Positions 1-64,000 of a DNA stretch of 64,000 bases are shown here, one piece after another. Source of the stretch: a virus; the IMG/VR virus record IMGVR_UViG_3300042673_001035, positions 1-64,000 of that record; one strand, given 5' to 3'. How positions within the stretch are numbered: position 1 is the stretch's first letter; each line of letters begins with the position of its first letter. Both the position numbers and the translations under genes were made by a program. The notes beneath the pieces are model-generated. The model made no database searches. It was given only the letters and a program-made list of their open reading frames with translations, and was not told the DNA's origin.

Positions 1-844
1 TGAAAATTACAATTTCCTTTACTCTACCCTCATCTTCGATTCTTTTTATTTTTTCAATAAATTTATCAACTAAACTATCAGGTATTCCTAAATTAGAATT
101 TATAGCTAATTTTAATTCTGTGTTTGGATTTGGTTCATTTATAATATAATCCAATACACCCCAAGTATCTTTTGATAATAATGGTTCTCCTCCAGTTATT
201 CTAAATGTATGTAAATCTCTATATAGTTCCGGCCACCACTTCCAAAATGCTTCTACATATGGATTTGTATCTTTATGTGGAATTGGAAATTTATCTTCTA
301 TTTTAAGCCATTCATTTGAGTTAAATCTGTCGGTTGTTGGGTAATGTCCAAATTGTTCAATCTCTTCAACCCATTTGGAACTATATGCGGGGCCACAATA
401 AGAACATTTAAAATTACACGCATTTGAGAAAGAAACTTCTACATATTTTGGATTATAATCTTCTCTCCAATCCGAATTAAATATTTCTTCTTTAAATGGA
501 TAAGACCAACTTTCACCGGATTTAAAAACTCTATCACTAAATCTATCCGAATTATCTTCGACATTCCAACAATAGTCACACTCAGTAGGTCTTGCACCAC
601 TCAACATTTCTTTTCTCTTTAATTTTTTAAATCGAGTATTGTGAAGTGCAGATGGATTTCTAGCTATTTCAACTTCTGAAATTTTATGGGTTTTTGGATG
701 GTGACATGAGTGATTATGTCCACTTTGTAATTGTAAAGTTACTTGAGTCCATTTTGCCAAACACATACCAGTACCAACTGCATTTAATTCATCTCTTACT
801 TTTACATATAGTGGGTTTTCTATATATGTTTTATCATCACTCAT
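1..844 (-). CDS. Radical SAM protein with N-terminal twitch/SPASM-like Cys domain (runs off window start)
   Basis: Not in ORF track. Manual translation from ATG 844 gives MSDDKTYIENPLYVKVRDELNAVGTGMCLAKW...HSCHHP...CDYCW...FSNACNFKCSYC (CxxxCxxC)...ITGGEP. Confidence 0.85.
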   Translation of the reverse strand, partial: MSDDKTYIENPLYVKVRDELNAVGTGMCLAKWTQVTLQLQSGHNHSCHHPKTHKISEVEIARNPSALHNTRFKKLKRKEMLSGARPTECDYCWNVEDNSDRFSDRVFKSGESWSYPFKEEIFNSDWREDYNPKYVEVSFSNACNFKCSYCGPAYSSKWVEEIEQFGHYPTTDRFNSNEWLKIEDKFPIPHKDTNPYVEAFWKWWPELYRDLHTFRITGGEPLLSKDTWGVLDYIINEPNPNTELKLAINSNLGIPDSLVDKFIEKIKRIEDEGRVKEIVIF

Positions 845-2255
845 AACTTATTGTTTTAACATTTATCATTTTATGTCTGTTATAAATAGTGTCAATTGAA
901 ATAAATTCATATTTCATATTATTTATTCCGTCATTTTTATAATCAATTTCACCTTGTTGCATTTTTAATATATATCTCCTTTCATTTTTCGCGGTGGTTT
1001 CACCTTTTGCCCATTTATCAATTCCACCTTCGGTTATCAACCCCTCCGTTTGATGTGGTAGACATCTAAATTTACCATCTCTTCTATAAGGTAATATTGT
1101 ATGTGGTATTTCTATTTTTTCTTTTTTTAATTCTACATTTTCAAAATCACCAAATTCCAAATTCATAGTAAAAATATCTAATACTAAATTTTCTTCAGGA
1201 GTTTCTTTATGTATGTTTTTAATTTCTTCAGGAGTTAAACATCTATTCCACATTTGTATACTTGCAACACCACCTTTGAAAAAAGATTCGACAGGTGATT
1301 TTGAATATCCCACATAAAATGGTTCCATACCATATCTTTTAAGTGGTTCATTGTATAATAGTGGTGATTGTGTTCCTGTTCCTAGTCTTGCATCACTTTC
1401 TCTACCATTTAAGTAGAAATGTATTTTTTTATTTTCTGTGTCAACTGACATTGTAATCCAACTCCATTGATTTTCATATCTTTTAATCCATTGATATAAA
1501 TGTCCTTTCATTCTATCCCATAGTTGCATTGTATATGCCCTACTATTATTAAAAGATAAACCCCAATCATATCCAGGTTTTCTAAAAATAGGATATTCTA
1601 TAAATTGTCTATTGGTGTCACCGATTAACCAGATAGGTACTTTTTCAATTTGTTGTTCTGCTTTTACTAAAATAGAAATTGTATGAGATTCCGATATACA
1701 ATTTTTTTGTTCTCTGCTAGGTCTAAACTGAATTTTTGAATCTACCCCATTAAAATATGCAACATATTTTTCTTTATTAAAATCTAATTTAGTTTTTTCA
1801 GCATAACCTTCCATCACACATCTCCAAAACAAATCATCATCTTCCATACCCCAATCCCAATAACCATTTGAATATCCATTGGTTCTTTCTACTTGTTCTT
1901 TTGAAAAGAGGACTGCACCTCCAAAGTATTCTTCATATTTTAATTGATAATCGGATTGTGAAATTCTAACTGCAATGTGTTGTGGATTCCCTTCTGGAAA
2001 CGAATAATCACAACTATTATCCTCAGGCACCATATCAATATCATGCCAAACTATATAATCACACCCATCATCAAATGCATATTTGGCTGCAATGTTTTTC
2101 ATCAAACCTCTATTAAAAAGTTTATCATCACATTGGTGTGCTAAATAAATTGTATGTTCAATCCCTCTTTCTTCTAAAAACTTAGTAACATGTGGAATAA
2201 ACTCATTCATATGAGCTTCTCTATTTCTATATGGTACACAAACTCCTAATTTCAT
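837..2255 (-). CDS. GT7 (beta-1,4-galactosyltransferase/B4GALT7-like) glycosyltransferase with inserted LamG/ConA-like domain
   Basis: VPYRNR, FNRG, HDID (DxD), YFGG, WDWGMEDDD motifs. The beta-rich insert has FYLNG and FFKGGVASIQMWNRCL. The GT7 tail resumes at PYRRDGKFRCLPH...DGINNMKY. Confidence 0.85.
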   Translation of the reverse strand: MKLGVCVPYRNREAHMNEFIPHVTKFLEERGIEHTIYLAHQCDDKLFNRGLMKNIAAKYAFDDGCDYIVWHDIDMVPEDNSCDYSFPEGNPQHIAVRISQSDYQLKYEEYFGGAVLFSKEQVERTNGYSNGYWDWGMEDDDLFWRCVMEGYAEKTKLDFNKEKYVAYFNGVDSKIQFRPSREQKNCISESHTISILVKAEQQIEKVPIWLIGDTNRQFIEYPIFRKPGYDWGLSFNNSRAYTMQLWDRMKGHLYQWIKRYENQWSWITMSVDTENKKIHFYLNGRESDARLGTGTQSPLLYNEPLKRYGMEPFYVGYSKSPVESFFKGGVASIQMWNRCLTPEEIKNIHKETPEENLVLDIFTMNLEFGDFENVELKKEKIEIPHTILPYRRDGKFRCLPHQTEGLITEGGIDKWAKGETTAKNERRYILKMQQGEIDYKNDGINNMKYEFISIDTIYNRHKMINVKTISYE

Positions 2256-3550
2256 TATATTCCAACATTTAAATGTATTATATTATTTTGGTTAGTCTTA
2301 CCATATAATTTATATTTTGATAAAGTTGTTAGTCCATCGATTTTTCTATCTCTAGAACCTATTTGTACTTCATTATTATATCTTAATTGATTCCACCTAC
2401 TATTATCGTCTTGCCATCTACCATCATTAAATCCACAATCTTTATGTTCCAATTTTATCAGTTTACTATTTCGTCTAAATGGAATATATGAATAGTAATT
2501 TACAAATGGTTTAAAATAGTCTAAATAAATATTGAAAAATTCGGCGTCATTTTCATTACCAGAAATATCAGTAAATTTATATTCGTTGATATCATAATTT
2601 TTGTAATGTATTTTTATTTCATCATTTTGTTTTAATGAAAATTGATTTAGACTGCCTTTGAAAAAGTGTTTTTTATCATCATCGGAACCAATTATTATAT
2701 TATCTGCATTTGAATAATTGTATATGTGATTAGAAAGTTCAATAGTATGTAAACTATTATTTACTGAAAAATTAATGATGTTTTTTTCTTTAATGTACTC
2801 AATCAATATTTTATTATTAGATACCGTTACGATATCCGAATAAACATCATAGTAATTACCTTTTTTATCAAACAATTGTAAATAAAATCTATTAAAAGAA
2901 TTATAAAAAAGTTTGAAATCATAACCTTTTATTGATAAAATGGGAAATATATCAAATTGTAAATTTTCATTATAAACAACTCTAGCCAAATTGATGTCCA
3001 ATTCTATTTTAAAACTTCTATTATAATTTATAATATTAGGCATTTTTGCATAAGCATTAACACCATTAAAAATGGGTAATTTTTCTTTAGTAAATGTATC
3101 ATTTATAATTTTTGCAAATGGGATATTTTTTCTTACACATCTATATCTTAAATCATCATCCTCAAATCCCCATCCCCAATATAAATTAGAAAAACCATTT
3201 ATCTTTTCAAATACATCAGTAGGGAATAAAGTCATTCCACCAAAATAGGATTCAAACGGAATATTATCTGTTGCTAAATGAACTGGTACATTAGAATATG
3301 AATAATCAACATCAACCGGTATCATATCAACATCATGAATTACTATATAATCACAATTTTCTTTTTGTGCTTCTATGAATCCAATGTTGCACAACATTCC
3401 TCTATTAAAAAGTTTAGCATTATCTTGTTCGACAATAATAATTTTAAAATCTATGTTTTTGGATTCTAAATATTCTACTATACTTTTTGTAAACTCTTGC
3501 AAATGTTCATACCTATTTCTGTATGGAACTATTACACCAAGTTTATGCAT
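2255..3550 (-). CDS. Second GT7 glycosyltransferase paralog with LamG-like insert
   Basis: VPYRNR, FNRG, HDVD, YFGG, GFSNLYWGWGFEDDD; insert with IIIGS...FFKGSL; tail PFRR...EH...DGL. Confidence 0.85.
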   Translation of the reverse strand: MHKLGVIVPYRNRYEHLQEFTKSIVEYLESKNIDFKIIIVEQDNAKLFNRGMLCNIGFIEAQKENCDYIVIHDVDMIPVDVDYSYSNVPVHLATDNIPFESYFGGMTLFPTDVFEKINGFSNLYWGWGFEDDDLRYRCVRKNIPFAKIINDTFTKEKLPIFNGVNAYAKMPNIINYNRSFKIELDINLARVVYNENLQFDIFPILSIKGYDFKLFYNSFNRFYLQLFDKKGNYYDVYSDIVTVSNNKILIEYIKEKNIINFSVNNSLHTIELSNHIYNYSNADNIIIGSDDDKKHFFKGSLNQFSLKQNDEIKIHYKNYDINEYKFTDISGNENDAEFFNIYLDYFKPFVNYYSYIPFRRNSKLIKLEHKDCGFNDGRWQDDNSRWNQLRYNNEVQIGSRDRKIDGLTTLSKYKLYGKTNQNNIIHLNVGI

Positions 3551-3794
3551 CCTTTTTATCTTTTGGTACTAATTTGTGAAATTCAGACAAATAGTATTGA
3601 ACTCTACTACTCCAATCATCTTTATCAATTTCTTCAAACCAAACCGTAAGAGCATCTAATGAATTTGCAATCTTTTCTAAAGCTTTTACTTTTTTAGTTT
3701 CAAGCATTAACAATTCTTCATTTGAAATAATAGGAGTTTGTTGTGGAATTTCACTTTTAACAACTTCTGGTGTTTCTTTTTTCTTTAAAGCCAT
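3543..3794 (-). CDS. Hypothetical protein
   Basis: 83-aa ORF downstream of a promoter motif; overlaps the start of the next gene. Confidence 0.65.
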   Translation of the reverse strand: MALKKKETPEVVKSEIPQQTPIISNEELLMLETKKVKALEKIANSLDALTVWFEEIDKDDWSSRVQYYLSEFHKLVPKDKKDA

Positions 3795-3809
3795 AACTTA
3801 TTTATTTTT

Positions 3810-3843
3810 AGTAATATATGATTTTTTATTTGTATTGCCAAAT
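3810..3843 (-). promoter_or_regulatory. Bacteroidota-type sigma-A-like promoter
   Basis: TTTGG-N~17-CATATATTAC; matches a motif repeated about 8 times in the window. Confidence 0.55.
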
Positions 3844-4691
3844 TATATTGCAATAATTTTCTTAAATAATTTATTCCATTGTTTATATTCAAATTCTTTT
3901 CCTATATATTCAAACATATATTCACATTCTGTAACATCTATTTCAAAATTGTTACTTCTTAAAGATTGATACATTTTTAAATATTCATTTGAAAAAGAAT
4001 AATCCTTTTTAATATCTGCAACTTGTTTAATTCTTTTAATACATGTTGAATCCCATTTAAAATGGTGTACCTGTACATTATATTCATCCACAGGTGCAAT
4101 TAAAGGGTGGTTCCAACCTTGCCATTTCCATGTAGTTTGGCCGTCTATCTTTGCATAGTGTTGACCAGGTGTGATTTCAATATAACCTTTCATTATACAT
4201 ATTTTATTTGGACATGCACCACTCATTGGATATCTAAAAAAGCCTGCAACTGGAAATTGGTCAAATATATTTTCTTTTTTATTGATTTTAGGAAAATTAC
4301 CAGTCTGACCTATTCTATCTATAAAACCACCTCTAACTAATTCCCAACCATTCCTATCACAGGCTGAAATAATTTCTTTTAAAGGTTTTGAGTAAATATG
4401 TAATTCATCATCATCAGAAACTATCCACCAATCATTAGGAAATAACATTTTGGTTTCGTTATATAATTGAGTAACATATTCCCAATTGAATTTTTCTTTA
4501 GTTACTCTTTCTATAATATGTACATTCTCAAATTGTTTTGTAATCTTAGAAACTTCTTCGAATAAACTAAATCCTTCCCATTCATAAACTACTACATATA
4601 TTTCATCTACCAAATCTTTATAATGATTTAGCATGTGCCACAAAGTGTCTACCCTGCTGCCAGTAACTGTAACTAATCTTAGTTTATTCAT
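3843..4691 (-). CDS. GT-A fold (GT2-like) glycosyltransferase
   Basis: MLNHY..LVDEIYVV start, WWIVSDDDEL DxD motif, GQH and HHFKW motifs. Confidence 0.7.
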   Translation of the reverse strand: MNKLRLVTVTGSRVDTLWHMLNHYKDLVDEIYVVVYEWEGFSLFEEVSKITKQFENVHIIERVTKEKFNWEYVTQLYNETKMLFPNDWWIVSDDDELHIYSKPLKEIISACDRNGWELVRGGFIDRIGQTGNFPKINKKENIFDQFPVAGFFRYPMSGACPNKICIMKGYIEITPGQHYAKIDGQTTWKWQGWNHPLIAPVDEYNVQVHHFKWDSTCIKRIKQVADIKKDYSFSNEYLKMYQSLRSNNFEIDVTECEYMFEYIGKEFEYKQWNKLFKKIIAI

Positions 4692-4712
4692 TTAATTTTT
4701 TACTAATGTTTT

Positions 4713-5471
4713 TTAAAGCTTTCTTGTTAGTAATGCTAAACCAGTACTTGTAACTTTTTTATCAAACATACGGAAATTTTTTAAATTTACCAAATTCCAA
4801 TCCTTATTTTTTTCTAATTCTTTAATAAATTTTGTTGGCCCATCAAATGGAACAAAATCTTCCTTTGAGTTTTCAGTTACTACAAAAGTCTTATGATAGA
4901 GTTCATCGGTATCATGTATAGTTATAATTGCATTTTCAGACATTATTGTAGAATATAATTCAAAATCTTTTTTAACTCCTTCGTATGAATGGTCTCCGTC
5001 AATGTGTAAATAGTCAATTTTAATATCTTGTCTTACAAAATAATCGTAATAAGCGTTTTCCGATGTTTGTAAAATAACCTGAGGATTGAAATGTTTTCTT
5101 AAAAATGAATTTTCATCTGACCAATCTACAAATCCACCAACTCCATTTACAGCATCTACAATTATAGTAGTACCTATGTCACCCCATTCTGGAGAATTGT
5201 TTCCTTCAAATATTCCTTGTTCCCAAAGGTCACATCTAGCTTGTGTCATTAAACGTGGAATAAAACCACCTCCAGAACCAATACAGACACAAACTTTGGC
5301 ACGATTAAACATTATAAGAGAATAAATCATAAGTCCGTCTCCCAAATGTAAATCAGTTGCACCATGTGACCAACGATATTTAACAGGGTCTAATATCGTA
5401 TTACCATTTTCATCAATTATATGATTATTAGATAAGTAATCTTTTATTAGTGTTTTGTTTAGTAATTGCAT
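4713..5471 (-). CDS. Class I SAM-dependent methyltransferase (Methyltransf_24-like)
   Basis: CIGSGGG motif I, IDYLHIDGDHSYEGVKKDF, IHDT. Confidence 0.85.
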   Translation of the reverse strand: MQLLNKTLIKDYLSNNHIIDENGNTILDPVKYRWSHGATDLHLGDGLMIYSLIMFNRAKVCVCIGSGGGFIPRLMTQARCDLWEQGIFEGNNSPEWGDIGTTIIVDAVNGVGGFVDWSDENSFLRKHFNPQVILQTSENAYYDYFVRQDIKIDYLHIDGDHSYEGVKKDFELYSTIMSENAIITIHDTDELYHKTFVVTENSKEDFVPFDGPTKFIKELEKNKDWNLVNLKNFRMFDKKVTSTGLALLTRKL

Positions 5472-6336
5472 TTATTTCATCTTTTATTTTAGGCCACAAA
5501 AATTCATCAAAAAATCTCATATGTTGTTCTCCAGATGGATGCCAACGGCCACCTGTTAACATTTCATTTTTATTCAAAAACCATTCTATAATACCACCAC
5601 CAAATCCTCTGATATCCACATCATCTGTGAATAAAAATTTAGTAAAATCTATCTTATCTATTAATGCATTTATAGTATTTAATTCAAGCCAAGATTGTTC
5701 ATATTTTTCTAATTTTTCAAAAATACCTTTATTTGTTTTTAAATTTGCATAATTACCTATTTGTTTTAAATCAACATTTTTTTGTAAGGCCTTTAGTTTT
5801 TCAACACTAGTATCCATATCAAATAAATTACCAATAGTAATCATTTTATATGGTATATTTCTTTCTTCTAAATATTTTTGGGTGTGATATATGTTTTCTA
5901 AAGTTTCCAAAACAGCACCATATAGTGAATAATATTTTTCATAAAAATCTTTTGCAAAACCAAAAACATCGGTTCCGTTATTCATATAATTTATCTTATT
6001 TATCCTTTCAGGAAACATATCCATAAAAGGGAAATTTTTTGATTTATCTTCGGTTACGAAAATAGGATAATCCCATCTGTCTATTGTAGACCATTGGATT
6101 ATAGCATAATCTGGTTTTTGAACATTATATGAATCGTTTAAATACCAAAAAGTTTTTCTTCGTATTGCAATATTTGAAGTACCACCAGCTGATACGTTTC
6201 TTACAACATTATATTGAAAACTATCGATAGGTAATCCATGTTTAAATGGTTTTAATCCATTTTTATAAAACCCAGCAACCCATGCACCATCAACGTCAGA
6301 TGGTGTTGAAAAAGAGCACCCATTTACTAAAATCAT
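5428..6336 (-). CDS. SGNH/GDSL-like protein
   Basis: NGCSFS block I, NVSAGGTSN block II, IIQWS, C-terminal WHP. Confidence 0.6.
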   Translation of the reverse strand: MILVNGCSFSTPSDVDGAWVAGFYKNGLKPFKHGLPIDSFQYNVVRNVSAGGTSNIAIRRKTFWYLNDSYNVQKPDYAIIQWSTIDRWDYPIFVTEDKSKNFPFMDMFPERINKINYMNNGTDVFGFAKDFYEKYYSLYGAVLETLENIYHTQKYLEERNIPYKMITIGNLFDMDTSVEKLKALQKNVDLKQIGNYANLKTNKGIFEKLEKYEQSWLELNTINALIDKIDFTKFLFTDDVDIRGFGGGIIEWFLNKNEMLTGGRWHPSGEQHMRFFDEFLWPKIKDEINAITKQNTNKRLLI

Positions 6337-7706
6337 ATTAATTTATTTTTTTTGTTTTTTAGAAGTAAAACATTTACATCATTTTTTTTGTTTTTTAGAA
6401 GTAAAACATTTACATCATTCATTATCTTACAATAATGATTAAATAATTTTTCTTTATTTTGTTTAATTATTTTATATTTTTCAATATATAATTTTTTTAA
6501 TTTATTTGTGTTTAATTTTTTTAAGGATTTTATTATCATATCTATTTGTTCAAATTCATCTTTTTCTTCAATACCATTTAATTCAAATTCGTCTAAAAAT
6601 AAATCAATACCAATTTTTTTATATTCTTCATATACTTTTTTAGAACCATATATCATAAAAAACTTTTCGGCAAATACCGGTTTTAATGATTTTTCAGTAA
6701 AAAATCCAAATTTTAAATTAAATATTGCATGAGTTTCACCAACCACATCTATATAAGAATTATTATATTCTTCATTTAAAAAATAATTTCTTAAATGATT
6801 GAATAAAAAATCATGGTCATCTTTTGTCACATTTATTTTATCTATAATTGTTAAAAATTTTTCATAATAATCTTTGTTAAAATATGCTTTATGATTATTG
6901 TTGTGTCTTTGTGTACCATCGGTATATATTTTATCCTCTTTAATTGCAACACCATATTCATCAATAAATCTTTCATTTACATTATTTTCTCCAATATGTA
7001 AAACACCATTTTTGTCCGCATCTAATAAAAATTTAATTCTATGGTATCTTGGTTTTAAACAAGTATGTGAATAAACTTTTGACCTATGTAATTTATTATT
7101 TATATTAAATTTTGAAAATATTGTTTTAAAATCGACATGATATTCTAAAAATGAATATACCATATTTGGATATAAAACTCTCATCATTTGTCCTTCTGCT
7201 AACAAATGAAATAATGAATAAAAAGAATCATAGTAAAAATTTTTCTTATCTTTAAATAATTCATAATCTGATATTTTTATATGTTTGAACTTAAAATCGT
7301 ATAAAAAATATTCTTCCTCATCTTCATAATTTACAGCTTCCAATATTGCAAAATTAAAAAATACTTCTACATTTCTTTCAATATATATTTTTTCTAATTT
7401 CTCAAAATCATTTTTATTATTTTTTAATAATGGGTAGTATAATTCATACCACAATTTTCTATCACATATTATAGTTAAATCATCTGGTGGATTTACATAA
7501 TATGAATCCATATCAATCACATTTTTTGTATTTGATATTTTTAAAAATATATTATCCAAATAATGATTTATATCAATTATATCTTCTTTATATTTTATTT
7601 TCAAAGTATGATGACCTCTATGAATATACTCCGATTCCAATAATTCAGCCTCAGGGAATAAACAATTTAATTCAAAACTATTACACAATATATTTAAATA
7701 CTTCAT
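6333..7706 (-). CDS. Putative GT-B-like glycosyltransferase (TEK motif)
   Basis: C-terminal half has KPRYHR and DVVGET...FFTEKSLKP...FMIYG, resembling GT10-type nucleotide-sugar domains. Confidence 0.45.
   Translation of the reverse strand: MKYLNILCNSFELNCLFPEAELLESEYIHRGHHTLKIKYKEDIIDINHYLDNIFLKISNTKNVIDMDSYYVNPPDDLTIICDRKLWYELYYPLLKNNKNDFEKLEKIYIERNVEVFFNFAILEAVNYEDEEEYFLYDFKFKHIKISDYELFKDKKNFYYDSFYSLFHLLAEGQMMRVLYPNMVYSFLEYHVDFKTIFSKFNINNKLHRSKVYSHTCLKPRYHRIKFLLDADKNGVLHIGENNVNERFIDEYGVAIKEDKIYTDGTQRHNNNHKAYFNKDYYEKFLTIIDKINVTKDDHDFLFNHLRNYFLNEEYNNSYIDVVGETHAIFNLKFGFFTEKSLKPVFAEKFFMIYGSKKVYEEYKKIGIDLFLDEFELNGIEEKDEFEQIDMIIKSLKKLNTNKLKKLYIEKYKIIKQNKEKLFNHYCKIMNDVNVLLLKNKKNDVNVLLLKNKKNKLI
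6345..6419. repeat. Exact 36-bp tandem duplication in frame (NDVNVLLLKNKK x2)
   Basis: 6345-6380 is identical to 6381-6416. Confidence 0.95.
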
Positions 7707-8677
7707 ATTATTTTTTTTATTTTCTTAATCCAATTTTGTTTATTCGTATATTTTGTTAGTCCTTTTCTTAATTTACAAAATTCTAAATTTACTTTTTCAA
7801 ATCCATCTTCTTGTATTTCTAAATATCTTTGATGAAACTCTCCTTTACTATTTGCTCTATATTTGTAATCAATATGTTTCATCCAATCGGTATGTATGAT
7901 TGGAACTTTACCATTATCTACTGCATCAAAAATTGCATATCCAAATGGTTCTTTTATATAACATCCATGAAATATTTGAAAATTACCTTCGAAAAATTTG
8001 TTATGAAATGTATAATCAAATTCCATAAACCTATGATAGTCCGAATTAGTTTTTGAACCTTCTAACATTCTTTTATAATCATACTTGTTTGAAAATATAA
8101 TTGATGGAATGTAATCTAAATAATGTGCATTCTTTCGTGTTTCACATCTTGCAGCGTAACCAATTTTATTAGTTATTATTCCTGTAAATGGTTTATTTTG
8201 TTTCCATTCATAATAATTTGTAATCGTTTTTGTTTTTGGATATTCATTATGTATTGTATCTTTTTCATAACCTATCCAAACTATATTGTCGGAATTATCT
8301 AATATCTCTTTCTGCCAATCCCAATCCACCTTTGTCATTATATTTTCATAATCGGAATTCAATCCTAACATATCAGGAATAAAAGCATGGACAAATGTAA
8401 GATAAGTTTTATGTAAATAATTTTTGATGATAGGATTTGGTTTGTAAGAGTGGTGCAAGAAAATAATCTTATCACATTCTTTTAATATCTTATCAACTTC
8501 TTTTTCATTTTCGTAAGTATAAATTGCACCAAATTCTTTTATCAAAGGCCTACCATCAATTATAATTTTATAATCTTCTTTTACTAATGGTAAAATATTT
8601 TCTATAAAGTTATTACACCATAAATCGGCCCCACCTATAACATTTTTTCCATAACCTGTTGTAATAAATACTATCAT
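7703..8677 (-). CDS. GT4-like (GT-B) glycosyltransferase
   Basis: N-terminal GGADLW loop; EPFGYAIFDAVDNGKVPI motif. Confidence 0.75.
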   Translation of the reverse strand: MIVFITTGYGKNVIGGADLWCNNFIENILPLVKEDYKIIIDGRPLIKEFGAIYTYENEKEVDKILKECDKIIFLHHSYKPNPIIKNYLHKTYLTFVHAFIPDMLGLNSDYENIMTKVDWDWQKEILDNSDNIVWIGYEKDTIHNEYPKTKTITNYYEWKQNKPFTGIITNKIGYAARCETRKNAHYLDYIPSIIFSNKYDYKRMLEGSKTNSDYHRFMEFDYTFHNKFFEGNFQIFHGCYIKEPFGYAIFDAVDNGKVPIIHTDWMKHIDYKYRANSKGEFHQRYLEIQEDGFEKVNLEFCKLRKGLTKYTNKQNWIKKIKKII

Positions 8678-11600
8678 ATACTACCACTTATTTGTGCTTC
8701 TAATTTTTCTACTTTTTCTGTTAATTCTTGTATTGCTTTAATTGCAATAGCATGAAATGATGTATAATCTAAATGTTTAAAATCATCATATTTGTAACCC
8801 TTTTTTTCATATATCAATTCGGGCATTATTTGTTGTATATCATCTGCTATAAACCCATATCCTTTTTCAAATTCAAAATTACCAGTTATATGTTGTAACC
8901 AATCATAACTAACTGGATTCAATTTTTTAATAGTTTCTATTCCGTTTAAAATAGTTTTTATATTAGTTTTTGCTCTTATATCTGATGCTGTAACTGAACC
9001 CGCTGCTACTGTTCCTGTCACAGAAATGTTACCAGCAAATACACCAACATTTCCAGCACCAGCTGCATCTCCTAATGCTACATAACTACCTTCTGCAGAA
9101 CCAATTTGTACACCATTTGTTCCAAACTCGGCTCTAGATGCAACCGCTAATAGTGTTGCATTTGCAGTTCTTGCCTCCCATCCAAATGCAATTACATACA
9201 AACTAGCGTTAGAAGTTAATGGAGTGGTTCCATTTGGATTTATTCTAGCTTGAACAACTGTCCCTAAGTAAACTTGTATCCAATAAACTTTACCAGATAC
9301 AGCCGTTCCAATAGATGGTATTGTTACTGTTCCTCCTCCAAACCCAGGTAAATCAACATTACCAAACGGAGAAGTAAAATTGTTCGAAAATTCTAAATTA
9401 GCAACTGTAACATATCCACTTGCAACCGTGGTTCCTACTGAATTTGTTTCTCTAACTACATAAAATATTGATGCATCATATCCATATTGACAACTTGCTC
9501 CGGTTCCCATATTATGACATTGTGCTAATCCTAAGCTTGTTACGGCTGGATATGGTATAACTAATGCTAAATTATTACCATCTACACCAGAGGGGGTTGT
9601 TACAAATGCTTCTACTGTATTTCCTCCGGTTGTTGTCAATGCAGTGAGTGGCCCATACTGAGGTGAGTCATTTCCTTCATTAGATTGGAATTGTGTGCCT
9701 GCACCTGCAACAGTTATGGATACATTTGATGTAGAACCAATATTTACATTACCATTTTTTATTCTTGTTTTAACTATACCACCACTTTTGAAATCAATTC
9801 TATTATTTGCATTATCTATATCAACATTTGTATTAAAAATTGAAGAACTATTAATTGACCACCCACCGATTTTAGCATTTAGACCGGTTAAATCACCAAC
9901 TGTAATCTTATCCGCAGTAACCACACCTGCAGCAATTTTACCAGCAGTAATTGCATTTGCTGCAATTGTTGTTGAAGTTACGGCATCTGCTGCAATTTTA
10001 CCAGCAATAACAGCATCAGCTGCTATTTTGCCTGATGTAACTGCCAATGCATCTAACTTTCCACTAGTTACTGCTAAATCTGCCAATTCTGCGTTTGTTA
10101 CCGAACTTTTTGTGGCCAGACCTCCTAAACCAGTAACATCGGTAGTTGCCGATACACTACTTTTTAATGCCAAAGAACCCAAACCAGTAACATCCGTAGT
10201 TGCCGATACACTACTTTTTAATGCCAAAGAACCCAAACCACTAACTACTGAGTTTGGTACCGTACTACCTACACTTAAATTGCCTTTAATAGTAAGTGTT
10301 GAGCCGTCCCATAACAATGCGTTTCCATTATTACTACCTGTTAAATAAAATAAACCAGTATTATCCATATAGGTTTTCCAGGCCGAACCATTATAAAATC
10401 CCATAATAGTGTTTCCTAAATATAAACCAGAAGTTGTACCAGGAGTTGGCGTTTTTGTAATTCTACCTAATGCATTTGTAAATACTTTATCATCCACTGC
10501 CGATGCTGCATTTGACCCTGATATAACCGCATTTGCTGCTGCATTTGACCCTGATGTAACTGCATTTGTAGCGGCAGTTGAAACATTTGTTGTAGTTGCA
10601 GCATTACCACCCGCTTCAATATTAATTTGTCCAGTAACTGTTAATGTACTATTACCATCCCAAGTTAATTTATTTCCTAATGAAAATTTACCCGTACTAT
10701 CCATATAAACCGTTGTATTGGAATTATTATATGAGCCAGAATCACTTACACCACCAATGAATATTTTTCTTGGGTTTTGTCTTGCATCCAAATAAATAGA
10801 TGGTGTAGTTCCTACTTTGAATAATTCACTAATATATCCTTGTTGTCCTCCTATTGTTGGTGAATATATAAATGTATCACCTATAAATGAACCACTAAAT
10901 TGACCATTTGCTAATTGTTGAACTTTTGATAACGATGATGATAAAATAAATACATTTGAAGAACTTACCGATGAACTCAATGAACTCAACGATGCAGATA
11001 CAGAACCACTAAGTGAACCAACGGAACTACTAGCAGATGAACTATAAACCGTCATTGTTCCACTAATAGAAGATGATACTCTATTTAAATCCGCTAATGA
11101 AGAAGATGCCGATGAACTAATTAATAAAATAGTTCCACCAATATTGGTATTTCCTCCATTAAATGTAGCACTTTGTGTAACAGCTACTGGAACATAATTA
11201 TTATTTACATCATAAAATTCAAATTTGAAATTATAAGTTTCATTACCAATTACCGTTGGCATTGTTGTAACAAAAGAAACTTCATCCGGTGAAAATGCAG
11301 TATCTTCTGATAATCGTAAACTAATATTTCCTAAATGCCACTCTCCCTGTGATTGTGAAAAATACAAAGATGCGGATGGATAATCTCTATCTATTCTAAA
11401 TGGTATTACTGTATCTAATAAATTTTTAGTAGGTGTGGTACCGACTAATGTTGCAATACTACTTGAAATATAAAAAGATACGGAACCTGATACTCCTGGT
11501 GATATCTCTTGAATGGATGATGTTAATTGAGTTAAATAAATTCCTAAATTACTTGAAGTAGATGATGAATAAAATGCATCCAAATTTAATTCGTAAGTAT

Positions 11601-12525
11601 TTGAACTTTTTATATCTAAAGATTGTGTATATGTGAAATATCCACTACCTGTTAATCTAACACCACTTTCAACTCTACTAGATGTAATGAATGTATTTAA
11701 CGAACCTGTATTCCAATTATTTTTAAGTGTTTCCGATGTTAATATTCCAGTCTGTCCTACTACACTTCCTGACAAACCATATGATGTTAATAATTCTTTT
11801 GACTCAACTAATATGTCTTGTATTAAATCAAAATCGGAAATGTCACCTTCGGAAGTTCTAAATACTTTTACTCTTTTAACATCACCTGCAAATGTTTCTA
11901 ATTTTGAAAGTTTAATATTAGCAAAAGATTGATTTATTCCTGAATCTACTTTTGACCCACTTTCAATTCTATATATTGGACTTAATATTTCAGTAATAGT
12001 TGCAACAGGTCTTTGGTAAAATCTAATCTTTGTAGTATTAGCTAATGCCGGATTTACATTTATAGTTTTTGTCCACTTAACATTGTATTTATTTTCCCAA
12101 TCTAAAGGAACGGGAAGTGTAATACCATTTGTATCTTGATACTCACTTAACTCACCTAATATAGTAAGTGTACATGGGCCGTATGCTGTATCCGGATAAA
12201 CATAGACTGCAACAACTTTTGAAACACCCTCATAATATTCCGTAATTATTGATGTATTAGTAGAACCACTTATATTGGTATTAATCATACCCTCACCTGG
12301 TTCGTGATAAATTATATTACCAGCTGAATCTTTTAATTCAATTTGTATTTTAGTATCAGGAACTAAAAAGTCAGAACCTGCAATTAGGAATGCATTCTTT
12401 CCACCCGTAAATGTGCCAGGTAATTCTGTTATTTTAAAATACTTACTATCGGATTGAGTATCATCTACTAATACTGCAAACTTTTCTAAATTCTTTGGAA
12501 ATAGTGTTTTCTTTATAACAGCCAT
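8674..12525 (-). CDS. Tail fibre/spike protein with C-terminal peptidase S74 intramolecular chaperone
   Basis: SDIRAKTNI...LNPVSYDW...YGFIADDI...LDY...AIQEL; Ser-rich shaft; 10-aa AVTxGKIAAD repeats. Confidence 0.85.
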   Translation of the reverse strand: MAVIKKTLFPKNLEKFAVLVDDTQSDSKYFKITELPGTFTGGKNAFLIAGSDFLVPDTKIQIELKDSAGNIIYHEPGEGMINTNISGSTNTSIITEYYEGVSKVVAVYVYPDTAYGPCTLTILGELSEYQDTNGITLPVPLDWENKYNVKWTKTINVNPALANTTKIRFYQRPVATITEILSPIYRIESGSKVDSGINQSFANIKLSKLETFAGDVKRVKVFRTSEGDISDFDLIQDILVESKELLTSYGLSGSVVGQTGILTSETLKNNWNTGSLNTFITSSRVESGVRLTGSGYFTYTQSLDIKSSNTYELNLDAFYSSSTSSNLGIYLTQLTSSIQEISPGVSGSVSFYISSSIATLVGTTPTKNLLDTVIPFRIDRDYPSASLYFSQSQGEWHLGNISLRLSEDTAFSPDEVSFVTTMPTVIGNETYNFKFEFYDVNNNYVPVAVTQSATFNGGNTNIGGTILLISSSASSSLADLNRVSSSISGTMTVYSSSASSSVGSLSGSVSASLSSLSSSVSSSNVFILSSSLSKVQQLANGQFSGSFIGDTFIYSPTIGGQQGYISELFKVGTTPSIYLDARQNPRKIFIGGVSDSGSYNNSNTTVYMDSTGKFSLGNKLTWDGNSTLTVTGQINIEAGGNAATTTNVSTAATNAVTSGSNAAANAVISGSNAASAVDDKVFTNALGRITKTPTPGTTSGLYLGNTIMGFYNGSAWKTYMDNTGLFYLTGSNNGNALLWDGSTLTIKGNLSVGSTVPNSVVSGLGSLALKSSVSATTDVTGLGSLALKSSVSATTDVTGLGGLATKSSVTNAELADLAVTSGKLDALAVTSGKIAADAVIAGKIAADAVTSTTIAANAITAGKIAAGVVTADKITVGDLTGLNAKIGGWSINSSSIFNTNVDIDNANNRIDFKSGGIVKTRIKNGNVNIGSTSNVSITVAGAGTQFQSNEGNDSPQYGPLTALTTTGGNTVEAFVTTPSGVDGNNLALVIPYPAVTSLGLAQCHNMGTGASCQYGYDASIFYVVRETNSVGTTVASGYVTVANLEFSNNFTSPFGNVDLPGFGGGTVTIPSIGTAVSGKVYWIQVYLGTVVQARINPNGTTPLTSNASLYVIAFGWEARTANATLLAVASRAEFGTNGVQIGSAEGSYVALGDAAGAGNVGVFAGNISVTGTVAAGSVTASDIRAKTNIKTILNGIETIKKLNPVSYDWLQHITGNFEFEKGYGFIADDIQQIMPELIYEKKGYKYDDFKHLDYTSFHAIAIKAIQELTEKVEKLEAQISGSI
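10127..10240. repeat. 54-bp tandem repeat inside tail fibre (GLGSLALKSSVSATTDVT)
   Basis: Units start at 10127 and 10181 and differ by one base. Confidence 0.9.
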
Positions 12526-12539
12526 TTAATCTTTTTTAA

Positions 12540-12576
12540 ATAAATATCTCCAAAAAAAGAATTATATCATATTTAT
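12540..12576. promoter_or_regulatory. Back-to-back ATATTTAT putative late promoters (minus 12540-12547, plus 12569-12576)
   Basis: Same octamer lies in sense orientation upstream of both divergent genes. Confidence 0.55.
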
Positions 12577-12580
12577 ATAA

Positions 12581-12620
12581 AGAAAACTAATAAAGTCTTT
12601 AAAAAACTAAAGAAAACTAA
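12581..12620 (+). promoter_or_regulatory. Putative operator: three phased A(G/A)AAAACTAA direct repeats
   Basis: Copies at 12581, 12601 and 12611, between the promoter motif and the RHH-like gene. Confidence 0.5.
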
Positions 12621-12627
12621 ATAAGTT

Positions 12628-12813
12628 ATGAAGTACGCAATGTTACAAATCAAAAAAGAAACCCATGAACTTCTCAAAGAATATTGTGAAGAACACGGGT
12701 TTAAAATGGGTAGTCTAGTTGAAAATCTAATTAAGAAACACATTGGTGTCTCAAAACCACAATCAAGTGTGTTGAAGGCTGATAAGGTAGTTCTTAGAAA
12801 TCAATCTTACTAA
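12628..12813 (+). CDS. Small ribbon-helix-helix-like DNA-binding protein
   Basis: MKYAMLQIKKETHELLKEYCEEHGFKMGSLVENLIKKH fits a beta-alpha-alpha pattern; the only credible plus-strand gene. Confidence 0.65.
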   Translation: MKYAMLQIKKETHELLKEYCEEHGFKMGSLVENLIKKHIGVSKPQSSVLKADKVVLRNQSY

Positions 12814-15800
12814 ATCCATTCTCTTTTTTTATTTCAATTAATCCGTCTACGATATCTCTCATTTGTTCTAAGTGAGAAATCATCCATATAAAATCAAATT
12901 GTGTTTTAAGATATTGCATCATCATAAATAAAGATGATAAATTGTCTGCATCCAATGTTCCAAATCCTTCGTCTACTACTAAAAAATTCGGACGAGGTAA
13001 GTTACATACATTAATAAGTGCAACTCTAATAGCAAGGCCACTCACAAACTTCTCCATACCACTACACATCTCCAAAGGCCATTCTTGGTCTTCGTAAACA
13101 ATCTTTGCATTGATTGACTTGCCGTCCATTTCCATTGTAACACCAAAGTCTACAACTTGTGCAAGAATGTTATTGATTTCATTTTCAATTACCGGAAGTG
13201 CTTTACTAATCAACTCATATGGAATACCATCTCTCTTTACAGCATCTAAATAATAGGTGTATAATCGGTTCTTTTCCTCTAAGTCCTTAACATCACTCAT
13301 CTTTTGTTTTATACCCTCTATATAGGTCTGTAATGATGAAATAGAACCATTTGTAGTTGCTATTTGTTTACTGATATCTTTAATGTCCGATTCAATTTTC
13401 TTTTTCTCTACTTCTAATTCTTTGATTTGTTTTTCTAACTCTTTATTACTTTGAATTGTTTCTTCGTTCTCAAAATATCTTTCAATATCTTCTTCTACTT
13501 TGTCCAATTGGGTTTCTAATAGTTCTTCTCTTGTAACCAATCCACTAAATTCTAAATAATAATTTTTATGAGTTGCTTTGGCTTTTTCTAATTTATTTTT
13601 TAAGTCGTTCCACTCATTATATTGTTCTTCTATACCTTCCCATGTATCCAAAGTTTGTTGGATACCTGTACAATCAACCATTGCTTCTCTAACTATTTCT
13701 TTTAATTGAGGCAATGATTCCTTTACTCTCATTGCATCTTTTACAAAGGTATTATCACAACAAAACTTACAATTGGGGTCATATTCATGTTTATCCAAAT
13801 GTGAAATCTTTTCTTCGGCTGAGGATAAATGTCTTTTTGCAATATCATAAACTCTTGTAGCTTCAATTAACGCATTTTGTTCTCTTTGATAATTAGAATA
13901 TACAACTTCTATATCGATACCATTAAATTGTTGTTTAGTTGTAATTGTATCCGTTAACTCAACCATTTTTTCGGTAATAGTAGTAATATTTGTGGTTTTA
14001 TTCTGCATAATATCTTTATTTGTATCAATATCACCTTTTAATTTTTCTCTACGTTCATTCAAATCATCAATATTCAAATTACCATCAATCGGAGTAAGGT
14101 TTCTACTCAAATCTAATATAACACTATCTAATCCACCCTTATCACCATTCAATCTATTCAATTCTTTCTCAAACTCTTTCAACTCACCCTTATTATCTTT
14201 CAACTCATTTGCTTTATCAGCTAGTTCGGTTGTAAAGTCGGTTTTCTTAAAATTTTTGATAAGAACCGAAACTTCTTTGATATCTTCCGTAGCAGTTTCG
14301 TATAATTTATCAAATACATTTAATCCCATAAATTGAGCAAGTAAATCTTTTCTCTCACTTTGTGACTTATCAATGAATATAGAGTTATTACCTTGCAACG
14401 ATAAAGAAGTCAATACAAAATCTTCGTACTTACCAACATATTGTTCAATTACTTGATTGGTATCTCTTCTCTCTGTTCCATTTAAAGATATCTTCTCACC
14501 ACCATCATCATACCAAAAGTTTACATCTACCTTTACATTTTTACCTTTGTTAATTGTTTTAGCAGTTCTTTCAATGTAATAATCTACTCCATTTACTTGA
14601 AAATGTAAATAACATCTAAAATCAGTCTTACGATTGTTTAAGATATTAGCTGCTTTGAATGCTCTACTACTTTTATCATAAAGACAAAATGAAATAGCAT
14701 CAAAGATAGATGACTTACCTTGTGCGTTTGGTGCAAATAGTCCCATCAATCCATTTAACTTACTAAAATCAATTTTGTTATCTTCACCATATGAAAACAT
14801 ATTAGAAAACTCAAATCTAATCGGTTTCCATTGTATGTTTCTTAAAGTATCCTCGTGTACAATTCTACTATTTACGTCTCTGTTAATATTTTCCAATTCT
14901 GCTAAATCTTTCTTATCAACAAATGGCATCATTCTTTCTACATACTCATTGATTAAAGAGTTTTGATAATTGATATCGGAAATATCTTCAAAATCTAATT
15001 TATTTTGTCTATCTCCTGTTTTCTTCTTTGATAATGAGTCCGTTCTAATAATTGTAAAGTCCTCAACACCATATTTCATTTTGATTTCTGCAATTACCTT
15101 TTTAGTATCGGCAGTATCGGTGTTTGACAATCTTACTCTTAAACGAGGATGCTTTGGCATATCATTTACAACTGGAACTTTACCATTGTCGATATCCATT
15201 GTATAATAACCATAATCATTTTGAATATCAATTTCTTCGTAAGTCATAGTGTCCAAATCCCATGCTAAAAAACCATGTCTACCCAATGTTTCACCAAAGT
15301 TTTGTTGAACCAATGAACCTGCATAAACTACCTTACAACCTTTTGGACTTATCATTTCTTGACGTTTATGAATATCACCTAAAAGTGCTAAATCAAAACC
15401 ATCAAATATATCCGTTGTAAAATGCCTACTACTCACCACATAACCTATATCAGTTTGTGAATTATCAACAGGCCCGTGGAATAATGCAATCTTTTTATTA
15501 CCTGTTAGTTTATCAGCACTAATCCAATTGTCTTTGTTATCTAAAATTGAAAATACTGAAAAATCAATACCACCAATTGAAAACACTTGTGTATCTCTTA
15601 AATAATAAAAGTCTTTTAATTCTAATGCATCAACCAATGGAGTAAGAACATCCATTCTATCCATATTGTTCATATTACAATCGTGATTTCCGGTAATAAG
15701 AATTGTAGGACAAGTTTTAGCACACTCTTTGAATAACCAACTTATTTCGTTGACTAATTCTGGTGACATTTCTAATTTAGCGTGTGCAATATCACCTGCT

Positions 15801-15937
15801 AAATATATAATTGCGTCTTTGGTTCCTCTTTTACGGATTTCCTCAAACATCAATTCAAATACCTGTCTATACTCTTTGTGTCTTTTCACATTACGGATAT
15901 GAACATCCGCTATATGATAAATTTTCTTTAAACTCAT
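12794..15937 (-). CDS. Fused Mre11/SbcD nuclease - Rad50/SbcC ATPase (T4 gp47-gp46-like)
   Basis: ADVH, GD, GNHD, GDIH phosphoesterase motifs; Walker A APNAQGKSS; coiled coil with CKFC hook; CSGME signature; VVDEGFG Walker B; ISH. Confidence 0.92.
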   Translation of the reverse strand: MSLKKIYHIADVHIRNVKRHKEYRQVFELMFEEIRKRGTKDAIIYLAGDIAHAKLEMSPELVNEISWLFKECAKTCPTILITGNHDCNMNNMDRMDVLTPLVDALELKDFYYLRDTQVFSIGGIDFSVFSILDNKDNWISADKLTGNKKIALFHGPVDNSQTDIGYVVSSRHFTTDIFDGFDLALLGDIHKRQEMISPKGCKVVYAGSLVQQNFGETLGRHGFLAWDLDTMTYEEIDIQNDYGYYTMDIDNGKVPVVNDMPKHPRLRVRLSNTDTADTKKVIAEIKMKYGVEDFTIIRTDSLSKKKTGDRQNKLDFEDISDINYQNSLINEYVERMMPFVDKKDLAELENINRDVNSRIVHEDTLRNIQWKPIRFEFSNMFSYGEDNKIDFSKLNGLMGLFAPNAQGKSSIFDAISFCLYDKSSRAFKAANILNNRKTDFRCYLHFQVNGVDYYIERTAKTINKGKNVKVDVNFWYDDGGEKISLNGTERRDTNQVIEQYVGKYEDFVLTSLSLQGNNSIFIDKSQSERKDLLAQFMGLNVFDKLYETATEDIKEVSVLIKNFKKTDFTTELADKANELKDNKGELKEFEKELNRLNGDKGGLDSVILDLSRNLTPIDGNLNIDDLNERREKLKGDIDTNKDIMQNKTTNITTITEKMVELTDTITTKQQFNGIDIEVVYSNYQREQNALIEATRVYDIAKRHLSSAEEKISHLDKHEYDPNCKFCCDNTFVKDAMRVKESLPQLKEIVREAMVDCTGIQQTLDTWEGIEEQYNEWNDLKNKLEKAKATHKNYYLEFSGLVTREELLETQLDKVEEDIERYFENEETIQSNKELEKQIKELEVEKKKIESDIKDISKQIATTNGSISSLQTYIEGIKQKMSDVKDLEEKNRLYTYYLDAVKRDGIPYELISKALPVIENEINNILAQVVDFGVTMEMDGKSINAKIVYEDQEWPLEMCSGMEKFVSGLAIRVALINVCNLPRPNFLVVDEGFGTLDADNLSSLFMMMQYLKTQFDFIWMISHLEQMRDIVDGLIEIKKENGFSKIDF

Positions 15938-16875
15938 AATGAATTTATTTTGTTCAATAATAATTCTTCGGGAGAAAACTCTTTAGCTTCCTTTAACTCT
16001 TCGTAGAATTTTTCATACCCCATATCGGCGGCATCTTTATCTTTAAGATACATCATTTTTACATGAATACCTTGTTTTCTAAAATATTCGGCAGCTTTAA
16101 GTGCCTCATTAATTGCATCACTATCCAATGAAATAATAATGTCAGTAATTCCACTCATAAAGATTTTCTCTACCAATGTTTTGGATGGAAATTTACCTAA
16201 TAATGGAATTGCATTTCTTTTAATTGTGATTGCATCAAATACACCTTCACATAGTATAATCGGTTCGTTCCAATTGACTTGAGAATCAAAACATATTACA
16301 TTTTTACTGATTGGAGGATTTTTGTATTTCATTTTGTTGTCCGGATAATACGAACGAGAAACAAAGTAATTCAATGACCCATCGGAATTGTATGATGGTA
16401 TAATTACTCTTTGTCCATATAATCCTTCTTTACAATATCCTATGTTATATTTGATTATATCTTTTTCGGTAATACCTCTTTGAGTAAGGTAATGGATTGC
16501 GTGTTTATATTCTGGATTAAACCCCTTTGGAGTCTCACTAAGTGATATAAATTCTTTTGGTAAGGAAATAAACACCTTTGTATCGGCGTCCTCTAATTGT
16601 GGGTTATAATTACTATCTCCGTAGATTTCTCTAATAACTGAAATAACCTTTCTATCGACATCTAACTTTTTTAATAATGAGGTTAATTTCTTACCACCAC
16701 TATTACAAGTCCAACAATGCCACTTTTGAGTTTCTGTATTAACTTGTAGTTTTGGTTTGTGATGATTACAAAACGGACAGTAAAATGCCAACTCATTCCC
16801 TTTAAGAGTGAGATGACTACCTAACACACCGGTTAGAGTAGATACGACTATATTCTTATCATTTTGCTTCAACAC
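15934..16875 (-). CDS. DNA primase (Zn finger + TOPRIM)
   Basis: CPFCNHH...CWTC; KYKNP; CEGVFDA; DSD. Confidence 0.9.
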   Translation of the reverse strand: MLKQNDKNIVVSTLTGVLGSHLTLKGNELAFYCPFCNHHKPKLQVNTETQKWHCWTCNSGGKKLTSLLKKLDVDRKVISVIREIYGDSNYNPQLEDADTKVFISLPKEFISLSETPKGFNPEYKHAIHYLTQRGITEKDIIKYNIGYCKEGLYGQRVIIPSYNSDGSLNYFVSRSYYPDNKMKYKNPPISKNVICFDSQVNWNEPIILCEGVFDAITIKRNAIPLLGKFPSKTLVEKIFMSGITDIIISLDSDAINEALKAAEYFRKQGIHVKMMYLKDKDAADMGYEKFYEELKEAKEFSPEELLLNKINSL

Positions 16876-16879
16876 GACT

Positions 16880-16912
16880 TAAATATACGATAAATATTTG
16901 ATATTACCAAAT
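16880..16912 (-). promoter_or_regulatory. Bacteroidota-type sigma-A-like promoter (primase)
   Basis: ATTTGGTAATATCAAATATTTATCGTATATTTA, a few nt upstream of the GTG start. Confidence 0.65.
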
Positions 16913-16915
16913 AAT

Positions 16916-17341
16916 TTATGGTCTATTTTCCTCTAAAAACCACTCTTCTGGGATTAATTTGTCGGAATACTTAAATCCGTTCTTTTCACACCACATGCCG
17001 TATGTAGTTTTGGAGTTTTTGCTGATTTTGTTCTTTGAATTGGAAAATACGAAACGAATATCCAAATTAGGGTTTTGTTCCTTTACTAATTGGTGTTTCT
17101 TACGGTCTGCTGCAACAAATCTACCTTTAGTCTCCACTCTAATACCATTGGGTAGTTTGAAATCAGGATGGTAGTTATGTTCGGAGGCAGGTATAATATA
17201 TGCAACCTTTTCGGTTTCATATTCTACGACCATTCCTCTACTTTCTATTTGAGATGATATGGATTCCTCTAAACCAGACTTAAATCCATATTTTTTAGCA
17301 ACCCATTTTGGATTGTTCTTTTTTGTAACTTTTTTAGCCAT
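16916..17341 (-). CDS. T7 endonuclease I-like Holliday junction resolvase
   Basis: GFKSGLE, YHPDFKLPNGI.VETKG, DIRFVF, TTYGMWCEKNGF. Confidence 0.9.
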   Translation of the reverse strand: MAKKVTKKNNPKWVAKKYGFKSGLEESISSQIESRGMVVEYETEKVAYIIPASEHNYHPDFKLPNGIRVETKGRFVAADRKKHQLVKEQNPNLDIRFVFSNSKNKISKNSKTTYGMWCEKNGFKYSDKLIPEEWFLEENRP

Positions 17342-17346
17342 TAAAA

Positions 17347-17568
17347 TTATTTATTTTTCAACGATGCAACTATAGCTGAGTATTTTCTCTCATTTACATC
17401 TCCGTTTCTACCAACTTTTAATTTAGCAGCATCTAATACTTTCTCATCTGCTTTTTGGAAATCGTTTGTAGTATATGGGGTTTTTGCATTTTCATATGCA
17501 GCTTTAGAAATTTTATCAACTCCTAACTCTTTCTGACCTGCATTGTATAAATCTAATATTTTAGACAT
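17347..17568 (-). CDS. Hypothetical late protein
   Basis: 73 aa; ATATTTAT motif upstream at 17586-17593. Confidence 0.65.
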   Translation of the reverse strand: MSKILDLYNAGQKELGVDKISKAAYENAKTPYTTNDFQKADEKVLDAAKLKVGRNGDVNERKYSAIVASLKNK

Positions 17569-17596
17569 AATAATTGTTTTTACTTATAAATATATG

Positions 17597-18772
17597 TTAT
17601 GTATCAAAACGGATAATAAAGTTTACTGGAATATCTGGTTCGGACTTAATTGGTTGTGGAAGTTTTGCTACTGCAACTAAATCACAATTATCATCATATA
17701 GTCCAATAGTTGTAATAAATGGTGTTAAAAATGAACCCGTTGAATCTACTGACCCACTTAAATCATAATGTTCAAATCCACCCGAAATCGATGAAGTATA
17801 TTGTGAGGGTATTCTATAATCCAATATATTACCATTTTCTAATACTGTTTTCTTTTTGATATAACTTACTCCAGGATTTGTAATAACGCTCATAGTTTTA
17901 CCATCAGAAGTTATGTACCTCTCCGTTTCTCTACCAATTTCAACTACCGCAGATGGATTTTGTGAAACATTGAATTCGTCCTCATTTACTATTAAAAGAT
18001 ATTCATGTTCATATACCGTTTCAGTTGATTTATAATATAAATTAAAACTTGAGGTATTAAAGTTTTCAACTTCCGTTAATACAATAAGTCCTTGTGCATA
18101 AAATACATTACCCAACTGATTTATAATACCATTTAAAAACGGAATTTCATCTACTTCCAGTATATCATTTTCGAAATCTATTTTTATTAATTGTAATGTA
18201 TATGATATGGAATTATATTCAACCACCAATATATTTGTTTCTAAATTTAATTGAGTTATTTTGAAAGAAATTAAAACATTGGTCAAATCTTGTATTGTTA
18301 TTTGTTCATTATCAAAATTTACAATTTCTAATTCAACATCAATTATATTGCCTGACAAATTACCAAAACTATCATCTAAATATGTAGTTGTATCATCTGT
18401 TAATATAACCGAACCTCTTTTTATTCCTTCACCAACACATTTTTCTGGAATTGATATAACTATTGCACTACCACTTAAATATCTTTCTTTTGCTTTGGTA
18501 AATATAGTAAACCCACTAGTTTTTATACCATATCGTTGAATTGGGTTATCTTCTCTACCATTATAAAATGTAGATTTTATTTGACCATATACAGAGTGTT
18601 TATTATAAGTAGAACCACTTAAATGACCTGTACTTATATTAAACATTTGTGTGTCCGAATAGATACCTTCTTCTGCAATTAAAACAGAAGCTTCCGATGT
18701 AACTTCATCCCACTCTTTGTATGCCTTAAATGGCCTTATACTAATATCCGACTTTGGTATTCTTTTTAACAT
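17597..18772 (-). CDS. Virion structural protein (baseplate/tail-collar-like C-terminus); start revised to 18772
   Basis: C-terminal ITTIGLYDD...LVAVAKL..PI is shared with the upstream paralog. A terminator and promoter lie between 18826 and 18772. Confidence 0.65.
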   Translation of the reverse strand: MLKRIPKSDISIRPFKAYKEWDEVTSEASVLIAEEGIYSDTQMFNISTGHLSGSTYNKHSVYGQIKSTFYNGREDNPIQRYGIKTSGFTIFTKAKERYLSGSAIVISIPEKCVGEGIKRGSVILTDDTTTYLDDSFGNLSGNIIDVELEIVNFDNEQITIQDLTNVLISFKITQLNLETNILVVEYNSISYTLQLIKIDFENDILEVDEIPFLNGIINQLGNVFYAQGLIVLTEVENFNTSSFNLYYKSTETVYEHEYLLIVNEDEFNVSQNPSAVVEIGRETERYITSDGKTMSVITNPGVSYIKKKTVLENGNILDYRIPSQYTSSISGGFEHYDLSGSVDSTGSFLTPFITTIGLYDDNCDLVAVAKLPQPIKSEPDIPVNFIIRFDT

Positions 18773-18795
18773 ATCGTATATAAATATTCTTTTAA

Positions 18796-18821
18796 TGAAA
18801 AACCCCCAAAACAGGGGGTTT
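18796..18821 (-). terminator. Intrinsic terminator
   Basis: AAACCCCC-TGTTTT-GGGGGTTT followed by TTCA. Confidence 0.75.
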
Positions 18822-18845
18822 AACATTATTTAATATATTCTCCGA

Positions 18846-20084
18846 TTAGAAGTCTAATTTAACTTTTATTGCAATTTCCTTATCAAATGATTTTTCAATT
18901 GGTTTAGAAACTTTAGCTACTGCTAATAATTCATTTGCATCATCATAAAGACCAACACTTGTAATGTATACTTTAGGGTCTCTTTCAAATAATGGTTGAA
19001 CAAACTCACCTACTAATCCTGTTACGAATGTTGGATTGTTTGAGAAATTGAATTCTCTATTGTTTGCTCTTACAAAATAGTGAGATGTAGAAACATTCTC
19101 AGTTCTTCTCATTTGGAAGTCTGCACCTGCACCAATTGAATTTAATAATGCAACTGAACCAGAGTTTGCACCATTATTTTGATGGTAGATATTTGTTATT
19201 GATGAATTAGCTGGTGCTAATTTTACATCAACTCTATTTTGTAATGCAGTTGGGTTTAACAATATAATTCCCATATCAGGATAGAATAAACCATATCCTT
19301 GACTTGAAGTTACATCAGAATAAGATGTGATACTTGAAGTTAATGCAGAACCAATATTTAATGTTCCTTCTACTACATTATAAACTCTACCTGCAGTTGT
19401 TACATTTTCATCAGAACCACCACTATCATCAATAAGTGTCAAAGAACCTTTTGAACCTGATAATTCTATTGAAAAATTACCTGGGTCTAATCTTTCTTTG
19501 TATCTAGCTCTGTTTACATTGATTACATAGAAATTTTGTAGGTTGTGTCCGCCTGCAGTTGAACCGGTATAAACACTAAAGAATGCATCAGAACTATCCA
19601 ATAAAACATTCTTAAATTGATTATAAGTTGCCTTTGTTGGTAAATTTGATGAATCAGTTTGTTGTAATGTAGGTGCACCATATCCATTCACATCACCATA
19701 CGCAATTGAGAATTGAACCTCAGCTGCAGTAGAAGATGTTGCAATGTTATAAACATCTAAATAATATTTACCACTAACACCCGATTGTTGTTCGGATGAT
19801 GTGAAAAATGCTGTTAAACTTCCCGTATCACCACTCCATATTCCAGAAGTTACGATTTCGGTTCGGTTAGTTACTTTGTCAATTGTACCAAATTTTTTGT
19901 AGATACCATTTGTAATTGTAGTGATATCCGAACTGATTTGTTCACCAGTTCCTAAAAATTGGTTTACGATTCTAACTAATTCGTTAGTATCTACTGGAGT
20001 TCCTGCGGTGTTTGCTGCACCGGCTAAGTAATTTGATATATTACTTGCTAATAGGGCTCCTCTACTGTCTCTTATTAATGCCAT
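18846..20084 (-). CDS. Virion structural protein (baseplate/tail-collar-like)
   Basis: EFNFSNNP...YITSVGLYDDANELLAVAK; paralogous to 17597-18772. Confidence 0.65.
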   Translation of the reverse strand: MALIRDSRGALLASNISNYLAGAANTAGTPVDTNELVRIVNQFLGTGEQISSDITTITNGIYKKFGTIDKVTNRTEIVTSGIWSGDTGSLTAFFTSSEQQSGVSGKYYLDVYNIATSSTAAEVQFSIAYGDVNGYGAPTLQQTDSSNLPTKATYNQFKNVLLDSSDAFFSVYTGSTAGGHNLQNFYVINVNRARYKERLDPGNFSIELSGSKGSLTLIDDSGGSDENVTTAGRVYNVVEGTLNIGSALTSSITSYSDVTSSQGYGLFYPDMGIILLNPTALQNRVDVKLAPANSSITNIYHQNNGANSGSVALLNSIGAGADFQMRRTENVSTSHYFVRANNREFNFSNNPTFVTGLVGEFVQPLFERDPKVYITSVGLYDDANELLAVAKVSKPIEKSFDKEIAIKVKLDF

Positions 20085-20093
20085 AGTATTTTA

Positions 20094-20717
20094 TTATTGA
20101 ACGTAAGTTACTGTGATTGGAATAGTTTGTGAACCACCCGTTTCGTTACCATAAACTGTAATAGTTGTTCTGATAGTCGAAGTTAATGATGGGTTTGGAA
20201 TAAATTTGAAAGTTAATCCTTTCGCGATTGCTGCAGTTGCAGATACATCGTCTCCGATAAATACTGGAACCGAACCAATTTCAGATGTTACACCTTCACC
20301 GATAATATCACCCGCATTTTTGTTAGATAATACAATTGTATATCCTAAACTTCTATTACCTGCAGGAGATGTAGTTGGAGATAATGCAACCTCACCACTT
20401 CTTTGATTAACCGAAATGTTAGGAACACCAAATTCAACAACTGGAATTCTAGTTGTGTTTTTTGGTAAAGTTACTAACTTATACTTCATTACTTGAGTCT
20501 CATCCGGATTAGCTTCCAACACAGGCATGTTTTTAATAGCTGCATCGTAGTAAGCTGAACCCAATGGGTGAGCTGGTTCGTAAAGTGTGTAATCAATCTC
20601 ATCATCTGCCAATGCAAATTGAGTAATGTTTAAACCTTGACCTGCTGCTAATTTTTCTCTACCTTTTTTGGTAAGAATAGCGTCAACGGTTAATTCTGTG
20701 TTACTTAAATATCCCAT
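20094..20717 (-). CDS. Virion structural protein (tail-collar-fibre N-terminus-like)
   Basis: ILTKKGREKLA.G...ITQFALADDEIDY; ATATTTAT upstream at 20739-20746. Confidence 0.6.
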   Translation of the reverse strand: MGYLSNTELTVDAILTKKGREKLAAGQGLNITQFALADDEIDYTLYEPAHPLGSAYYDAAIKNMPVLEANPDETQVMKYKLVTLPKNTTRIPVVEFGVPNISVNQRSGEVALSPTTSPAGNRSLGYTIVLSNKNAGDIIGEGVTSEIGSVPVFIGDDVSATAAIAKGLTFKFIPNPSLTSTIRTTITVYGNETGGSQTIPITVTYVQ

Positions 20718-20764
20718 AGTATAATATTATCTTTGTTTATAAATATAATTATTTTGAAATTTCG

Positions 20765-23700
20765 TTATTCTACTTCTAAAATTGGTTCAGAAGTATTTCT
20801 ACCTGTTCTATTTACAGTTAATGTATTTGGATTAGATACAAATATTTCAACAGGTGGTGCACCATCTAAAGTAGTTGCAGCAGTGTTTTTTGAACCTCTA
20901 AAGAAACTATTTTCTAATCCCTTTGTCAAATCCGATGTATTTCTATAATGTGTTGGCAAATACCCACTCACAGGTTTTACTGCAATTATATTACCTTGTA
21001 TAACAGGAACTATTGAACCACTAAATGGCTGAATGTTTAATTTAGTTTCAGTATAAGTTTGAATATCGGAAATATATCCACCTCTAGGGTCACCTAATCC
21101 ATTTGCAGATGCCGTTACCGCAAATTTGGTAACCATTCTTTCTTTCTCTTCGGTAATCAATTGAACTCTAATTCTTTCCGTTACTCTCCTATTATCTTTA
21201 TCAAAATAAGTTCTAATTGCATTACCATCCTGTGCATAAATACCAAATCCAATGGTTTCGTATGCAGTTTGACCATATGTTTCAATACCTAAATCTATTT
21301 CCGTTGTAATTGTCGGTTCATCTAATCCCGCATCTATTGTTACATCTTGTTGATATGATTCAGCATTTGTAATCGTAGTATCGTTGTTGTTAATTAAACT
21401 ATCGTATTGATATGAGTCTGCAATTAAATTTTCAGAAAGATTTGCATCTACTATACTATCATATTGGTTATTTTCTCCAATTATATTTTCTGAAAGATTT
21501 GCATCAACTATACTTTCGTATTGTGTGTTATCAGCACTTAATATAGTTGTATCTTGATAATGTATTGTTACATCTTGTTGATATTCGTCACTTGTTGGTT
21601 TCTTTTGTGCAATCTTACTTCTTTCTAAAATATGAGGTTCGATTAATAAACCCGTAGTAGCTTTAACTCTTGCAGGCAACATTTTTTTAATATCCTCAAA
21701 CATAGATTTCTCATATAGTTTGATTAAATTGATATATGCATAGATGTCTCTATTATCATATCTTTGGAAATAATAATGTCTTAATTCATCCAATCTCTTA
21801 TAATTTGACTTATATCTATCCGATGGGTCTCCTATATAGTTATCCAAATTCAATCCACCTAAAGATTTTGCAATATCAATATTCAATTCTTTTGTAGGAG
21901 AGAAAAATAAACCAACTCTATTAGAATCCGTTGGTGATTGGTCAAATGATTTTTTAGTTGCTCTACTCTTTGAAGATAAATCCGACACCAATTCTTGTGA
22001 CTCAAATCTAACTTTATTTGTAGAATATCTCGTAGAACCGGCATCTGGAATTTCCAATACAACGGTTCTATCTATTGCTTCAAATTGATGTGGATATGTT
22101 GATATAGATGTAAATCCACCAACTGAAGCTGATAATAGTGGTTGCACATTCATTGAATACAATGAAGAGGTTGTACCATTTTCATAGTCATTTCTAGTCA
22201 ATCCACTCTCAAAATATATATTTGTATCCACATTTGGCAAAGTTGTATATGTTGCCAAATTTTTAGGATATTCAAAATCTAATCTAAAATATAAATCATC
22301 AGTAGATGCGGATGTATGATTTCCGTTAATCATTTCCGGAAAAGAAACGTGTTCAAAGAATCTTTCTTTATCCAATGGAGTTGACCACAAACGAAACTCA
22401 TCTACACTACCACTATAATTTCCACCCAATCTAATAGTTGAACCACTTTCCCAATTTGATGATGTTAATGATAAAATAGATGTTGATTGAAATATAGTTT
22501 TTTCTTTATCTGCCTGTCTTAAATTTAAAGACATAGTAACATCACTACCACTTGCAGTTAATCTACTAATTTCAACACCAAAAAATGAGTCGTTAAAAAT
22601 AGGTAATAAACTTGATGATACGGATTGGGATGCAATATTAAGAATTACATTACCAAATTTAGAATCAACTGAACCACTTAATTTAACATTCCAATTACTT
22701 CCGGATATTAGAGTAAAATCACCACTATATGCAGGTTTTACAAATAATTCAATTGTATCTGGTTTTCTATTTTTTTCCGTATTTTGCCAATTTAATTGAA
22801 CATATGAACCACTAACCATTTTTAATGCAGTAGTTATATTTTCAAATTCAAATTTAGTTTTATTCGTATCAGTAACTTCAGGACCACCAAACTCTAAAAT
22901 TGAAAGATTTGATGCAGGTACTCCATAACATGCTAATAATGCATAAACACCTCTTCGTGTACCTTTGTGTTTTAGTAAATATGGTATGTTATTTGCAATT
23001 CTTCTCCAAACTTCGTATGTTCTTTGTTTAGCCGGATTTGTTTCTTTTATTTTACCATCCGAATCCATACCAAATACATAATTCCAAAGTTGTGAATCTG
23101 CAGCTAAATTTTTAGCATCCCAATTAAATGATTTTAATATGTCAAATAATAACTTATCCGAAACATTTTTTGATTTATACCCCAAACCTCTACTTCTTTC
23201 TATTGCCTTTGTATGAAAGTATATATTATCAAAGTGATGACCTATCATTGATAAAAATAATAAAACATCTTCATTTTCAGTATTATTTACAATATGTTGA
23301 GGTATATTGTTTATTACATTATCTCTATTTTCTAAATCATAATCAGTAGCTAAATCTATTATATTGTTATACCATTGTGTCACATTTGAATCCGTACTAG
23401 GTTGTCTATTATCACCGGAATAAGGCCAAGACATTGATGATGATGTGTATAAGAACATATCAAATCCATCAAATCCTTGTATAATTTGTTCCTTCTTTAT
23501 TCTATTTCTTTCAACATCCTGAATAGACGATATTGATGATGTATATGACGATGGTATACCAACCGATGCACTAAAATTTGCAACATCCGTAGATGAACTC
23601 AATATTAAATGTTCATATCCTTCAATCAATTGTACTTTATATACAAAATTGTCAACTCTTTCCTTTGCAGAACTAAAATGTACAAAATTAGGCCATTCGT

Positions 23701-25384
23701 AATTATCAGAACCACTTATGTAATATTCAATATTTAAACCATCGGTACTTATTAAAGACGAACTTAAATATTGTGAAACCAATCCACTTGACGATGAAAC
23801 CGATGCACTTAGTATCAATTCATCCAACGATTCGTAGTTAGTAGATTTACCTTTTGTAAAATCTATATCTATATCGAAATTTGGCCCCTTTAGAGGAGGA
23901 CATATTAAATTCGATTGTTCCGATAAAACTACCGTCTCAATTAATGGATTTGTTAATAATTTAGTAATCCAAAGAGTTGAATTTTCGGTTATATTTGCAG
24001 GAAGTGGTGAGTACAATTTCAATATTAAAGACTCAACCTCTTTGGTGACAATTGTATTTCCTAAAGCATCTTCTCCCTTATCAGATAATGTAAAATTATC
24101 CTCTTCCCATGATGAAACTATTATTTGTTCATCATTACCAAAGTTTGCAAGATGAGTTAGATATTTACTTTCCTTTTCCGGTTCTGTGAATTTTACATTT
24201 TCAACAAATGCATCAAATAAAGTCTTTTTAAGTATATCTTCATCTAATCTTATACTTGATAATAATAATGATGTTTTTATTTCATATTCATTACCAACTA
24301 ATTCAACTGCACCACTTCTATTATATGGTTTTACGATAAAGGTTACATTATCACTACCAGCCCATGTTGGAAATTTAGTAGTTAAATCTTTTAAATTTAT
24401 TTTAATTTTACCATTTGCAGGTAATGACTTAAATAATTGAATTCTACTTTTGTCCTTTGCAATTAAATCAATATCAACTGATGAAACTGCAAATGAATTC
24501 CACTCTACATCATATTCTAAATTAAAATCCGAAAATGAGGGAACATCTATACTATTAGGAAATATAATTTGAGTAATTGATGGAAAATCATTTACACTAT
24601 TAAAATTAACAATAATGTCTGTCTTATTTCCTGTACCATATGCATTACTATATGGAACTACTATTAATTTTTTACTACCATATATCCCTGCAAAATCTTT
24701 TTTGAATGATAAATCAATGAACCCCTTAGTTGCAGGAACTGTTATTTTACTATTCGTATTTAAATAAAAATCAACAAAATCAGCATTAGATGAATTAAAT
24801 GGTATATTAACTATTGTATCTAAATCGGAATCTTTTACATTGTAGTCGTATTTTGTACTTGTAATAGATACGATTGGTTGTTCGGATAGTATTGTTTTTT
24901 GCATTACAACCGATACTGCAAATCCACCTGTTAATAATTCGGTAGCTGGTATTGATATGAATTTGTCACCAACTGTCCACTTTGAAACATCTTTTGAATT
25001 TTTCTCTGCAACTTGTCTGTTTGCATAAAATATTTTTAAAATTTTATAATTACTCGGAAGTGTTCCTTCTACATAAATTCGTAAATTTGAATTTGTAAGA
25101 TTTGATTTTAATGTATTTTTACCATCTGTATTATAATCGGCCAAACTTATGGTATCAGTAGATATAATAGTATCACCAGAAACTATCTCATATTTTAATT
25201 TTAATAAATCACCAACTTCATTTTGTAAATTAGATGCAAATACAATCTCATAATTAACTAAATAATCCACAGTCAATGGTTCATTGGTTGGTGTGCTACC
25301 AGATGGTAGTGGAATAAATCCAATTTCACCACCGGTATTTATACCACCATATCCTAATCCTATATCTTCTGTACTTTCTACCAT
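20765..25384 (-). CDS. Large baseplate wedge-like protein with LamG-like domain and ~19-aa repeats
   Basis: LLKHKGTRRGV wedge-type motif; YSGSVDEFRLW; QY(E/D)SIVDANLSEN repeats. Confidence 0.6.
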   Translation of the reverse strand: MVESTEDIGLGYGGINTGGEIGFIPLPSGSTPTNEPLTVDYLVNYEIVFASNLQNEVGDLLKLKYEIVSGDTIISTDTISLADYNTDGKNTLKSNLTNSNLRIYVEGTLPSNYKILKIFYANRQVAEKNSKDVSKWTVGDKFISIPATELLTGGFAVSVVMQKTILSEQPIVSITSTKYDYNVKDSDLDTIVNIPFNSSNADFVDFYLNTNSKITVPATKGFIDLSFKKDFAGIYGSKKLIVVPYSNAYGTGNKTDIIVNFNSVNDFPSITQIIFPNSIDVPSFSDFNLEYDVEWNSFAVSSVDIDLIAKDKSRIQLFKSLPANGKIKINLKDLTTKFPTWAGSDNVTFIVKPYNRSGAVELVGNEYEIKTSLLLSSIRLDEDILKKTLFDAFVENVKFTEPEKESKYLTHLANFGNDEQIIVSSWEEDNFTLSDKGEDALGNTIVTKEVESLILKLYSPLPANITENSTLWITKLLTNPLIETVVLSEQSNLICPPLKGPNFDIDIDFTKGKSTNYESLDELILSASVSSSSGLVSQYLSSSLISTDGLNIEYYISGSDNYEWPNFVHFSSAKERVDNFVYKVQLIEGYEHLILSSSTDVANFSASVGIPSSYTSSISSIQDVERNRIKKEQIIQGFDGFDMFLYTSSSMSWPYSGDNRQPSTDSNVTQWYNNIIDLATDYDLENRDNVINNIPQHIVNNTENEDVLLFLSMIGHHFDNIYFHTKAIERSRGLGYKSKNVSDKLLFDILKSFNWDAKNLAADSQLWNYVFGMDSDGKIKETNPAKQRTYEVWRRIANNIPYLLKHKGTRRGVYALLACYGVPASNLSILEFGGPEVTDTNKTKFEFENITTALKMVSGSYVQLNWQNTEKNRKPDTIELFVKPAYSGDFTLISGSNWNVKLSGSVDSKFGNVILNIASQSVSSSLLPIFNDSFFGVEISRLTASGSDVTMSLNLRQADKEKTIFQSTSILSLTSSNWESGSTIRLGGNYSGSVDEFRLWSTPLDKERFFEHVSFPEMINGNHTSASTDDLYFRLDFEYPKNLATYTTLPNVDTNIYFESGLTRNDYENGTTSSLYSMNVQPLLSASVGGFTSISTYPHQFEAIDRTVVLEIPDAGSTRYSTNKVRFESQELVSDLSSKSRATKKSFDQSPTDSNRVGLFFSPTKELNIDIAKSLGGLNLDNYIGDPSDRYKSNYKRLDELRHYYFQRYDNRDIYAYINLIKLYEKSMFEDIKKMLPARVKATTGLLIEPHILERSKIAQKKPTSDEYQQDVTIHYQDTTILSADNTQYESIVDANLSENIIGENNQYDSIVDANLSENLIADSYQYDSLINNNDTTITNAESYQQDVTIDAGLDEPTITTEIDLGIETYGQTAYETIGFGIYAQDGNAIRTYFDKDNRRVTERIRVQLITEEKERMVTKFAVTASANGLGDPRGGYISDIQTYTETKLNIQPFSGSIVPVIQGNIIAVKPVSGYLPTHYRNTSDLTKGLENSFFRGSKNTAATTLDGAPPVEIFVSNPNTLTVNRTGRNTSEPILEVE

Positions 25385-25408
25385 TTATTGTTTTTTATAA
25401 ATATTTTA

Positions 25409-26710
25409 TTATCTAATATTTTCTACTCTACCCATTCCACCATCCGTTCTTTCTCTGCCATCATTCGGGCCATCAAATCCGTCAAATGGATTTCCACCAC
25501 CTCCGGAGTTGCTACCACCACCAGTTCCACCACCTGGTGCAATATATCCACATGTTGGTGAATTTGATGCAATCAATGATTCATATGAACCACCACTTCC
25601 ATCTGCATATTTTCCATATTGGTCATATCCTTTACACAATGTTGAAAGTAATGTACCCTTTGCAGGATAAATTATTCCCAAATTAGAATCATCAAATACT
25701 GTAACTGAACCCGTTGGTGAATAAACATTTATTTTGGTTTCTGTGAATGTTGAAAATGATTCTAAATTATTTTGTATTTGTTTTTGTAATTCTGTAATTG
25801 CAAATTCTTTTGGTAATTGTTTTACTTCAACATTTCGTCTTTTCAATACTTTTGAATTGATATCAATACAATTATTTAAAATCTTTTGAATTTCAGACAA
25901 CATCACATTGTAATCATATACTTCAAAATCATCAAATCTAGTTTCAGATTGTTTACCGAAAGTAGATTCCCCAATAATATAATATTTGTTAGTTAAATAA
26001 TATCCAACTGATAATTTAAAATCTTCAAATATTTTTGTTCTAAATGTATCAAATTTAGTTAATCCAAAGTCTTTTCTTAAAATTGCAAAAAAATCTTTAC
26101 CAAATTTACTTTCTAAGTATGAATCTATTTTAGTTAAAAAAGAATTTTCATATGCATTTAAAGAATCTAATATAGAAGTTTTATAATATAAAAAATCTTT
26201 ATTTAAACTTTTAAGATTTTTAAATTGTCTATTAGTTATTGAATTGATATTAGAATCTTTAGTTTTTAAAGGTAAAATTCTTATCTCATTTCTGGATGGT
26301 GAAACTTCTTGTATCCAAACTTTTGTCAATTCGTTTTCACTACCAACTTTTTGTTTTACAAAGTTTATATTAACTTTAAGAATTCCATTTTTAAATCCCA
26401 ATGCATTCAATAATTTTTCAATATCAATTGCTAATTCTTTTTGTCCACCTTTATTTGTAATATTATAAAGATATTTTTGAATGTCACCTTTTTTAATATA
26501 TGCAACATTATTCCCCGACTTATGTGGTAACAAATTATTGTTAATATCATAAACCGATACTTCCATAACATCATATCTACTATTACCAAAATCAGCTTTC
26601 TCTATTTCATTTTTGGATAATATAAATAAGTCTTTATCATCAATAAACTTTCCCTCGTTTGTTGAGTTATTATTGATTGAATCAATGTTTGTATATTTCG
26701 TAATACTCAT
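25409..26710 (-). CDS. Hypothetical structural-module protein with Gly-rich tail
   Basis: 433 aa within baseplate gene block; IQEVSPSRNEIR. Confidence 0.55.
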   Translation of the reverse strand: MSITKYTNIDSINNNSTNEGKFIDDKDLFILSKNEIEKADFGNSRYDVMEVSVYDINNNLLPHKSGNNVAYIKKGDIQKYLYNITNKGGQKELAIDIEKLLNALGFKNGILKVNINFVKQKVGSENELTKVWIQEVSPSRNEIRILPLKTKDSNINSITNRQFKNLKSLNKDFLYYKTSILDSLNAYENSFLTKIDSYLESKFGKDFFAILRKDFGLTKFDTFRTKIFEDFKLSVGYYLTNKYYIIGESTFGKQSETRFDDFEVYDYNVMLSEIQKILNNCIDINSKVLKRRNVEVKQLPKEFAITELQKQIQNNLESFSTFTETKINVYSPTGSVTVFDDSNLGIIYPAKGTLLSTLCKGYDQYGKYADGSGGSYESLIASNSPTCGYIAPGGGTGGGSNSGGGGNPFDGFDGPNDGRERTDGGMGRVENIR

Positions 26711-26723
26711 AATCTATTTAAAT

Positions 26724-27875
26724 TTAAAAACCTTCATACGATTTAGGATGTGCAATTTTTAATCGAGTTTTAAAATCTCTTGAATCAGAAGTACCATCCG
26801 CTCTAGTCACCTTTATATTAAGTACACCATCAAAGAATTCAGTATTTTGTCTTTTAGCAAATATAATTTTTTCAGGAGTTTCTATAAAAGTTATTTCTTC
26901 CGTTGAACCTGCAGTTATTTTAAATGATTCTTTTGGAGCTTTAAACCAAGCTTGGTCACTCTTATATTCATTTAAAAAAGTTGAAATACTTTCCGCTCTG
27001 AATTTTGTAGTTAAAGTAACAGTTACAGGTTCTAAATCATTATTTATTAATTTTAAATTTTTACCATATACCCATTCTTTTGCTCTATCTCTTGCATTCT
27101 TAATTTTATAAGCCATTACCGGATCGTTTGCCGAACCTTTTGCTAAGAAGTTTGCAGTTACTATTTTATTGATAATAGTTCCACCTTGACTTTGTGCAGT
27201 TTGTTCTAAGTCTTTTTGTTGTCTTACTGCACCTAATTGGGATTGTAAACCTTCTATAATTGCATTTAATGAATTTATTTGTTGAATTAATGCCTCAATT
27301 TGTGCTTTAAATCCTGTCTTTTGTGATTGTAGTGATGCTCTTAAAATACTTTCATCAACCGATTTTTGTAATGATGTAGAAATTTGACTTGTAAAATCTT
27401 CTATCGTTGCATTTAAAGTTTCAATTTGATTAACCAATAAATCATTTGTTTGTTCAATACTTAATCTATTATTTATTTCAGTTTGAACTTGTGCTTGTAG
27501 AGTTGTTATCTGAGTATTTAAATCGGCAATTGTTAGTGTTAATCTTTGCACTTGCTTTCTTAAATCTTCAACCAAATTAACCTGTTCAGTGTATAATGGT
27601 CTTGGAACTAAATCTAAATTGGCAGTAGGTATATTTGGTAATAATTCTTTAACTTCAACATCAACCGCCTTTACTAATTCTTCATTATCGTATTTATCTT
27701 TTGTTAAACCTTTGAAAACCAATGATGATGCAACATTGTTAGAATCGACAACATTTATACCATATTCATTTCTTGAAATTGCAGCCGAACCCGACACACT
27801 TAAAATACTTTCTAAGTCATTCTGTCTTTGGGTTGCTATTTTTTCAGAAATTGTTTCTAAAGTTGTCAATGCCAT
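26724..27875 (-). CDS. Coiled-coil structural protein
   Basis: Long heptad region followed by a beta-rich C-terminus. Confidence 0.55.
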   Translation of the reverse strand: MALTTLETISEKIATQRQNDLESILSVSGSAAISRNEYGINVVDSNNVASSLVFKGLTKDKYDNEELVKAVDVEVKELLPNIPTANLDLVPRPLYTEQVNLVEDLRKQVQRLTLTIADLNTQITTLQAQVQTEINNRLSIEQTNDLLVNQIETLNATIEDFTSQISTSLQKSVDESILRASLQSQKTGFKAQIEALIQQINSLNAIIEGLQSQLGAVRQQKDLEQTAQSQGGTIINKIVTANFLAKGSANDPVMAYKIKNARDRAKEWVYGKNLKLINNDLEPVTVTLTTKFRAESISTFLNEYKSDQAWFKAPKESFKITAGSTEEITFIETPEKIIFAKRQNTEFFDGVLNIKVTRADGTSDSRDFKTRLKIAHPKSYEGF

Positions 27876-27876
27876 T

Positions 27877-28959
27877 TTAAACTATTTCAAATATTAATTT
27901 ATCATCTATAATAGTAGATATACCACTTTCAACTATTTTTAGTTTTAATTTGTAAGTTCTATTGATTGGATATGTTGATGTATCTAAATTAAAATAGTTT
28001 GATGTACTATCACAACTTAACTTAGAATAATCTCCAAACGGAACAATTATTTCATTTGTTATATAATCTTCTATTTGATAATATACTGAACCAGATGGTA
28101 AATATTTAGATTGGTCGTATTGAAATGTAGTACCAAATGATTTTGAAGGATATGCATCTCTACCCTTAACTCTTATTTTTATTTTAGAGTTTGCAGGATA
28201 TTCTTTCTTAAGGTTTGTAACCACTACTTTATAACCCTCTTCGGCCGATCCTGTTACCGGTGTTAAACTTCCAGTTATAAATGCACTATCATCCCAAACT
28301 AACTCTAATTTAGGTTCGTATATCGTATTTGTTTCCTTTGAAAAGAATTTTAATAAACCATAATCTAAATCATTGTTTTCTACATCAATACTATGTCTAA
28401 CTATAAATCCATTATTCTTTAAAGAACCACTAATCCATTGATGAATTATATTGGTCACATTCATTCTAATATCATCCGGTTCATTACTAAAAGATTGTGT
28501 TGCAGAACCTGTAATAAACCAAGTACCACCTTCTGCATTTGCTGAACCCGTTGTGCCTGCTGTAAATACTGCTGTACCTGCCGTTACATTATCTTGCCAT
28601 GTATTTATTCCATCTCTGTATTTCCAACTAATTCCGTCTGATGTTATATTGTCAAATTTTGTTCCTGTACCCATTGTCCAACTTTGAGAAACTGCATTTG
28701 CATAAATTGAATACTCTAATGGAATTTCTTGTGAGTTAGCAGAACGTAATACTAAATATGTTTGCCAACTACCTGTTCCTATTGATGTTATTTCTGACTT
28801 AATTGAACCGGTGTCGAATTTAATTAAAGTTCTTGCTATATCTTTTGAAGAACCATAATAAAGTTTACCTACTTCCAATATCTCATCTCTACCTGCGTTT
28901 TGTTCAGGTTGTTGAAGATATATACTTGCGTCCAATGATGATGTGAAAAATTTATGCAT
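27877..28959 (-). CDS. Virion protein with DNRLRE-like domain
   Basis: DASIY...EQNAG..EILEVG...RTLIKFD...NNGFIV...FFSKE...PKLEL. Confidence 0.55.
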   Translation of the reverse strand: MHKFFTSSLDASIYLQQPEQNAGRDEILEVGKLYYGSSKDIARTLIKFDTGSIKSEITSIGTGSWQTYLVLRSANSQEIPLEYSIYANAVSQSWTMGTGTKFDNITSDGISWKYRDGINTWQDNVTAGTAVFTAGTTGSANAEGGTWFITGSATQSFSNEPDDIRMNVTNIIHQWISGSLKNNGFIVRHSIDVENNDLDYGLLKFFSKETNTIYEPKLELVWDDSAFITGSLTPVTGSAEEGYKVVVTNLKKEYPANSKIKIRVKGRDAYPSKSFGTTFQYDQSKYLPSGSVYYQIEDYITNEIIVPFGDYSKLSCDSTSNYFNLDTSTYPINRTYKLKLKIVESGISTIIDDKLIFEIV

Positions 28960-30971
28960 TATAAGGCCCTCCCTTTTATGTCTTTTGTTGGATATTTAAC
29001 TTCAAATATAGATGGGTCTAAAGAAGGATAGACAATCTTACCTTTAGTTGCCTCATCTATGTTGTATCTATTTGGTGAATAATTTCCGTCACCACCACAT
29101 AAGTTTGAAAGTTTTACGGATGGTACACTCATTACTCCATCTACATTTGCAAGTATCAATTCTATTTCAGAAATATTAATTGGTTTATTAAATGTCCAAT
29201 TATCTATATTAAAATATTCTTGTAATTCGGTTAAACAATTTGTTACAACTTCTCTTTTATTATAGTTTGAATAACATATTATTTCAAAATCTACTCCAAT
29301 GTTTATAATAAATCCGTCTATGATATTAACACCATCTGTTAACATTCTATATTCGGAAATGTAAGTTTTTAAGTTCTCTTTAACCGCTCTATTTAAGTTT
29401 GTTAATTTTTTATTAGAGTCGTATCCTAAAATATATAGATTGATTGCAAATGGATTATTTACTTCCGAAATTGATGTTTTCTTTTGTGTAAGATATTTAA
29501 CCAATTCTTTTTGAATATTCTCTCTACTACTATCTTTAAGACTATCTACTAAATTTACGAACTCAGCTATATTTTTAGGATTAGCTAAAATAGATGCTGG
29601 TGAGTTATTATCAATTTCACCATCAGCACTTACATATGCTTTAGTTACACTACCATATCTTTCAGGCATCGATAAAGCTCTTACTATATAATCTTCTTTT
29701 GTAACTGTTCTATTTTGAGAACCAAAAGTAGCTAATGCATTTTGTCTAATTTCTTCTATTGTTTCTACACCTCTACCACCAGCTGCAGGTTCTAAGTTTT
29801 CAACTGCAACAGATTGTTTCATTGAGTTATATAAAACTTCATTTTCAACTGCCAATAAATCTTCATCATATTCTATTCTAGAAATACTAGTTAAGTCACC
29901 TGTATTTACATTAGATTCTACACCCCCACCAACTAAGTATTTTATAGTCAATGTTTTATTTACAGGTGCAATTCCAAATGTGTTTGTTTTTAAGAAATTG
30001 GATGGGTCTATACCTTGATTTAATCTTTGGATAGAATTGGCCAATCCTAATCCTACATTTTTTGGATTTGGTAAAATGATTTCATCATTCATAGTAACAT
30101 CACCACTTCCAAATTCTAAATCCAATGTATTGTCGGAATTTACTTTAACGGAAAATCTACGAGGAACTTTTTGAACTTCCAAAATATAAGGTACAATTGA
30201 TGATGATGTATATAAGTCACTATTTGATTCGGTATTTGGTTTTTCAACAAAAATACTTTCTTGTGCTAAATAAGGTACTTCGTAATATTTTAAATTATCT
30301 TGGTCTGCAACTGATGTTATACCAATTATATTAGTATCACTCAATGTTGTTGTAGGATAATCCGTTGAATCTCCAAATGTCTTAGTAGTAGTTACTTCCT
30401 GTGCAGATATTGCTTTAATTCTTTTTGTTAATAGATAAAAAGTTGGATTGCCGGTTACATCTCTTTCAAATACATCAATTTCTCTATCATTTGTATTTGA
30501 AAAATCCAAAGAATCTGTTGTTCTAAATACCATATTTGAATTAGAGGTAGATGCAACTTCCATCCCATCTTTTATTCTCAAACAATAACTTTCGTCTGGA
30601 ACAACACTTGAACCTGAATTTTTAGACGGAATCAATTGATATACCGTCAATGTTGTTACTGCAGGTGATGATGTTTTTGGTTTATATCCCATTGTTTGTG
30701 CCAATGCAACAACATTTTTTCTTTCCGTTGCATTTGCCAACATTGATTCTTTTAATTGAACATCTTGATAGAAAGATAATACATCTCCTATAACAGCAGC
30801 TTGTTCCAAAAACACCATACCAGGTGATGCTTCATTGAAATCGGAATATGTGTTTGGAAAATATGTTTTAGTATAATCAATTAGGTTTTGTTTTAAAGTA
30901 TTAAAATCTTTACCTAAATAATTTATATTTTTTTCACTTCCCCAACTTTTCTTAACAGGTTTAATAGCCAT
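28959..30971 (-). CDS. Baseplate wedge protein (T4 gp6 / baseplate J-like)
   Basis: DFNTLKQNL...DFNEASPG...LAQTMGYKP; GGRGVETIEEIR...QNRTVTKEDY. Confidence 0.85.
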   Translation of the reverse strand: MAIKPVKKSWGSEKNINYLGKDFNTLKQNLIDYTKTYFPNTYSDFNEASPGMVFLEQAAVIGDVLSFYQDVQLKESMLANATERKNVVALAQTMGYKPKTSSPAVTTLTVYQLIPSKNSGSSVVPDESYCLRIKDGMEVASTSNSNMVFRTTDSLDFSNTNDREIDVFERDVTGNPTFYLLTKRIKAISAQEVTTTKTFGDSTDYPTTTLSDTNIIGITSVADQDNLKYYEVPYLAQESIFVEKPNTESNSDLYTSSSIVPYILEVQKVPRRFSVKVNSDNTLDLEFGSGDVTMNDEIILPNPKNVGLGLANSIQRLNQGIDPSNFLKTNTFGIAPVNKTLTIKYLVGGGVESNVNTGDLTSISRIEYDEDLLAVENEVLYNSMKQSVAVENLEPAAGGRGVETIEEIRQNALATFGSQNRTVTKEDYIVRALSMPERYGSVTKAYVSADGEIDNNSPASILANPKNIAEFVNLVDSLKDSSRENIQKELVKYLTQKKTSISEVNNPFAINLYILGYDSNKKLTNLNRAVKENLKTYISEYRMLTDGVNIIDGFIINIGVDFEIICYSNYNKREVVTNCLTELQEYFNIDNWTFNKPINISEIELILANVDGVMSVPSVKLSNLCGGDGNYSPNRYNIDEATKGKIVYPSLDPSIFEVKYPTKDIKGRAL

Positions 30972-30974
30972 TTA

Positions 30975-31412
30975 TTAATTATTTATACTAACATTTAGTG
31001 TTTCGGTTAATGATGGATTTGACTTTAATGAAAATTTTACTTCTAAAGTAATTCTATTTGCATCTATATCATTTTCATCATAATCAAATATTATATTATC
31101 TACATTTATATAAGGTAACCAAATATTTACTGCATCTAATATAGAATTTTCAATATCAGTTGCAATAGATTCTTCTACAATTTGTTCAAAGATTAAATTG
31201 TGAATATCACAACCAAAGTCAGGTTGCATTTCTCTTTCACCCTTTTTAGTTAGTATTAAATTTACTAAATTATCTTTTGCCTGTGTTAGAGTAGTGTAAT
31301 TAACGGCAAATATACCATTAGAATTGGATTTTCTACCGAAACCAACCCCTAATGATTTATAATCGTTTTCCGCTAAATCATTTACATTAATTCTACCTAA
31401 CTCTATGGCCAT
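30975..31412 (-). CDS. gp25/GPW-like baseplate protein (contractile tail)
   Basis: NLILTKKGEREMQPDFGCDI...FEQ...WLPYI. Confidence 0.9.
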   Translation of the reverse strand: MAIELGRINVNDLAENDYKSLGVGFGRKSNSNGIFAVNYTTLTQAKDNLVNLILTKKGEREMQPDFGCDIHNLIFEQIVEESIATDIENSILDAVNIWLPYINVDNIIFDYDENDIDANRITLEVKFSLKSNPSLTETLNVSINN

Positions 31413-31415
31413 TTA

Positions 31416-31907
31416 TTAAAATCTTTTAACTAATTCTGAATAATTTCTCGTCAATGCTTTTATAGTTGCATCTTGTAATCCATCACCGGTTGATTCAAAG
31501 TTTGGAACATTTGATGGTACATTTACCTCTCTAAAATCCATTGTTTCCCACTCACTTTCATCAACTCTTAATTCTGGTTTAATCATATCCAATACACTTC
31601 CAACCGCTTGAGCTCCCTCTTTTCTTTGTTCTGCAGTAAATGGTTGTGTCATATTCAAAATCTCATTTATCATTGGGTCTTTTGAAAATTCCCTTGCAGG
31701 TTTTTGTGTTTGTTGAATTGATTGTTGTTTTTTAATAGGTGCAACTGGAACCTCCGTCATCTCTCTTAAAGATGGTGTTGATTTATTTTGTGAGTTTAAT
31801 GTAACTGCACCAGATTTGATAAGCTTAGTTATTTCCTCTTTAACTTGTTGCTTAACTTCGTTTTTAACAACTTCTTTAATTAAAGTTAGTAAAATTTCTG
31901 ATTTCAT
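31416..31907 (-). CDS. Hypothetical protein
   Basis: 163 aa; ATATTTAT upstream at 31933-31940. Confidence 0.6.
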   Translation of the reverse strand: MKSEILLTLIKEVVKNEVKQQVKEEITKLIKSGAVTLNSQNKSTPSLREMTEVPVAPIKKQQSIQQTQKPAREFSKDPMINEILNMTQPFTAEQRKEGAQAVGSVLDMIKPELRVDESEWETMDFREVNVPSNVPNFESTGDGLQDATIKALTRNYSELVKRF

Positions 31908-31953
31908 AATAATTGTTTATATATGTTTAGTAATAAATATTTGATTTAATAAT

Positions 31954-33408
31954 TTATCCAACATTCGGTATAGTTGGTGTTTTAATGTCTGCATTAACCT
32001 CAGGCATCTTTATGTCTATGTTTGGTAACGATATTGTTAATAATGATGCCAAATCGGTCACACTTATATTTGGCAATTGTGGTAACTCCGGAAATTGTGG
32101 TAATTCTATACTACCTAAATCAACTTCGGGGAATTCAACCGTAGATGGAAAATCAGGAACCGGTGGGCCCATTTTAACTTGATATCCATTATAATTTATA
32201 ATTGCAGGTGCCGGTGGAGTTGGAGGTGTGTATTGTGCCGTAACTACCATATTTCCACCCACATTTAATAAATGTAATTGTGCCAAAGATAAAAATGGGT
32301 CAAGCATTACATTCGTTTTTGTACTGAAAATAAAACTTGGTGGAGTAAAACTAATAAATGGTGGGTCTGGTATTAACCCCTTTATCTTATCTTCCGCCAA
32401 TGCTCTAATCTCTTCTTCAGTGGGAGTTTTATCTTTAATTTGTTTTTCCAATTCTTCTTTCGTTGGAAGTTTCGGTAATTGAATTTGCAAATCTATATCA
32501 GGAACTAAACCATTTATCGTATCTTTTACAAATTTTTTAATTTCTTTTAAGTTTGGTTTTGGTTTTGGAATGGAATCTAAAATTGCAACAACTGCTTGAA
32601 CATATTGATATATTGGTTGTAATATAATATCTTCAATTGGAGGAATGATTTGTTTTTTAACTTCTTCGATTGCCTGTTCTAATAATTTTTCTTTAGTTTC
32701 TTCTATTATTTTTTTTCTATCTGGTAATTTTGGAAATTCAAATTTTAATGCCTTTTTAATTTGTTTTCCAATTGCTGATTTTTTCTTTTTTGCTTCTTTT
32801 AATTTCTTTATTATTTCTACTGCACCCTTAACTATTGGGTTATTTTTTATATCCGGTGCAACAACTTCTTTATTTATTATCTTTTGTGCAGTTTCATATA
32901 CAGGAATTGCAATCGGTGGTAAAGGTGGAACGGATGGTAAAGTAATTGTTTGTTTTTTTAATTCGTCCTCTAAAATTTTTAATGCTTCCACTTCAGCTTT
33001 ATGTGCTGCAGTAGTTGCAGCTAACGTAATTGGGTCTGGCCCTATGTTTTGAATAGCTCCAGGTGCAGGTGGAGTTGATGGCCATCCTAATGGTTTTATT
33101 AAAGGATTTGGCAATGGTGACATTTCTGCACCTAACCAGTATGCATCAAATGCAGATGGGTATAATTCTTGTAATACATTGAAATTACTACCTACACTAT
33201 CTGTTCCTTTTTTTAATGCAATTTTTATAGCATCTGCCATGCCTTTAACATTACCATTGATAACATTAACTCCGTATAATAAATCCCCACCACTTTTAAT
33301 TGCCTTATCATATTCATTTGCATAAAATTCAGCAAATGCATCAGGATCAGCTTTAAATTGACCAGTAAGCATTGCAGTTAATACATTCAATTTAAAAATT
33401 GCCCACAT
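31954..33408 (-). CDS. Pro-rich protein downstream of spike gene
   Basis: Many PxxP / LPxFP runs and a Lys-rich middle region. Confidence 0.55.
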   Translation of the reverse strand: MWAIFKLNVLTAMLTGQFKADPDAFAEFYANEYDKAIKSGGDLLYGVNVINGNVKGMADAIKIALKKGTDSVGSNFNVLQELYPSAFDAYWLGAEMSPLPNPLIKPLGWPSTPPAPGAIQNIGPDPITLAATTAAHKAEVEALKILEDELKKQTITLPSVPPLPPIAIPVYETAQKIINKEVVAPDIKNNPIVKGAVEIIKKLKEAKKKKSAIGKQIKKALKFEFPKLPDRKKIIEETKEKLLEQAIEEVKKQIIPPIEDIILQPIYQYVQAVVAILDSIPKPKPNLKEIKKFVKDTINGLVPDIDLQIQLPKLPTKEELEKQIKDKTPTEEEIRALAEDKIKGLIPDPPFISFTPPSFIFSTKTNVMLDPFLSLAQLHLLNVGGNMVVTAQYTPPTPPAPAIINYNGYQVKMGPPVPDFPSTVEFPEVDLGSIELPQFPELPQLPNISVTDLASLLTISLPNIDIKMPEVNADIKTPTIPNVG

Positions 33409-33409
33409 A

Positions 33410-34624
33410 TTACTTACTTAAAAAGTTTCTAGATGATTGTATCTTAGATAGTCTTTGTTTAATTGATGTGAATATTGCCGAATTATGTGGGCCTGCACCG
33501 GTTGGGCCGACACCTGTTGCAAATACCATTTTATTTATGGCATCTAACATTTCACTCATCAAATCAATCAATTCACCCGATAGTACCATTCTTTGAACTT
33601 CGGAACCGGCACCACCTGGATTTCCAACTTTACCAATGTAAACAACTCCGGATGCATCACTATTTAATACTATATTTTTATTGGTATGGATTACAATGTC
33701 ACTATCGGAATGTGCATATATTTCTTTTGCAGAATCTATACTATATCTACCATCGGTTATAACTCCAGTATTTCCTTTTCCAAATATAATAAACTCACTT
33801 GCCTTTGCAGACAATACTATTCTATCGGAATTTACGAATAATTGGTTACCTGTTAGTTTTTCTGAATTAGGATATTCTCTAAAAGCTATTTTGGTTTTAT
33901 TTATATTTTCTTTAAATGGTACTTTAATTTTATTAGATGTAAAATATACGGATGTACCATCACCATTGATATCTTCGTCTATTAGTGTTCCTATTTTTGA
34001 ATTGTCAAGTTGTGGATTTTGTTTATTTCTTATAAAAATACCAGGAGATGAAGTTTTACCATCCTCAGTTAAAAAAAATTCACTAAATCTAATAGTATTA
34101 CCAACTCTACCACTTATGATAGTGTCTCCATTTCTTGGTTTTAAGAATTTAATCTTTTCATTTACTTTATATCGTTTCTCATCCGATTTTTTAGGTGTTC
34201 CTGTCTGACCTGTGGAACCAGTTTTTGTTTCTGTATAGTTTTTGTTTTTACCTTCAGAATTTCCAGTAGATACATTTTTCTCTCTACCAATTTCGGAAAC
34301 TAATAATGACTCTCTAAAATTCGGATATTGTGTTGCAGAATATGGTAACCAATAATGTGAATTTTGAATGTTTAATATTAATACAGTTTCACCTATTAGT
34401 GGATATGTTATATTATTTTTGTCAAATGGAAATGCATAGTCTTCTTTGTTAATAAAACTTTCTCTCCTATACTCTATTGCACCTAAAAATCTAACATCAG
34501 TATCCGTAAAGTCATTATTATCATTATATACTGGTACTAATTTTTTCTCTAAATCATTTTTTATAGATTTATCCGATTCAGTATAAACTCTGTATACGGT
34601 TGCTAGATAAGTTTCACCAATCAT
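33410..34624 (-). CDS. Baseplate hub/spike (gp5/VgrG-like) protein
   Basis: YPLIGETVLI (OB-fold), GDTIISGRVGNTIRF, NSDRIVLSAK beta-helix-like, GVGPTG tip. Confidence 0.7.
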   Translation of the reverse strand: MIGETYLATVYRVYTESDKSIKNDLEKKLVPVYNDNNDFTDTDVRFLGAIEYRRESFINKEDYAFPFDKNNITYPLIGETVLILNIQNSHYWLPYSATQYPNFRESLLVSEIGREKNVSTGNSEGKNKNYTETKTGSTGQTGTPKKSDEKRYKVNEKIKFLKPRNGDTIISGRVGNTIRFSEFFLTEDGKTSSPGIFIRNKQNPQLDNSKIGTLIDEDINGDGTSVYFTSNKIKVPFKENINKTKIAFREYPNSEKLTGNQLFVNSDRIVLSAKASEFIIFGKGNTGVITDGRYSIDSAKEIYAHSDSDIVIHTNKNIVLNSDASGVVYIGKVGNPGGAGSEVQRMVLSGELIDLMSEMLDAINKMVFATGVGPTGAGPHNSAIFTSIKQRLSKIQSSRNFLSK

Positions 34625-35028
34625 TATAATTTAGTTTTAATTTCTTCAATTTCAATTTGAATATCCGTTAATTTCTCTTTATTTTTTTCTTCTACTTGAT
34701 TTATCGTATCTTCCATATCTGCAAGTAATTGTTCTTTTTCATGTTCACTTAACCAACCATCTTCACCGATGCCTTTAGCTTCGGCAGCTGCAAGTCTTTG
34801 TGCAATAGTTGCAAGTTTAATTAAGTGGTCATCATTCTTAACCGATACCTCAATCAAATCTTTTATGATTGGTGCAATTACCGTTGCCTCACCTACATTA
34901 CGAATTAATTTTCTCAAAGATTCAATTAATTCAGAAATGTTTTTCTTTTTATTTTGTTGATTTTCGTATATATCTTTAAATAATGATGATAAATTTTTAC
35001 CATCAAATAATTGAAATTCGTTTGCCAT
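34624..35028 (-). CDS. Hypothetical helical protein
   Basis: 134 aa, translationally coupled to the spike gene. Confidence 0.6.
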   Translation of the reverse strand: MANEFQLFDGKNLSSLFKDIYENQQNKKKNISELIESLRKLIRNVGEATVIAPIIKDLIEVSVKNDDHLIKLATIAQRLAAAEAKGIGEDGWLSEHEKEQLLADMEDTINQVEEKNKEKLTDIQIEIEEIKTKL

Positions 35029-35051
35029 TTTATATGTTTATGTACTAATAA

Positions 35052-36749
35052 TTATTTACTTATTAAAAACTTACCCAAAATCAAGTAATCCATATCACAA
35101 TTATGAAATGTCCAAATTGCTTTTTGTGGGTCATTTGTCATTGTGTGGTCTTTTAAGTTAAATGATGTATTTAATAAAATAGGTGTTCCTGTTAGTTTTT
35201 CGAACTCCTTTAATAAGTCATAGTAAAGTGGGTTATCTTCTCTTTTAAGTGTCTGTATCCTTGCCGAATTGTCAACATGGGTTACTGATGGAATGTTTAC
35301 TCCATTTTTAACTTTGACAACCTGATTCATATAAGGAACATCTTCTTCTGATAGAAAATACTTTTGATAATCTTCAATTGTAACCGATGGTGCAAACGGC
35401 CTAAACATCTCTCTCTTTTTGACAACCTTATTAATTCTATCTCTAATATCCGGCAAATGTGGATTACCCAATATAGAACGATTACCCAATGCTCTTGCAC
35501 CAAATTCAGTTCTACCTTGAAACCAACCTATAATGTTACCTTCATCAATTAATTTTGCAACCGATTTACACAACATCTCATTGGTATCGAACATTTCAAC
35601 TTTACTTCTATTGTTTTGCAATATGATTTTAAGTAATTCAGTACTATTCCATTCTTCACCTAAATATGGAGATTGATTATCACCACCTTTTACTTTTGGA
35701 TTGCCTAATACAATATGATGTTGATATAAACATGCACCAATTGCAGAACCCGAATCTGATGGTGCAAATGGAATCCAAACATTTTTGATATTTGTATGTT
35801 TTTTTATTTTACCATTAGCAGTTCCGTTATATGCACATCCACCACCTAATACTAAATTTTCACATTCCCAAATATTAGTAATTCTATTGATAATGAAATA
35901 TAATGCACTTTCATACCACTTTTGTAATGCGGCAGCTAGGTCTTTATGATGTTGTTCAATTGGTTCATCTTTAAATCTTGGTGGAAATCCAATTAAATCA
36001 ATAAGTTTTTCATTAAACATATCATTATCCGATGTGTGCCATGTAAAGTAAGACATATCCATTTTTACAATATCAAATTCACCACCTATTGTTACAACTT
36101 TATCAAATACACTATGATATCTAGCATCATCACCATATGGAGCCAGTCCCATCACTTTATATTCACCTTCGTTTGGTTTAAATCCTAAATACGCCGTAAA
36201 TGCCGAATAAATCAACCCCAAAGAATGTGGAAATTGTAATGTTTGTATTTTATGAAACCCTTTACTATCACACATTGTGGCGTATACCGAATGTCTTTCA
36301 CCAACTCCGTCAATTGACAAACCTATTGTTGTATCAAATGGTGATGTATAATATGAAAGTGCTAAATGTGATAAATGATGATGTGTATAGGTAATAATTC
36401 CTTCATATCCAATAGATTTCAATATTTTTTTTAAATTACCTTCGGTTTCATTCCATCTTTTATTAAACTTTCTCCACTTCATTGGGTATCTTAAACCACC
36501 CCACTTTCCTATTGTTTCTTTAACTCTTTCATACTTATCATTTGGGTTTTCATACCAACAAACCATATCAATTTCATCAATTGTTATTTTTGTATATTCT
36601 AAACACCATTGAATTGCTTTAAATGGAAAAGAACTATCGTGTTTAATTCCTGATAGTTTCTCCTCTTCGATTGCACATATAACTTTACCATCTATAACAA
36701 TTGTAGCTGCTGAATCGTGGTAAAATCCTGATAAACCTAATTGTATCAT
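35052..36749 (-). CDS. O-carbamoyltransferase (NodU/CmcH/TobZ family)
   Basis: YHDSAA...EEEK...KH; HHLSH; DGVGE; EYKVMGLAPYG; GGCAYN; EFGARALGNRS; FRPFAP; NTSFN. Confidence 0.93.
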   Translation of the reverse strand: MIQLGLSGFYHDSAATIVIDGKVICAIEEEKLSGIKHDSSFPFKAIQWCLEYTKITIDEIDMVCWYENPNDKYERVKETIGKWGGLRYPMKWRKFNKRWNETEGNLKKILKSIGYEGIITYTHHHLSHLALSYYTSPFDTTIGLSIDGVGERHSVYATMCDSKGFHKIQTLQFPHSLGLIYSAFTAYLGFKPNEGEYKVMGLAPYGDDARYHSVFDKVVTIGGEFDIVKMDMSYFTWHTSDNDMFNEKLIDLIGFPPRFKDEPIEQHHKDLAAALQKWYESALYFIINRITNIWECENLVLGGGCAYNGTANGKIKKHTNIKNVWIPFAPSDSGSAIGACLYQHHIVLGNPKVKGGDNQSPYLGEEWNSTELLKIILQNNRSKVEMFDTNEMLCKSVAKLIDEGNIIGWFQGRTEFGARALGNRSILGNPHLPDIRDRINKVVKKREMFRPFAPSVTIEDYQKYFLSEEDVPYMNQVVKVKNGVNIPSVTHVDNSARIQTLKREDNPLYYDLLKEFEKLTGTPILLNTSFNLKDHTMTNDPQKAIWTFHNCDMDYLILGKFLISK

Positions 36750-36751
36750 AC

Positions 36752-37450
36752 TTAAATTTTTATATCACCATATTTGTCATATTCATTATATAGTTCCATT
36801 TGCCTTTCTTTCATTTTGTTGACAACTTTGGTTATATAATGTGTAGGGTGTCCTGTCATTTCTCTAATAAGTAAATATAATGATTTTTTATTAAAGTTTT
36901 CAATAAATTCAGCTCTACGGAATAATTCTAATACTGAGTCTGCAATCTGTAAATCTCTTTTCTTTGGAAAATAATTCTCCAAATGTTTATCCCAATATTG
37001 TAACATTCTAACATTAAAAGTTCTAAATTCGTCATTTCTTTCCTCCTCTCTAAAGTTATTTTCAGTATCAAATGATTCAGGTAAACCAGACATTATATCC
37101 GTATCTTTATATCTTTTGTAATTTGCATTATTATTTAAAATAAGATAGTTTCTTGCAACAATAGTAAAATAAGAGAATGCTTTACCTTTACCACTCTTAT
37201 ACATGTGTATTTTTTCAATCATAAATGTAACAACCTCTGCCATTACATCTTTTGGGTCATCATCAAAATAAGTAAATTTCCATTTATTATAAACTATTTC
37301 TGCAAGTTTGTCAAATGCAGATGCAATTCTTTCTCTATATAATTTATCTTTAATATATTGGTCATCGGTTAGATTATATTCAATAATAGCATCTTCCGTA
37401 TCTTTTGTAAAATATTGACGATTCGGCCCCCTTTTCTTTCTAATTGGCAT
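36752..37450 (-). CDS. Phage sigma factor (T4 gp55-like late sigma)
   Basis: Region-2-like DVMAEVVTFMIEKIHMYK.GKGKAFSYFTIVARNY. Confidence 0.65.
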   Translation of the reverse strand: MPIRKKRGPNRQYFTKDTEDAIIEYNLTDDQYIKDKLYRERIASAFDKLAEIVYNKWKFTYFDDDPKDVMAEVVTFMIEKIHMYKSGKGKAFSYFTIVARNYLILNNNANYKRYKDTDIMSGLPESFDTENNFREEERNDEFRTFNVRMLQYWDKHLENYFPKKRDLQIADSVLELFRRAEFIENFNKKSLYLLIREMTGHPTHYITKVVNKMKERQMELYNEYDKYGDIKI

Positions 37451-37715
37451 TTTGTTGTGTTTTGAATTTTTCGATGGTTTCTTTTATTTGATAAAATATA
37501 GAACCTACTTCATCGTCCTTCTCAAACATTTCACGAGAATCGATTTCTCTTAATGCCTCCAGTAATGCTTCGTTTCTTTCTAATTCCGTTTGTAAAAATA
37601 CATCATTATCTTCGATGATATCTTCGTATTTTTCTAATTTTTGTAAAAGATTATAAATTACAAATAATGATGCAACTACTAATACTGATAATATTGTGAT
37701 TATTGTGTATAACAT
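37440..37715 (-). CDS. Small membrane-anchored coiled-coil protein
   Basis: N-terminal hydrophobic helix; FEKDDEVG. Confidence 0.6.
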   Translation of the reverse strand: MLYTIITILSVLVVASLFVIYNLLQKLEKYEDIIEDNDVFLQTELERNEALLEALREIDSREMFEKDDEVGSIFYQIKETIEKFKTQQNAN

Positions 37716-37717
37716 AA

Positions 37718-38353
37718 TTAAACGATTTCGTATCCTTGTAAAAAATATTTGTTTGCATTTTTGTATTTGATTTCAACCATTTCACCTTGTGGAGATTTCA
37801 TTACAATTTTATCGTTTCTACCATAACTAACTCTTTTGACAACCTGTGTATTATAAACTCTATCTTTGATTGTAAATCCGTCTAAATGGTCAATTTCGTG
37901 TTGAACTATAACTGTCATCATAGTTTCCTTAGATACTGACTTATTTTGTTCATCACCTTCTGGATTAATTTCAAATGTTAATTCACCCAAATTATCCGTA
38001 GCTATAACAACTTTAGAAGCTCTAATTGTTTTGATTGGAGACCTTAATGTTGATGGTATAGATAAACAACCTTCAAAGAATAAAAATCCTTCTTTTGACT
38101 TTTCTTTAATTATTGGATTTACTAAGAATAATTCTTCATCACCAAGCTGGATTAAACATGCTCTTTTTTTAATTCCAATTTGTGTTGCAGAAATTCCCAA
38201 TCCTGGATGTTTTACCAAAGCTTCACTTAATTGTAATCTTAATTCATCATATTCTTGTTGTGTAATTTCTGTTTTAGGAGTCGGTGTTTTAAGATACTCC
38301 GTAAACTCTTTTGTTGTTAGTCCATTAGAACCTTTGTCAACTATTAATTTCAT
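37718..38353 (-). CDS. def: Peptide deformylase
   Basis: GLGISATQIG, EGCLS, QHEIDHLDG. Confidence 0.95.
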   Translation of the reverse strand: MKLIVDKGSNGLTTKEFTEYLKTPTPKTEITQQEYDELRLQLSEALVKHPGLGISATQIGIKKRACLIQLGDEELFLVNPIIKEKSKEGFLFFEGCLSIPSTLRSPIKTIRASKVVIATDNLGELTFEINPEGDEQNKSVSKETMMTVIVQHEIDHLDGFTIKDRVYNTQVVKRVSYGRNDKIVMKSPQGEMVEIKYKNANKYFLQGYEIV

Positions 38354-38356
38354 ATT

Positions 38357-38566
38357 TTATTTTTTTAATCCGTATTTTATCCACTTATACCAAACTCTTT
38401 CGTGAATGTAATATTGAATGGGTTTATAAATCAATTCTGCTACTCCAAATGTTGCACCTATTTTAATATCACCACTTACCCACCACATTATACCAAATCC
38501 AATTAAAGTTGATACAATACGATATGAAATGGTTTTGGCAATATGTCTTTTACGCTCTACTACCAT
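38357..38566 (-). CDS. DUF2061-like small membrane protein
   Basis: RHIAKTISYR...YYIHERVW. Confidence 0.75.
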   Translation of the reverse strand: MVVERKRHIAKTISYRIVSTLIGFGIMWWVSGDIKIGATFGVAELIYKPIQYYIHERVWYKWIKYGLKK

Positions 38567-38945
38567 CTTCTTTATCTATGTTATAAATAATTACATCACC
38601 ATTTGAGTCAATGTATTTTTGTCTAATTGCAGTTCCACTAATTTTTTCTATTTCTTTTGGGGGTTCGTGATATATAACCTCATATCCAACACCTCTACCA
38701 TAGTTTACACTTTCAATGTCTGGAATAATCGATAACAATATTTTATCCCAATTGTTTGTAAAAAATGGTTCTTTTTGTAATTCTTGTAATACTTCTTGTG
38801 CTGATTTAGGATTATTTTCATCCTTTTGTACATCTCTAATTGCAACCCAACAATTTTTTCCGTTTTCTAATTGTTGATTGATTAACCACTCATGTCCTTT
38901 GTGCCATGTTTGCCATCTTCCGATGAATAATGCATATTTTTTCAT
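38550..38945 (-). CDS. Small HxGH nucleotidyltransferase (cytidyltransferase-like)
   Basis: FIGRWQTWHKGH; NP; ISGTAIR. Confidence 0.8.
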   Translation of the reverse strand: MKKYALFIGRWQTWHKGHEWLINQQLENGKNCWVAIRDVQKDENNPKSAQEVLQELQKEPFFTNNWDKILLSIIPDIESVNYGRGVGYEVIYHEPPKEIEKISGTAIRQKYIDSNGDVIIYNIDKEDGSRA

Positions 38946-38964
38946 AAATTATAATTTCGTATTT

Positions 38965-38997
38965 CTAATATACGAAAATAATTCTAATTTACCAAAT
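38965..38997 (-). promoter_or_regulatory. Bacteroidota-type sigma-A-like promoter
   Basis: ATTTGGTAAATTAGAATTATTTTCGTATATTAG. Confidence 0.65.
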
Positions 38998-38998
38998 A

Positions 38999-40090
38999 TT
39001 AATAAGTTTTAATATTTTCATTTTCACTTCTCAATCTGGATAACTCTCTAACATTACCACCCTTAGTTGATAACCAATAATTAACGGCCTTTGGGTTATT
39101 TATCCATAAATTTCTTTTATTCCAAGGAAATTCTGGATGCATATACTCTTCCCATTTTAAATCTGGAAGGTTTTCTTCTACATTTTCAGAAGTAGGTGTA
39201 TCATCAACCACAACATCAGTAGATTCAACATTTGTATCTTCTTCTTTTTTGTTAGTCTCATTTTTTTCGTTTTCGTTAACAATATTATCTCCGTAAACCT
39301 CATATAAACCCAATTTTTCATCATTTTCCATCATTTCAACTAAAATTTCTTTTTGTTTTTGTTTTTTATTCGAAATTAACCCGTTGAATGCGATAATAAG
39401 TGCGACTGCCAATGGGTCAAACACTATTACAATCAAAAATATGAAGAATTTTACAACATTTTTCAGTTCCATACCAAATGCTTCGGCAATAAACCTAAAA
39501 CCACCAACTTCTTTCTCCAAATCTAAGTTTGAGGTCTTAATTTCGTTGATTTTTTCGTTATTTTTAGCATTTTCTGTTTGTAAACCTTCAATTTTTTTGT
39601 TAATTTGAGCTGTTTGTCTATCTTTTTGGTCAATTGAACGTAAAAGACGAGAATTTACCTTACCTTTGTCTAAAATTGTGTTTTGTGTTGAGGATAACTG
39701 ACCCAATTGGGCGTTTAATTGGGTAATTTGAGCGGTATTTTGGTCAATTTTCGTAGTATAGACTAAAACTTCTCTATCTACCTGTTGCAATTTTAAGGAC
39801 TGAGATTGGAATGCATTGGAAAGATATCCAAATATACCCGCAGAAGTGATTAACATCAGTAATGCAACTGCAGAGGTCAAATACCACTTATTAAACCCCT
39901 TAATGTTTTCCCACTCTTGTTTTAAATAAGTTGCTGCAACTAACTTTGCAAACTCTAATGCACCGGCCATTACCATAACTGATACGGCTGCTCCACTAAA
40001 TAGAACACCCAAACCTGTTACGGAGAAGTAAGCTGCACATCCGGCAATAATTAGTGCAGAAAATCCGACTAAGTATTTAAGCCAATTCAT
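38999..40090 (-). CDS. Multi-pass membrane protein with coiled coil
   Basis: Three N-terminal TM helices, a coiled coil, then TM with FDPLAV. Confidence 0.7.
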   Translation of the reverse strand: MNWLKYLVGFSALIIAGCAAYFSVTGLGVLFSGAAVSVMVMAGALEFAKLVAATYLKQEWENIKGFNKWYLTSAVALLMLITSAGIFGYLSNAFQSQSLKLQQVDREVLVYTTKIDQNTAQITQLNAQLGQLSSTQNTILDKGKVNSRLLRSIDQKDRQTAQINKKIEGLQTENAKNNEKINEIKTSNLDLEKEVGGFRFIAEAFGMELKNVVKFFIFLIVIVFDPLAVALIIAFNGLISNKKQKQKEILVEMMENDEKLGLYEVYGDNIVNENEKNETNKKEEDTNVESTDVVVDDTPTSENVEENLPDLKWEEYMHPEFPWNKRNLWINNPKAVNYWLSTKGGNVRELSRLRSENENIKTY

Positions 40091-40267
40091 TTATCGATTG
40101 ATTCTGGTTAATTCGGCAACTCTCTCTACTATCTTTCTTGCATCTTCTAAAGTAGTGTGAGCAACTGATGGTGTCATTGATTGTGCACCAGTAATTCCGT
40201 TTTGTAAAATCCTTAATTTTCCGTCTAAAGATTCTAATAACATTTGTATTTTTTCGTTGTATATCAT
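40091..40267 (-). CDS. 58-aa hypothetical protein (not in ORF track)
   Basis: MIYNEKIQMLLESLDGKLRILQNGITGAQSMTPSVAHTTLEDARKIVERVAELTRINR; stop abuts next ATG; ATATTTAT at 40272-40279. Confidence 0.65.
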   Translation of the reverse strand: MIYNEKIQMLLESLDGKLRILQNGITGAQSMTPSVAHTTLEDARKIVERVAELTRINR

Positions 40268-40290
40268 AGTAATAAATATTTGTTTATAAT

Positions 40291-40324
40291 AAAAAAGGTA
40301 GAAGTGTTTAATCTCCTACCTTTT
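40291..40324. terminator. Intrinsic terminator (possibly bidirectional)
   Basis: AAAAGGTAG...CTACCTTTT hairpin with A/T tracts on both sides. Confidence 0.7.
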
Positions 40325-40346
40325 CAATATACGAAAAATAACTGAA

Positions 40347-40733
40347 TTAACCTAATTTCGGGGTTAATTTTTTTGGTTTGGACTCTTCTTTTCTTTCAAT
40401 AGTAATTAAGAGAATACCATTTTTAATTTCAGCTTTTGCTTTTTTACCATCAAAGTTTTTACCTACGGTAACTCTTTCTTCAATGTCTGAAATTAATTGA
40501 TTGAAAGGATTTTCTTTGTCCTCTTTTGTTTTTTTGGCTTTGATTTCAATCTTGTCCTCAAAACAATTGATTTCAATATCATCAGGATTGTGTCCTAATA
40601 CTGATAATGCAATTGATGCAGATTCATCTTTAATGTCTACTGCAAATTTGTTTTGAACATAAGTTGTTTTTGTTTTTGATTGTTCGATTGGAAAAAATTC
40701 TTCAAACAATTTACTGTAATCAATCATGTACAT
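40347..40733 (-). CDS. Small heat-shock protein (Hsp20/alpha-crystallin)
   Basis: VLGHNPDDIEI...AEIKNGILLITI...PKKL. Confidence 0.85.
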   Translation of the reverse strand: MYMIDYSKLFEEFFPIEQSKTKTTYVQNKFAVDIKDESASIALSVLGHNPDDIEINCFEDKIEIKAKKTKEDKENPFNQLISDIEERVTVGKNFDGKKAKAEIKNGILLITIERKEESKPKKLTPKLG

Positions 40734-40810
40734 AATATAAATGTTTTTAGTTAATAATACTCTATATAGTCCAAATACTATACCAAAGGACTACTTTTGA
40801 CATTTTGACA

Positions 40811-41458
40811 TTAAATTATGTTATCTTGTCTTTCAATGATTGTAGACATATGGTCTGCCCAATGCATAATAAATTGTAACTTATAAACCAATTGTTTCTT
40901 TAAGTCGTGACCTGCTAAATACTTTTGATTATCTTCATCATACATACCATCGGTAAGTTTAATTGCAAAATATTCTTTCTCATTATACTGAATGCCGTAA
41001 TGGTTCAATGTAAAAAAAGTTCTATCGGTTAGTGTCATATATGGAATATTCTCATTACGAACAAATAAAGTTCCGTATTTTTTTTGAGACCACTCTTCCT
41101 GGTTTGGTAAATAATGTAATTCACCTTTAACACCCAGCTTTCCTAAATCGTGATGTAGACAACTAAATATCAATTCTTCTTCGGTGAAATCAATCTCTCC
41201 ACCCTGTGATACAAATAGGTCTCTCATTTTAAGAGCGTTCTTACATACATTAAAGATGTGGTCTATATACCCACCTATATATGCGTTATGATAGTGTTTT
41301 GAGCCAGATGCGGCCGATAGTGTAAGGTTAACACCCAATTCTTCTTCGGAATACATATGGAGTAATTTCTCCAATCTTTCTCCTGTGAAATATTTTTTAA
41401 TTATACCTATAAATCGGTCATAATTTGCTTTTAATTCTTGTTCTGTCTTTTGTTTCAT
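40811..41458 (-). CDS. HD-domain phosphohydrolase
   Basis: HNAYIGGYIDH...LHHDLGK...HWAD. Confidence 0.8.
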   Translation of the reverse strand: MKQKTEQELKANYDRFIGIIKKYFTGERLEKLLHMYSEEELGVNLTLSAASGSKHYHNAYIGGYIDHIFNVCKNALKMRDLFVSQGGEIDFTEEELIFSCLHHDLGKLGVKGELHYLPNQEEWSQKKYGTLFVRNENIPYMTLTDRTFFTLNHYGIQYNEKEYFAIKLTDGMYDEDNQKYLAGHDLKKQLVYKLQFIMHWADHMSTIIERQDNII

Positions 41459-41486
41459 AATTTAGAGTTTAATTGTTTATAATACT

Positions 41487-41520
41487 CTAATATACGACAA
41501 ATTTTTGATAATACCAAATT
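41487..41520 (-). promoter_or_regulatory. Bacteroidota-type sigma-A-like promoter
   Basis: TTTGGTATTATCAAAAATTTGTCGTATATTAG. Confidence 0.65.
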
Positions 41521-42002
41521 TAAATTAATGAACTTAATTTTAAATTTTTAGATACCCATACTGCCATTATTTCTCTACAACCAGATGTTATTTCTTTAAC
41601 TTCATGATATTCGGTTTTGCCGTCAAATGTTACCATATCTCCTTTTTTAAAATCAATCAACTCTTCATTAACATATAATTGTCCCCCTTCAAAATTATCA
41701 TTTAACATAATCAAATATGTTTTACTTGATTTGATGTCCAAATGTTTTTTAGCAAAATATCCAGATTCATATTTTATATAATGTAATGAATATATTATTT
41801 CATCTTTTTCTAATGTTATATATTTTGATATGGTATCGACCAATATATTATTAGTTAAATCACAATAAAATATATCTTTTAAATTTATTACGTTTTTAAA
41901 ATCGTGATATGATTTTATTTTATTGTTTTCATTTCCAAAATTATAATTTTTTAATATTATATCAATATCGTTATAATCAATTTTATTTTTAAATATCTCC
42001 AT
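41520..42002 (-). CDS. 2OG-Fe(II) oxygenase
   Basis: HLD...LNDNFEGGQL...H.V..ITSGCR. Confidence 0.85.
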   Translation of the reverse strand: MEIFKNKIDYNDIDIILKNYNFGNENNKIKSYHDFKNVINLKDIFYCDLTNNILVDTISKYITLEKDEIIYSLHYIKYESGYFAKKHLDIKSSKTYLIMLNDNFEGGQLYVNEELIDFKKGDMVTFDGKTEYHEVKEITSGCREIMAVWVSKNLKLSSLI

Positions 42003-42005
42003 AAT

Positions 42006-42629
42006 TTATATAATTTTATTTGTTTTATTCTCAAATTTTACAATTGGTTCATTCGTATTTAATAAACTATAAATTTTTTTGTAAAAGTCATAACAACCTT
42101 GCCAACCTGGATGCCAATCCATTGGATTACCCCCTTCATCCGCAATAGAAGATACTTGTATTAATTCTACAAACTCTTTTGTTTTTTCATAAAAATCATC
42201 ATTCCACGTTACAAATATTGGTTCATATTCTTTATAAAAATATTTTAACTTTTTAATAAATAGTATTTCATCGTTTCTACCGTCAGCAAGCCAACTTTCC
42301 GTTTCTTTAACTCTTAATTCTAATAATTTTTTTGCAAACGATTTGTCTTTATACCACTCCCAATTTAAATATTTTATATTGTGATTCGTTTCTCTATCTC
42401 CAAAATATCTTCTTGGAAATCTTCCAGGTGCAGTAAATACGATTACGATTCTATCTCCTTCTCTATGATTTGGAATATTTCCAGTTTGATAAACTATTGA
42501 ATGATTATCAGAACCATATTTACCGAAATTTATAATATTATAGTGATTAGATAAATAATCAACCCAATGTATTTTAGGTAAATCCCAATCAACAAAGCTA
42601 TCTCCACATATATAAAGGTTTGGCTTCAT
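42006..42629 (-). CDS. SGNH/GDSL-like protein
   Basis: CGDSF, NFGKYGSDN, DWHP. Confidence 0.6.
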   Translation of the reverse strand: MKPNLYICGDSFVDWDLPKIHWVDYLSNHYNIINFGKYGSDNHSIVYQTGNIPNHREGDRIVIVFTAPGRFPRRYFGDRETNHNIKYLNWEWYKDKSFAKKLLELRVKETESWLADGRNDEILFIKKLKYFYKEYEPIFVTWNDDFYEKTKEFVELIQVSSIADEGGNPMDWHPGWQGCYDFYKKIYSLLNTNEPIVKFENKTNKII

Positions 42630-43126
42630 ATTAATTTATTTGTTTCTAATTTTATGTGTTCATTTTGTAAAAACCAAATTAATGAATATCTATCTCCTTC
42701 TAAAATGGGTGTTATTTCGTGTTCAATTCTTACATCAAATATATAGGTATTTCCTATTTCTTTATTTAACACATATTCATCCGAATTATATAATTTAAAA
42801 TTTCCTCCCTCAAAATCATCATTCAATAATACACCCACTGCGTAAACTCTATTATCTCTAATATCATTATGTTTTCCAAACCATGCACCTTTTGTAAATT
42901 TATGAAAATGTATCCTTTTGTTTATTGTTCTGATTGTAATGTTTGTTTCCTTTTGTAAAAACTCCTTCAACTTATCAAATAACCAAATAGTATTTTTATT
43001 ATATTCTATACTCATTGATTCATACATTCTATCTTTATAGTTCCAATTTTGTTTTTTTGATTTTGATATATCAATAATTGATTGACATTCTTGTTGATTA
43101 AATAATATTTTTTGTTTTAATATCAT
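42626..43126 (-). CDS. 2OG-Fe(II) oxygenase
   Basis: HND...LNDDFEGG...HEITPILEGDRYS. Confidence 0.88.
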   Translation of the reverse strand: MILKQKILFNQQECQSIIDISKSKKQNWNYKDRMYESMSIEYNKNTIWLFDKLKEFLQKETNITIRTINKRIHFHKFTKGAWFGKHNDIRDNRVYAVGVLLNDDFEGGNFKLYNSDEYVLNKEIGNTYIFDVRIEHEITPILEGDRYSLIWFLQNEHIKLETNKLI

Positions 43127-44181
43127 AAAAGTTTTGATAAGTTTTTTCTTAATTTGTGTTTTTTAATTATATCATTCATATTATGAATGCACATTTGATT
43201 AAAACAAACTTTATTTATTTGATTTAAAAATTCTTTAAATTCAGGGTGTGATTCTGACCATATTTGTTTTATTAAAAATTCACCATCTGTATATGTTCCC
43301 CAATTTGTAATTTTATTAAAATATATTTCAACCTTTTCTTTAAGTATATTTTTCATCAATTTATAAAATGAGTCCATCTCTGTGTAATTTGTATCTTGTA
43401 CAACGAATGAAGTTCTAACTTTTTTTATTGTTTCACATTTAGAAATAAAATTTAAGTTTTCAATTAAAACGCCCCAATCCCCACCTCTTCTAATAATTTC
43501 ATATGTTTTTTGAGTTGATGCATCTATACTTATTTCTATTGTTTTTATTAAATGGTGTATGTGGCTTAAACTATTCCACATTTTTTCATTTAATAATAAT
43601 CCATTGGTATGTAAATGAATTTGTTTTATATTTGGGAATTTTTTATTATCAAAATTTAGTAATAATTTTCTAATTGATTTGGATGCAAATGGGTCTGCAG
43701 AACCTGAAAGATATAACATCTTTATATTTTTACCATAAACATCAACAATTTTATTTATTGTATTATCAATAAATTCCAATTCCGCTCCATCCGCCATAAT
43801 TGCCACATTTCTACAAGATGGACATGATAGATTACAACTTCTATCAAATGCAAAATTAATATTAGTCGGGCCGTTTTTATAATCATTAACATTAAAATTG
43901 GTTATATGTTTAAACCCCTGTGGTATGTTTTTATTAATTAACAATTCAGACAAATACGGACATTGTGTTTTTGAACAATATTTGTATGAACCATCTAAAA
44001 TTGATTCTTGTATTTTTTTTAATTCGTCACTCTCCCAAGCAGTTTCAATATCTTTTAAATTGGAAATTTTATTGGGTAACCAAGATGGACAACAACTATA
44101 TATTCCATTTTTATGTGCTTCTAAATATTCAAATGGAGTTGTACATATATATTTTTTTAGTATTTCTTCGTTTGTATCCAT
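43123..44181 (-). CDS. Radical SAM protein with N-terminal SPASM/twitch-like Cys domain
   Basis: CTTPF...SCC...YCSKTQCP; CNLSCPSC; HTNG; ISIDA. Confidence 0.88.
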   Translation of the reverse strand: MDTNEEILKKYICTTPFEYLEAHKNGIYSCCPSWLPNKISNLKDIETAWESDELKKIQESILDGSYKYCSKTQCPYLSELLINKNIPQGFKHITNFNVNDYKNGPTNINFAFDRSCNLSCPSCRNVAIMADGAELEFIDNTINKIVDVYGKNIKMLYLSGSADPFASKSIRKLLLNFDNKKFPNIKQIHLHTNGLLLNEKMWNSLSHIHHLIKTIEISIDASTQKTYEIIRRGGDWGVLIENLNFISKCETIKKVRTSFVVQDTNYTEMDSFYKLMKNILKEKVEIYFNKITNWGTYTDGEFLIKQIWSESHPEFKEFLNQINKVCFNQMCIHNMNDIIKKHKLRKNLSKLL

Positions 44182-44187
44182 TTCATC

Positions 44188-44775
44188 TTACATTAATGTT
44201 TTTTTATTTTTGAAAGCTGGAATAGTAAATAAAACATTTGCTGCGATAACAACTCTATCCTTATCCGAATTTGGAGATGTTTCGGGTCTATGATATAACC
44301 CTGCAGGGAAAACAAATAGTTCATCTTCTTCAGGTAAAATGAGTATATCTTGTTCATTATGTATAAACCCCAATCTACCATCTTTTTTTTCTAAATTATT
44401 TGGCATTTGAGCATAATATGTAAAGGTATAATCACTTATTATGGAACTTTTGACTGTTTTTGAAAATTCCATATGATTATGCCAATGGGATTGTGTAGTG
44501 TCACTTCTTAATATAAGAGCCCATGGATAGATACAATAATCTGCATTTTCAATATTTTTATCTTTATAAAATAACTCTTTACATTTTTCTACACCAAAAT
44601 TAAGTATATAATCTATCTCTTTACATTTTAATATAAGCTCTGTTTGGATACCTGGATAGTCGTATGATAAATTATGAGAAAATAATCCTACATTTTCATA
44701 AATTTTTCTAATCAAATCTTCCTTTACAAATGGAAAATTTACTTTGTATCTATGTACATTCATTTCATTAATCAT
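44188..44775 (-). CDS. 2OG-Fe(II) oxygenase-like (HxH type)
   Basis: WHNH; YYAQMP; PEEDELFVFPAGLYHRP; RVVIAAN. Confidence 0.75.
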   Translation of the reverse strand: MINEMNVHRYKVNFPFVKEDLIRKIYENVGLFSHNLSYDYPGIQTELILKCKEIDYILNFGVEKCKELFYKDKNIENADYCIYPWALILRSDTTQSHWHNHMEFSKTVKSSIISDYTFTYYAQMPNNLEKKDGRLGFIHNEQDILILPEEDELFVFPAGLYHRPETSPNSDKDRVVIAANVLFTIPAFKNKKTLM

Positions 44776-45386
44776 ATTAAGCTATTTTTACTTTTTATTT
44801 TAATATCGTTTTCAATAATCCAACCACTTATTGAATATCTTTTATAGGTTTTATCAACTATTTCATCGACGAGATGTAAATCTTTAATATTTTCAACATC
44901 AAATATATTTAAACTATTAAATTTAGGTAATAATTTATGTGTAATATTATCATTTTTATCAACAAATTGCAAGCACCCACCTTTACTTTCATCTACATCT
45001 TTTGTTAAATTATAAACAAATGCATATTTTCTATCAAACACCGAATCATTGTGTTTTGAAAGAAAACTACCATATGTATATTTTGAAATAAAAATACTTT
45101 GAGGTATGAAAAATTTGTCATTAAGTAAATTACTTAATTTAAATTCAAAATTTAACATTTTTAATAAATCATAGATAAATTCTGTATTTTCAATCTTTTC
45201 AAACCAATAAGAAAATTCACCTTTTTTAAATTTAGATTTTTCAAATTCATAAGATTTTTTATGATTAGAAGATGTTATCCAATCTTGTTGTGAATCTATT
45301 ATTTTATATATAGTTTCTGCAGTTTGTTCAGATAAAAAATTTTCTATCTGTGTTGGTTTGGTTTTTAATTCTTCTATATAATTCAT
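44772..45386 (-). CDS. 2OG-Fe(II) oxygenase (prolyl-hydroxylase-like)
   Basis: FLSKHND...FVYNLT...GGCLQF...PKFNSL...HLV...RYSISGW. Confidence 0.88.
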   Translation of the reverse strand: MNYIEELKTKPTQIENFLSEQTAETIYKIIDSQQDWITSSNHKKSYEFEKSKFKKGEFSYWFEKIENTEFIYDLLKMLNFEFKLSNLLNDKFFIPQSIFISKYTYGSFLSKHNDSVFDRKYAFVYNLTKDVDESKGGCLQFVDKNDNITHKLLPKFNSLNIFDVENIKDLHLVDEIVDKTYKRYSISGWIIENDIKIKSKNSLI

Positions 45387-45389
45387 ATA

Positions 45390-46076
45390 TTATATTAAAT
45401 TTATTTTATTTTGAAATCTTGATTCAAAGGTATTCCATAAAAAATTTTTTAAATCATCGTTTAATATAATTTTATTATTTTCTTTTTTTGTTTCATTAGT
45501 TTTTACTATTTTTAATTCTACACCAAATTTTTGGTATATAAAACTTGTAAATTTATCTAATTCTGTAATATCAAATTCGTATGTACATTTTTCATTTTCA
45601 GTCCAAAAGTTTTTAGAACCAAAAATACATAAAGTGCCAGTTAAATTTTTATTTATTTTAGTAAAAAAACCATTGTAACAATCCCGCATTTCTTCTAAAT
45701 TTTCTGAATATATTGCATTTGCAAAATTAGTATTGAAATGTTTGTAGATAAATTCATTATCAACATCTTTCCAATCTATAATTAGTTCATTTTTATGTGT
45801 GTTTTTAGAAACATCAAAAAAAAATTCTAATGCACTTAACCATCTATCAAACCAATTTCTATTAATACAAAACGTTTCTTTTATTCCAAACTCATTTATA
45901 CATTGACTTTTTCTTAAATGGTAGTGTTTTAAATTACTTTTACTATTTTTAATAAATGATTCTATTAAAGGTGATTTTTTAATTTTTAAAACTGACGATT
46001 CAAATGAATTTATTAAAGAAACAGATGCACACCTTGGTATTGAAATCCAAATAAGTTCGTTATTTATGAGTAACAT
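45390..46076 (-). CDS. Sulfotransferase-like protein
   Basis: WISIPRCASVS (5'-PSB-like), RNWFDRWLSA (3'-PB-like). Confidence 0.6.
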   Translation of the reverse strand: MLLINNELIWISIPRCASVSLINSFESSVLKIKKSPLIESFIKNSKSNLKHYHLRKSQCINEFGIKETFCINRNWFDRWLSALEFFFDVSKNTHKNELIIDWKDVDNEFIYKHFNTNFANAIYSENLEEMRDCYNGFFTKINKNLTGTLCIFGSKNFWTENEKCTYEFDITELDKFTSFIYQKFGVELKIVKTNETKKENNKIILNDDLKNFLWNTFESRFQNKINLI

Positions 46077-46088
46077 ATTAAAATATTT

Positions 46089-46358
46089 TTATAGTAACCT
46101 CTTTGATTCTGATTTTACTTTTGTAAAAAATTCATCATCTACATCTTTCCATTTACCTTTTGGACATGGATTTTGATTCTCTGAAAATATTTTTTTGGAT
46201 ATCGGACACCCACATGCCGAACAAATAGGTTTTGTTAATATAAGTTTTTTATACTCACATCCATTACATATGTTAGCTCTATTTAATGCCAACAATCTTT
46301 GGGATTCAGTTGGATTAAATGAAATTATCCAAGCATTAATTATTTCAGTAAAATTCAT
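46089..46358 (-). CDS. Small Cys-rich metal-binding protein (DUF6171-like)
   Basis: R..ICNGCE...CSACGCP...CPKGKW. Confidence 0.7.
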   Translation of the reverse strand: MNFTEIINAWIISFNPTESQRLLALNRANICNGCEYKKLILTKPICSACGCPISKKIFSENQNPCPKGKWKDVDDEFFTKVKSESKRLL

Positions 46359-46378
46359 AACTTATTAATTGAAAAAAT

Positions 46379-46456
46379 TTAAGAATTGTCACTTACTATT
46401 AATGCACCTATTTGGGTCATTATAGTATTAATTGTTGTAATTTCTTGTATAGTCAT
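46379..46456 (-). CDS. 25-aa micro-ORF (not in ORF track)
   Basis: MTIQEITTINTIMTQIGALIVSDNS; fills the gap between two genes; A-rich leader. Confidence 0.5.
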   Translation of the reverse strand: MTIQEITTINTIMTQIGALIVSDNS

Positions 46457-46477
46457 TTTATTAAATATTTTATTTTA

Positions 46478-47986
46478 TTATAAATACAAACAAACTCTAC
46501 CACCATCATAACAAGGGTTATTATAATTGTAAGTACAGGTTTCGTACATTTTATTACATCCACCAGCTCCGATACCAAATACGAAACAACGTTGGCATTG
46601 AAAGTTATGTTCGATTGCTACAAACATACCATCATCGGTTTTAGTTAAGAATAAGTGTTCATCCTGAACTCCAATCTGCCATCCATCAAATCCTTCTACA
46701 CTATTTGTTATATTTGTTACAGTTTTTTCGTTTACTTCAATTGTTTCTAAATTATCCGTTTGTACTAAAAGTATTTTATCACCTATTTGTAACATATCTA
46801 CTTCTTCATCTTCGGAATGAAGTTTTGTCCATTTAACAATATCACCTCTCTTTATAAGATATTGTGATATGGATGTATCCTGCCATGTTGTATTATCATC
46901 AAATGTAATTGTTGTCATTGGTGATAATACATTTGATTTTGTTTTAAACTGAACGACATTTGTACTAAATGTTGAATTTGATAAAAATTCATTAAAATCA
47001 ACTTGATAATTTCGTAATTCGTTTGATGAATCTAAATTTGGTTGATTTTCATATAATTTAATAGTCTTTATTATATCACCAGCTTGTAATTCTAATCCTG
47101 TTTTATATGTACCATCTGCCATCATTACCAAATCGGTGTCTAACAATTTAGGCCTACTAATATCTTGGGTGTTTGTGATATATGACTTTCTAAAGTTTGA
47201 GTCTATTTCGAAAGTTTCAGAATTATAAGTAACATTATCATACAATTGTACATTACCATGTTTAGTATATGCACCAATTGAAATAGATTCTAATGTCGAT
47301 GGATATAATAAATTATATGAACGAACTATACTGACTACATTATTTTCAATTTTATTTAAATTTAAATGATACTCCATTAAAAAATATTCATCGGTTACAT
47401 TTTGTAATACCACATCTAATTCTTCCAATGTAGTTACTTTATAAAATTTAGGGTATTCGTTTCTGTCGTATACCGGATATTTAGCTTTTAAAATAAAATT
47501 TGGATGTACTCCATTATCCGATATCGTTGTTATATTTGATATAAGTTCGTCATTTTCATTTTTATATGCAAATTGATGGCCAAATTCAGTAGATTGGATT
47601 AACTTTAAAAAATTAACTTTATCCTTACAATAAGTTTCATCCAATATCGCCGTAACATCATATGCACTTCTTATAATTAGATGTGTATCGGAATCATCAA
47701 CGTGTGGGATAGTTATATTACCACCTACTTCCTCAAAAGCATATTCAATATTTAAACCAGTACATAAAATTTCTAATTTATCGTGAAATTGTCTTATGCC
47801 ACCAATATATGTTACTTTAGTAAAGTTATTGGTAGTTATGAAATTGGATAATTCATCTAAATTAAATAAACTATTATATTGTTCTTGTGTTAGTCTGTTG
47901 ATACCTGAATTTGTGTTTGTTTCAATTGGTAATAAATTACCTACCGAATTATATACAAAGTCGGTTCCTAATAATACTGTTCTCAT
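46478..47986 (-). CDS. Circularly permuted ATP-grasp + Hint (intein-like) + 41-aa six-Cys C-terminal peptide
   Basis: N-terminal LLGTDF...IETNTNSG, later FILKAKYP, FLMEY, VRSY; Hint block A LLDTDLVMMADGT...LQAGD; ends AIEHN then FQCQRC...VCLYL. Confidence 0.75.
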   Translation of the reverse strand: MRTVLLGTDFVYNSVGNLLPIETNTNSGINRLTQEQYNSLFNLDELSNFITTNNFTKVTYIGGIRQFHDKLEILCTGLNIEYAFEEVGGNITIPHVDDSDTHLIIRSAYDVTAILDETYCKDKVNFLKLIQSTEFGHQFAYKNENDELISNITTISDNGVHPNFILKAKYPVYDRNEYPKFYKVTTLEELDVVLQNVTDEYFLMEYHLNLNKIENNVVSIVRSYNLLYPSTLESISIGAYTKHGNVQLYDNVTYNSETFEIDSNFRKSYITNTQDISRPKLLDTDLVMMADGTYKTGLELQAGDIIKTIKLYENQPNLDSSNELRNYQVDFNEFLSNSTFSTNVVQFKTKSNVLSPMTTITFDDNTTWQDTSISQYLIKRGDIVKWTKLHSEDEEVDMLQIGDKILLVQTDNLETIEVNEKTVTNITNSVEGFDGWQIGVQDEHLFLTKTDDGMFVAIEHNFQCQRCFVFGIGAGGCNKMYETCTYNYNNPCYDGGRVCLYL

Positions 47987-48007
47987 ATTTTATGTTTCTA
48001 TTTGTCT

Positions 48008-48015
48008 ATAAATAT
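48008..48015 (-). promoter_or_regulatory. ATATTTAT putative late promoter for the ATP-grasp/Hint gene
   Basis: Same octamer precedes structural genes. Confidence 0.5.
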
Positions 48016-48032
48016 AAATTAATTAAATAAAA

Positions 48033-49832
48033 TTATATTATTTTTTTTCCATATTGAGGTTTTGGAATATCGTTTAAGTCTTCAAATAAGATAATAGGTT
48101 CTTCAATGGTTTCAATCTCATTTGAGATTATAGTGTATGATTGTGATCCTGTTTCTTGTTTTTCTTTTAATTCTAAATATAATCCTCTATTATAGATTGA
48201 ATATGGTATTCCTATTCTTTTAAATGTCTCCTCAGCTTGTTCAATTCTTCTTAACCTATCCATTGGTGTATTCCACTTTGTTGTGAAATTAACACCATTC
48301 TCATATTCTAAATATTGTTTCTCCACATCTCTCCACTTTACTAATAGAGTTTGATGTAATAAAAATACGGAACAGGTTACTATTTCTGCCATACAATCTC
48401 TAAATTCCTCTACAAAGTCTAAAGTTTTTTGAAAATCTTCATCGGTTTCGTTTAGATATCCAACAATGATTTGCATACCAAACAACAATGGATATTCAAA
48501 TTCAGTTCCCTTATTTTCTTCATTTACCTTTCTTACATTTTCAAAAATTTCTCTCACACCTTGAACATCGGTGTATTTTTTCATATGTTTAAGAACTGGT
48601 TCGGAATAAGATTCGAATCCTGTAATAAACTTTGTTAGTCCTGCTCTACGATATAATCTTATAGTTTCTATATCTCTCATTTGAGATTGTAGTCTAACAT
48701 TACCACCGATATTAATATCTAATCCTCTTTCGATAATTTTTTCACACAATTCTTTTAACCACTTTGGATTACCATTGATAATTGAATCGTGACAAAAGAA
48801 ATACTTCTTTCCTTTTGCAACCCATCCTTCTAATTCCTCTAACACATTTTCAACGGTTCTATATCGGTATTCAGGTATATAATCCGGTACTGAACAAAAC
48901 GAACAACGATAAGGACAACCTCTACTCATTGTAATAGGTTTAGTGTCCTGATAAACTGACTTATAATAAAAATTATCTTCTAAAGAACTATAATCCGGAA
49001 TAGGTAATGCATCCATTGGAATATTTGCTCTCATTTTATTGTGGATAAAAATACCATTTAATTGCCAAATTAATCCAGGTATAGACATTAAGGACTCCTC
49101 ACTCCAATCTGACTTAAGTATTTCTACAAATGTCATCTCACCATCACCTCTACTGATTGCATCGATGAAAGTATATTCGTTTGTTTTATAATTTGAATTG
49201 GGTAATCTACCAAAGTCTAACACTTCAACACCATTACCACCAATTAAAATTTTAACCTCTGGATATTTTTCTTTTACTAATTTTGCAATTGCAAGTGTTG
49301 CATCTATATTACCATCGATAATACTAAATCCTAAAAATTTAGGCTTTGCTTTCTCTAAATATCTACCAACGAATCCGTATGCAATATCATATGTTTCCTG
49401 AAAATTATATAATAGATGAAACTGACTTTGTTTGGAGTATGTATTAAATAAATTGAAAAACTCACCTTGCTTATCCGGTGGATTTAAAAAGAAATAGTCA
49501 ATTACTGGGTCAATGATTGCAACCCTTAATTCGGGTTCATATTTGTCTATCCAAGACTTTAAACCAACTATGCCGGAATAATAACCTGATTCATTGATAT
49601 TAGGAACTTGTAATAACAAACAATCTTGTTCTTCTATATCTTGAAAATGGAATTTATGTTCTATCTCCAATCCTTTGCCTTTCTCTGCAAAAACAGTTTG
49701 ACGCATATATTGTAGTAAATCGACTTTGATGTCAAATACTTCAACACCACTTTTCATTTGGTCATCTACTCTATTCTCAACTTTTTGAATTTGACTTTCA
49801 ATATCAGGACTAATGATTTCGTCAATTTGCAT
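48033..49832 (-). CDS. Cobalamin-binding (class B) radical SAM enzyme
   Basis: ILIGG, RGDGE, LPIPDY, SRGCPYRCSFC, GFESYS, IIVGYLNET. Confidence 0.9.
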   Translation of the reverse strand: MQIDEIISPDIESQIQKVENRVDDQMKSGVEVFDIKVDLLQYMRQTVFAEKGKGLEIEHKFHFQDIEEQDCLLLQVPNINESGYYSGIVGLKSWIDKYEPELRVAIIDPVIDYFFLNPPDKQGEFFNLFNTYSKQSQFHLLYNFQETYDIAYGFVGRYLEKAKPKFLGFSIIDGNIDATLAIAKLVKEKYPEVKILIGGNGVEVLDFGRLPNSNYKTNEYTFIDAISRGDGEMTFVEILKSDWSEESLMSIPGLIWQLNGIFIHNKMRANIPMDALPIPDYSSLEDNFYYKSVYQDTKPITMSRGCPYRCSFCSVPDYIPEYRYRTVENVLEELEGWVAKGKKYFFCHDSIINGNPKWLKELCEKIIERGLDINIGGNVRLQSQMRDIETIRLYRRAGLTKFITGFESYSEPVLKHMKKYTDVQGVREIFENVRKVNEENKGTEFEYPLLFGMQIIVGYLNETDEDFQKTLDFVEEFRDCMAEIVTCSVFLLHQTLLVKWRDVEKQYLEYENGVNFTTKWNTPMDRLRRIEQAEETFKRIGIPYSIYNRGLYLELKEKQETGSQSYTIISNEIETIEEPIILFEDLNDIPKPQYGKKII

Positions 49833-49849
49833 GAATATAATAATTTAAT

Positions 49850-49882
49850 TAAATATACAAATAATTATTGAATTTTCCAAAT
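49850..49882 (-). promoter_or_regulatory. Bacteroidota-type sigma-A-like promoter
   Basis: ATTTGGAAAATTCAATAATTATTTGTATATTTA. Confidence 0.6.
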
Positions 49883-49910
49883 AAATCAATTTTATTCAAA
49901 AAAATAAAAT

Positions 49911-50558
49911 CTATATTAATGTTGAACCATTGTTATTAATATAATTAATCATTATATCAGCCAATACTTTACAGCCAAATTCGGATAGGTGGTGGTCATT
50001 TATTACGCCTTTTGTTTCATTTATTATTTCCATCTTACCTTTATAATATGACCAATATAAATTATTTACTATTTTACTTTTTTCAAATTCGGAAAAAGCT
50101 GACCAATAAACTATTTTGTTATTTTTAAATGTATAATTTAACAAATCCATCCATCCCATTATTTCTTTTAAAAATAATTCGGAATCTCTATTTACTAAAA
50201 TTTCTTGTAAAGTCCTCTCACTTATAAGTGGTAAATCTGGTAAATGATTAAGAATTATTGTATGGAAAAATTTGTTAGACATATCTGCTAGTCTAAATCT
50301 TGTTATTGATGACCATCCTATTATTATATAATCACCATCTTTGATGTTATTGATTTGTTTTATAATGGAATCTAATATCGTATAATTATCACTACCACCT
50401 TTAGCACAATTTCGAAATGGTAATTCTAAATTATCCGCAAGAATTTCTGGCCAAAATTTGGGTTCATACCCTTTCCATTTGATATATTCATCTGCCCACC
50501 GATAAGATTTATTATATCCCTCAGTATTAGAATCACCAAAAAACCATATCTTATTCAT
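49911..50558 (-). CDS. SGNH/GDSL-like protein
   Basis: FGDSNT, NCAKGGSDN, IIGWS..RF, DHHLSEFG. Confidence 0.65.
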   Translation of the reverse strand: MNKIWFFGDSNTEGYNKSYRWADEYIKWKGYEPKFWPEILADNLELPFRNCAKGGSDNYTILDSIIKQINNIKDGDYIIIGWSSITRFRLADMSNKFFHTIILNHLPDLPLISERTLQEILVNRDSELFLKEIMGWMDLLNYTFKNNKIVYWSAFSEFEKSKIVNNLYWSYYKGKMEIINETKGVINDHHLSEFGCKVLADIMINYINNNGSTLI

Positions 50559-50584
50559 ATTTTATAATATTGTTTAAATTAATT

Positions 50585-50628
50585 GGGGTGGGGGTTGGGG
50601 GAGAAAGTCGTTTTTTAAGAAAATTTTT
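50585..50628 (+). repeat. G-tract element copy 1
   Basis: GGGGTGGGGGTTGGGGGAGAAAGTCGTTTTTTAAGAAAATTTTT; inverted homolog at 60105-60151. Confidence 0.75.
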
Positions 50629-50651
50629 AGAACATACCTTCTATTGATAGT

Positions 50652-51353
50652 CTATATCAATTCTCTTTTTATACTTATTATACTTTTTAATTTCATTTTA
50701 AGATTCAATATATCATCTTCCAATTTATCAATTTCATTTTGTTTTTCCATTAATAAGTCGTATGATGTCAGTCCTCTTTCATTATTTAAAATTCGTTTTA
50801 ACCATAACTCATCTTTGTCACATAAAATATATAATTCATCCAATTTGTCTTTTGATATCATAGATAAAATTTCAACTTTTGATTTAAAATGTTTCATTTT
50901 ATGGGAATCATATAATTCGGGTTTATATTCAATTTTATAATCAAAAAATTCCGACAATTTGTCTAGATGTATCATTTTGAATCCAAAAATATTCCATATA
51001 CGATACAGATTTTTATATAAGTTTGGAGACCAATGTTCGGATTTATCATCAATCATATTTTCAATAATTACATCCAAATTCCAATCTTGTTTACGATTAT
51101 TGGAGGTGTGTATTTTGCCCTCTATATTTCCCCACACATAATCGGTTTGAATCGCCGATATGATATGTTCACACGGATTTCTATATGTTACAATTGAATT
51201 TTGTGTAATATCGATTGGTGGATTAGGTGAATTTGGGTCTATATCCACTTCCGATTGGTTTATCCAATTAGAATTTCTTACAAATCGAATACCACACTTT
51301 GGAATACAAATAATTGGTTCTCTATCTTTATATTCATGTTTTGATAAAATCAT
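50652..51353 (-). CDS. Degenerate sulfotransferase-like protein
   Basis: CIPKCGIR, YRNPCEHIISA, EHWSP. Confidence 0.5.
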   Translation of the reverse strand: MILSKHEYKDREPIICIPKCGIRFVRNSNWINQSEVDIDPNSPNPPIDITQNSIVTYRNPCEHIISAIQTDYVWGNIEGKIHTSNNRKQDWNLDVIIENMIDDKSEHWSPNLYKNLYRIWNIFGFKMIHLDKLSEFFDYKIEYKPELYDSHKMKHFKSKVEILSMISKDKLDELYILCDKDELWLKRILNNERGLTSYDLLMEKQNEIDKLEDDILNLKMKLKSIISIKRELI

Positions 51354-51363
51354 AGTATTGTGT

Positions 51364-51519
51364 TTATTTCTTCATTAGGTCTCTTTTAAGACGCTTTAGA
51401 TACCATATAGGAAAATATATCACCCAATACATAGAAACGACAAATACACCACCCATAATGACAATGGACATGGTTATAAGTCTTAAGATTAGTAATATAG
51501 TATTAATGAGAGATACCAT
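51364..51519 (-). CDS. 51-aa membrane peptide (not in ORF track)
   Basis: MVSLINTILLILRLITMSIVIMGGVFVVSMYWVIYFPIWYLKRLKRDLMKK. Confidence 0.5.
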   Translation of the reverse strand: MVSLINTILLILRLITMSIVIMGGVFVVSMYWVIYFPIWYLKRLKRDLMKK

Positions 51520-51778
51520 TACCATAAATTGATGTCCAGATGCCGACTATACCAACCAAACACCAAAAGGCATTCAATATAATGTATGCACGGTTATCTC
51601 TTTCCCATGCAGCATAAGTTAAAATAACGGCATCGATAGTATTCCATATCCACATCCAAAGAAAAGGAGTATCAGGTCCCATAATAGAAAGAGTACCAAA
51701 TGCAATGATTCTCATCACTACTCCGATATTCTCCATCCATTTAATTGTGGTTTCACTTAATAACTTTAGTTTTGACAT
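51503..51778 (-). CDS. Small 3-TM membrane protein
   Basis: Hydrophobic helices; LNAFW motif. Confidence 0.65.
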   Translation of the reverse strand: MSKLKLLSETTIKWMENIGVVMRIIAFGTLSIMGPDTPFLWMWIWNTIDAVILTYAAWERDNRAYIILNAFWCLVGIVGIWTSIYGNGISH

Positions 51779-51783
51779 AACTT

Positions 51784-52809
51784 TTATTTAGTTTGTAGTT
51801 TCTTAATTTGTTCTTGTAGTTCTACTACCTTACGAGCAAGATACCCTTGATTTTGTGCATCCGTAGTTTGGCCTTGTTGTATTTGTTTTTCTACATTTGC
51901 TCTATCTTCTTTTGCCTTTCTCTCTATATCGGACAAACCTTTATCTAATTCTTTTTTAGCATCGTCTAAATCAGTCTTAATAGTATTAATAGGATTAGTT
52001 TCAACGGATACTAATGTACTACTTTCAGTACTCTTAACACTATGATTGTCTTCGTCACTATCGGACTCTGCAATAAGGTCTTTTTGAATTATACCATAGA
52101 TATTAGGAGTAGGTATTATGCCATCAAAGAAAGTACTCTTAATACGATTAAAATCTTTTCTGAGTAAATCTAATTGTTTATCTAACTCTATAAGAAAGGT
52201 TTGTAGTTTGAGTGGGTCGAAAATAGTTTTTTCTTGGTCGGTTACTGTTGCAATAGGTACAAACGTATAGTGAGGGTTTAATTGTTTATCTACCATTTTT
52301 TCATAGTCTACCACTTCAAACTTATCGGATGGTCGTTTACTTACCTTATCTAATGTATAATTAATTTGGTCTATTAACTTATTGGGTATACCTTCTGTTA
52401 ATCCGTTTTCTGCATCATCTATATAAGATACATCTACAACGCCTGCCTGTCTATTCTGTAAATCTCTACTATCTATACTCTTTTGTAGTTGGGTTACGTC
52501 CAATTCAATAATCTTAATTGTTTTACCCATACCCACTTCTTTATCCTTAACCATTATCTTACCATTCTCTACAATATCATAGTGTGGGTTCTTTGAGTCT
52601 TTTATATCGTTAAGTGTTTGTGGAGAACATAAATAATCTAAACCTATCTTTACTATAATACCATTTCCTTTAATAACTGGTTTAAGGTTTGCAAGTGGTG
52701 TACCAATAGGCAGGTATATAGGTTTAATATCGTTTGATGCAGATATCTTCCAATTCTTGCCATCGGTTGTATATCTTTCCGAATTTTGATTGATTAACTT
52801 AATACTCAT
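51784..52809 (-). CDS. Hypothetical protein with C-terminal coiled coil
   Basis: 341-aa ORF. Confidence 0.6.
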   Translation of the reverse strand: MSIKLINQNSERYTTDGKNWKISASNDIKPIYLPIGTPLANLKPVIKGNGIIVKIGLDYLCSPQTLNDIKDSKNPHYDIVENGKIMVKDKEVGMGKTIKIIELDVTQLQKSIDSRDLQNRQAGVVDVSYIDDAENGLTEGIPNKLIDQINYTLDKVSKRPSDKFEVVDYEKMVDKQLNPHYTFVPIATVTDQEKTIFDPLKLQTFLIELDKQLDLLRKDFNRIKSTFFDGIIPTPNIYGIIQKDLIAESDSDEDNHSVKSTESSTLVSVETNPINTIKTDLDDAKKELDKGLSDIERKAKEDRANVEKQIQQGQTTDAQNQGYLARKVVELQEQIKKLQTK

Positions 52810-53098
52810 TACTTATTTCTTTATATGCCTTTCTATATAACTTTAATTCATCCTTAATAGTAGTTTTACGATTTACTCTTATATCGTATATCGTTCTTTG
52901 TAGTTCTTTATACAATCCCATATAGATTGCATCTGTTATTATATAGTTAATAGTTAATTTTCTTTCATATTCTTTATACTCTTTCTTTTCAAATTCATCT
53001 CTTACTTCCTCTAATGGTTGCAAAGAAAAGATTTTTGCAACTCCAATAGATGTGCCAAACTCTTGTGCAGCTTTGTCAAAGACTTCTTCTTTTAACAT
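52799..53098 (-). CDS. Hypothetical protein
   Basis: 99-aa ORF in operon. Confidence 0.6.
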   Translation of the reverse strand: MLKEEVFDKAAQEFGTSIGVAKIFSLQPLEEVRDEFEKKEYKEYERKLTINYIITDAIYMGLYKELQRTIYDIRVNRKTTIKDELKLYRKAYKEISNEY

Positions 53099-53109
53099 AT
53101 AGAATAGAT

Positions 53110-53319
53110 TTAATAAGGTTTCTTTTTGGTTGGAATTGGTATAACTAATTTTTTTTGCATGATAGTAGACATGTGTGGAGTAAGATTGATGCCTACACCT
53201 CCGTCATTACCCCATCCCTGATTACCACAACGAGTTATAAAATCCTCATCACTCTCTCCTTCTAATCTTTCACACCTACCCTCTAACACTTTAACCAATA
53301 CCTCTTTTAACTTAATCAT
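53110..53319 (-). CDS. Hypothetical protein (likely start MIKLKEVL at 53319)
   Basis: ATATTTAT at 53341-53348 abuts the track's GTG start, favouring the downstream ATG. Confidence 0.5.
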   Translation of the reverse strand: MIKLKEVLVKVLEGRCERLEGESDEDFITRCGNQGWGNDGGVGINLTPHMSTIMQKKLVIPIPTKKKPY

Positions 53320-53535
53320 TTCTGAATGTTTATTGTACACATAAATATCTTAGATAAAAGAAATTCAGTTAAAGGGTATATGTGTGTATCATACATCATG
53401 TCAAAAAAGAGCTATAGGTAAAAAATTGGACCCCGGTATTCGCACGTATCCGACCCGGTTTTACAACTCGCGCTTTTTTTGAGCGACATGAAACTGTTAC
53501 TCGTTTCTCTCCAACCCCGCCACAAAAAAATGAGC

Positions 53536-53593
53536 ACAAAGAGACCGACAGCATTTACGCTATCGGTTCATCCTATGATTAGGAGCTCTTTGT
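53536..53593 (-). ncRNA. Three-way-junction RNA structure (terminator-associated or sRNA)
   Basis: ACAAAGAG/CTCTTTGT closes TCCTA/TAGGA and ACCGATAGC/GCTGTCGGT; followed by GCTCA-T7. Confidence 0.5.
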
Positions 53594-53634
53594 AATTAAA
53601 ATAAAAATATGAAAACCAATGAAAACTTTTCTCT

Positions 53635-53847
53635 TTAAAATTGTCTACTTACCCACTTAGGATAATTACTATATTGTTGCATGAGTTCAGTTGCTCGATA
53701 ATCTTTCACTTCTACTCTACAACCTATATTCATCTCTTTGCACCAATGTTGAAAGTTCTCATCTGCTAATACCTTCTCTCTTTCTTTCTCTATACTATGT
53801 AATCTATCTATGTCTATACTATTGATTGTCTCTACTATTGTATTCAT
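53635..53847 (-). CDS. Hypothetical protein
   Basis: 70-aa ORF. Confidence 0.55.
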   Translation of the reverse strand: MNTIVETINSIDIDRLHSIEKEREKVLADENFQHWCKEMNIGCRVEVKDYRATELMQQYSNYPKWVSRQF

Positions 53848-53898
53848 ACTACTATGTTTTATAACTTAACTGAATTTATTTTTATTAAGATTGTCCGA

Positions 53899-54129
53899 TT
53901 AAGCTTTTGCTTTGGGTGGACTCTGCGTGAATAACTCTTTAAGGTATTCTTCCTCATCCTCCATTTGTTCAGCGGTCATCTCATTGTATCTATCTAACAA
54001 TGCAATTGCGGACCTGATTTCACTTAACTGCTCACTAGCAGCCCACTTCGGTTTGCCGTCTTGCAGACCTTTAATCTTCTTCATCAATACTATCTCGTCT
54101 TGTTTTAACTTCTTAATTGCGTAGTCCAT
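53899..54129 (-). CDS. Hypothetical protein
   Basis: 76-aa ORF. Confidence 0.55.
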   Translation of the reverse strand: MDYAIKKLKQDEIVLMKKIKGLQDGKPKWAASEQLSEIRSAIALLDRYNEMTAEQMEDEEEYLKELFTQSPPKAKA

Positions 54130-54535
54130 CTTTATACTTTTTATTTATCTTATCTTTAATTTGTTTCCACACTATCGGTGTATACTTATCTTCGTTTCTT
54201 CTTGCTTGTCTCTCATACGGGTTTCTACTATATGAACCGGGGTACTTATAGTATTTCGTTCTTATTGGTTGTAGTTGGTGTGTCCATTCGTGTATACACG
54301 TATTGATTAACTCTCTCACATCACTACATTGGTCCCAGTATATCCATACCTCATTGTCGTCCGCGTCATATGCACCACAATCGGTGTCATATCCTTTCAC
54401 TACGGACCAGATAGGGTCAAACTTCTTTCGTTTGTTTACTCCCATATTCGTGCGACACCATCTCAGGACCATATTTGCAATTCGCACTGCAGGTTCTCTA
54501 CCTAATTTTGTTATAGGCGTTTTTAAATATATCAT
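54113..54535 (-). CDS. Zincin-like metallopeptidase domain protein (start revised to 54535)
   Basis: CIHEWTH...NPYERQAR; the upstream extension in the track crosses a terminator. Confidence 0.7.
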   Translation of the reverse strand: MIYLKTPITKLGREPAVRIANMVLRWCRTNMGVNKRKKFDPIWSVVKGYDTDCGAYDADDNEVWIYWDQCSDVRELINTCIHEWTHQLQPIRTKYYKYPGSYSRNPYERQARRNEDKYTPIVWKQIKDKINKKYKDGLRN

Positions 54536-54555
54536 ATTCGTTTTAATATGGTTAT

Positions 54556-54586
54556 AAAAAAAGTGGTACTCTCGGGGTACCACTTT
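54556..54586 (-). terminator. Intrinsic terminator downstream of tRNA
   Basis: AAAGTGGTAC...GTACCACTTT hairpin followed by a T tract. Confidence 0.85.
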
Positions 54587-54665
54587 GTTAACTATCAAAG
54601 TTTTTCTTGTAAAGTAAATCGGAGAATAACCTATTTGTAAAGTAACCGAGATAACTTTGATATAG

Positions 54666-54764
54666 AGCGGTGAGCTAGATTTGAACTAACCCCTTTAGTC
54701 TGGATGACTATCGTGCAACCCATGGGCTTTTACGTCCGTGAGGTAACCATTACACTTTCACCGC
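54666..54764 (-). tRNA. tRNA-Gly(TCC), atypical, with 28-nt D-loop insertion
   Basis: Acceptor GCGGTGA/TCACCGC with U73; D-stem GTGT/GCAC; anticodon arm TAGT-CATCCAG-ACTA; T-arm GTTAG-TTCAAAT-CTAGC; no encoded CCA (CTA). Confidence 0.8.
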
Positions 54765-54796
54765 TTCATTGGTACGAACTAATAGTCCGTACTAAA

Positions 54797-55120
54797 TTAT
54801 TTTACTTCAACAACTTCAGCTGAAGGTGTTTGTAAAGTATCAACTGTTTGTGTTGTAGTTGTATCTACTACTGCTGTTGTTGAATCAGTTGTTGCTTCAG
54901 TTGAAGCAGAACCACAACTAGCCAAACCTAATACTAATACTAAAGACATCGCACCTACTTTTGCTTTATTCAAAATAGATGATAATCTTTTTGCGTTGTA
55001 AAGAGCTTTAGTTGTATAAAAATCTCTCTTTTGTTCACTCAAAGTCGTACTCGCTTCGTTTAAGTTGTTTACTAATTCAGTTACTTGATAGTTCACTTTT
55101 GTTGCAATTTTCTTTGCCAT
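54797..55120 (-). CDS. Putative small lipoprotein with N-terminal extension
   Basis: Internal KAKVGAMSLVLVLGLASC lipobox followed by a Thr/Asp-rich tail. Confidence 0.6.
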   Translation of the reverse strand: MAKKIATKVNYQVTELVNNLNEASTTLSEQKRDFYTTKALYNAKRLSSILNKAKVGAMSLVLVLGLASCGSASTEATTDSTTAVVDTTTTQTVDTLQTPSAEVVEVK

Positions 55121-55230
55121 GTTATTTTTTTGCTTCCCATTAAGTTATTAATTGTTCAAACTCCATTGAGGCGGGTCGCTTTTACCTCAGCTTCGTTTGT
55201 ATCTTTATTGTGTTAATGTCTTTGTTATAT

Positions 55231-55263
55231 GTAATATACGACAAATATTTGACATTACCAAAT
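55231..55263 (-). promoter_or_regulatory. Bacteroidota-type sigma-A-like promoter
   Basis: ATTTGGTAATGTCAAATATTTGTCGTATATTAC. Confidence 0.65.
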
Positions 55264-55524
55264 TTATTTTGCCCATTGGAATTGGATATTATCCACTCGG
55301 TCTAATTTCTTTTGCATTTTCATATACAATTCTGCAACTTCAAGGTTTCCTTTGTCGGATAATGTACCTGTGAAAAATTCTTGTAATACGATATTTAATG
55401 CTTTTTCTTTTGCTTCATATTCATATTGCATTGCTTCATCAAACATATCACTTATTAATTCTTGAATACGTGTTTGACTCAATTTGGAATAGTTTACTTT
55501 TTGTTTCTTTACTTTCTTACTCAT
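55264..55524 (-). CDS. Hypothetical protein
   Basis: 86 aa, basic N-terminus. Confidence 0.55.
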   Translation of the reverse strand: MSKKVKKQKVNYSKLSQTRIQELISDMFDEAMQYEYEAKEKALNIVLQEFFTGTLSDKGNLEVAELYMKMQKKLDRVDNIQFQWAK

Positions 55525-55551
55525 TTTGTTTTATTTTGTTTTGTTTATAAT

Positions 55552-55935
55552 TTATTTTCTTTTAGCTACTACATTATTGATTGCAGTTCTTGATTTCGTA
55601 CGTTTATCTGAAAATTGATAAGCTAATTCATTACTTTCTTTTGATTTTCTCCAAGGTTTCTTACTAAGTCTATTGGTATTTAGGTATATACACAATGAAC
55701 CGATACCAGGTACATATTGCCTACCTGAATTGATTAAATAATTTTGTACCAATTGAAGTGTTGAATTTGAAAATTCCCTATCTTCTCTTAAAGCAGAGTT
55801 ATCATATATATTTGCAGTCTGCATGCAAAGATGATAGAAGTCTGTGTATTGTTTAGTATATTTATCTGTCCATGTATTTGGTGGCATTGTTTCACCAATA
55901 ATTTGTTTTACTTTTGTTGTTTTCACTTTACTCAT
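55552..55935 (-). CDS. Hypothetical protein
   Basis: 127 aa. Confidence 0.55.
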   Translation of the reverse strand: MSKVKTTKVKQIIGETMPPNTWTDKYTKQYTDFYHLCMQTANIYDNSALREDREFSNSTLQLVQNYLINSGRQYVPGIGSLCIYLNTNRLSKKPWRKSKESNELAYQFSDKRTKSRTAINNVVAKRK

Positions 55936-55958
55936 TTTGTTTCTTTTTTATTTATTAA

Positions 55959-56357
55959 TTATTTATCGGTGTCCTCACCATTTGCGGTTGTTGATTCTAC
56001 ATTGATACTACCACCATTGTAGTATGTACTATAAGCGGTGTCCAATGACAATTTGTTTGAAACCAATGCACCCTCTAATGCATTAGTTGCAATCAATTCC
56101 TTTTTATCTTTCTTACTCAATACATTTTTTATCAATGAGGTTTCTAACTTATCCATTTTAGTTTCTACTTCAATCTCACCTACATACTTACGAACACTTT
56201 CTTCGTCAACAAAGATACGAGGTTTGTCCATCTTGGGACCTGATAACTCAATCACTTCGTAGATATGTTTACCATCACCGAAATTGAATTTCTTATTCTT
56301 CACTACAGCTTTATAACCTCTCTTACCTAGCTTAATTTCTTTTACTTTCTTATTCAT
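55959..56357 (-). CDS. Hypothetical protein
   Basis: 132 aa. Confidence 0.55.
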   Translation of the reverse strand: MNKKVKEIKLGKRGYKAVVKNKKFNFGDGKHIYEVIELSGPKMDKPRIFVDEESVRKYVGEIEVETKMDKLETSLIKNVLSKKDKKELIATNALEGALVSNKLSLDTAYSTYYNGGSINVESTTANGEDTDK

Positions 56358-56421
56358 ATATTATCTTTTAATGTTTTTAATTACTTCGTTCATTGGGTAC
56401 CAGGGTATTGACCTTTGCATA

Positions 56422-56739
56422 TTAATGTGTTGAATTTAATTCATAATGAAACTTTTGTAATTGTTTCGTTTCATATTCGTGAGCGGATTTCTTTCCTCTA
56501 ATTACTTTGAGGATAAACAAATCATAAACTGACTCACTATGTTCTCTCATATCGTTGTATAAGGACCAGTTTTTGTTTTCTTTTCTCGCTCGACTAAAGT
56601 GTTTTTGTAATCTTAATTTCGCAGAGTAGTGGAAACGTCTACCTATTGCGGCAGTAATACCAATATAACTCTTACCATTTTCAGTATTGACTATCTCATA
56701 TACTACATGGTTTCTATCGTTTCGTTTCTTTCGTACCAT
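56422..56739 (-). CDS. Stand-alone GIY-YIG nuclease-domain protein
   Basis: VVYEIVNTENGKSYIGIT...RLQKH...E...LN. Confidence 0.75.
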   Translation of the reverse strand: MVRKKRNDRNHVVYEIVNTENGKSYIGITAAIGRRFHYSAKLRLQKHFSRARKENKNWSLYNDMREHSESVYDLFILKVIRGKKSAHEYETKQLQKFHYELNSTH

Positions 56740-56972
56740 TTCTTAATCTCTTTATCTATTGAAAAATTTGTTTCTTCTTTGTTCGTATATTGCACAATTA
56801 GTTTTTGTGGTTTCTTACGACAAAGATAAGTTTGTTTTTTCGATTTTAGTTTTTTAATTTTCCCTAATACAAATGCAAACCAAACTTTATCCGATTGGTG
56901 AACTTCAGGTAATACCTTCTCCCACACTTTTAATTGGTGGTTGATAAGGTGTAATGTTAAATGCTTACTCAT
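56703..56972 (-). CDS. Hypothetical protein
   Basis: 89 aa. Confidence 0.5.
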   Translation of the reverse strand: MSKHLTLHLINHQLKVWEKVLPEVHQSDKVWFAFVLGKIKKLKSKKQTYLCRKKPQKLIVQYTNKEETNFSIDKEIKKWYERNETIETM

Positions 56973-56989
56973 ATTCTATTTTATTTATT

Positions 56990-57382
56990 TTATTTTACTA
57001 TTGTACCATACCCACCTGAATTTGTGTTAGTTCTAAACCAACTCCAATCTTCATCACTATAAAACCTATCCCAATTCTCACCTTTCTCCAATCCCTTACG
57101 ACCATTGTATTTGATTACTTTGATATCTTTTAAATTCTTTCTAATCGTTGAATAGTATCCGTTTACTTTCACTTCATGCAATCTACCATCTTCTTTTAAC
57201 ATTAAACTAATGATTGTAGTCCATGCTGGTTTATTCATTAACTCCATTGCATTGTATAAATGTTTATATACTTTTGCAATCATTCTTTTGTTAATACTAT
57301 CATATCCTACTTTTGACTCCCATATTTCGTTTGGTGTATCAATTGGACTTTGTAAATGTGTTGGTGTTATATTCTTATTCAT
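56990..57382 (-). CDS. Hypothetical protein
   Basis: 130 aa. Confidence 0.55.
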   Translation of the reverse strand: MNKNITPTHLQSPIDTPNEIWESKVGYDSINKRMIAKVYKHLYNAMELMNKPAWTTIISLMLKEDGRLHEVKVNGYYSTIRKNLKDIKVIKYNGRKGLEKGENWDRFYSDEDWSWFRTNTNSGGYGTIVK

Positions 57383-57383
57383 A

Positions 57384-57650
57384 TTATTGTATTATTTTAA
57401 TTGGTAATTTAATATTTTCTATTCTTTTGATTTCAGTAAACACATCAACGATATTCATTTTTGTATCGGTATGTTTTTTAACGAACTCACTCGCGTCCTT
57501 TCTATTACTGAAAAACTTTTTGATACCTTTAGGACCTGTTACTTTATATACTTCAAATTCAGCAGGTTTAAAGTTCTCACTTTTCATTCTCAATACTCTT
57601 TTGACTTTCTTTATAGAGTAGTTACTCTTTACATTTTCTTTACTTTTCAT
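57384..57650 (-). CDS. Hypothetical protein
   Basis: 88 aa. Confidence 0.5.
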   Translation of the reverse strand: MKSKENVKSNYSIKKVKRVLRMKSENFKPAEFEVYKVTGPKGIKKFFSNRKDASEFVKKHTDTKMNIVDVFTEIKRIENIKLPIKIIQ

Positions 57651-57689
57651 ACTTTACTTTTTTAATGATTAAACAAAAATAGTGTTAGA

Positions 57690-58064
57690 TTAACCTAACA
57701 CTATATCAATAGCTCGTTTTGACAAACCTAAAGTTTGTTTCAACTCTTTACGACATTGACTAACAAACTTCTTTTCTACTTTACCCAATTTGATAGGATA
57801 AGATGAAATAATTTGTGAAATAGTCAAAGACTCTTTTTTCAACTCAGCGAAAAACTTCATCTGTTTTTTCACTTCGGTATTATTTTTACACACTACCTTA
57901 TGTGTACGACCCATAAAGTCTTTAAACTCAACAATACTATTCGGTTTTGTAGGTATGTTAAACTTACTAGCCGAAAAATTACGATATTGAGGTTTTTCGT
58001 TACGAGACGTATTATACGCGACTTCCGTATAAAAGTTAAATTCATTTGTCATTCTATTATTCAT
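57690..58064 (-). CDS. Hypothetical protein, first gene after the large non-coding region
   Basis: 124 aa; promoter TTG...TCGTATCTTTA at 58111-58142. Confidence 0.55.
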   Translation of the reverse strand: MNNRMTNEFNFYTEVAYNTSRNEKPQYRNFSASKFNIPTKPNSIVEFKDFMGRTHKVVCKNNTEVKKQMKFFAELKKESLTISQIISSYPIKLGKVEKKFVSQCRKELKQTLGLSKRAIDIVLG

Positions 58065-58272
58065 ATTACAATTTTTTATATGTGATAGGTCATTCTCTCA
58101 ACCCAATACATAAAGATACGACTATTTAAGGTCCTGGCAATGGACTTTTGAAACTATTTTGAAAAGTTTTTATGGGCAATCAACCAGTTGCACATATATT
58201 TTTTTACTATGTGTAAGTCATTAAGAATCAATCTGTTATAACTCATTGAAAATCAACCAGTTACGGGCCGGG

Positions 58273-58300
58273 ATTTAACATAATATCAGTTATATGTCTT
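58273..58300 (-). other. dif-like XerCD site 1
   Basis: AAGACATATAA-CTGATA-TTATGTTAAAT; right arm identical to the E. coli dif XerD arm. Confidence 0.65.
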
Positions 58301-58336
58301 TTTGAGCATAACTCATTGATACTGAATAAGTTACTC

Positions 58337-58364
58337 ATTTAACATAATATCTTATATAAGAACA
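58337..58364 (-). other. dif-like XerCD site 2
   Basis: TGTTCTTATAT-AAGATA-TTATGTTAAAT. Confidence 0.55.
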
Positions 58365-58875
58365 CTCTAATGCGTTGAAAATCAGTCAGTTATACCAACA
58401 TATTGATTATCAACGAGTTGCACAGGTCAACCTTTAACTTTACTTTTCCGGGATTCGGTAAAGGGATTACTTTACTTTTTTAAATATATTTGACTAATAT
58501 CAGCAGGACCCGTGCAACCCTTGCCCACATTGAGTTTCAGAGGACGACTAAAATAAATTCACTTTACTAAACCCGTGCAATCCACTGCCAGTAAGGGTTT
58601 GACAGAATATTTTTCTACCAGGTCCGTGCTACAACAGAATATTTTTCGGTGTATTATTTCGTATGGAGAAAAAATCCGTTTCAATGTGTGAATGTGCAGG
58701 ATATATTGACTTTGTTTGATATACTTTTATTGATATGTTCGTTTATGTAGTGTGTAAGTATGTAAGTATTTTATTTTGATACATAAAAACTTTTGACACT
58801 CTTTAACACAATTTACCACTTTCACCCACAAATTAACACTGAATTATTTATTTTGATATACCATTGATTGATATA

Positions 58876-59010
58876 CTAACTAAATAAATGTTTGTATTGT
58901 TTAAATATCTTTGAGGCTTTCTTTTTTCGTTTCACACCTACTATCTTTTTATCTTTAATTTGTACTATCTTGCCTGCTCGTATAGTTTCATTCTCTTTTA
59001 ATAATATCAT
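58876..59010 (-). CDS. 44-aa basic peptide (not in track)
   Basis: MILLKENETIRAGKIVQIKDKKIVGVKRKKKASKIFKQYKHLFS. Confidence 0.45.
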   Translation of the reverse strand: MILLKENETIRAGKIVQIKDKKIVGVKRKKKASKIFKQYKHLFS

Positions 59011-59017
59011 ATCTTAT

Positions 59018-59179
59018 TTACTTTCTCATTGTTATACTTCTAAAGTTACTTGCATCCTTTGTAAGTTCTCTTAACTCCTTCACTTCATATAGTACACATA
59101 CCATACCTATTATCGCAATACACATTAATATAAACGATATTCCCTCTAATATATCTTTTGTTTTTAGTTCGTTACTCAT
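59018..59179 (-). CDS. Small single-TM protein (start revised to 59179)
   Basis: MSNELKTKDILEGISFILMCIAIIGMVCVLYEV...; ATG lies 1 nt after the previous stop. Confidence 0.55.
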   Translation of the reverse strand: MSNELKTKDILEGISFILMCIAIIGMVCVLYEVKELRELTKDASNFRSITMRK

Positions 59180-59180
59180 A

Positions 59181-59360
59181 CTATTTTGTTTTTGTTTTAA
59201 TTCTACTCCAACTCTCAATGATTAGTTCCCCTATAATCAATAATGCAAAGTAATCCTTTACAACAGGTACCTTATTCCAATCCTTTAATATAACTTGCCA
59301 AAAGATACTTACAATCAATATCAATTCAATTAGAACTATCCACTTATTAATTCCTTTCAT
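59181..59360 (-). CDS. 59-aa membrane protein (not in track)
   Basis: MKGINKWIVLIELILIVSIFWQVIL... Confidence 0.5.
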   Translation of the reverse strand: MKGINKWIVLIELILIVSIFWQVILKDWNKVPVVKDYFALLIIGELIIESWSRIKTKTK

Positions 59361-59366
59361 ATTATC

Positions 59367-59540
59367 TTATTGTTGCTCTATGTCTCTAAATCGTTTCAGT
59401 AATTGATTCTCTCGCTTATTGTAGTATTCCTCTAATCTTTCCTCTAATTCCTTTATTCTTTTCTTATCCTTTATATAGTTCTTATGTTGGTTATACATTA
59501 CTATTACACTTACTATCATTACTACTATTATTCCTATCAT
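59367..59540 (-). CDS. 57-aa membrane-anchored coiled-coil peptide (not in track)
   Basis: MIGIIVVMIVSVIVMYNQHKNYIKDKKRIKELEERLEE... Confidence 0.55.
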   Translation of the reverse strand: MIGIIVVMIVSVIVMYNQHKNYIKDKKRIKELEERLEEYYNKRENQLLKRFRDIEQQ

Positions 59541-59546
59541 ATTGTT

Positions 59547-59642
59547 TTATTTATTTCTTTTATTCTTTATATACACTCTTAACCATATCAGGTATACTAT
59601 CATTATACTGACTACATATAGTATTGTTTGTCTTATATACAT
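59547..59642 (-). CDS. 31-aa membrane peptide (not in track)
   Basis: MYIRQTILYVVSIMIVYLIWLRVYIKNKRNK. Confidence 0.45.
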   Translation of the reverse strand: MYIRQTILYVVSIMIVYLIWLRVYIKNKRNK

Positions 59643-59685
59643 TATTCTTAGCTGAATTTATTTTATCTCATTTTTCAAATTTGAA

Positions 59686-59907
59686 TTAGTTTATTATACA
59701 CTTACTACCTTCCCAAATAATTGTATCACTTTCACACGTTATGTGCCACTTATACCCTACTCCTTCAATCCAATCTTTTGTAGTCCTTAACTTTACATTG
59801 ACTTCTACTTCACTTGCGAGATACTCTACTTCATTAATCAGGACTCGCCAATGTAGTGTGTCAGTTTCTAAAGCTTTTGTATTATATCTTATATTTACTT
59901 TATTCAC
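59686..59907 (-). CDS. Hypothetical protein
   Basis: IRYNT...WRVLI...KWHITC. Confidence 0.6.
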   Translation of the reverse strand: MNKVNIRYNTKALETDTLHWRVLINEVEYLASEVEVNVKLRTTKDWIEGVGYKWHITCESDTIIWEGSKCIIN

Positions 59908-60049
59908 TATCTTTATTTATTGTTTCATTTGTCGCAAATAGAATAAATAAACAACCTAATCCTACTTCACCCATTAACATATACATTCCACCCAAAAAGA
60001 ATGCAGTCGGTGCGCATACTACATTCCAAATCCTTTTAATCTTTTCCAT
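59900..60049 (-). CDS. 49-aa membrane protein (not in track)
   Basis: MEKIKRIWNVVCAPTAFFLGGMYMLMGEVGLGCLFILFATNETINKDSE. Confidence 0.5.
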   Translation of the reverse strand: MEKIKRIWNVVCAPTAFFLGGMYMLMGEVGLGCLFILFATNETINKDSE

Positions 60050-60104
60050 TTTACTATTGTTTTATTTGTTATTACTATCTTATTACTGTTTTTGACTTTG
60101 CATG

Positions 60105-60151
60105 ACTATCAAAAAAATTTCCTTAAACGACTCACCCCCAACCCCCGCCCC
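60105..60151 (-). repeat. G-tract element copy 2 (inverted relative to copy 1)
   Basis: GGGGCGGGGGTTGGGGGTGAGTCGTTTAAGGAAATTTTTTTGATAGT. Confidence 0.75.
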
Positions 60152-60177
60152 TTCGGTTCGTGGATCGTGGTTTCGTA

Positions 60178-60483
60178 TTAACCTAATGCAACTAATCTTA
60201 ATTTATCAATGAATATATCCATATTACGAATATCTAATAGGGTTATATAAAGTACATGTCCTGTACTACTTTGTAATTTGTATGTATTGGTATTCCATTC
60301 ATTCCTATTCAATGTAACTGTTATTGCGTATTTCATGTTAGATAATTCAAATTTGTATTGATATTCACTTTTACTATATGTAATATTATCAATACTAAAT
60401 TGTTCCTCAATTCTTGCAACATAAAAGTTTTTCTTACCCAATCCTTTATTGTTTAGTTTATTTAAGTTCTTAATCGTTAACAT
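60178..60483 (-). CDS. Hypothetical protein (paralog-like of 62745-63092)
   Basis: Both start M(S)LTIxN..KL and share F...I/V.E...Y.F...I...RN. Confidence 0.55.
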   Translation of the reverse strand: MLTIKNLNKLNNKGLGKKNFYVARIEEQFSIDNITYSKSEYQYKFELSNMKYAITVTLNRNEWNTNTYKLQSSTGHVLYITLLDIRNMDIFIDKLRLVALG

Positions 60484-60486
60484 ATA

Positions 60487-60705
60487 CTATCCTTTTATTT
60501 CAAATTCTTTATTGTAGATATTGTTTTCTTTTATCCATTCTATCGCATAGTTTATACCTATTCCCTTTTGATACATTCCTGCATCTTCTATCTTACTACC
60601 CTTATCCATCAATTCATCTGCCAATCCTTGTAATTGATTTAATTCCTTTCTTTCAATTGTTATAAATTGTTTAAAGTCTCCTATTAATTGATTTGTCTTG
60701 TCCAT
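60487..60705 (-). CDS. Hypothetical protein
   Basis: 72 aa. Confidence 0.5.
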   Translation of the reverse strand: MDKTNQLIGDFKQFITIERKELNQLQGLADELMDKGSKIEDAGMYQKGIGINYAIEWIKENNIYNKEFEIKG

Positions 60706-61208
60706 AATCCGTTTATTAATTTATAATGTTTAATTCTATCTATTCCGATTGAGTAAGGTATTGTTATAAATGTTCGCTCACTTTCAATACTCCATTCTTT
60801 TTTTAAACTATTAGCAGTATATTGATTGTTGATATATTCTTTTATTAGTTTATAATCATACCAAAGTAATTCATCTAAGTTATTATTGAGAAATTGTATA
60901 TAGTCTACATACCAACCTTTATACTTGTTTGTCCATACTGAATTATCAGTAGCTGTATATGTGTCCGAATTATTCCAATACTTTTGTTTTCTTACGGGTA
61001 TTCTAAAATGATTATATTGTTTAATCCTATCCATTCCGTAACTAATCATCTCAACATCACATCCTCTTTTAAATTTGTTCACCTCTAAGTCTAAATCCCA
61101 TTTGCCACCTATTTGAATGTCGTACCAATTATTTTCCTCTAAAAATTGTTTTGCAACTTCCCTATCTTTTGTATCGTCGTGAGAAAGTGCATCCTTTCTA
61201 TTTACCAT
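60684..61208 (-). CDS. Hypothetical protein, possibly PD-(D/E)XK-fold
   Basis: WDLDL...CDVEM and RKQKY; weak. Confidence 0.4.
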   Translation of the reverse strand: MVNRKDALSHDDTKDREVAKQFLEENNWYDIQIGGKWDLDLEVNKFKRGCDVEMISYGMDRIKQYNHFRIPVRKQKYWNNSDTYTATDNSVWTNKYKGWYVDYIQFLNNNLDELLWYDYKLIKEYINNQYTANSLKKEWSIESERTFITIPYSIGIDRIKHYKLINGLWTRQIN

Positions 61209-61214
61209 TTCGTT

Positions 61215-61757
61215 TTATATTAATTTTCTTTTTGCTTTGTTTCTATTCCTCAATCTATTTGTGTTATCCAATAGGTGTTCATACCTTGTATTCATTATAC
61301 CTATGTAATCCTTTATTCTTTGTATGTCCTCTTTTGTATTATATATCCTTTCGTATGTAACTTGTAAGTCAATTTCTTTTATTCCATTAATTAGTTCGTT
61401 ACGATTATAAATCACATTTTCAAATTGTTTTATATATATTTCGTTTTCTATTATCCATTCATCACTTACTTCATATCCATTACGCCATTCCTTTCGTTGT
61501 GATGCTCTGGTTTGAGATATTGCACATTCCCTTGCATCCGTTCTAGTCAATCCAATTATCTTGTCCCAATTACTGAAATCAATATCTTTTATATTTTCTA
61601 TTTCATTTATCAAATATTTCACTACGATATTATCACCTTCAATAGATTCATTTGTTCGTATTGGTTCGTGTATCATTTTATATCCCAACTCCAATGCTAA
61701 CCATTCATTCAATTGATACCCACCACTTCTCGCCAATGCTATAATTAATATTCTCAT
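61215..61757 (-). CDS. Sulfotransferase/P-loop-like protein
   Basis: IIALARSGG, HEP, LTR...AIS, VTYE. Confidence 0.7.
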   Translation of the reverse strand: MRILIIALARSGGYQLNEWLALELGYKMIHEPIRTNESIEGDNIVVKYLINEIENIKDIDFSNWDKIIGLTRTDARECAISQTRASQRKEWRNGYEVSDEWIIENEIYIKQFENVIYNRNELINGIKEIDLQVTYERIYNTKEDIQRIKDYIGIMNTRYEHLLDNTNRLRNRNKAKRKLI

Positions 61758-61766
61758 ACTATTATT

Positions 61767-62018
61767 TTATTTGTCCATTTCGTTTTCAAAAGCTTTCATC
61801 GCTCTTTTTACATTATCCATTTCGGGTATATCTAACTTTTCACCCAATGAAACGAATCCTATTGTTAATATTGCAAATACAATACCAATACTAAATTCAA
61901 CCGCTCGTTCACTATACAATGTGTCATTTTTTGCAGTCACTCCGTTATGTGTGGTTATTTGCAACCCTAATAGTGTTTCTCTTTTACTTAAAAAGCTAAA
62001 TCCTAATTCTATTTTCAT
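61767..62018 (-). CDS. Hypothetical protein
   Basis: 83 aa with one hydrophobic segment. Confidence 0.55.
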   Translation of the reverse strand: MKIELGFSFLSKRETLLGLQITTHNGVTAKNDTLYSERAVEFSIGIVFAILTIGFVSLGEKLDIPEMDNVKRAMKAFENEMDK

Positions 62019-62029
62019 ATTATATTGTT

Positions 62030-62677
62030 TTATATTATTTCTTTGTTTTTAATTCTGTTATATTTTGCTTCTAATACTTGGGATAATTTTAATTGTCCTT
62101 GTTCACTAAAATGTTTATTATCTATTTCACCATTGGTTTCATTTTTGATTATTTCAAACTCATTTAAACAATCTGCTTCTAAAGTATTTTTAAATGCTGT
62201 CCAATGTATCACATAGTTATTCTTTAATGTATGGTTTATTAAATTTATCCAATTATTAACCTCACTGTCATATTTTTTATTACTTCTATTTGCTAATAGT
62301 TTCTTTATACTATCCCTATCCATATATTCCGCATCCCTTAACATTCCATTATCATTGGGTAAATAGTTTATCCACTCTCCATTCTTATCGGTTAATCTAA
62401 ATCTAGCACTATTTGACCAACCAAATATAATTAAGTCATCTTTTTTAATTTCTTTTACAACTTTGCAAAAAGATTCAAATATAGAATAGTTATCCCAACC
62501 ACCTACACCATAATTCATTAACTTCATACCCAATCGTTCCGATAATAGTTCACCATATACTTTTGGTACATATCCTTTCCAATTTATATAATGGTGTCTC
62601 CAATGAATTACTTTACAATCTTTATTTGGTAAAAAACTTTCAGTAAAACTATCACCAAATGTCCACAATTTTAACAT
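62030..62677 (-). CDS. SGNH/GDSL-like protein (paralog of 49911-50558)
   Basis: FGDSFT, YINWKGYVPK, FGWS..RFRL, ETNGEIDNKHFSEQG. Confidence 0.65.
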   Translation of the reverse strand: MLKLWTFGDSFTESFLPNKDCKVIHWRHHYINWKGYVPKVYGELLSERLGMKLMNYGVGGWDNYSIFESFCKVVKEIKKDDLIIFGWSNSARFRLTDKNGEWINYLPNDNGMLRDAEYMDRDSIKKLLANRSNKKYDSEVNNWINLINHTLKNNYVIHWTAFKNTLEADCLNEFEIIKNETNGEIDNKHFSEQGQLKLSQVLEAKYNRIKNKEII

Positions 62678-62744
62678 ATTATTTTATTTATACTATCAAA
62701 AAAATTTTCACAATTCGAATGGTACTCAACCCTATCCTTTTTTA

Positions 62745-63092
62745 TTAAGATGGAAAATAGTTTATATTGTTATTCATTTGCGTTTGTGCTTTTGGTTTAC
62801 ATTTTACTATCAATGCTTCAAATATTAATGCGGTAAGTTCAAATGATTTTAATTTTCTACCTACAATCCATTCTCTGCCGTATTGTGTTATATCTGCACC
62901 ATCCCTTAATACTATTTCATATTCTTTTGTCGTAGTTCCGTTTCTAAATATTTTTATTGTGTATGGCATAGAATTATATGCAACTTTAAAACTATATTCC
63001 GTTTCGGTTTCTCTTACTTCACCTATTCTAAAGTCTTTGTAGTCATGTGACCAACCTTCTAACTTTTTATAGTTATTTATTGTCAAACTCAT
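62745..63092 (-). CDS. Hypothetical protein
   Basis: 115 aa. Confidence 0.55.
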   Translation of the reverse strand: MSLTINNYKKLEGWSHDYKDFRIGEVRETETEYSFKVAYNSMPYTIKIFRNGTTTKEYEIVLRDGADITQYGREWIVGRKLKSFELTALIFEALIVKCKPKAQTQMNNNINYFPS

Positions 63093-63223
63093 ACACTAAA
63101 TAGTTTTGTTCTTTGTGTGTTTCAACTCTTGTAGGTTTTTGTTTTAGTAAACTATCTACTGACAATTCAATTTCATTTTTAACAATCATTTCAATTGTCC
63201 TTTGCATGTATATTATTTTCACA

Positions 63224-63793
63224 CTATCCTTTTAAATCGTTTCTAATATCTTGTTTTACTTTTTCCAAATATACCATTCTTTCATTATGTGAAACAAAGG
63301 GTACACTCCAAAATTGACGGGTTTTTGTTTTAAACCAACCGAATACAAATGAATATACACCCATAACCAACCTCAATTTAACTGAATTAAAATACATTGT
63401 TAATACAGGTAATGCAGGTGCTCCATGTGTCAAATAAGTTCTAACTTTTTTATCACTCAATAAAGGTGTCGGATATCCATACACTTTTGTAACGGGTGTA
63501 AACTTATATGCAAATCCTGGTGTAAATATTTGGTCAAAGAATGCCTCCATTGCCGGCGTACATCTAAACCACCAAACGGGAGATATAAAGTAAATTCTAT
63601 CTGACCATGTTATCAACTCTTTATATTTTTTTATTTTATCCTTTCCAAAATCAAATGTTATATTTTCTTTGTATAAATCAATAACACATGTTTCCTCTTT
63701 ATTTTCTTTTAAAAAGCTTTCAATAGTTTTTTTAATACCATTGTAGCAGAAACTCTTTTTATCAGGGTGTCCTATTATAATTAAGTTTTTCAT
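63224..63793 (-). CDS. NAD(P)H-dependent oxidoreductase, flavodoxin-like fold
   Basis: GHPDKKSF; SPVWWFRCTPAMEAFFDQIFTPGFAY. Confidence 0.88.
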   Translation of the reverse strand: MKNLIIIGHPDKKSFCYNGIKKTIESFLKENKEETCVIDLYKENITFDFGKDKIKKYKELITWSDRIYFISPVWWFRCTPAMEAFFDQIFTPGFAYKFTPVTKVYGYPTPLLSDKKVRTYLTHGAPALPVLTMYFNSVKLRLVMGVYSFVFGWFKTKTRQFWSVPFVSHNERMVYLEKVKQDIRNDLKG

Positions 63794-63794
63794 T

Positions 63795-64000
63795 TTATAT
63801 AAATTTTAATATTGCTAAATCTTTTTGTTTTGCTTCAACCATTATGTCCACGTCGTTATTATATGTTTCAGGTAATTTTTGAATGTAATCACTATGAGCT
63901 TGTGGTTTTACTTTTATATTGTTTTCGTGTAATGCTTTTGATTCGGAATAGTGTACTGCGGGTGTTATACCTTTGGGCCATGTTGTAATTGCTAGGTCTA
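63795..64000 (-). CDS. uvsE: UV damage endonuclease, C-terminal part (runs off window end)
   Basis: Manual translation: TTWPKGITPAVHYSES...QAHSDYI...DIMVEAKQKDLAI. Confidence 0.85.
   Translation of the reverse strand, partial: DLAITTWPKGITPAVHYSESKALHENNIKVKPQAHSDYIQKLPETYNNDVDIMVEAKQKDLAILKFI

Follow-up and report, generated by a model that had tools for sequence, protein, structure and literature searches.

Tagged genes in the window

The window, by which we mean the whole 64,000-nucleotide stretch of viral DNA that was analyzed, encodes on its minus strand a series of proteins that share an aliphatic ending, [LI][LIM]-COOH, referred to here as the tail or tag. All 16 ORFs listed in the initial annotation were recovered at their coordinates and with the C-termini as quoted, and the ending was found on 16/16. 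The phage genes of the record include baseplate, tail fiber, and SbcCD-like genes. The tagged ORFs, named hereafter by their lower coordinate, are given below with a borderline ORF and an untagged protein that we call the hub.

5428-6336, minus strand: tagged ORF, 302 aa, ends NKRLLI, matrix score 6.0; no family match in Pfam or PHROGs
6333-7706, minus strand: tagged ORF, 457 aa, ends KKNKLI, matrix score 12.0 (the highest); no family match in Pfam or PHROGs
7703-8677, minus strand: tagged ORF, 324 aa, ends KIKKII; directly follows the tail-fiber gene at 8674-12525
40811-41458, minus strand: borderline ORF flanking the island, 215 aa, ends DNII, without Lys
41520-42002, minus strand: tagged 2OG-Fe(II) oxygenase, 160 aa, ends KLSSLI; PF13640 (3e-9), match stops at residue 150/160
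42006-42629, minus strand: tagged ORF, 207 aa, ends KTNKII; no family match in Pfam or PHROGs
42626-43126, minus strand: tagged 2OG-Fe(II) oxygenase, 166 aa, ends ETNKLI; PF13640 (1e-7), match stops at residue 152/166
43123-44181, minus strand: tagged radical SAM protein, 352 aa, ends NLSKLL; PF04055 (7e-9) and Fer4_12
44188-44775, minus strand: tagged 2OG-Fe(II) oxygenase, 195 aa, ends NKKTLM; phrog_81 (5e-15)
44772-45386, minus strand: tagged 2OG-Fe(II) oxygenase, 204 aa, ends SKNSLI; PF13661 (2e-19), match stops at residue 190/204
45390-46076, minus strand: tagged ORF, possible sulfotransferase, 228 aa, ends NKINLI
46089-46358, minus strand: tagged small Cys-rich (zinc-ribbon-like) protein, 89 aa, ends ESKRLL; weak DUF6171 and DZR_2 matches, phrog_13558; comes after the hub, with a 25-aa micro-ORF between
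46478-47986, minus strand: untagged hub, 502 aa, ends CLYL; described from alignments and Foldseek
48033-49832, minus strand: tagged radical SAM protein with a B12-binding-like N-terminal part, 599 aa, ends YGKKII; PF04055 (2e-18), PF02310 (B12-binding) match below its own cut-off
49911-50558, minus strand: tagged GDSL/SGNH-like protein, 215 aa, ends NGSTLI; PF00657 match (22.3 bits) narrowly below the cut-off of 23.6 bits, stopping 42 residues short of the C-terminus
50652-51353, minus strand: tagged ORF, 233 aa, ends IKRELI; no family match in Pfam or PHROGs
61215-61757, minus strand: tagged ORF, 180 aa, ends AKRKLI; 14 kb away from the hub
62030-62677, minus strand: tagged GDSL/SGNH protein, 215 aa, ends KNKEII; PF00657 at 27.1 bits, above the cut-off

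Matches in Pfam or PHROGs back the previous assignment of 2OG oxygenases for four ORFs (41520, 42626, and 44772, with 44188 through phrog_81), and Pfam likewise backs two radical SAM proteins (43123 and 48033). The SGNH-like assignment holds for ORF 62030, with ORF 49911 falling only just short of the PF00657 cut-off. For ORF 45390, the description as sulfotransferase-like has a lead only, from Atlas viral-cluster neighbors with Sulfotransfer_1/2, and the ORF itself had no Pfam or PHROGs match. The GT-B folds proposed for ORFs 5428, 6333, and 7703 were not borne out by any Pfam or PHROGs match, nor was the HD assignment of ORF 40811 by any Pfam match. The 16 proteins had been called unrelated; at the BLAST level they form 15 families, given that the two GDSL proteins (49911 and 62030) group together. 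As had been described, several loci carry tagged genes, and the set of small modifying enzymes that bear the tag is variable.

Frequency and conservation of the tail

In a greedy set of minus-strand ORFs (ATG starts, at least 50 aa), 17/77 ORFs of the window end in [LI][LIM], the only one besides the 16 being ORF 40811, in agreement with the initial annotation. The suggested enrichment was confirmed, given that such ends exceed the internal dipeptide frequency both genome-wide (21/158 ORFs versus 2.8% expected from the internal frequency of [LI][LIM]; binomial P, 5e-9) and within the 16 tagged proteins, whose internal frequency of 3.85% leads to an expectation of 0.6/16 tagged ends. From ORF 40811 to position 51353, 12/13 consecutive ORFs end in this way, the exception being the hub. 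A position matrix built from the tails of relatives, with this genome excluded, placed at ranks 1 to 17 exactly the 16 listed ORFs and one ORF outside the window (101005-101430, ending YKNTLI), with 0.68 termini expected by chance at the rank-17 cut-off. ORF 40811 came next, at rank 18 with a score of 4.2, a level at which chance alone would give about 1 terminus, and its orthologues end in NII, NIL, or NVI. Three other [LI][LIM] ends (DELEII, GLEYLL, and WKPKLL) had chance-level matrix scores.

The 16 tagged ORFs vary at the nucleotide level in the manner previously described. All three stop codons are used (TAA 9, TGA 5, and TAG 2), an ATGA overlap is present in 5/16, and the final two codons are both mixed, with TTA 9, ATA 3, CTT 2, ATT 1, and TTG 1 at -2 and ATA 11 and ATC, ATT, TTA, ATG, and CTA 1 each at -1. 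The distance between a tagged ORF and the start that follows is -44, -4 (five times), 3, 3, 6, 6, 11, 12, 46, 61, 78, or 93 nt.

The consensus is approximately [KN]-[TSKN]-[LI]-[ILM]-COOH, carried on a variable Lys/Asn-rich extension, and we assessed it in 20 families with at least four members (321 unique proteins). Position -2 is L in 221 and I in 62 of these proteins, position -1 is I in 211, L in 61, and M in 8, position -3 is T, K, N, or S in 83%, and position -4 is K or N in 60%. At least two in-class codons are used at -1 in 20/20 families and at -2 in 17/20, and among pairs differing in the -2 codon, which are not independent of one another, 903/1144 stay L, I, or M versus about 46% for single-base neighbors. 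Counted from the C-terminus, identity is 16 to 23% at -10 to -5, except for a Lys-rich peak of 39% at -7, and climbs to 57% at -2 and 49% at -1; 3' of the stop codon, neither information content nor conservation was detected.

Orthologues retain the tail while the linker drifts, and the tail is kept across hub lineages that are only about 25% identical. NKRLLI is retained in the orthologues of ORF 5428 in L022 and L023 and KKNKLI in those of ORF 6333, those of ORF 7703 end in EIIEII, and those of ORF 48033 end in KKII, KNLI, IKLI, KTLI, RSLI, RKLI, or QQLI. Where Pfam or PHROGs matches lie near the C-terminus, the tail sits 7 to 17 residues past them, the GDSL match of ORF 49911 excepted. The homologues fetched for ORF 44772 retained the tail in 13/14 cases, and the most distant one (33% identity), which is without it, stops two residues past a conserved GW, at a point where ORF 44772 continues for 15 residues. 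The varied codons, the lack of 3' information, and the tolerance of any spacing argue, as the initial annotation had, for selection on the protein and not for a by-product of the start context of the next gene. On these sequence comparisons, selection acts on the ending as a short linear motif of the protein. Our literature search found no paper describing this C-terminal tail, and it has the look of an address or docking label not described before.

The hub protein and its association with the tail

The hub, for which there are 366 representatives, consists of a circularly permuted ATP-grasp ligase domain (approximately residues 1 to 280), a Hint/BIL domain, and a Cys-rich peptide of about 40 aa. 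The Hint/BIL domain terminates in a conserved His-Asn (H460 and N461 are nearly invariant) and was matched by Foldseek to BIL2 (6y75; E, 8.7e-9) and to many inteins, and in a manual alignment the position matching Hint residue 1 is Lys in this clade, with no Cys, Ser, or Thr nucleophile. The fold, the His-Asn, and the lack of an N-terminal nucleophile are those of a Hint/bacterial intein-like domain. The model of the N-terminal domain (pLDDT, 84.1) matched eukaryotic glutathione synthetases in Foldseek (5oev, 8.5e-6; 1m0t, 1.5e-5), the fold match being partial (TM, 0.39 by query length). Matches to LysX/ArgX were weak (E, 0.06 to 0.3), and no sequence profile tied this domain to any solved structure or Pfam family. 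Residues D9, E22, N24, D98, R106, D116, and R222 are invariant across 22 sequences down to 22% identity. The model points to an ATP-grasp ligase with intact catalytic residues, the roles of which we infer. Unlike the tag, the C-terminus of the hub is not itself conserved.

We fetched 47 hub loci by starting from the hub, from an orthologue of a radical SAM protein, or from homologues about 25% identical to the hub; the phage records used are all fragments, 22 to 86% complete. Within 6 genes of the hub in these 47 loci, 227/357 unique proteins were tagged versus 87/498 farther away (odds ratio, 8.2). The families of ORFs 46089 and 44188 were present in 41/47 and 40/47 hub loci, those of ORFs 42626, 45390, and 61215 in 38/47 each (the last being tagged there), and that of ORF 43123 in 24/47. 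The hub carried the tag in none of the 47 loci and was the only untagged family in more than 25 of them. Untagged co-occurring proteins included APS kinase, carbamoyltransferase, deformylase, and Hsp20, which would supply cofactors or act elsewhere. Adjacency to the hub is not strict, given that tagged genes also lie 14 kb (61215-62677) and 40 kb (5428-8677) away from it.

The tail was not enriched in the hub-less sequences that served for comparison. The array of Synechococcus phage Syn9, one of the cyanophage dioxygenase arrays described by Iyer et al. 2010 (PMC2938197), resembles the present island in being rich in small 2OG-Fe(II) oxygenases from several families, for which peptides or metabolites are the presumed substrates. 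Unlike the present island, the Syn9 array has neither hub nor tag, with the tail on 0/12 array genes and 0/35 CDS in the stretch examined. In Mel-JY01, 7/229 were tagged versus 6.4 expected, and in the L007 contig 1/33 ORFs were tagged; the L007 orthologue of ORF 48033 (59% identical) ends EKR. In G004, the one record that contains two full hubs, proteins near the first hub end in -LI/-LL/-II, and two -KTLF tails are found next to the second. Such variant -LF tails have at least two origins on the hub tree and tracked no single hub clade, and the length of hub end branches correlated with the share of variant tags only weakly and in a sampling-dependent manner (rho, 0.46; n, 33).

Candidate readers of the tail

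What is documented is a selected motif that co-occurs with the hub; we tentatively favor a model in which the tag is an address or docking label whose likeliest reader is the ligase domain of the hub, where both the docking and the reader are what we infer. The tag would mark the partners of the hub, namely the small enzymes and one zinc-ribbon-like protein, and the whole module looks like a phage pathway maturing a ribosomal peptide. In the hub, the permuted ATP-grasp ligase is joined through the Hint domain to the Cys-rich peptide, and the Hint domain could cut only at its own C-terminus. The free carboxylate and two aliphatic side chains of the tag would be accommodated by a single pocket of a shared partner, and docking would bring to the peptide single-domain enzymes in which no recognition domain of their own is evident; it might extend to ATP-dependent ligation at the tag. 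We consider the ligase domain the likeliest reader because its structural relatives act on peptide C-terminal carboxylates, with glutathione synthetase activating the C-terminal carboxylate of a peptide. PMC12568646 cites YgiC and YjfC as peptide-spermidine ligases. That the hub, the ATP-grasp/Hint protein proposed as a candidate receptor in the initial annotation, is the only universal untagged partner also favors docking to it. Points against the model are the tagged genes lying far from the hub, the variant -LF tails that track no single hub clade, the weak correlation with branch length, the partial fold match of the ligase domain, to which no sequence profile could be added, and the excess of ATA at -1.

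The label could be read by something other than the hub, be it another phage protein or a host membrane, chaperone, or compartment, with the pathway merely being shared; we regard this as rather unlikely. The tagged genes far away from the hub would fit such a reader, but among untagged families only the hub exceeds 25/47 hub loci. With two aliphatic residues after a basic stretch, the tag could have a preference for an anionic membrane, and small membrane proteins are encoded near the islands (DUF2061 at 38357-38566 and a 91-aa ORF at 51503-51778); however, the strict L/I at the last two positions, where F, V, M, and W are rare, together with T/S/K/N at -3, suggests a defined pocket and not lipid partitioning. 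A PDZ reader in the phage is disfavored, given that PDZ_2 and PDZ_6 had no match in five phage records (this one and four relatives, 52 to 86% complete), but the same search matched 14/14 control cell genomes, making a host PDZ reader possible. The PDZ proteins of all 14 cell genomes also count toward a degron or protease handle, raised in the initial annotation, by which a host ClpXP-type or tail-specific protease would limit enzyme lifetime and the hub ligase might mask or unmask the tag. Also counted for this explanation were the similarity between the MuA-type ClpX signal and a C-terminus with basic residues before aliphatic ones, and the preference of tail-specific proteases for non-polar ends. 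We nevertheless find it improbable, as the tag occurs only alongside the hub and not in hub-less relatives, on which comparable host proteases should act; the tag also persists across phage lineages that are very distant from one another and probably infect different hosts, and there is no obvious reason to destabilize a dozen pathway enzymes while sparing other early proteins.

An effect at the level of nucleotides or translation, such as a scar of recombination at cassette junctions, A/T-richness serving as a signal to the following gene, or tuning of termination in packed operons by the nascent peptide or the stop context, could draw on TTA-ATA being the commonest spelling (7/16), on the lower GC content of tagged genes (25.3% versus 30.7%), on the 5/16 ORFs that overlap the next start, and on the over-use of ATA at -1 (70% of Ile codons versus 43% internally), which is explained only in part by the ATGA overlaps and a general preference for A before stops. 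However, the -2 codons follow genome usage (as, roughly, do the tail codons overall), and AAA, the most frequent codon, which differs from ATA by a single base, is found 5 times at -1 and twice at -2 among the 321 proteins. Conservation ends at the stop codon, all three stops are used, and the next start lies anywhere between -44 and 93 nt away. The tail is missing from other closely packed operons of this genome, among them the ATGA overlaps at 8674 and 15934, and the tag persists in dispersed loci and in lineages with different neighbors, all of which makes an origin of this kind very improbable.

Docking to the hub can be compared with several known systems. PTS1 (-SKL-COOH, read by the TPR domain of Pex5) resembles the proposed label in being a very short C-terminal address that needs a free end and is common to many unrelated enzymes. 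The tag differs in having I as the last residue in about 70%, in having its basic residue at -4/-3 and not at -2, and in its setting of a phage and bacterial cell, where neither Pex5 nor an organelle would be expected; the PTS1 tripeptide [SAC]-[KRH]-[LM]-COOH was rejected, with I at -1 in 211/321 and L or I, which are not basic, at -2. Under half of the tails fit the class I PDZ ligand pattern ([S/T]-x-hydrophobic), with T/S at -3 in 143/321 and K/N in 125/321. Sliding-clamp/PCNA-binding motifs, the EEVD tails of Hsp70/Hsp90 with their TPR partners, and encapsulin cargo-loading peptides are C-terminal tails that dock to a hub, and, as proposed here, a short terminal peptide on a flexible linker plugs unrelated enzymes into one partner. 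The present consensus is different and shorter, and it is without the Gln and aromatic residues of the clamp-binding consensus (QL[SD]LF-like or PIP-like); a gp45 N-domain search gave no match, but its controls likewise gave none.

ATP-grasp ligases directed to protein or peptide C-termini include RimK, acting on ribosomal protein S6, LysX/ArgX, acting on the zinc-ribbon carrier LysW, tubulin tyrosine ligase, and glutathione synthetase. The hub resembles them in its glutathione-synthetase-like permuted N-terminal fold and, like LysX with LysW, lies beside a small zinc-ribbon-like protein with a conserved C-terminal tail. Unlike in these systems, a dozen or more proteins share one end here, and this end is aliphatic and not acidic; the predicted ligase of the hub is, moreover, joined to a Hint domain and a peptide. 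Enzymes of ribosomal peptide pathways recognize the leader of the precursor through RRE domains. The proposed arrangement would similarly bring several tailoring enzymes (radical SAM proteins, oxygenases, and perhaps sulfotransferases) to one precursor but with the logic reversed, in that the precursor would carry a folded "leader" of 460 residues (ligase and Hint) and the enzymes the short peptide.

Occurrence of the C-terminal tail and the level of selection

The initial annotation reported a shared [LI][LIM] ending on 16 minus-strand ORFs of the window, and the C-termini that it quoted were all borne out, as were its stop codons, its varied codons and its count of five ATGA overlaps. In our own ORF set, this ending is carried by 17 of the 77 ORFs in the window and by 21 of the 158 ORFs genome-wide, compared to 2.8% at internal positions (binomial P = 5e-9), which confirms the claimed enrichment; within the 16 tagged proteins, the internal frequency is 3.85%. 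Between 40811 and 51353, 12 of 13 consecutive ORFs end this way. A position matrix covering the last six residues and trained on relatives alone placed the 16 listed ORFs, together with ORF 101005-101430, at ranks 1 to 17, a cutoff at which 0.68 termini are expected by chance, so the original list is exactly the signal. ORF 40811 (ending DNII) was borderline at rank 18, and three other [LI][LIM] ends scored at chance level. ORF 101005-101430, outside the window, encodes a 141-aa protein with the C-terminus YKNTLI, whose score is that of a true tag (rank 6 of 152). On this sequence evidence, the genome would have a fourth tagged locus, some 50 kb away from the untagged hub gene described below.

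The 16 proteins fall into 15 BLAST families. Pfam and PHROGs identified four 2OG-Fe(II) oxygenases, two radical SAM proteins and two GDSL/SGNH proteins (one just below the cutoff) among them, in agreement with those fold classes as first proposed; the sulfotransferase-like class comes from an Atlas lead only, for one of the seven tagged ORFs that have no Pfam or PHROGs match. The small Cys-rich protein gave weak matches to these databases.

Related IMG/VR loci were obtained via the radical SAM protein, the 502-aa hub protein and a 457-aa protein. The same island occurs in these relatives with changed gene content, and nearly all of its genes share the ending, with near misses of LV, ML, VL, LF and FI. 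The consensus of 105 unique tails has K (42%) or N (21%) at position -4, K/N/T/S (76%) at -3, L (75%) or I (25%) at -2, and I (72%), L (24%) or M (4%) at -1. Leu codons at -2 track genome usage (TTA, 70% versus 60%); Ile at -1 is encoded by ATA in 70% of cases versus 43% internally, and ATA is also favored in untagged genes with a terminal Ile (52%). TGA overlaps terminate one third of the tagged genes. Nucleotide information is found on the coding side only and is gone 3' of the stop codon, and the gap to the next start codon ranges from -44 to 93 nt.

We further assembled 1,003 unique proteins in 425 BLAST families, 70 of which include at least one strict tail, and analyzed codons in the 20 families with at least four members (321 proteins). 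Residues of the L/I(/M) class occupy -2 in 88% and -1 in 87% of these proteins, the remainder being almost entirely V, F or M. The commonest codon, AAA, is a single base from ATA and was seen five times at -1 and twice at -2, and all 20 families use at least two in-class codons at -1. Between orthologues at 30 to 75% identity, counted from the C-terminus in pairs that are not independent, identity is 16 to 23% across the linker, with a Lys-rich peak of 39% at -7, and climbs to 57% at -2 and 49% at -1. The tail sits 7 to 17 residues past Pfam/PHROG domain matches located near the C-terminus. Of 14 homologues retrieved for the 204-aa oxygenase (ORF 44772-45386), 13 keep it. The most distant homologue (33% identity) stops two residues past a conserved GW, and the oxygenase itself extends 15 residues beyond this point. 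Given the codon evidence, the orthologue conservation, the C-terminal extension and the wide spacing range, we conclude on sequence grounds that selection on the tail acts on amino acids, as had been claimed from the varied codons; an origin of the ending at the nucleotide, junction or translation level is highly improbable. What is shown here is a C-terminal motif under selection, placed on a flexible extension.

The hub protein and its tagged neighbors

The sole island gene without the tag is the hub.

46478-47986, minus strand: hub gene (502 aa), with an ATP-grasp-like ligase domain, a Hint domain and a Cys-rich peptide

The C-terminal half of the hub is a Hint/bacterial-intein-like domain (Foldseek: BIL2 6y75, E = 8.7e-9, then many inteins) that closes with a nearly invariant His-Asn; a peptide of 27 to 47 residues with about six Cys comes after it. 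The C-terminus of the hub itself varies freely. The N-terminal 285 residues were modeled alone (pLDDT 84.1), and a structure search with this model gave a best but partial fold match to eukaryotic glutathione synthetases (5oev, 8.5e-6; 1m0t, 1.5e-5), with far weaker matches to LysX/ArgX and PurK. An E-x-N motif lies at the extreme N-terminus, which we take to be consistent with the circular permutation known in the glutathione synthetase branch of the ATP-grasp fold. Seven of its polar residues are conserved without exception in homologues as low as 22% identity, so this peptide-ligase-type domain is probably an active ligase. Hub profiles searched against the PDB gave chance-level matches only for one alignment (A1; E = 0.47 to 0.89) and none for another (A3), and Pfam and PHROGs returned no hub match. 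The family comprises 366 representatives (50% identity clusters, E of 1e-3 or better) among 1.84 billion cluster representatives; it has no match in 50,697 deposited phage genomes, and a pattern-based scan of 185,579 species genomes, which is limited in sensitivity, found none.

Past the His-Asn junction, the peptides are Trp/Tyr-rich and otherwise fast-evolving in the hubs of loci L038, L047, L050, L053 and others, where the six Cys have a fixed spacing, e.g., C-x-C-x5-C-x3-C-x5-C-x2-C; the pattern in this phage's own hub clade is different and longer. We also considered a tag mimic at the ligase/Hint junction (PKLL) and dropped the idea because only hubs of this phage's clade have the sequence (10 of 34 unique hubs).

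Further hub loci were obtained via hub homologues of about 25% identity and whole-record searches, and in every such locus genes ending in K-[TSNK]-[LI]-[LIM] lie on both sides of the hub. Across 47 hub loci, the strict tail is present in 227 of 357 unique proteins encoded within six genes of the hub and in 87 of 498 encoded farther away (odds ratio 8.2; Fisher P = 6e-44). The families that accompany the hub most constantly are all tagged.

Tagged families most constant with the hub
Small Cys-rich protein family: 41 of 47 hub loci
Two oxygenase families: 40 of 47 and 38 of 47 hub loci
ORF 61215 family: 38 of 47 hub loci
Putative sulfotransferase family: 38 of 47 hub loci

Co-occurring untagged genes include those for an APS kinase, the carbamoyltransferase, a DUF2061 membrane protein, an Hsp20 and a peptide deformylase. 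This division between tagged and untagged genes suggests that the label is for enzymes that must come together on a common macromolecular substrate, as opposed to cofactor suppliers. The untagged APS kinase (PF01583, 9e-16) lies near hub islands, at 2334-2819 of locus L007 and in 16 further loci; no member was found in this record. It would be the source of PAPS for the putative sulfotransferases.

No enrichment of the tail was seen in hub-less controls. None of 12 genes was tagged in the Syn9 array, which Iyer et al. (PMC2938197) describe as holding ten dioxygenases. Microcystis phage Mel-JY01 has 7 of 229 tagged versus 6.4 expected, and the L007 contig, a 22%-complete fragment with no hub match, has 1 of 33 ORFs tagged and a radical SAM orthologue without the tail. 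Only proteins found in company with the hub have the tag. In this genome, some of the tagged genes are at a distance from the hub (5428-8677, 61215-62677 and 101005-101430), and the tag offers a simple sequence rule for finding all module members, these included.

A search of 12 related records found two full-length hubs in G004 alone; in G007, the extra match is restricted to the Hint region.

L029 (G004:C1:12000-31000, reverse strand), 2208-3734 of the reversed locus: diverged second hub copy, in a 211-kb record

This second hub is followed by 89-aa and 206-aa proteins that both end in KTLF, whereas the array of the first hub ends in LI/LL/II. In this single case, the layout would look like the pattern expected of two insulated hub-tag pairs. 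The -LF tails have at least two origins on the hub tree, and branch length correlates with variant tags (rho = 0.46, P = 0.006, n = 33), a lead only, being uncorrected for relatedness and dependent on sampling.

Proposed docking on the hub and alternative readers

The original interpretation, a sorting or docking signal or a degron, is partly supported: the protein-level signal stands, and docking is what we infer, with the tag as a handle by which small single-domain enzymes would be brought to a Cys-rich peptide tethered on the hub. The hub would be a folded leader protein joined to its own Cys-rich core peptide by a self-cleaving Hint domain, a scheme that would amount to leader-peptide recognition in reverse. 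Glutathione synthetase binds the C-terminal carboxylate of peptides. The hub ligase domain is the best candidate reader of the tag, given that it is the sole universal untagged partner, that its structural relatives bind peptide C-terminal carboxylates, that no peptide C-terminus in the system other than the tag is conserved, the end of the hub being variable, and that KTLF is partitioned from LI/LL/II in the two-hub record. YgiC/YjfC are peptide-spermidine ligases, as cited within PMC12568646. It is possible, and we propose it tentatively, that the glutathione-synthetase-like ligase reads the tag, such that a folded leader protein captures the free K-T-L-I ends of a dozen interchangeable tailoring enzymes and might ligate them with ATP; covalent ligation at the tag is possible.

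Counted against the hub as reader are the distant tagged genes, the -LF origins and the partial nature of the fold match. A different reader of phage or host origin, membrane association included, is doubtful; no PDZ domain was found in five phage records, and the domain is present in every control cell genome. A degron or protease handle is quite unlikely, given that the tag depends strictly on the hub and persists across distant phage lineages. A co-fold of the hub (502 aa, alignment A2) and the C-terminal 40 residues of the 204-aa oxygenase (A4) scored 0.04 and 0.02 relative to a mark of 0.32, without controls, and speaks neither for nor against binding.

The tag resembles C-terminal address and docking tags (PTS1, clamp-binding tails, EEVD and encapsulin cargo peptides) but does not fit any of their defining patterns. 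Mechanistically, the closest parallel lies in ATP-grasp ligases that read the C-terminus of a protein, as in RimK/S6, LysX/LysW and tubulin tyrosine ligase/tubulin; unlike in these systems, many different proteins would here have a common end. We found no description of the tag or the hub design in the literature searched; within that scope, the phage module with its tag is undescribed, and the tag points to a widespread phage peptide-maturation system. A four-residue C-terminal label on at least 70 of the BLAST-level families sampled would be a portable address code in phages and would account for fast-turnover islands that still function as a single pathway. Four added residues would then suffice for phages to exchange enzymes of a peptide pathway, and so small a tag could be used to recruit proteins in synthetic pathways.

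Genomic setting of the island

The single virus record is 116,680 bases long, with the window as its first 64 kb, and is 52% complete by CheckV estimate. Its GC content is 25 to 33%, and the minus strand holds nearly all genes. PHROGs matches include a baseplate wedge protein, a tail fiber, a fused SbcD/SbcC-like nuclease and a carbamoyltransferase. Mel-JY01 is the closest deposited phage, with 42% amino acid identity over the nuclease. The island had no nucleotide match by megablast in 50,697 deposited phage records, and a pattern scan for the 204-aa oxygenase gave no match. Mean GC is 25.3% in the tagged genes and 30.7% in the remaining window ORFs, which fits a fast-turnover island at 40811-51353. 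Other features of the window are as follows.

12794-15937, minus strand: 1047-aa fusion of SbcD-like (phrog_100) and SbcC-like (phrog_77) proteins, also present in Mel-JY01 (42% identity)
46379-46456, minus strand: untagged 25-aa micro-ORF, within the 119 nt that separate the hub from the small Cys-rich protein
Downstream of the stops at 17597, 20765, 25409, 31954 and 48033: second recurring A/T motif, ATATTTATAA-like, ahead of structural genes
About 16876-16915, 38960-38998, 40310-40346, 41480-41519 and 55225-55263, minus strand: promoter-like repeat element, just past several stop codons

The ATATTTATAA-like motif may be a late-promoter element. The promoter-like repeat reads roughly TTTGGTAAT-N-TCAAA-N-ATTT-N-TCGTATATTA, and one copy separates ORF 40811 from the last tagged gene of the island.

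What the first reader, a model, noticed from the sequence alone, without database searches (positions are those of the whole stretch)
46478..47986. Self-processing polyprotein: permuted ATP-grasp ligase - Hint domain - six-Cys peptide
Seen: (1) The motif that normally ends an ATP-grasp (G-x-D-F...E-x-N-x-x-S-G) is at the extreme N-terminus, with the K (FILKAKYP), xxEY and R strands following. This is the order of circularly permuted ATP-grasp peptide ligases. (2) A ~182-aa Hint domain spans 47149-46604 and ends in His-Asn. (3) A 41-aa tail FQCQRCFVFGIGAGGCNKMYETCTYNYNNPCYDGGRVCLYL with 6 Cys follows (46603-46481). The Hint has Lys at position 1 and Phe at +1. Established: without these nucleophiles splicing cannot occur, but Asn cyclisation can still cleave the C-terminus, as in BIL and pretoxin-HINT domains. 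Inference: the protein releases a peptide with a fresh amine, which its own ATP-grasp could ligate to a target or cyclise. That would be a phage RiPP-like or protein-tagging system. The gene carries the ATATTTAT motif found before structural genes.
Basis: partly seen in the sequence, partly recalled or inferred. Interest (0 to 1): 0.92.

Follow-up and report, generated by a model that had tools for sequence, protein, structure and literature searches.

The report
Phage ligase–Hint–cysteine peptide fusion
An uncultured lake-water T4-like phage encodes one protein that joins a rearranged ATP-dependent amide ligase, an intein-like domain that keeps only the residues for cutting at its own C-terminal end, and a fast-changing six-cysteine peptide; it always travels with a tiny peptide gene, a small zinc-ribbon protein and enzymes that share one C-terminal tag, a layout I found in no paper.

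Summary
ORF 46478..47986 (-) encodes 502 aa. Residues 1-279 are a circularly permuted ATP-grasp (YgiC / glutathionylspermidine synthetase / eukaryotic glutathione synthetase type). Residues 280-461 are a Hint domain. Residues 462-502 are a six-Cys tail.

The Hint has lost Cys1 (invariant Lys280) and the block-B His (Ser374). It keeps His444 and His460-Asn461, which are invariant in 117 relatives. That pattern fits C-terminal cleavage only.

All 121 relatives examined have EHN followed by a variable tail, with an even Cys count in 120. In distant relatives the payload is followed by a second, canonical Hint or a Peptidase_S74 self-cleaving domain, or is replaced by long BACON-bearing cargo.

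The gene is linked to:
- a 25-aa ORF (78-79 of 80 loci);
- an 89-aa zinc-ribbon protein (77 of 80), which elsewhere is fused to modifying enzymes;
- a C-terminal tag (K-x-x-K-T-L-I-COOH type) on 12 of the 13 surrounding genes.

Cleavage, ligation and modification are inferred, not shown. I found no paper or Pfam/PHROG model for this layout. This scan has already noted the same family on other DNA (59 notes, at least 43 genomes). Best reading: a self-releasing, RiPP-like peptide precursor with a catalytic, self-removing "leader".

The parts
46478..47986 (-). Fusion gene, 502 aa (stop included): ATP-grasp + Hint + Cys-rich tail
47150..47986 (-). Residues 1-279: minimal, circularly permuted ATP-grasp domain. 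The Mg/ATP motif D9, E22-x-N24 comes first, then R106, K167, E200-Y201, R222.
46604..47149 (-). Residues 280-461: Hint domain. It has Lys280 at position 1, Thr371-x-x-Ser374 in place of block-B TxxH, His444 (block F) and His460-Asn461 (block G).
46481..46603 (-). Residues 462-502: 41-aa hypervariable tail with 6 Cys and the near-conserved C-x-K (C477, K479). This is the predicted released payload.
48008..48015 (-). ATATTTAT promoter-like motif 22 nt upstream of the start codon
46379..46456 (-). Tiny ORF, 25 aa, ending ..IG.LI...NS. It is conserved directly downstream of the fusion gene.
46089..46358 (-). 89-aa zinc-ribbon-like protein (C-x2-C ... C-x2-C-G-C-P ... C-P-x-x-K-W) with the C-terminal tag. 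It is the most constant protein partner.
45390..46076 (-). 228-aa protein of unknown family, tagged. Found in 57 of 80 loci.
44772..45386 (-). 2OG-Fe(II) oxygenase (204 aa), tagged
44188..44775 (-). 2OG-Fe(II) oxygenase-like (195 aa, weak Pfam hit), tagged
43123..44181 (-). Radical SAM enzyme (352 aa), tagged. Found in 40 of 80 loci.
40811..43126 (-). Four further tagged genes: 215 aa; 160-aa 2OG oxygenase; 207 aa; 166-aa 2OG oxygenase
48033..51353 (-). Three upstream tagged genes: B12-binding radical SAM (599 aa; only 6 of 80 loci), GDSL-like esterase (215 aa), 233-aa unknown

Best explanation
The gene encodes a self-processing precursor. The constant part (ATP-grasp + Hint, 461 aa) behaves like a giant, catalytic, self-removing leader. 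The variable 41-aa six-Cys tail behaves like the core peptide.

The Hint domain cannot splice: it has no Cys/Ser at position 1, no block-B His and no +1 nucleophile. It keeps His444 and His460-Asn461, so Asn461 cyclisation should cut the Asn461|Phe462 bond. That would free the tail with a new alpha-amine (inferred).

The cis-fused ATP-grasp belongs to the clade whose characterised members activate the C-terminal carboxylate of a small peptide and join it to an amine. It most likely forms one amide bond on the payload: acylation or head-to-tail closure of the newly freed N-terminus, or a bond to the conserved Lys (inferred; substrate unknown).

Three kinds of linked gene form the maturation machinery. 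These are the 25-aa ORF, the 89-aa zinc-ribbon protein (elsewhere fused N-terminally to oxygenases, glycosyltransferases and SnoaL-like enzymes, so probably a recruitment module), and the surrounding oxygenases, radical SAM enzymes, esterases and unknowns that all end in the same K-x-x-K-T-L-I-COOH type tag (inferred from linkage).

A late-type promoter motif suggests that the peptide is made late and leaves the cell at lysis or with the virion.
For: Fold and boundaries:
- Hint: Z 14.1 to BIL2, with residue 280 aligned to residue 1 and residue 461 to the last residue.
- ATP-grasp: Z 8.4 to YgiC; only the permuted clade covers residues 1-55.

Catalytic pattern:
- K280, H444, E459, H460, N461 are invariant and S374 is at least 90% conserved in 117 sequences.
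- hhalign of this Hint against the canonical second Hint of distant relatives gives probability 96.4%, E 1.3e-9. It maps K280 to Cys1, T371/S374 to T/H of block B and H444 to the block-F His.
- ATP-grasp residues D9, E22, N24, R106, K167, R222 are invariant or at least 90% conserved here. Their equivalents are invariant in a subfamily only 27-41% identical.

Payload:
- 121 of 121 relatives have EHN plus a tail of 24-132 aa (median 38). Cys counts are 6 (64), 8 (49), 10 (5), 4 (2), 7 (1).
- Among 112 near-full-length representatives of the wider family, 105 have HN at the junction. 61 of 64 short tails have an even Cys count of 4 or more.
- Tail dN is 2-3 times that of the body.

Comparative architecture:
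- The payload is followed by a canonical Cys1...HN Hint (Intein_splicing 41-58 bits, PT-HINT 49 bits).
- Or it is followed by Peptidase_S74 (25.3 bits).
- Or it is replaced by 500-1240-aa cargo with BACON domains.

Linkage:
- Zinc-ribbon gene in 77 of 80 loci; 25-aa ORF in 78-79 of 80; 228-aa gene in 57 of 80.
- The same partners flank the S74-type variant L082.
- The zinc-ribbon domain is fused to 2OG oxygenase, SnoaL_2 and GT2/GlcNAc-transferase domains.

Tag:
- 12 of 13 consecutive genes carry it, against 9 of 159 elsewhere in the contig (Fisher p 3.8e-12).
- It is kept per family across loci: 92/95, 43/43, 33/35, 48/57, against 0 in five neighbouring non-island families.
- It is encoded by varied synonymous codons and all three stop codons.
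- It is absent from a stretch of cultured cyanophage S-SSM7 that holds three 2OG oxygenases (1 of 20 ORFs).

Promoter motif.
Against: - Nothing shows cleavage, ATP use, ligation or modification.
- The tail is modelled at pLDDT 44-59, so its fold is unknown.
- Tail dN/dS is about 0.2, like the body, so there is no sign of positive selection (41 codons, dS near saturation).
- About a tenth of tails lack the Lys.
- The +1 residue is Pro in 7 of 121.
- Some relatives have only 2-7 residues between Hint1 and Hint2 (P0170, P0261, P0263). Others carry cargo of hundreds of residues. So a small Cys peptide is not the universal product, and the RiPP label does not fit the whole family.
- The B12 radical SAM gene next door is a partner in only 6 of 80 loci, and enzyme content varies between loci.
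- No Pfam ATP-grasp or Hint model reaches significance on the window protein.
- ATP-grasp Z scores (about 8) are modest.
Confidence: 0.55

Rival explanations
1. ATP-driven, Hint-gated protein ligation. The ATP-grasp activates the C-terminal carboxylate of the tagged proteins (or of the zinc-ribbon protein acting as a carrier, as LysW does for LysX). It joins that carboxylate to the alpha-amine unmasked by Hint cleavage. Each tagged enzyme would then acquire the Cys-rich peptide as a C-terminal appendage, for example to target it to the virion or a host structure.
For: - Characterised members of the closest structural clade join a peptide's C-terminal carboxylate to an amine. YgiC/YjfC are called 'peptidylpolyamine synthetases' in PMC12568646 (passage seen); the chemistry of GspS and GS is recalled.
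- About 15 proteins of the contig share a conserved free C-terminus, clustered around the ligase gene.
- A small zinc-ribbon protein with a flexible conserved C-terminal tail sits next to the ATP-grasp gene. LysX/ArgX-LysW complexes appear among the fold matches (3vpb, 5k2m; Z 5.4-5.7).
- BIL2, the best structural match of the Hint, is a conjugation device (PMC8616854, section 2.4).
Against: - Each fusion molecule could tag only one protein.
- Zinc-ribbon-enzyme fusions mostly lack the tag, which fits a docking role better than a substrate role.
- The N-domain lacks the substrate-binding pre-ATP-grasp region of YgiC (it aligns to chain residues 94..379 only).
- There is no direct evidence.
Confidence: 0.17
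2. No cleavage. The Hint is a degenerate structural spacer, the Cys-rich tail is a zinc-binding C-terminal module of an ordinary small-molecule ligase, and the neighbouring genes are merely the dioxygenase-rich variable island known from cyanophages.
For: - The Hint has lost Cys1 and the block-B His.
- Even numbers of Cys also fit Zn(Cys)4 or Zn2Cys6 sites.
- Tandem dioxygenase arrays of unknown role are known in cyanophages (PMC2938197, passages seen).
- No sequence family model recognises the Hint.
Against: - A decayed domain would not keep exactly His444, His460 and Asn461 invariant across 117 sequences, with HN present in 105 of 112 distant representatives.
- A cofactor-binding module would not be hypervariable in length and sequence.
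- Relatives add a second self-cleaving module right after the tail.
- The tag and the partners are tied to the fusion gene, not to dioxygenases in general.
Confidence: 0.12
3. Virion assembly or decoration module. The ATP-grasp-Hint unit delivers and perhaps covalently fixes a C-terminal cargo (small knot, trimeric fibre piece or BACON adhesin) onto the phage particle. The tagged enzymes modify virion proteins.
For: - The promoter-like motif is shared with the tail-fibre gene and other large genes.
- Variants carry Peptidase_S74, the intramolecular chaperone of trimeric fibres and spikes, or BACON domains.
- Three tagged genes lie directly beside the tail-fibre gene (5428..8677).
Against: - The gene sits in the enzyme island, not in the structural block.
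- A 24-56-aa peptide is small for a structural part.
- There are no virion proteomics.
Confidence: 0.12
4. Polymorphic-toxin-like effector. The released disulfide-rich peptide is an antimicrobial or anti-grazer toxin, or a host-manipulating factor, set free at lysis. The constant N-terminal part only serves its production.
For: - A constant body plus a variable C-terminal cargo behind a Hint is the layout of PT-HINT polymorphic toxins (PMC3482391, passages seen).
- Even Cys counts and conserved Cys frameworks with variable loops are seen.
- One phage contig carries two divergent copies (L006 and L052).
Against: - No immunity gene is evident.
- dN/dS shows no diversifying selection.
- The protein has no secretion signal.
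- The role of the invariant ATP-grasp is left unexplained.
Confidence: 0.1

Closest known systems
Pretoxin-HINT (PF07591) modules of bacterial polymorphic toxins and A-type bacterial intein-like (BIL) domains
   Same: A Hint fold sits directly upstream of a variable C-terminal cargo and ends in His-Asn. Release of the cargo by autoproteolysis is the accepted reading for PT-HINT (PMC3482391, passages seen). The C. thermocellum BIL structure 2lwy matches at Z 12.4. One distant family member gives a sub-threshold PT-HINT hit on this Hint (E 3.4e-4).
   Different: No Cys at position 1 and no block-B His. No Pfam hit on the window protein. It is fused to an ATP-grasp. It is found only in phage contigs: 0 relatives by the pattern scan of 185,579 prokaryote species genomes. 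The cargo is usually a 24-56-aa Cys-rich peptide, not a toxin domain.
Glutathionylspermidine synthetase, E. coli YgiC/YjfC, eukaryotic glutathione synthetase, fungal Cp1B (permuted ATP-grasp amide ligases)
   Same: Same fold and same circular permutation. Only these align over model residues 1-275 (7uka Z 8.4, 2io7 Z 8.0, 5oeu Z 7.9, 9cjn Z 6.9; Foldseek E 3e-6 to 1e-3). The acidic/Asn, Lys and Arg positions are conserved.
   Different: Only 279 aa, without the N-terminal substrate-binding region (it aligns to YgiC residues 94..379). About 10% identity. No Pfam match. Fused to a Hint. Substrates unknown.
BUBL loci of ciliates (BIL-ubiquitin-like-BIL; BIL2 of T. thermophila, 6y75/6tmm)
   Same: BIL2 is the best structural match of the Hint. 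A small payload flanked by Hint domains, as in the Hint1-peptide-Hint2 relatives. BIL2 is a conjugation device (PMC8616854, section 2.4).
   Different: BIL2 uses Cys1 and the block-B His and needs no ATP. Here Hint1 lacks both and an ATP-grasp is attached. The payload is Cys-rich, not ubiquitin-like.
RiPP pathways (leader/core precursors, RRE recruitment domains, graspetide ATP-grasp ligases)
   Same: It works like one. There is a conserved recognition part plus a hypervariable core. Neighbouring radical SAM and 2OG enzymes are present. A small domain is found both free-standing and fused to diverse tailoring enzymes.
   Different: The 'leader' is a 461-aa enzyme that removes itself. The ligase is not of the graspetide type (7mgv Z 3.9, aligned only from residue 55). 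The recruitment domain is a zinc ribbon, not a PqqD-like RRE. The enzymes carry a common C-terminal tag, which I know from no RiPP class (recalled).
LysW/LysX amino-group carrier system
   Same: An ATP-grasp gene lies next to a small zinc-ribbon protein with a conserved flexible C-terminal tail. LysX/ArgX appear among the fold matches.
   Different: LysX has the classical topology. LysW ends in acidic residues, not K-T-L-I (recalled). No sequence similarity was tested or seen.

Membership tests
Hint superfamily (intein / BIL / Hedgehog fold) | Hint fold | tested here: met
   Foldseek E 4e-8 to 6y75. VIA Z 14.1, rmsd 3.0, 150 aligned. 50 of the 50 rows shown are inteins, BIL or Hedgehog.
Hint superfamily (intein / BIL / Hedgehog fold) | C-terminal His-Asn (block G) and block-F His | tested here: met
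   H460, N461 and H444 are invariant in 117 sequences. H444 aligns to the block-F His of canonical Hints.
Splicing inteins | Cys/Ser/Thr at position 1 | tested here: not met
   Lys280 is invariant. It aligns to residue 1 of inteins and to Cys1 of Hint2.
Splicing inteins | Block-B Thr-x-x-His | tested here: not met
   The sequence is Thr371-x-x-Ser374; Ser aligns to the His.
Splicing inteins | Nucleophile at +1 of the C-extein | tested here: not met
   The +1 residue is Phe here. It is variable in 121 relatives (V 23, Y 19, A 18 ...; S 5, T 5, C 2).
Pretoxin-HINT (PF07591) | Match to the Pfam model at its gathering score | tested here: not met
   No hit on the window protein or on 24 relatives at E<=1. 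One distant member scores 21.3 bits against a cut-off of 27.7.
Pretoxin-HINT (PF07591) | Position directly upstream of a variable C-terminal cargo | tested here: met
ATP-grasp superfamily, permuted GspS / eukaryotic-GS clade | ATP-grasp fold with the Mg-binding strands moved to the N-terminus | tested here: met
   11 permuted enzymes align from model residue 1-4, while classical ones align only from 48-57. Foldseek E 2.9e-6 to YjfC.
ATP-grasp superfamily, permuted GspS / eukaryotic-GS clade | Conserved ATP/Mg residues (acidic, Glu-x-Asn, Lys, Arg) | tested here: inconclusive
   D9, E22, N24, K167, R106, R222 are conserved. Their roles are assigned by motif order, not by a residue-level superposition, which the tools did not give.
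ATP-grasp superfamily, permuted GspS / eukaryotic-GS clade | Match to a curated sequence model | tested here: not met
   No Pfam or PHROG family and no PDB sequence hit.
Graspetide (microviridin-type) RiPPs | RimK-like classical ATP-grasp ligase acting on a Thr/Ser + Asp/Glu core | tested here: not met
   The topology is permuted. 7mgv scores Z 3.9 and aligns from residue 55 only. The tails are Cys-rich, without conserved acid/hydroxyl pairs.
RiPPs in general | Post-translational modification of a ribosomal core peptide and its release | not testable with these tools
   This needs mass spectrometry. Only linkage to tailoring-type enzymes is shown.

The most novel reading that the evidence does not exclude
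The fusion is an ATP-powered counterpart of protein splicing. Asn cyclisation by a cleavage-only Hint unmasks an alpha-amine. The cis ATP-grasp supplies the activated acyl partner as an acyl-phosphate instead of the intein thioester. The acyl partner is either the peptide's own C-terminus or the common K-T-L-I-COOH tag. The first case would give a head-to-tail cyclic, cystine-knot-like peptide (a phage 'cyclotide'). The second would give peptide-tagged enzymes. The zinc-ribbon domain and the shared tag would form a new enzyme-recruitment code for a virus-only peptide-maturation pathway.
Probability: 0.2. Interest if true: 0.95.

Novelty: new variant of a known kind. Interest (0 to 1): 0.8.

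Why it matters
If the reading holds, large freshwater and marine phages make small disulfide-type peptides by a route unlike any described RiPP class. The precursor carries its own ligase and its own leader-removing Hint. The tailoring enzymes are marked by a common C-terminal tag, or by fusion to a small zinc-ribbon domain.

That would have four consequences:
- It would give a purpose to the long-puzzling arrays of 2OG oxygenases and radical SAM enzymes in T4-like phages of aquatic bacteria.
- It would add a natural cleavage-only Hint, and a possible ATP-driven ligation or cyclisation module, to the protein-engineering toolbox.
- It would open a large, diverse library of Cys-framework peptides of unknown activity: 702 sequence clusters and 358 representatives at 50% identity.
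- The tag itself is a testable new targeting signal.

Tried and rejected
**Sequence-family searches.** Pfam, PHROGs, PDB by phmmer and PDB by profile gave nothing significant on the window protein. The best hits were Ataxin-1 AXH at E 0.48 and a glutathione peroxidase at E 0.59. tblastn against 50,697 GenBank phage records gave no match. So no cultured relative could be used.

**Tools and searches that gave no result.**
Neighbourhoods were taken from IMG/VR loci instead.
- The search for related loci found no locus with the Hint2-type member P0204 or the BACON-type member P0179. The context of those two variants is therefore unknown.
- The pattern scan of prokaryote genomes found no relative. 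This is a pattern-based scan, so absence is weak evidence.
- Complex prediction (full fusion + ATP + Mg + the 89-aa protein, own alignments) returned 'no answer', with scores 0.02 and 0.05 against a mark of 0.32. This is evidence neither for nor against binding.

**Readings tested and dropped.**
- Positive selection on the tail was not found: dN/dS is about 0.2.
- A canonical T4 late promoter (TATAAATA) on the coding strand is absent. The copy at 48007..48014 is on the opposite strand and is the reverse complement overlapping the ATATTTAT motif. TATAAATA is not enriched in the window (15 found, 24 expected).
- A nucleotide-level origin of the C-terminal tag (a shared junction signal) was rejected. 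Thr, Leu and Ile in the tag use 3-5 different codons each, and TAA, TAG and TGA all occur.
- A true, mobile mini-intein as the second Hint of relatives was rejected. Residue +1 is Lys, Val, Ala or Arg.
- The graspetide reading was rejected on topology.

**RNA evidence.** One freshwater metatranscriptome library (X20) holds two 151-nt contigs that lie wholly on the gene (47579..47729 and 47836..47986, with 1 and 2 mismatches). DNA can be present in such libraries, contigs cannot show a transcript end, and the rest of the stretch is not covered. I draw no conclusion about expression.

**BFVD fold search.** It returned Hint-bearing viral proteins. No named protein covered both domains.

**Literature.** Full-text searches found no description of the fusion: 'ATP-grasp' + 'Hint domain' + phage (2 papers, both unrelated to this protein; listing only), 'circularly permuted ATP-grasp' (3 papers; listing only), and ATP-grasp / intein-like / cysteine-rich / bacteriophage. 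The supplements of PMC3482391 and PMC2938197 list many architectures and could hold an example that I could not see.
Full report
**What is there**

The window is part of a 116,680-bp contig with 30% G+C. Almost all genes are on the minus strand. It encodes T4-type functions: SbcCD-like gp46/47, a baseplate wedge protein and long tail fibres. It also encodes cyanophage-style auxiliary genes: carbamoyltransferase, Hsp20 and peptide deformylase.

Near-identical DNA is held by runs labelled lake-water metagenome from at least five studies (X4-X8, share 0.92-0.97), besides three possible source runs.

**The C-terminal two-fifths: a cleavage-only Hint plus a variable Cys tail**

An AlphaFold2 model built on 117 homologues has mean pLDDT 84.2 and pTM 0.77. 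Fold matches for residues 275-464:
- BIL2 of Tetrahymena (6y75): Foldseek E 4e-8; VIA Z 14.1, rmsd 3.0, 150 aligned.
- Many inteins at Z 11-13.
- The C. thermocellum BIL domain at Z 12.4.
- Hedgehog (1at0) at Z 12.1.

In these alignments model residue 280 pairs with residue 1 of the inteins and with Cys258 of Hedgehog. Residue 461 pairs with the last residue.

Invariant in 117 homologues are Pro279, Lys280, His444, Glu459, His460 and Asn461. Ser374 is at least 90% conserved.

I aligned this Hint as a profile against the canonical second Hint domains that some distant relatives carry. hhalign gave probability 96.4%, E 1.3e-9, over 128 columns. The mapping is:
- Lys280 to Cys1;
- Thr371-x-x-Ser374 to the block-B Thr-x-x-His;
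- His444 to the block-F His.

So the residues needed for the N-S acyl shift are replaced, and the +1 residue is variable. The residues that drive Asn cyclisation are invariant. Asn cyclisation can proceed without the N-terminal steps; this is established intein chemistry that I recall and did not test here.

The inference that the protein cuts only at Asn461|Phe462 is therefore well grounded, but it remains an inference.

**The N-terminal domain: a permuted ATP-grasp**

Residues 1-279 folded alone give pLDDT 92.1. In an exhaustive comparison with 48,161 PDB chains, 47 of the 50 rows shown are ATP-grasp enzymes.

The pattern of aligned ranges tests the permutation directly. Eleven enzymes align from model residue 1-4 to about 275:
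- YgiC (Z 8.4, rmsd 4.4, 201 aligned);
- glutathionylspermidine synthetase (Z 8.0);
- glutathione and homoglutathione synthetases of eukaryotes;
- trypanothione synthetase;
- 3k1t and 3n6x;
- the fungal ligase Cp1B.

The classical enzymes (RimK, LysX/ArgX, Ddl, PurK, bacterial GshB, TTLs, synapsin and others) align only from residue 48-57 onward, beginning at their own residue ~1. The first about 55 residues of the phage domain hold Asp9 and Glu22-x-Asn24. In classical enzymes this piece lies at the C-terminal end. Foldseek agrees (YjfC E 2.9e-6).

Asp9, Glu22, Asn24, Arg106, Lys167 and Arg222 are invariant or nearly so. Their equivalents are invariant in a subfamily only 27-41% identical. That argues for a working enzyme.

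YgiC/YjfC are described as peptidylpolyamine synthetases in PMC12568646 (passage seen). That glutathione and glutathionylspermidine synthetases activate a peptide's C-terminal carboxylate is recalled.

**The family**

The word-indexed search found 702 proteins at E<=1e-3, nearly all 485-520 aa and all 'hypothetical'. An exhaustive profile search of 1.84 billion representatives found 358. Ninety-nine IMG/VR stretches encode relatives. None was found in 185,579 prokaryote species genomes by pattern scan or in GenBank phages.

All 121 proteins examined have [IVL]-E-H-N followed by a tail of 24-132 aa (median 38). Their Cys counts are 6 (64), 8 (49), 10 (5), 4 (2) and 7 (1).

Of 112 near-full-length representatives of the wider family, 105 keep His-Asn at the junction. 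Two of the exceptions keep the Asn.

Among six close relatives, the tail's non-synonymous divergence (0.205) is two to three times that of the ATP-grasp (0.102) and the Hint (0.065). dN/dS is about 0.2 everywhere, so I cannot claim diversifying selection.

**Variants that bear on function**

In the wider family the part behind His-Asn varies.

- *Second Hint.* Several proteins have a Cys-rich peptide followed by a second, canonical Hint that begins with Cys and ends in His-Asn plus a few basic residues. Scores: P0182, P0204 and P0230 give Intein_splicing 41-58 bits (cut-off 35.8); P0230 gives PT-HINT 49 bits. The +1 residue is not a nucleophile, so these are not mobile inteins. They are BIL-like modules able to form a thioester at the payload's C-terminus.
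- *Peptidase_S74.* Others, including the IMG/VR locus L082, have the Cys-rich peptide followed by the Ser-Asp-x-Arg-x-Lys start of a Peptidase_S74 domain. This is the self-cleaving intramolecular chaperone of phage fibres (P0211 25.3 bits, cut-off 22; three others just below).
- *Long cargo.* Others carry 500-1240-aa cargo with BACON domains.
- *Almost no payload.* A few (P0170, P0261, P0263) have only 2-7 residues between two Hints, and P0263 has three Hints.

Bracketing the payload by two self-cleaving modules is hard to explain unless the payload is meant to be excised. These variants also show that a small Cys peptide is not the only possible cargo.

**Conserved partners**

I compared the window's neighbours with all ORFs of 80 loci.
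- The 89-aa gene directly downstream (46089..46358) has a relative in 77 loci, almost always within two genes of the fusion.
- The 228-aa gene has a relative in 57 loci, a 166-aa 2OG oxygenase in 68 and the 352-aa radical SAM in 40.
- The B12 radical SAM upstream has a relative in only 6.

Between the fusion and the 89-aa gene lies a 25-aa ORF (46379..46456). An ORF of 24-30 aa ending in ..I-G-x-L-I-x-x-x-N-S begins 13-59 nt after the fusion's stop. It is present in 79 of 80 loci by eye and 78 of 80 by pattern, with 49 distinct sequences.

The 89-aa protein has invariant Trp10, Arg27, five Cys and a C-P-x-x-K-W motif. It has a weak DUF6171 resemblance and lies in virus-only Atlas clusters.

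A search for longer proteins found this domain at the N-terminus of enzymes: a 2OG oxygenase (P0271), SnoaL_2 proteins (P0272-P0278) and GT2/GlcNAc transferases (P0279-P0282). A small domain that is either free or fused to diverse tailoring enzymes behaves like a recruitment module. This is a functional analogy to RiPP recognition elements, not homology.

**The shared C-terminal tag**

- In the window, 12 of the 13 consecutive genes from 40811 to 51353 end in [LI][LIM]-COOH preceded by Lys/Asn/Thr/Ser. The one exception is the fusion gene.
- Across the whole contig 21 of 172 ORFs do so (Fisher p 3.8e-12).
- The tag is kept within each family across loci: 2OG p166 92/95, p228 43/43, radical SAM 33/35, the 89-aa protein 48/57, 2OG_a 16/19, GDSL 19/27.
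- It is absent from the interspersed ordinary genes: DUF2061 0/24, p131 0/29, Hsp20 0/16, p363 0/14, p341 0/11.
- The alignment of the 89-aa family gives K-x-x-K-T-[LIMFV]-[LIFY] after a variable linker.
- Codons at the tag vary synonymously and all three stop codons occur, so the constraint is on the protein.
- In a 24-kb stretch of cultured cyanophage S-SSM7, which lacks the fusion and holds three 2OG oxygenases, 1 of 20 ORFs ends this way. This is a small control.
- The S74-type locus L082 also has a tagged zinc-ribbon gene, a small ORF after the fusion and a tagged downstream gene.

What reads the tag is unknown.

**Expression signal**

ATATTTAT lies 22 nt upstream of the start codon on the coding strand. 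Eleven of its 13 copies in the window are on that strand, although the word is under-represented overall (13 found, 27 expected). Nine of the 11 lie 5-26 nt before an ORF start, including the tail-fibre gene.

TATTTAT occurs at -23 to -34 in 44 of 54 distinct upstream regions of homologous genes, whatever gene lies upstream. This looks like the promoter of a late or structural class. That is an inference.

**Mechanism: shown and inferred**

*Shown:* the folds, the permutation, the selective loss and retention of Hint residues, the variable even-Cys tail, the variant architectures, the linkage and the tag.

*Inferred:*
1. Asn461 cyclisation frees the tail.
2. The ATP-grasp forms an amide involving the tail.
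3. The tagged and zinc-ribbon-linked enzymes act on this system.
4. Production is late.

I put the overall reading at about 0.55. Cleavage itself I put at about 0.7, and any particular ligase substrate no higher than 0.2.

**Comparison with what is known**

The protein works like a PT-HINT/BIL cargo-release module joined to a GspS/GS-type ligase, within a RiPP-like gene set. It is a member of none of the curated families:
- It fails the intein tests (Cys1, block-B His, +1 nucleophile).
- It does not reach the PT-HINT model.
- It has no ATP-grasp sequence-model hit.
- It has the wrong topology for graspetide ligases.

Iyer et al. 2010 (PMC2938197, passages seen) described the 'remarkable' tandem dioxygenase arrays of cyanophages and left their role open. 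They do not mention this protein in the passages I saw.

I found no paper on the fusion. Supplements could not be read.

This scan has reported the same family before on other DNA: 59 notes in at least 43 genomes, with similar readings. Those notes gave me the leads on the tag and the tiny ORF, which I re-tested here.

**Verdict**

This is a widespread, virus-only, undescribed architecture. Its chemistry is plausible but entirely untested.

Noticed in passing
window 5428..8677 (-), 61215..61757 (-), 62030..62677 (-): Five further genes outside the island carry the same C-terminal tag (..KRLLI..KNKLI..KKII..KRKLI..KEII). Three lie directly beside the tail-fibre gene 8674..12525. One is a second GDSL-like esterase.
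   Followed up: partly
window 837..3550 (-): Two tandem glycosyltransferase family 7 (B4GALT-like) genes. The first has a Laminin_G_3/ConA-like insert. They are untagged.
   Followed up: no
L006 and L052 (one 211-kb IMG/VR contig): One phage contig carries two divergent copies of the fusion gene (76% and 45% identical to the window's). Each has its own tiny ORF and zinc-ribbon gene.
   Followed up: partly
P0263 (765 aa), P0170, P0261: These relatives have two or three Hint domains in tandem, separated by only 2-7 residues and with no Cys-rich payload. What they release is unclear.
   Followed up: partly
P0270-P0282: The 89-aa zinc-ribbon domain occurs as the N-terminal module of 2OG oxygenase, SnoaL_2-like and GT2/GlcNAc-transferase proteins. 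The Atlas also lists a 397-aa cluster containing it.
   Followed up: partly
window, coding (-) strand: 12540, 16890, 17586, 20739, 25397, 31933, 40272, 48008, 53341: ATATTTAT sits 5-26 nt upstream of nine ORF starts while being under-represented overall. It is a candidate promoter class for this phage group and differs from the T4 late TATAAATA.
   Followed up: partly
L025 3862..4089; L047/L075 12216..12449: Some loci hold a second, shorter paralogue of the zinc-ribbon gene (75-77 aa) that lacks the C-terminal tag.
   Followed up: no
window 38357..38945 (-) and loci: A DUF2061 membrane protein (69 aa) and a 131-aa cytidylyltransferase/kinase-like gene lie immediately upstream of the fusion gene in about half of the loci (41 of 80). 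In this window they sit about 8 kb away. This suggests that the island was inserted or rearranged here.
   Followed up: no

Follow-up and report, generated by a model that had tools for sequence, protein, structure and literature searches.

Bacterial-type and phage tRNA-Gly genes with UCC or CCC anticodons (Rfam RF00005) share a cloverleaf and a bacterial glycine identity set consisting of U73, G1-C72, C2-G71, C35 and C36 (PMC9976931). Departures from this plan are known or proposed in several systems. It has been hypothesized that phage tRNAs carry anticodon-loop changes that make them insensitive to host tRNases (van den Berg et al. 2023, PMC10264068), while archaeal and algal tRNA genes may carry non-canonical introns in the D-loop, which are removed at a bulge-helix-bulge motif by a splicing endonuclease (PMC3241643, PMC3695527). 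In engineered aptamer–tRNA fusions in E. coli, only the variable-loop fusion was stable, whereas a fusion in the D-loop of tRNA-Tyr, placed between positions 16 and 18, was not detectable (Masuda et al. 2017, PMC5397188). Non-proteinogenic tRNA-Gly species of staphylococci appear to serve as glycyl donors for FemXAB, and minihelices (PMC4695843) and tRNA-like processing elements such as mascRNA or tRNA 3'-trailer sRNAs are further examples. Here, we analyzed a tRNA-Gly-derived element of a large freshwater phage located in a window of 64,000 nucleotides (positions 1 to 64,000 of IMG/VR record IMGVR_UViG_3300042673_001035).

The first-pass annotation had described the element as a tRNA-Gly(UCC) with A33 and a 28-nt hairpin inserted in the D-loop, and this description was confirmed. 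The features of the locus are summarized in the table below.

Table. Features of the locus in window coordinates.
Feature	Coordinates	Strand	Description
Whole tRNA-Gly-derived element	54666..54764	minus	99 nt; 71-nt body without the insert; 4-nt variable loop; U73 at 54666
Acceptor 5' strand and position 8	54764..54758; 54757	minus	7-bp acceptor stem with no mismatch; A8 at 54757
D stem 5' strand and D-loop stretch	54745..54755	minus	D stem strand 54755..54752 (4-bp stem); conserved 7-nt stretch with G18 G19, 54751..54745
Inserted hairpin	54717..54744	minus	28-nt imperfect hairpin between G19 and the 3' strand of the D stem (D-loop beta region, positions 20-21)
D stem 3' strand	54713..54716	minus
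Anticodon arm	54695..54711	minus	Stem 54711..54707 with 54699..54695 (4 pairs plus an A.A mismatch at 27-43); loop C-A-U-C-C-A-G, 54706..54700; A33 at 54705; anticodon UCC at 54704..54702
T arm	54674..54690	minus	5-bp stem, loop UUCAAAU
Acceptor 3' strand	54667..54673	minus	Likely mature 3' end just after 54666/54665
Upstream hairpin	54772..54792	minus	No U-run; between the 5' end of the element and the stop codon (54799..54797) of the upstream gene
Structured trailer	54556..54665	minus	P1 stem (54662..54653 with 54602..54593) enclosing a conserved core (motif at 54631..54607); intrinsic terminator (54586..54560 plus a U-run)
Downstream gene	54113..54535	minus	140 aa, HExxH motif
Upstream gene	54797..55120	minus	107 aa, lipoprotein-like signal ending in a Cys lipobox

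The minimum-energy structure obtained with RNAfold was this cloverleaf with the insert as an imperfect hairpin, although the energy alone was not significant (z = -1.75; 9 of 200 shuffles folded as well). Standard detectors did not recognize the element. ARAGORN found 0 genes in the window, 0 under 5 of 5 option sets on the excised region, including intron and low-threshold options, and 0 in 6 of 6 registers after removal of the insert, so that the 71-nt body is itself below threshold. Rfam gave 0 matches at gathering score and no tRNA among 10 weak matches at E<=10 over positions 54500-54900, which were only to unrelated sRNAs, so neither the element nor the trailer belongs to a described family. 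The element was also absent from the 16 RF00005 matches in the genome. A covariance model built from 29 relatives scored it at 114.7 bits as the only full-length hit in the 116,680-bp genome; it should be noted that the element is one row of the model's alignment, and the score is thus partly by construction. Searches of 50,697 phage records with the locus (blastn) and the downstream protein (tblastn) gave no match, and the T-arm/acceptor pattern had 0 hits in 185,579 bacterial species genomes. A gapped pattern, which was too strict, yielded only 5 known loci, and in a further search 3 of the 4 new loci were chance matches.

The downstream gene, which had a weak match to PHROG 87, metallo-protease (E = 3.1e-4), and no Pfam family, was used as a synteny anchor and identified 56 syntenic viral loci at 47-99% identity; the upstream gene had no family match. 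Of the 51 loci with upstream sequence, 22 held the hairpin form, 1 a truncated copy, 13 an insert-less cloverleaf, 13 a minihelix and 2 nothing. ARAGORN called 11 of the 13 insert-less cloverleaves as tRNA-Gly UCC or CCC (10 of 12 short hits and the locus L089), and the element aligned with such genes, located at the same genomic position in related jumbo phages, over its whole length. The two insert-less relatives not called by ARAGORN (L128 and L133) look degenerate, so decay does occur at this locus in some lineages. The hairpin-bearing clade, however, does not show random decay. Among the 22 hairpin loci chosen by synteny, diversity was 0.0 in the acceptor, 0.05 in the T arm, 0.051 in the D stem/loop and 0.107 in the hairpin, compared with 0.364 at codon position 3 of the adjacent gene and 0.28 in the upstream 60 nt; outside the anticodon arm, the element was thus 3 to 7 times less diverse than neighboring third codon positions. 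Meanwhile, diversity in the anticodon stem was 0.45.

A D-loop insert was present in 71 of 71 complete elements found through their 3' half (28 nt in 51, 26 nt in 18, 27 nt in 1 and 12 nt in 1). These metagenome loci were selected by an exact 24-nt match in the T arm and acceptor, and their invariance there is by construction. Length changes lie in the apical loop of the hairpin, and the base pair switches A-U to U-A; the clade has only two main hairpin haplotypes, so compensatory events in the hairpin are few (1 pair with changes on both sides, 2 pairs often unpaired). The hairpin is single-copy in the genome, and its origin as a mobile palindrome was therefore rejected. In 29 of 29 distinct sequences, element positions 10-18, G18 G19, the T-loop and the glycine identity set were invariant, and position 8 was A. 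Across 30 pairs, 95% of cells were standard, and 0 of 500 shuffles reached this value. The D stem and T arm were paired in 100% of cells; in the anticodon stem, 4 of 5 pairs showed changes on both sides and 95.9% of cells were paired, whereas the other stems were invariant and say nothing for or against covariation. Only 24 of 71 anticodon loops were canonical 7-nt loops with U33; 30 had 8 nt, 9 had A33 and 8 had C33, while CCAG was present in 71 of 71. A33 is thus one state of a polymorphic loop, the insert defines a whole clade, and relatives reduce the gene to a minihelix, none of which the first-pass annotation could know.

Contigs from 3 of 4 lake metatranscriptome runs spanned the element with the insert (depths 42.6, 5.1 and 104.9), whereas the contig of the fourth run broke inside the insert where a relative's hairpin variant begins; no joint skipping the insert was reported in any of the 4 runs. 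A contig of 581 nt from one run (X5) joined the element to upstream sequence of a relative. One contig of this run (depth 104.9) ended at 54665, followed by one non-templated C and the Illumina adapter, while 104 of 104 hairpin-bearing loci encode CTAT, not CC, after U73. This is a hint of CCA addition, but it rests on one contig in one run, and the final A cannot be told from the adapter's first letter. It should also be noted that all RNA evidence comes from assembled contigs of RNA libraries, which can contain DNA. A CCA-adding enzyme (PF01743) was found in 0 of 3 phage records, and CCA addition would be done by the host.

The element is followed directly by the conserved structured trailer (fold z = -3.05). 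The P1 stem was missed by RNAalifold on a MAFFT alignment because its covarying arms were misaligned; when tested per sequence, it formed in 25 of 25 distinct trailers with many different arm sequences (cognate duplex mean -10.7 kcal/mol against -5.9 for non-cognate pairs). In the terminator, 9 of 12 pairs showed changes on both sides. The core occurs once in each of 43 viral contigs and once in the 116,680-bp genome, and its role as a promoter was rejected on the latter ground; pairing of the core with the acceptor 5' strand, considered by eye, was also rejected, since the core is invariant while the acceptor changes. In bacterial genomes, the only form of the core searched, a one-base-longer variant seen in some relatives, had 0 hits. 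Other hairpins of different sequence were seen by eye at the place of the upstream hairpin in L089 and two further loci (L025 and L021).

The element is considered a real, selected and expressed paralogue of the phage's own tRNA-Gly(UCC) that retains its D-loop hairpin (confidence of about 0.9). The functional reading is much more tentative (probability of about 0.4). According to this reading, the element is transcribed with the upstream gene, released by RNase P and 3' trimming, receives CCA and is charged by the host GlyRS through U73, G1-C72 and C2-G71 (plus C35 and C36 where an anticodon arm exists), although there is no direct evidence of aminoacylation and no host is known. The selected function would lie in the glycine-type acceptor/T-arm half, whereas A8, the hairpin beside the elbow and the mostly non-canonical anticodon loop would make the element a poor or unused decoder. 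This is in line with the 9 distinct minihelices, which have no anticodon arm, yet all keep G1-C72, C2-G71 and U73 while pairs 3-7 differ, and with the two ordinary tRNA-Gly(UCC) genes in the phage's tRNA cluster, which would cover decoding; the invariance of these nucleotides could, however, reflect ancestry or processing needs. The least certain step is the use of the element, most likely as a stand-in substrate that absorbs or escapes host factors aimed at tRNA-Gly. A more far-reaching and unlikely possibility is that the locus is a new kind of phage non-coding RNA module, in which a glycine-type acceptor/T-arm unit, appearing as a bare minihelix, an ordinary cloverleaf or a cloverleaf with a D-loop hairpin, is joined to a structured trailer with a terminator in front of early genes; charged but kept off the ribosome, it would serve either as a decoy for host weapons aimed at tRNA-Gly or, together with the trailer, as a sensor that sets read-through into the downstream genes.

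Of the interpretations offered by the first-pass annotation (a glycine donor for a modification pathway, a nuclease-evading tRNA or decoy, or a mini-intron), the first two remain possible, whereas the last is not supported. Among the alternatives to the main reading, the one that survives best, although it is less likely, is a working decoder of GGA/GGG whose anticodon loop (positions 32-34 and loop length) changes quickly to escape host anticodon nucleases, with the hairpin as a tolerated or protective decoration at a solvent-exposed part of the D-loop. The ordinary tRNA-Gly orthologues, most of the insert-less ones with fully canonical loops, the 24 canonical loops in the clade, the pairing of the anticodon stem through full sequence replacement, the invariance of C35, C36 and A37 with variation confined to the 5' side of the loop, and the invariant G18 G19 and T-loop, with which the elbow may form, fit this reading. 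However, 47 of 71 loops lack the canonical form, A8 would remove the U8-A14 pair, relatives keep the locus without an anticodon, the phage already has two ordinary tRNA-Gly(UCC) genes, and the engineered D-loop fusion, albeit at a different site, was not stably expressed.

It is doubtful that the element is mainly an RNA-processing handle, in which the acceptor/T-arm half is kept as a substrate for RNase P and RNase Z, cleavage giving the upstream mRNA a hairpin-protected 3' end and the trailer RNA a defined 5' end, while the lower half is free to grow, change or be lost. The minihelix is the only part conserved across all forms, the element is always followed within 3-8 nt by the covarying trailer and terminator and is preceded by a hairpin without a U-run, an RNA-library contig joins the upstream gene and the element, and RNase P, RNase Z and CCA-adding enzyme probably accept minihelices. 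Nevertheless, this does not explain purifying selection on the D arm and hairpin, the maintained pairing of a fast-changing anticodon stem, the invariant CCAG, or why G1-C72, C2-G71 and U73 stay fixed while pairs 3-7 change.

A glycyl donor for a non-ribosomal reaction, such as cell-wall or peptide modification, is improbable: although the identity set is invariant while decoding features are relaxed, and staphylococci appear to offer a precedent, FemAB (PF02388) and Acetyltransf_6 (PF13480) matched 0 of 3 phage records searched, including one 100%-complete 238-kb relative, with the host unknown. A mini-intron is very unlikely. The insert is bounded by a 4-nt direct repeat, its removal leaves a 71-nt body, and a complete relative encodes an RNA ligase (PF09414); however, the insert is carried by RNA-library contigs of 3 of 4 runs, in one case together with the mature-looking 3' end, the hairpin is conserved in sequence, no bulge-helix-bulge arrangement was seen by eye in the fold, and the tRNAs are of the bacterial type (U73 in Gly, C1:A72 in the initiator), although contigs can drop rare variants and a minor spliced form is not excluded. 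A decaying pseudo-tRNA or chance resemblance, suggested by the lack of detector calls, A8, A33, the A.A mismatch, the unremarkable fold energy and the two degenerate relatives, is contradicted by the low diversity, the hairpin in 71 of 71 complete copies, the covariation and the presence in RNA libraries.

Among bacterial-type tRNAs, the variable arm seems to be the only natural site of a large stable expansion, and a D-loop hairpin conserved across at least 29 distinct sequences and retained in RNA would show that this loop can carry a folded module next to an intact elbow. The locus offers a natural series of ordinary tRNA, hairpin tRNA, 8-nt-loop tRNA and bare minihelix, which separates what the top half of a tRNA does for a phage from what decoding does. 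Since ARAGORN and Rfam miss the gene entirely, such tRNAs are invisible in standard annotation. No description of such a tRNA was found in the full-text literature searched, supplementary files excluded, nor in the parts examined of a 2020 review of non-canonical natural tRNAs, in which the word "phage" does not occur (PMC7609411).

Compared with ordinary tRNA-Gly, including the phage's own gene at 99208-99279, to which it is homologous along its whole length, the element shares the cloverleaf order, the identity nucleotides, G18 G19 and the T-loop but differs in the 26-28-nt D-loop hairpin, A8 instead of U8, a purine at position 48 opposite A15 and a mostly non-canonical anticodon loop. As in the phage tRNAs proposed to evade anticodon nucleases, variation is concentrated in the anticodon loop while amino-acid identity is kept; here, however, the changes include the near-universal U33 and the loop length, are polymorphic among close relatives and come with a structural insertion elsewhere. 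The UCC anticodon, Gly identity, features that would disfavor ribosomal use and the presence beside ordinary tRNA-Gly copies resemble the staphylococcal species, which appear to lack G18 G19 and a hairpin, whereas G18 G19 are retained here. The archaeal and algal introns also interrupt the D-loop, but the insert studied here stays in RNA-library contigs, is conserved as a hairpin and is found in a phage with bacterial-type tRNAs. In contrast to the engineered D-loop fusion, the natural hairpin lies after G19, leaving G18 G19 intact. Finally, relatives at this locus consist only of a coaxial acceptor/T-arm helix with U73, similar to tRNA minihelices, and the element, like tRNA-like processing elements, lies between an mRNA and a structured trailer, whereas in the window the full cloverleaf plus hairpin is kept under selection.

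The window belongs to a 116,680-bp IMG/VR virus record rated as 52% complete by CheckV; it is about 30% G+C, and nearly all genes are located on the minus strand. The record contains a cluster of 15 (according to ARAGORN) or 16 (according to Infernal) tRNA genes, including two tRNA-Gly(UCC) genes, one of which has an A.C mismatch in the acceptor stem and shares its anticodon arm with the syntenic tRNA of a related viral locus (L131), while a gene for a calcineurin-like phosphoesterase lies next to the cluster. One tRNA-Met of this record has a C1:A72 end, which is presumably the mark of a bacterial initiator, and a relative of 238,219 bp, rated as 100% complete, has 26 tRNA matches; it was thus concluded that this is a jumbo phage of bacteria. 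No cultured relative was found. The coordinates of the features considered are summarized in the table below.

Coordinates of the tRNA-like element, its surroundings and other features of the record
Feature	Coordinates	Strand
tRNA-like element, 99 nt	54764..54666	minus
Extra 28 nt in the D-loop	54744..54717	minus
A33	54705	minus
Anticodon UCC	54704..54702	minus
Stop codon of the upstream lipoprotein-like gene	54799..54797	
Hairpin without a U-run	54792..54772	
Structured trailer, 110 nt	54665..54556	minus
Motif of the trailer core	54631..54607	minus
GIY-YIG homing-endonuclease-like gene	56422-56739	minus
Gene for protein with radical SAM domain	48033-49832	minus
Calcineurin-like phosphoesterase gene (outside the window)	95636-96397	
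tRNA gene cluster (outside the window)	96,829-100,496	
tRNA-Gly(UCC) with A.C mismatch (outside the window)	99208-99279	

The sequence of the element corresponded exactly to the first-pass annotation, in which it was described as a tRNA-Gly(UCC) with a 28-nt hairpin inserted in the D-loop and with A33. It includes a perfect 7-bp acceptor stem, A8 and a 4-bp D stem, and the D-loop begins with a stretch containing GG, followed by the extra nucleotides bounded by a 4-nt direct repeat. The anticodon stem has four pairs and an A.A mismatch, the loop is C-A-U-C-C-A-G, the T arm is normal, and position 73 is U. RNAfold returned this cloverleaf with the insert as an imperfect hairpin; however, the energy was not remarkable (z = -1.75). 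Neither ARAGORN nor Rfam called the element under any of the settings tried, even after in silico removal of the insert. Consequently, the case based on the sequence itself is weak, and the evidence comes from relatives.

Exact-pattern scans with parts of the element revealed it in viral contigs and in 59 metagenome contigs. Together with the window, 74 loci contained the 3' half, of which 71 were complete, and 71 of 71 carried a D-loop insert (28 nt in 51, 26 nt in 18, 27 nt in 1 and 12 nt in 1), representing 29 distinct sequences. The two-base difference in length was located in the apical loop (GUAAAA against GAAA), the bulged base varied, and the pair at the foot of the hairpin switched between A-U and U-A. 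The hairpin follows G19 and abuts the 3' strand of the D stem, i.e., it occupies the part of the D-loop whose length varies naturally, leaving G18 G19 in place. It should be noted that these loci were selected by an exact match in the T arm and acceptor, and invariance in these regions is therefore by construction.

An unbiased set of relatives was obtained by synteny, using the downstream 140-aa HExxH protein, which identified 56 viral loci at 47-99% identity; a covariance model of the element was run over 55 of them, and the loci without a match were inspected. Upstream sequence was present in 51 loci, among which 22 contained the hairpin form, 1 a copy truncated by the contig end, 13 an insert-less cloverleaf of 70-74 nt, and 13 a minihelix of 32-42 nt, whereas in 2 loci nothing was recognisable. 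ARAGORN called 11 of the 13 insert-less cloverleaves as tRNA-Gly (UCC or CCC), while the other two (loci L128 and L133) looked degenerate. The insert-less tRNA-Gly genes of loci L093, L088 and L130 have U8, and those of L093 and L088 encode CCA; their 10-nt D-loop lacks the GG pair that normally contacts the T-loop, while their anticodon and T arms are almost identical to one branch of the hairpin clade, so they may be its precursor or a hairpin-loss product. The minihelices (loci L097, L098, L101, L103, L105, L106, L110, L111, L112 and L114-L117; 9 distinct sequences) are located about 100-170 nt upstream of the protein match (at 2501 or at the position found for the individual locus) and consist of a 7-bp acceptor stem, a 3-5-bp (in one type 8-bp) T stem, a 7-nt T-loop and U73, with no D or anticodon arm. 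Alignment of the hairpin form, the insert-less forms and the phage's own cluster gene for tRNA-Gly(UCC) with the A.C mismatch showed them to be homologous from end to end. Thus, the element is a positional orthologue of real tRNA-Gly genes.

Nucleotide diversity among the 22 hairpin loci chosen by synteny was 0.0 in the acceptor strands, 0.05 in the T arm, 0.051 in the D stem and loop and 0.107 in the hairpin, whereas it was 0.17 in the anticodon loop, 0.28 in the variable loop and 0.45 in the anticodon stem. The corresponding values for the downstream gene were 0.174, 0.115 and 0.364 at codon positions 1, 2 and 3, respectively, and 0.28 for the 60 nt upstream. The hairpin and the upper half of the molecule are held far below the neutral level. 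The anticodon stem turns over at least as fast as silent sites, yet 95.9% of its cells remain paired, and 4 of 5 pairs show changes on both sides. This pattern rules out random decay for this clade.

A33, noted in the first-pass annotation, is not a peculiarity of this genome but one state of a polymorphism. Among the 71 complete elements, the most frequent loop was the 8-nt CAUACCAG (30), followed by CUCCCAG (14; U33, anticodon CCC), CUUCCAG (10; U33, anticodon UCC), CAUCCAG (9; A33, the form of the window), CCUCCAG (7; C33) and CCCCCAG (1; C33). Only 24 of 71 loops were canonical, while the 3' side, CCAG, was present in 71 of 71. C33 (four loci) and 8-nt loops (two loci) were also found in insert-less orthologues (L096, L107, L108, L132; L128, L133), and loss of the canonical U33 loop therefore arose repeatedly at this locus, independently of the hairpin. 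C35 and C36 belong to the bacterial glycine identity set together with U73, G1-C72 and C2-G71 (PMC9976931), and all of these are invariant here; the minihelices keep G1-C72, C2-G71 and U73, while pairs 3-7 differ.

Twenty-three runs recorded as RNA, mostly labelled lake water or freshwater, contained 6-20% of the sampled words of a 601-nt stretch around the element, and four of them, carrying lake-water or freshwater labels, were analyzed at the level of contigs only. Contigs of three runs spanned the element with the insert in place (depths 42.6, 5.1 and 104.9 for runs X1, X2 and X5, respectively), whereas the contig of the fourth run (X3) stopped inside the insert, where the hairpin variant of a relative begins; no joint skipping the insert was reported. 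The X5 contig ended at 54665, followed by one letter that differed from the genome and then by the Illumina adapter, which in the sense of the RNA reads as U73-C-C followed by the adapter, whose first letter is A. All 104 of 104 hairpin-bearing loci encode CT at this place, so the second C is not templated, as would be given by CCA addition after 3' trimming, although this is one contig in one run, and RNA libraries can contain DNA, which could not be excluded without a silent control stretch. The same contig runs on into the upstream gene of a relative, and the X1 contig runs on into the trailer, so longer transcripts (or DNA) are present too.

Upstream of the element, the stop codon of a lipoprotein-like gene is followed by a hairpin without a U-run, 7 nt before the element. 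Downstream, the trailer forms a second conserved RNA-like structure, in which a covarying stem, P1, forms in 25 of 25 distinct relatives with more than ten different arm sequences (the cognate duplex mean was -10.7 kcal/mol against -5.9 for non-cognate pairs). P1 encloses a nearly invariant ~55-nt core and is followed by an intrinsic terminator, in which 9 of 12 pairs show changes on both sides and which lies about 20 nt before the start of the HExxH gene. The copy of the window folds with z = -3.05. The core was found once in the genome and once in each of 43 viral contigs, and matched no Rfam family; the layout resembles a riboswitch or attenuator, or a tRNA 3'-trailer sRNA. In six of the minihelix loci (L097, L098, L101, L103, L116 and L117), a second hairpin just upstream of the minihelix carries in its loop a related copy of the trailer-core motifs (GGTTATTCTC and GTTACT) in the reverse order, and these phages therefore have core-like elements on both sides of the minihelix. 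In relatives of the L014-L020 type, two tandem copies of a 15-nt motif were found 10-60 nt upstream of the element; its central 8 nt are the exact reverse complement of the CTTTACAA in the trailer core, so a leader-trailer pairing or a shared protein site is possible, although the window itself lacks these copies.

The neighbouring proteins gave no tRNA-related family, and neither a CCA-adding enzyme nor a Fem-type transferase was found in the three related records, whereas the complete relative has an RNA ligase next to its tRNA cluster. Elsewhere in the window, a free-standing 105-aa GIY-YIG homing-endonuclease-like gene was identified among small early genes (Pfam E = 2.5e-6; PHROG 7168 E = 6.8e-11), as well as a 599-aa protein with a radical SAM domain (E = 1.9e-18) and a sub-threshold match to the B12-binding domain (24.9 bits, below the curated cut-off of 32.1).

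According to these data, the element is a selected tRNA-Gly derivative that is expressed, as judged from contigs of RNA libraries, and keeps a D-loop hairpin in its RNA. We infer that it is matured like a tRNA and charged with glycine, and that its conserved role lies in the glycine-type acceptor/T-arm half, since this half is the only part shared by all forms at the locus, two thirds of the hairpin clade have loops that should decode poorly, and the phage has two ordinary tRNA-Gly(UCC) genes. The subsequent use of the charged or uncharged RNA has not been shown, but a stand-in for host factors aimed at tRNA-Gly seems the most likely; for instance, the TacT toxin recognises U73 and G71 (PMC9976931). 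This interpretation as a whole is tentative (probability of about 0.4). The strongest alternative, although unlikely, is a working decoder whose loop escapes anticodon nucleases, in line with the hypothesis of PMC10264068. A processing handle for the flanking RNAs is still more doubtful, and a glycyl donor has little support. A mini-intron, which the first-pass annotation had also proposed, and a pseudogene are both very improbable.

In full-text literature searches and in the parts consulted of PMC7609411, PMC5397188 and PMC7590224, no natural bacterial-type or phage tRNA with a hairpin in the D-loop was found. The element is related to the well-known tRNA-Gly, from which it differs, among other features, in the hairpin carried by its D-loop. 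The D-loop interruptions described in the literature found are archaeal or algal introns.
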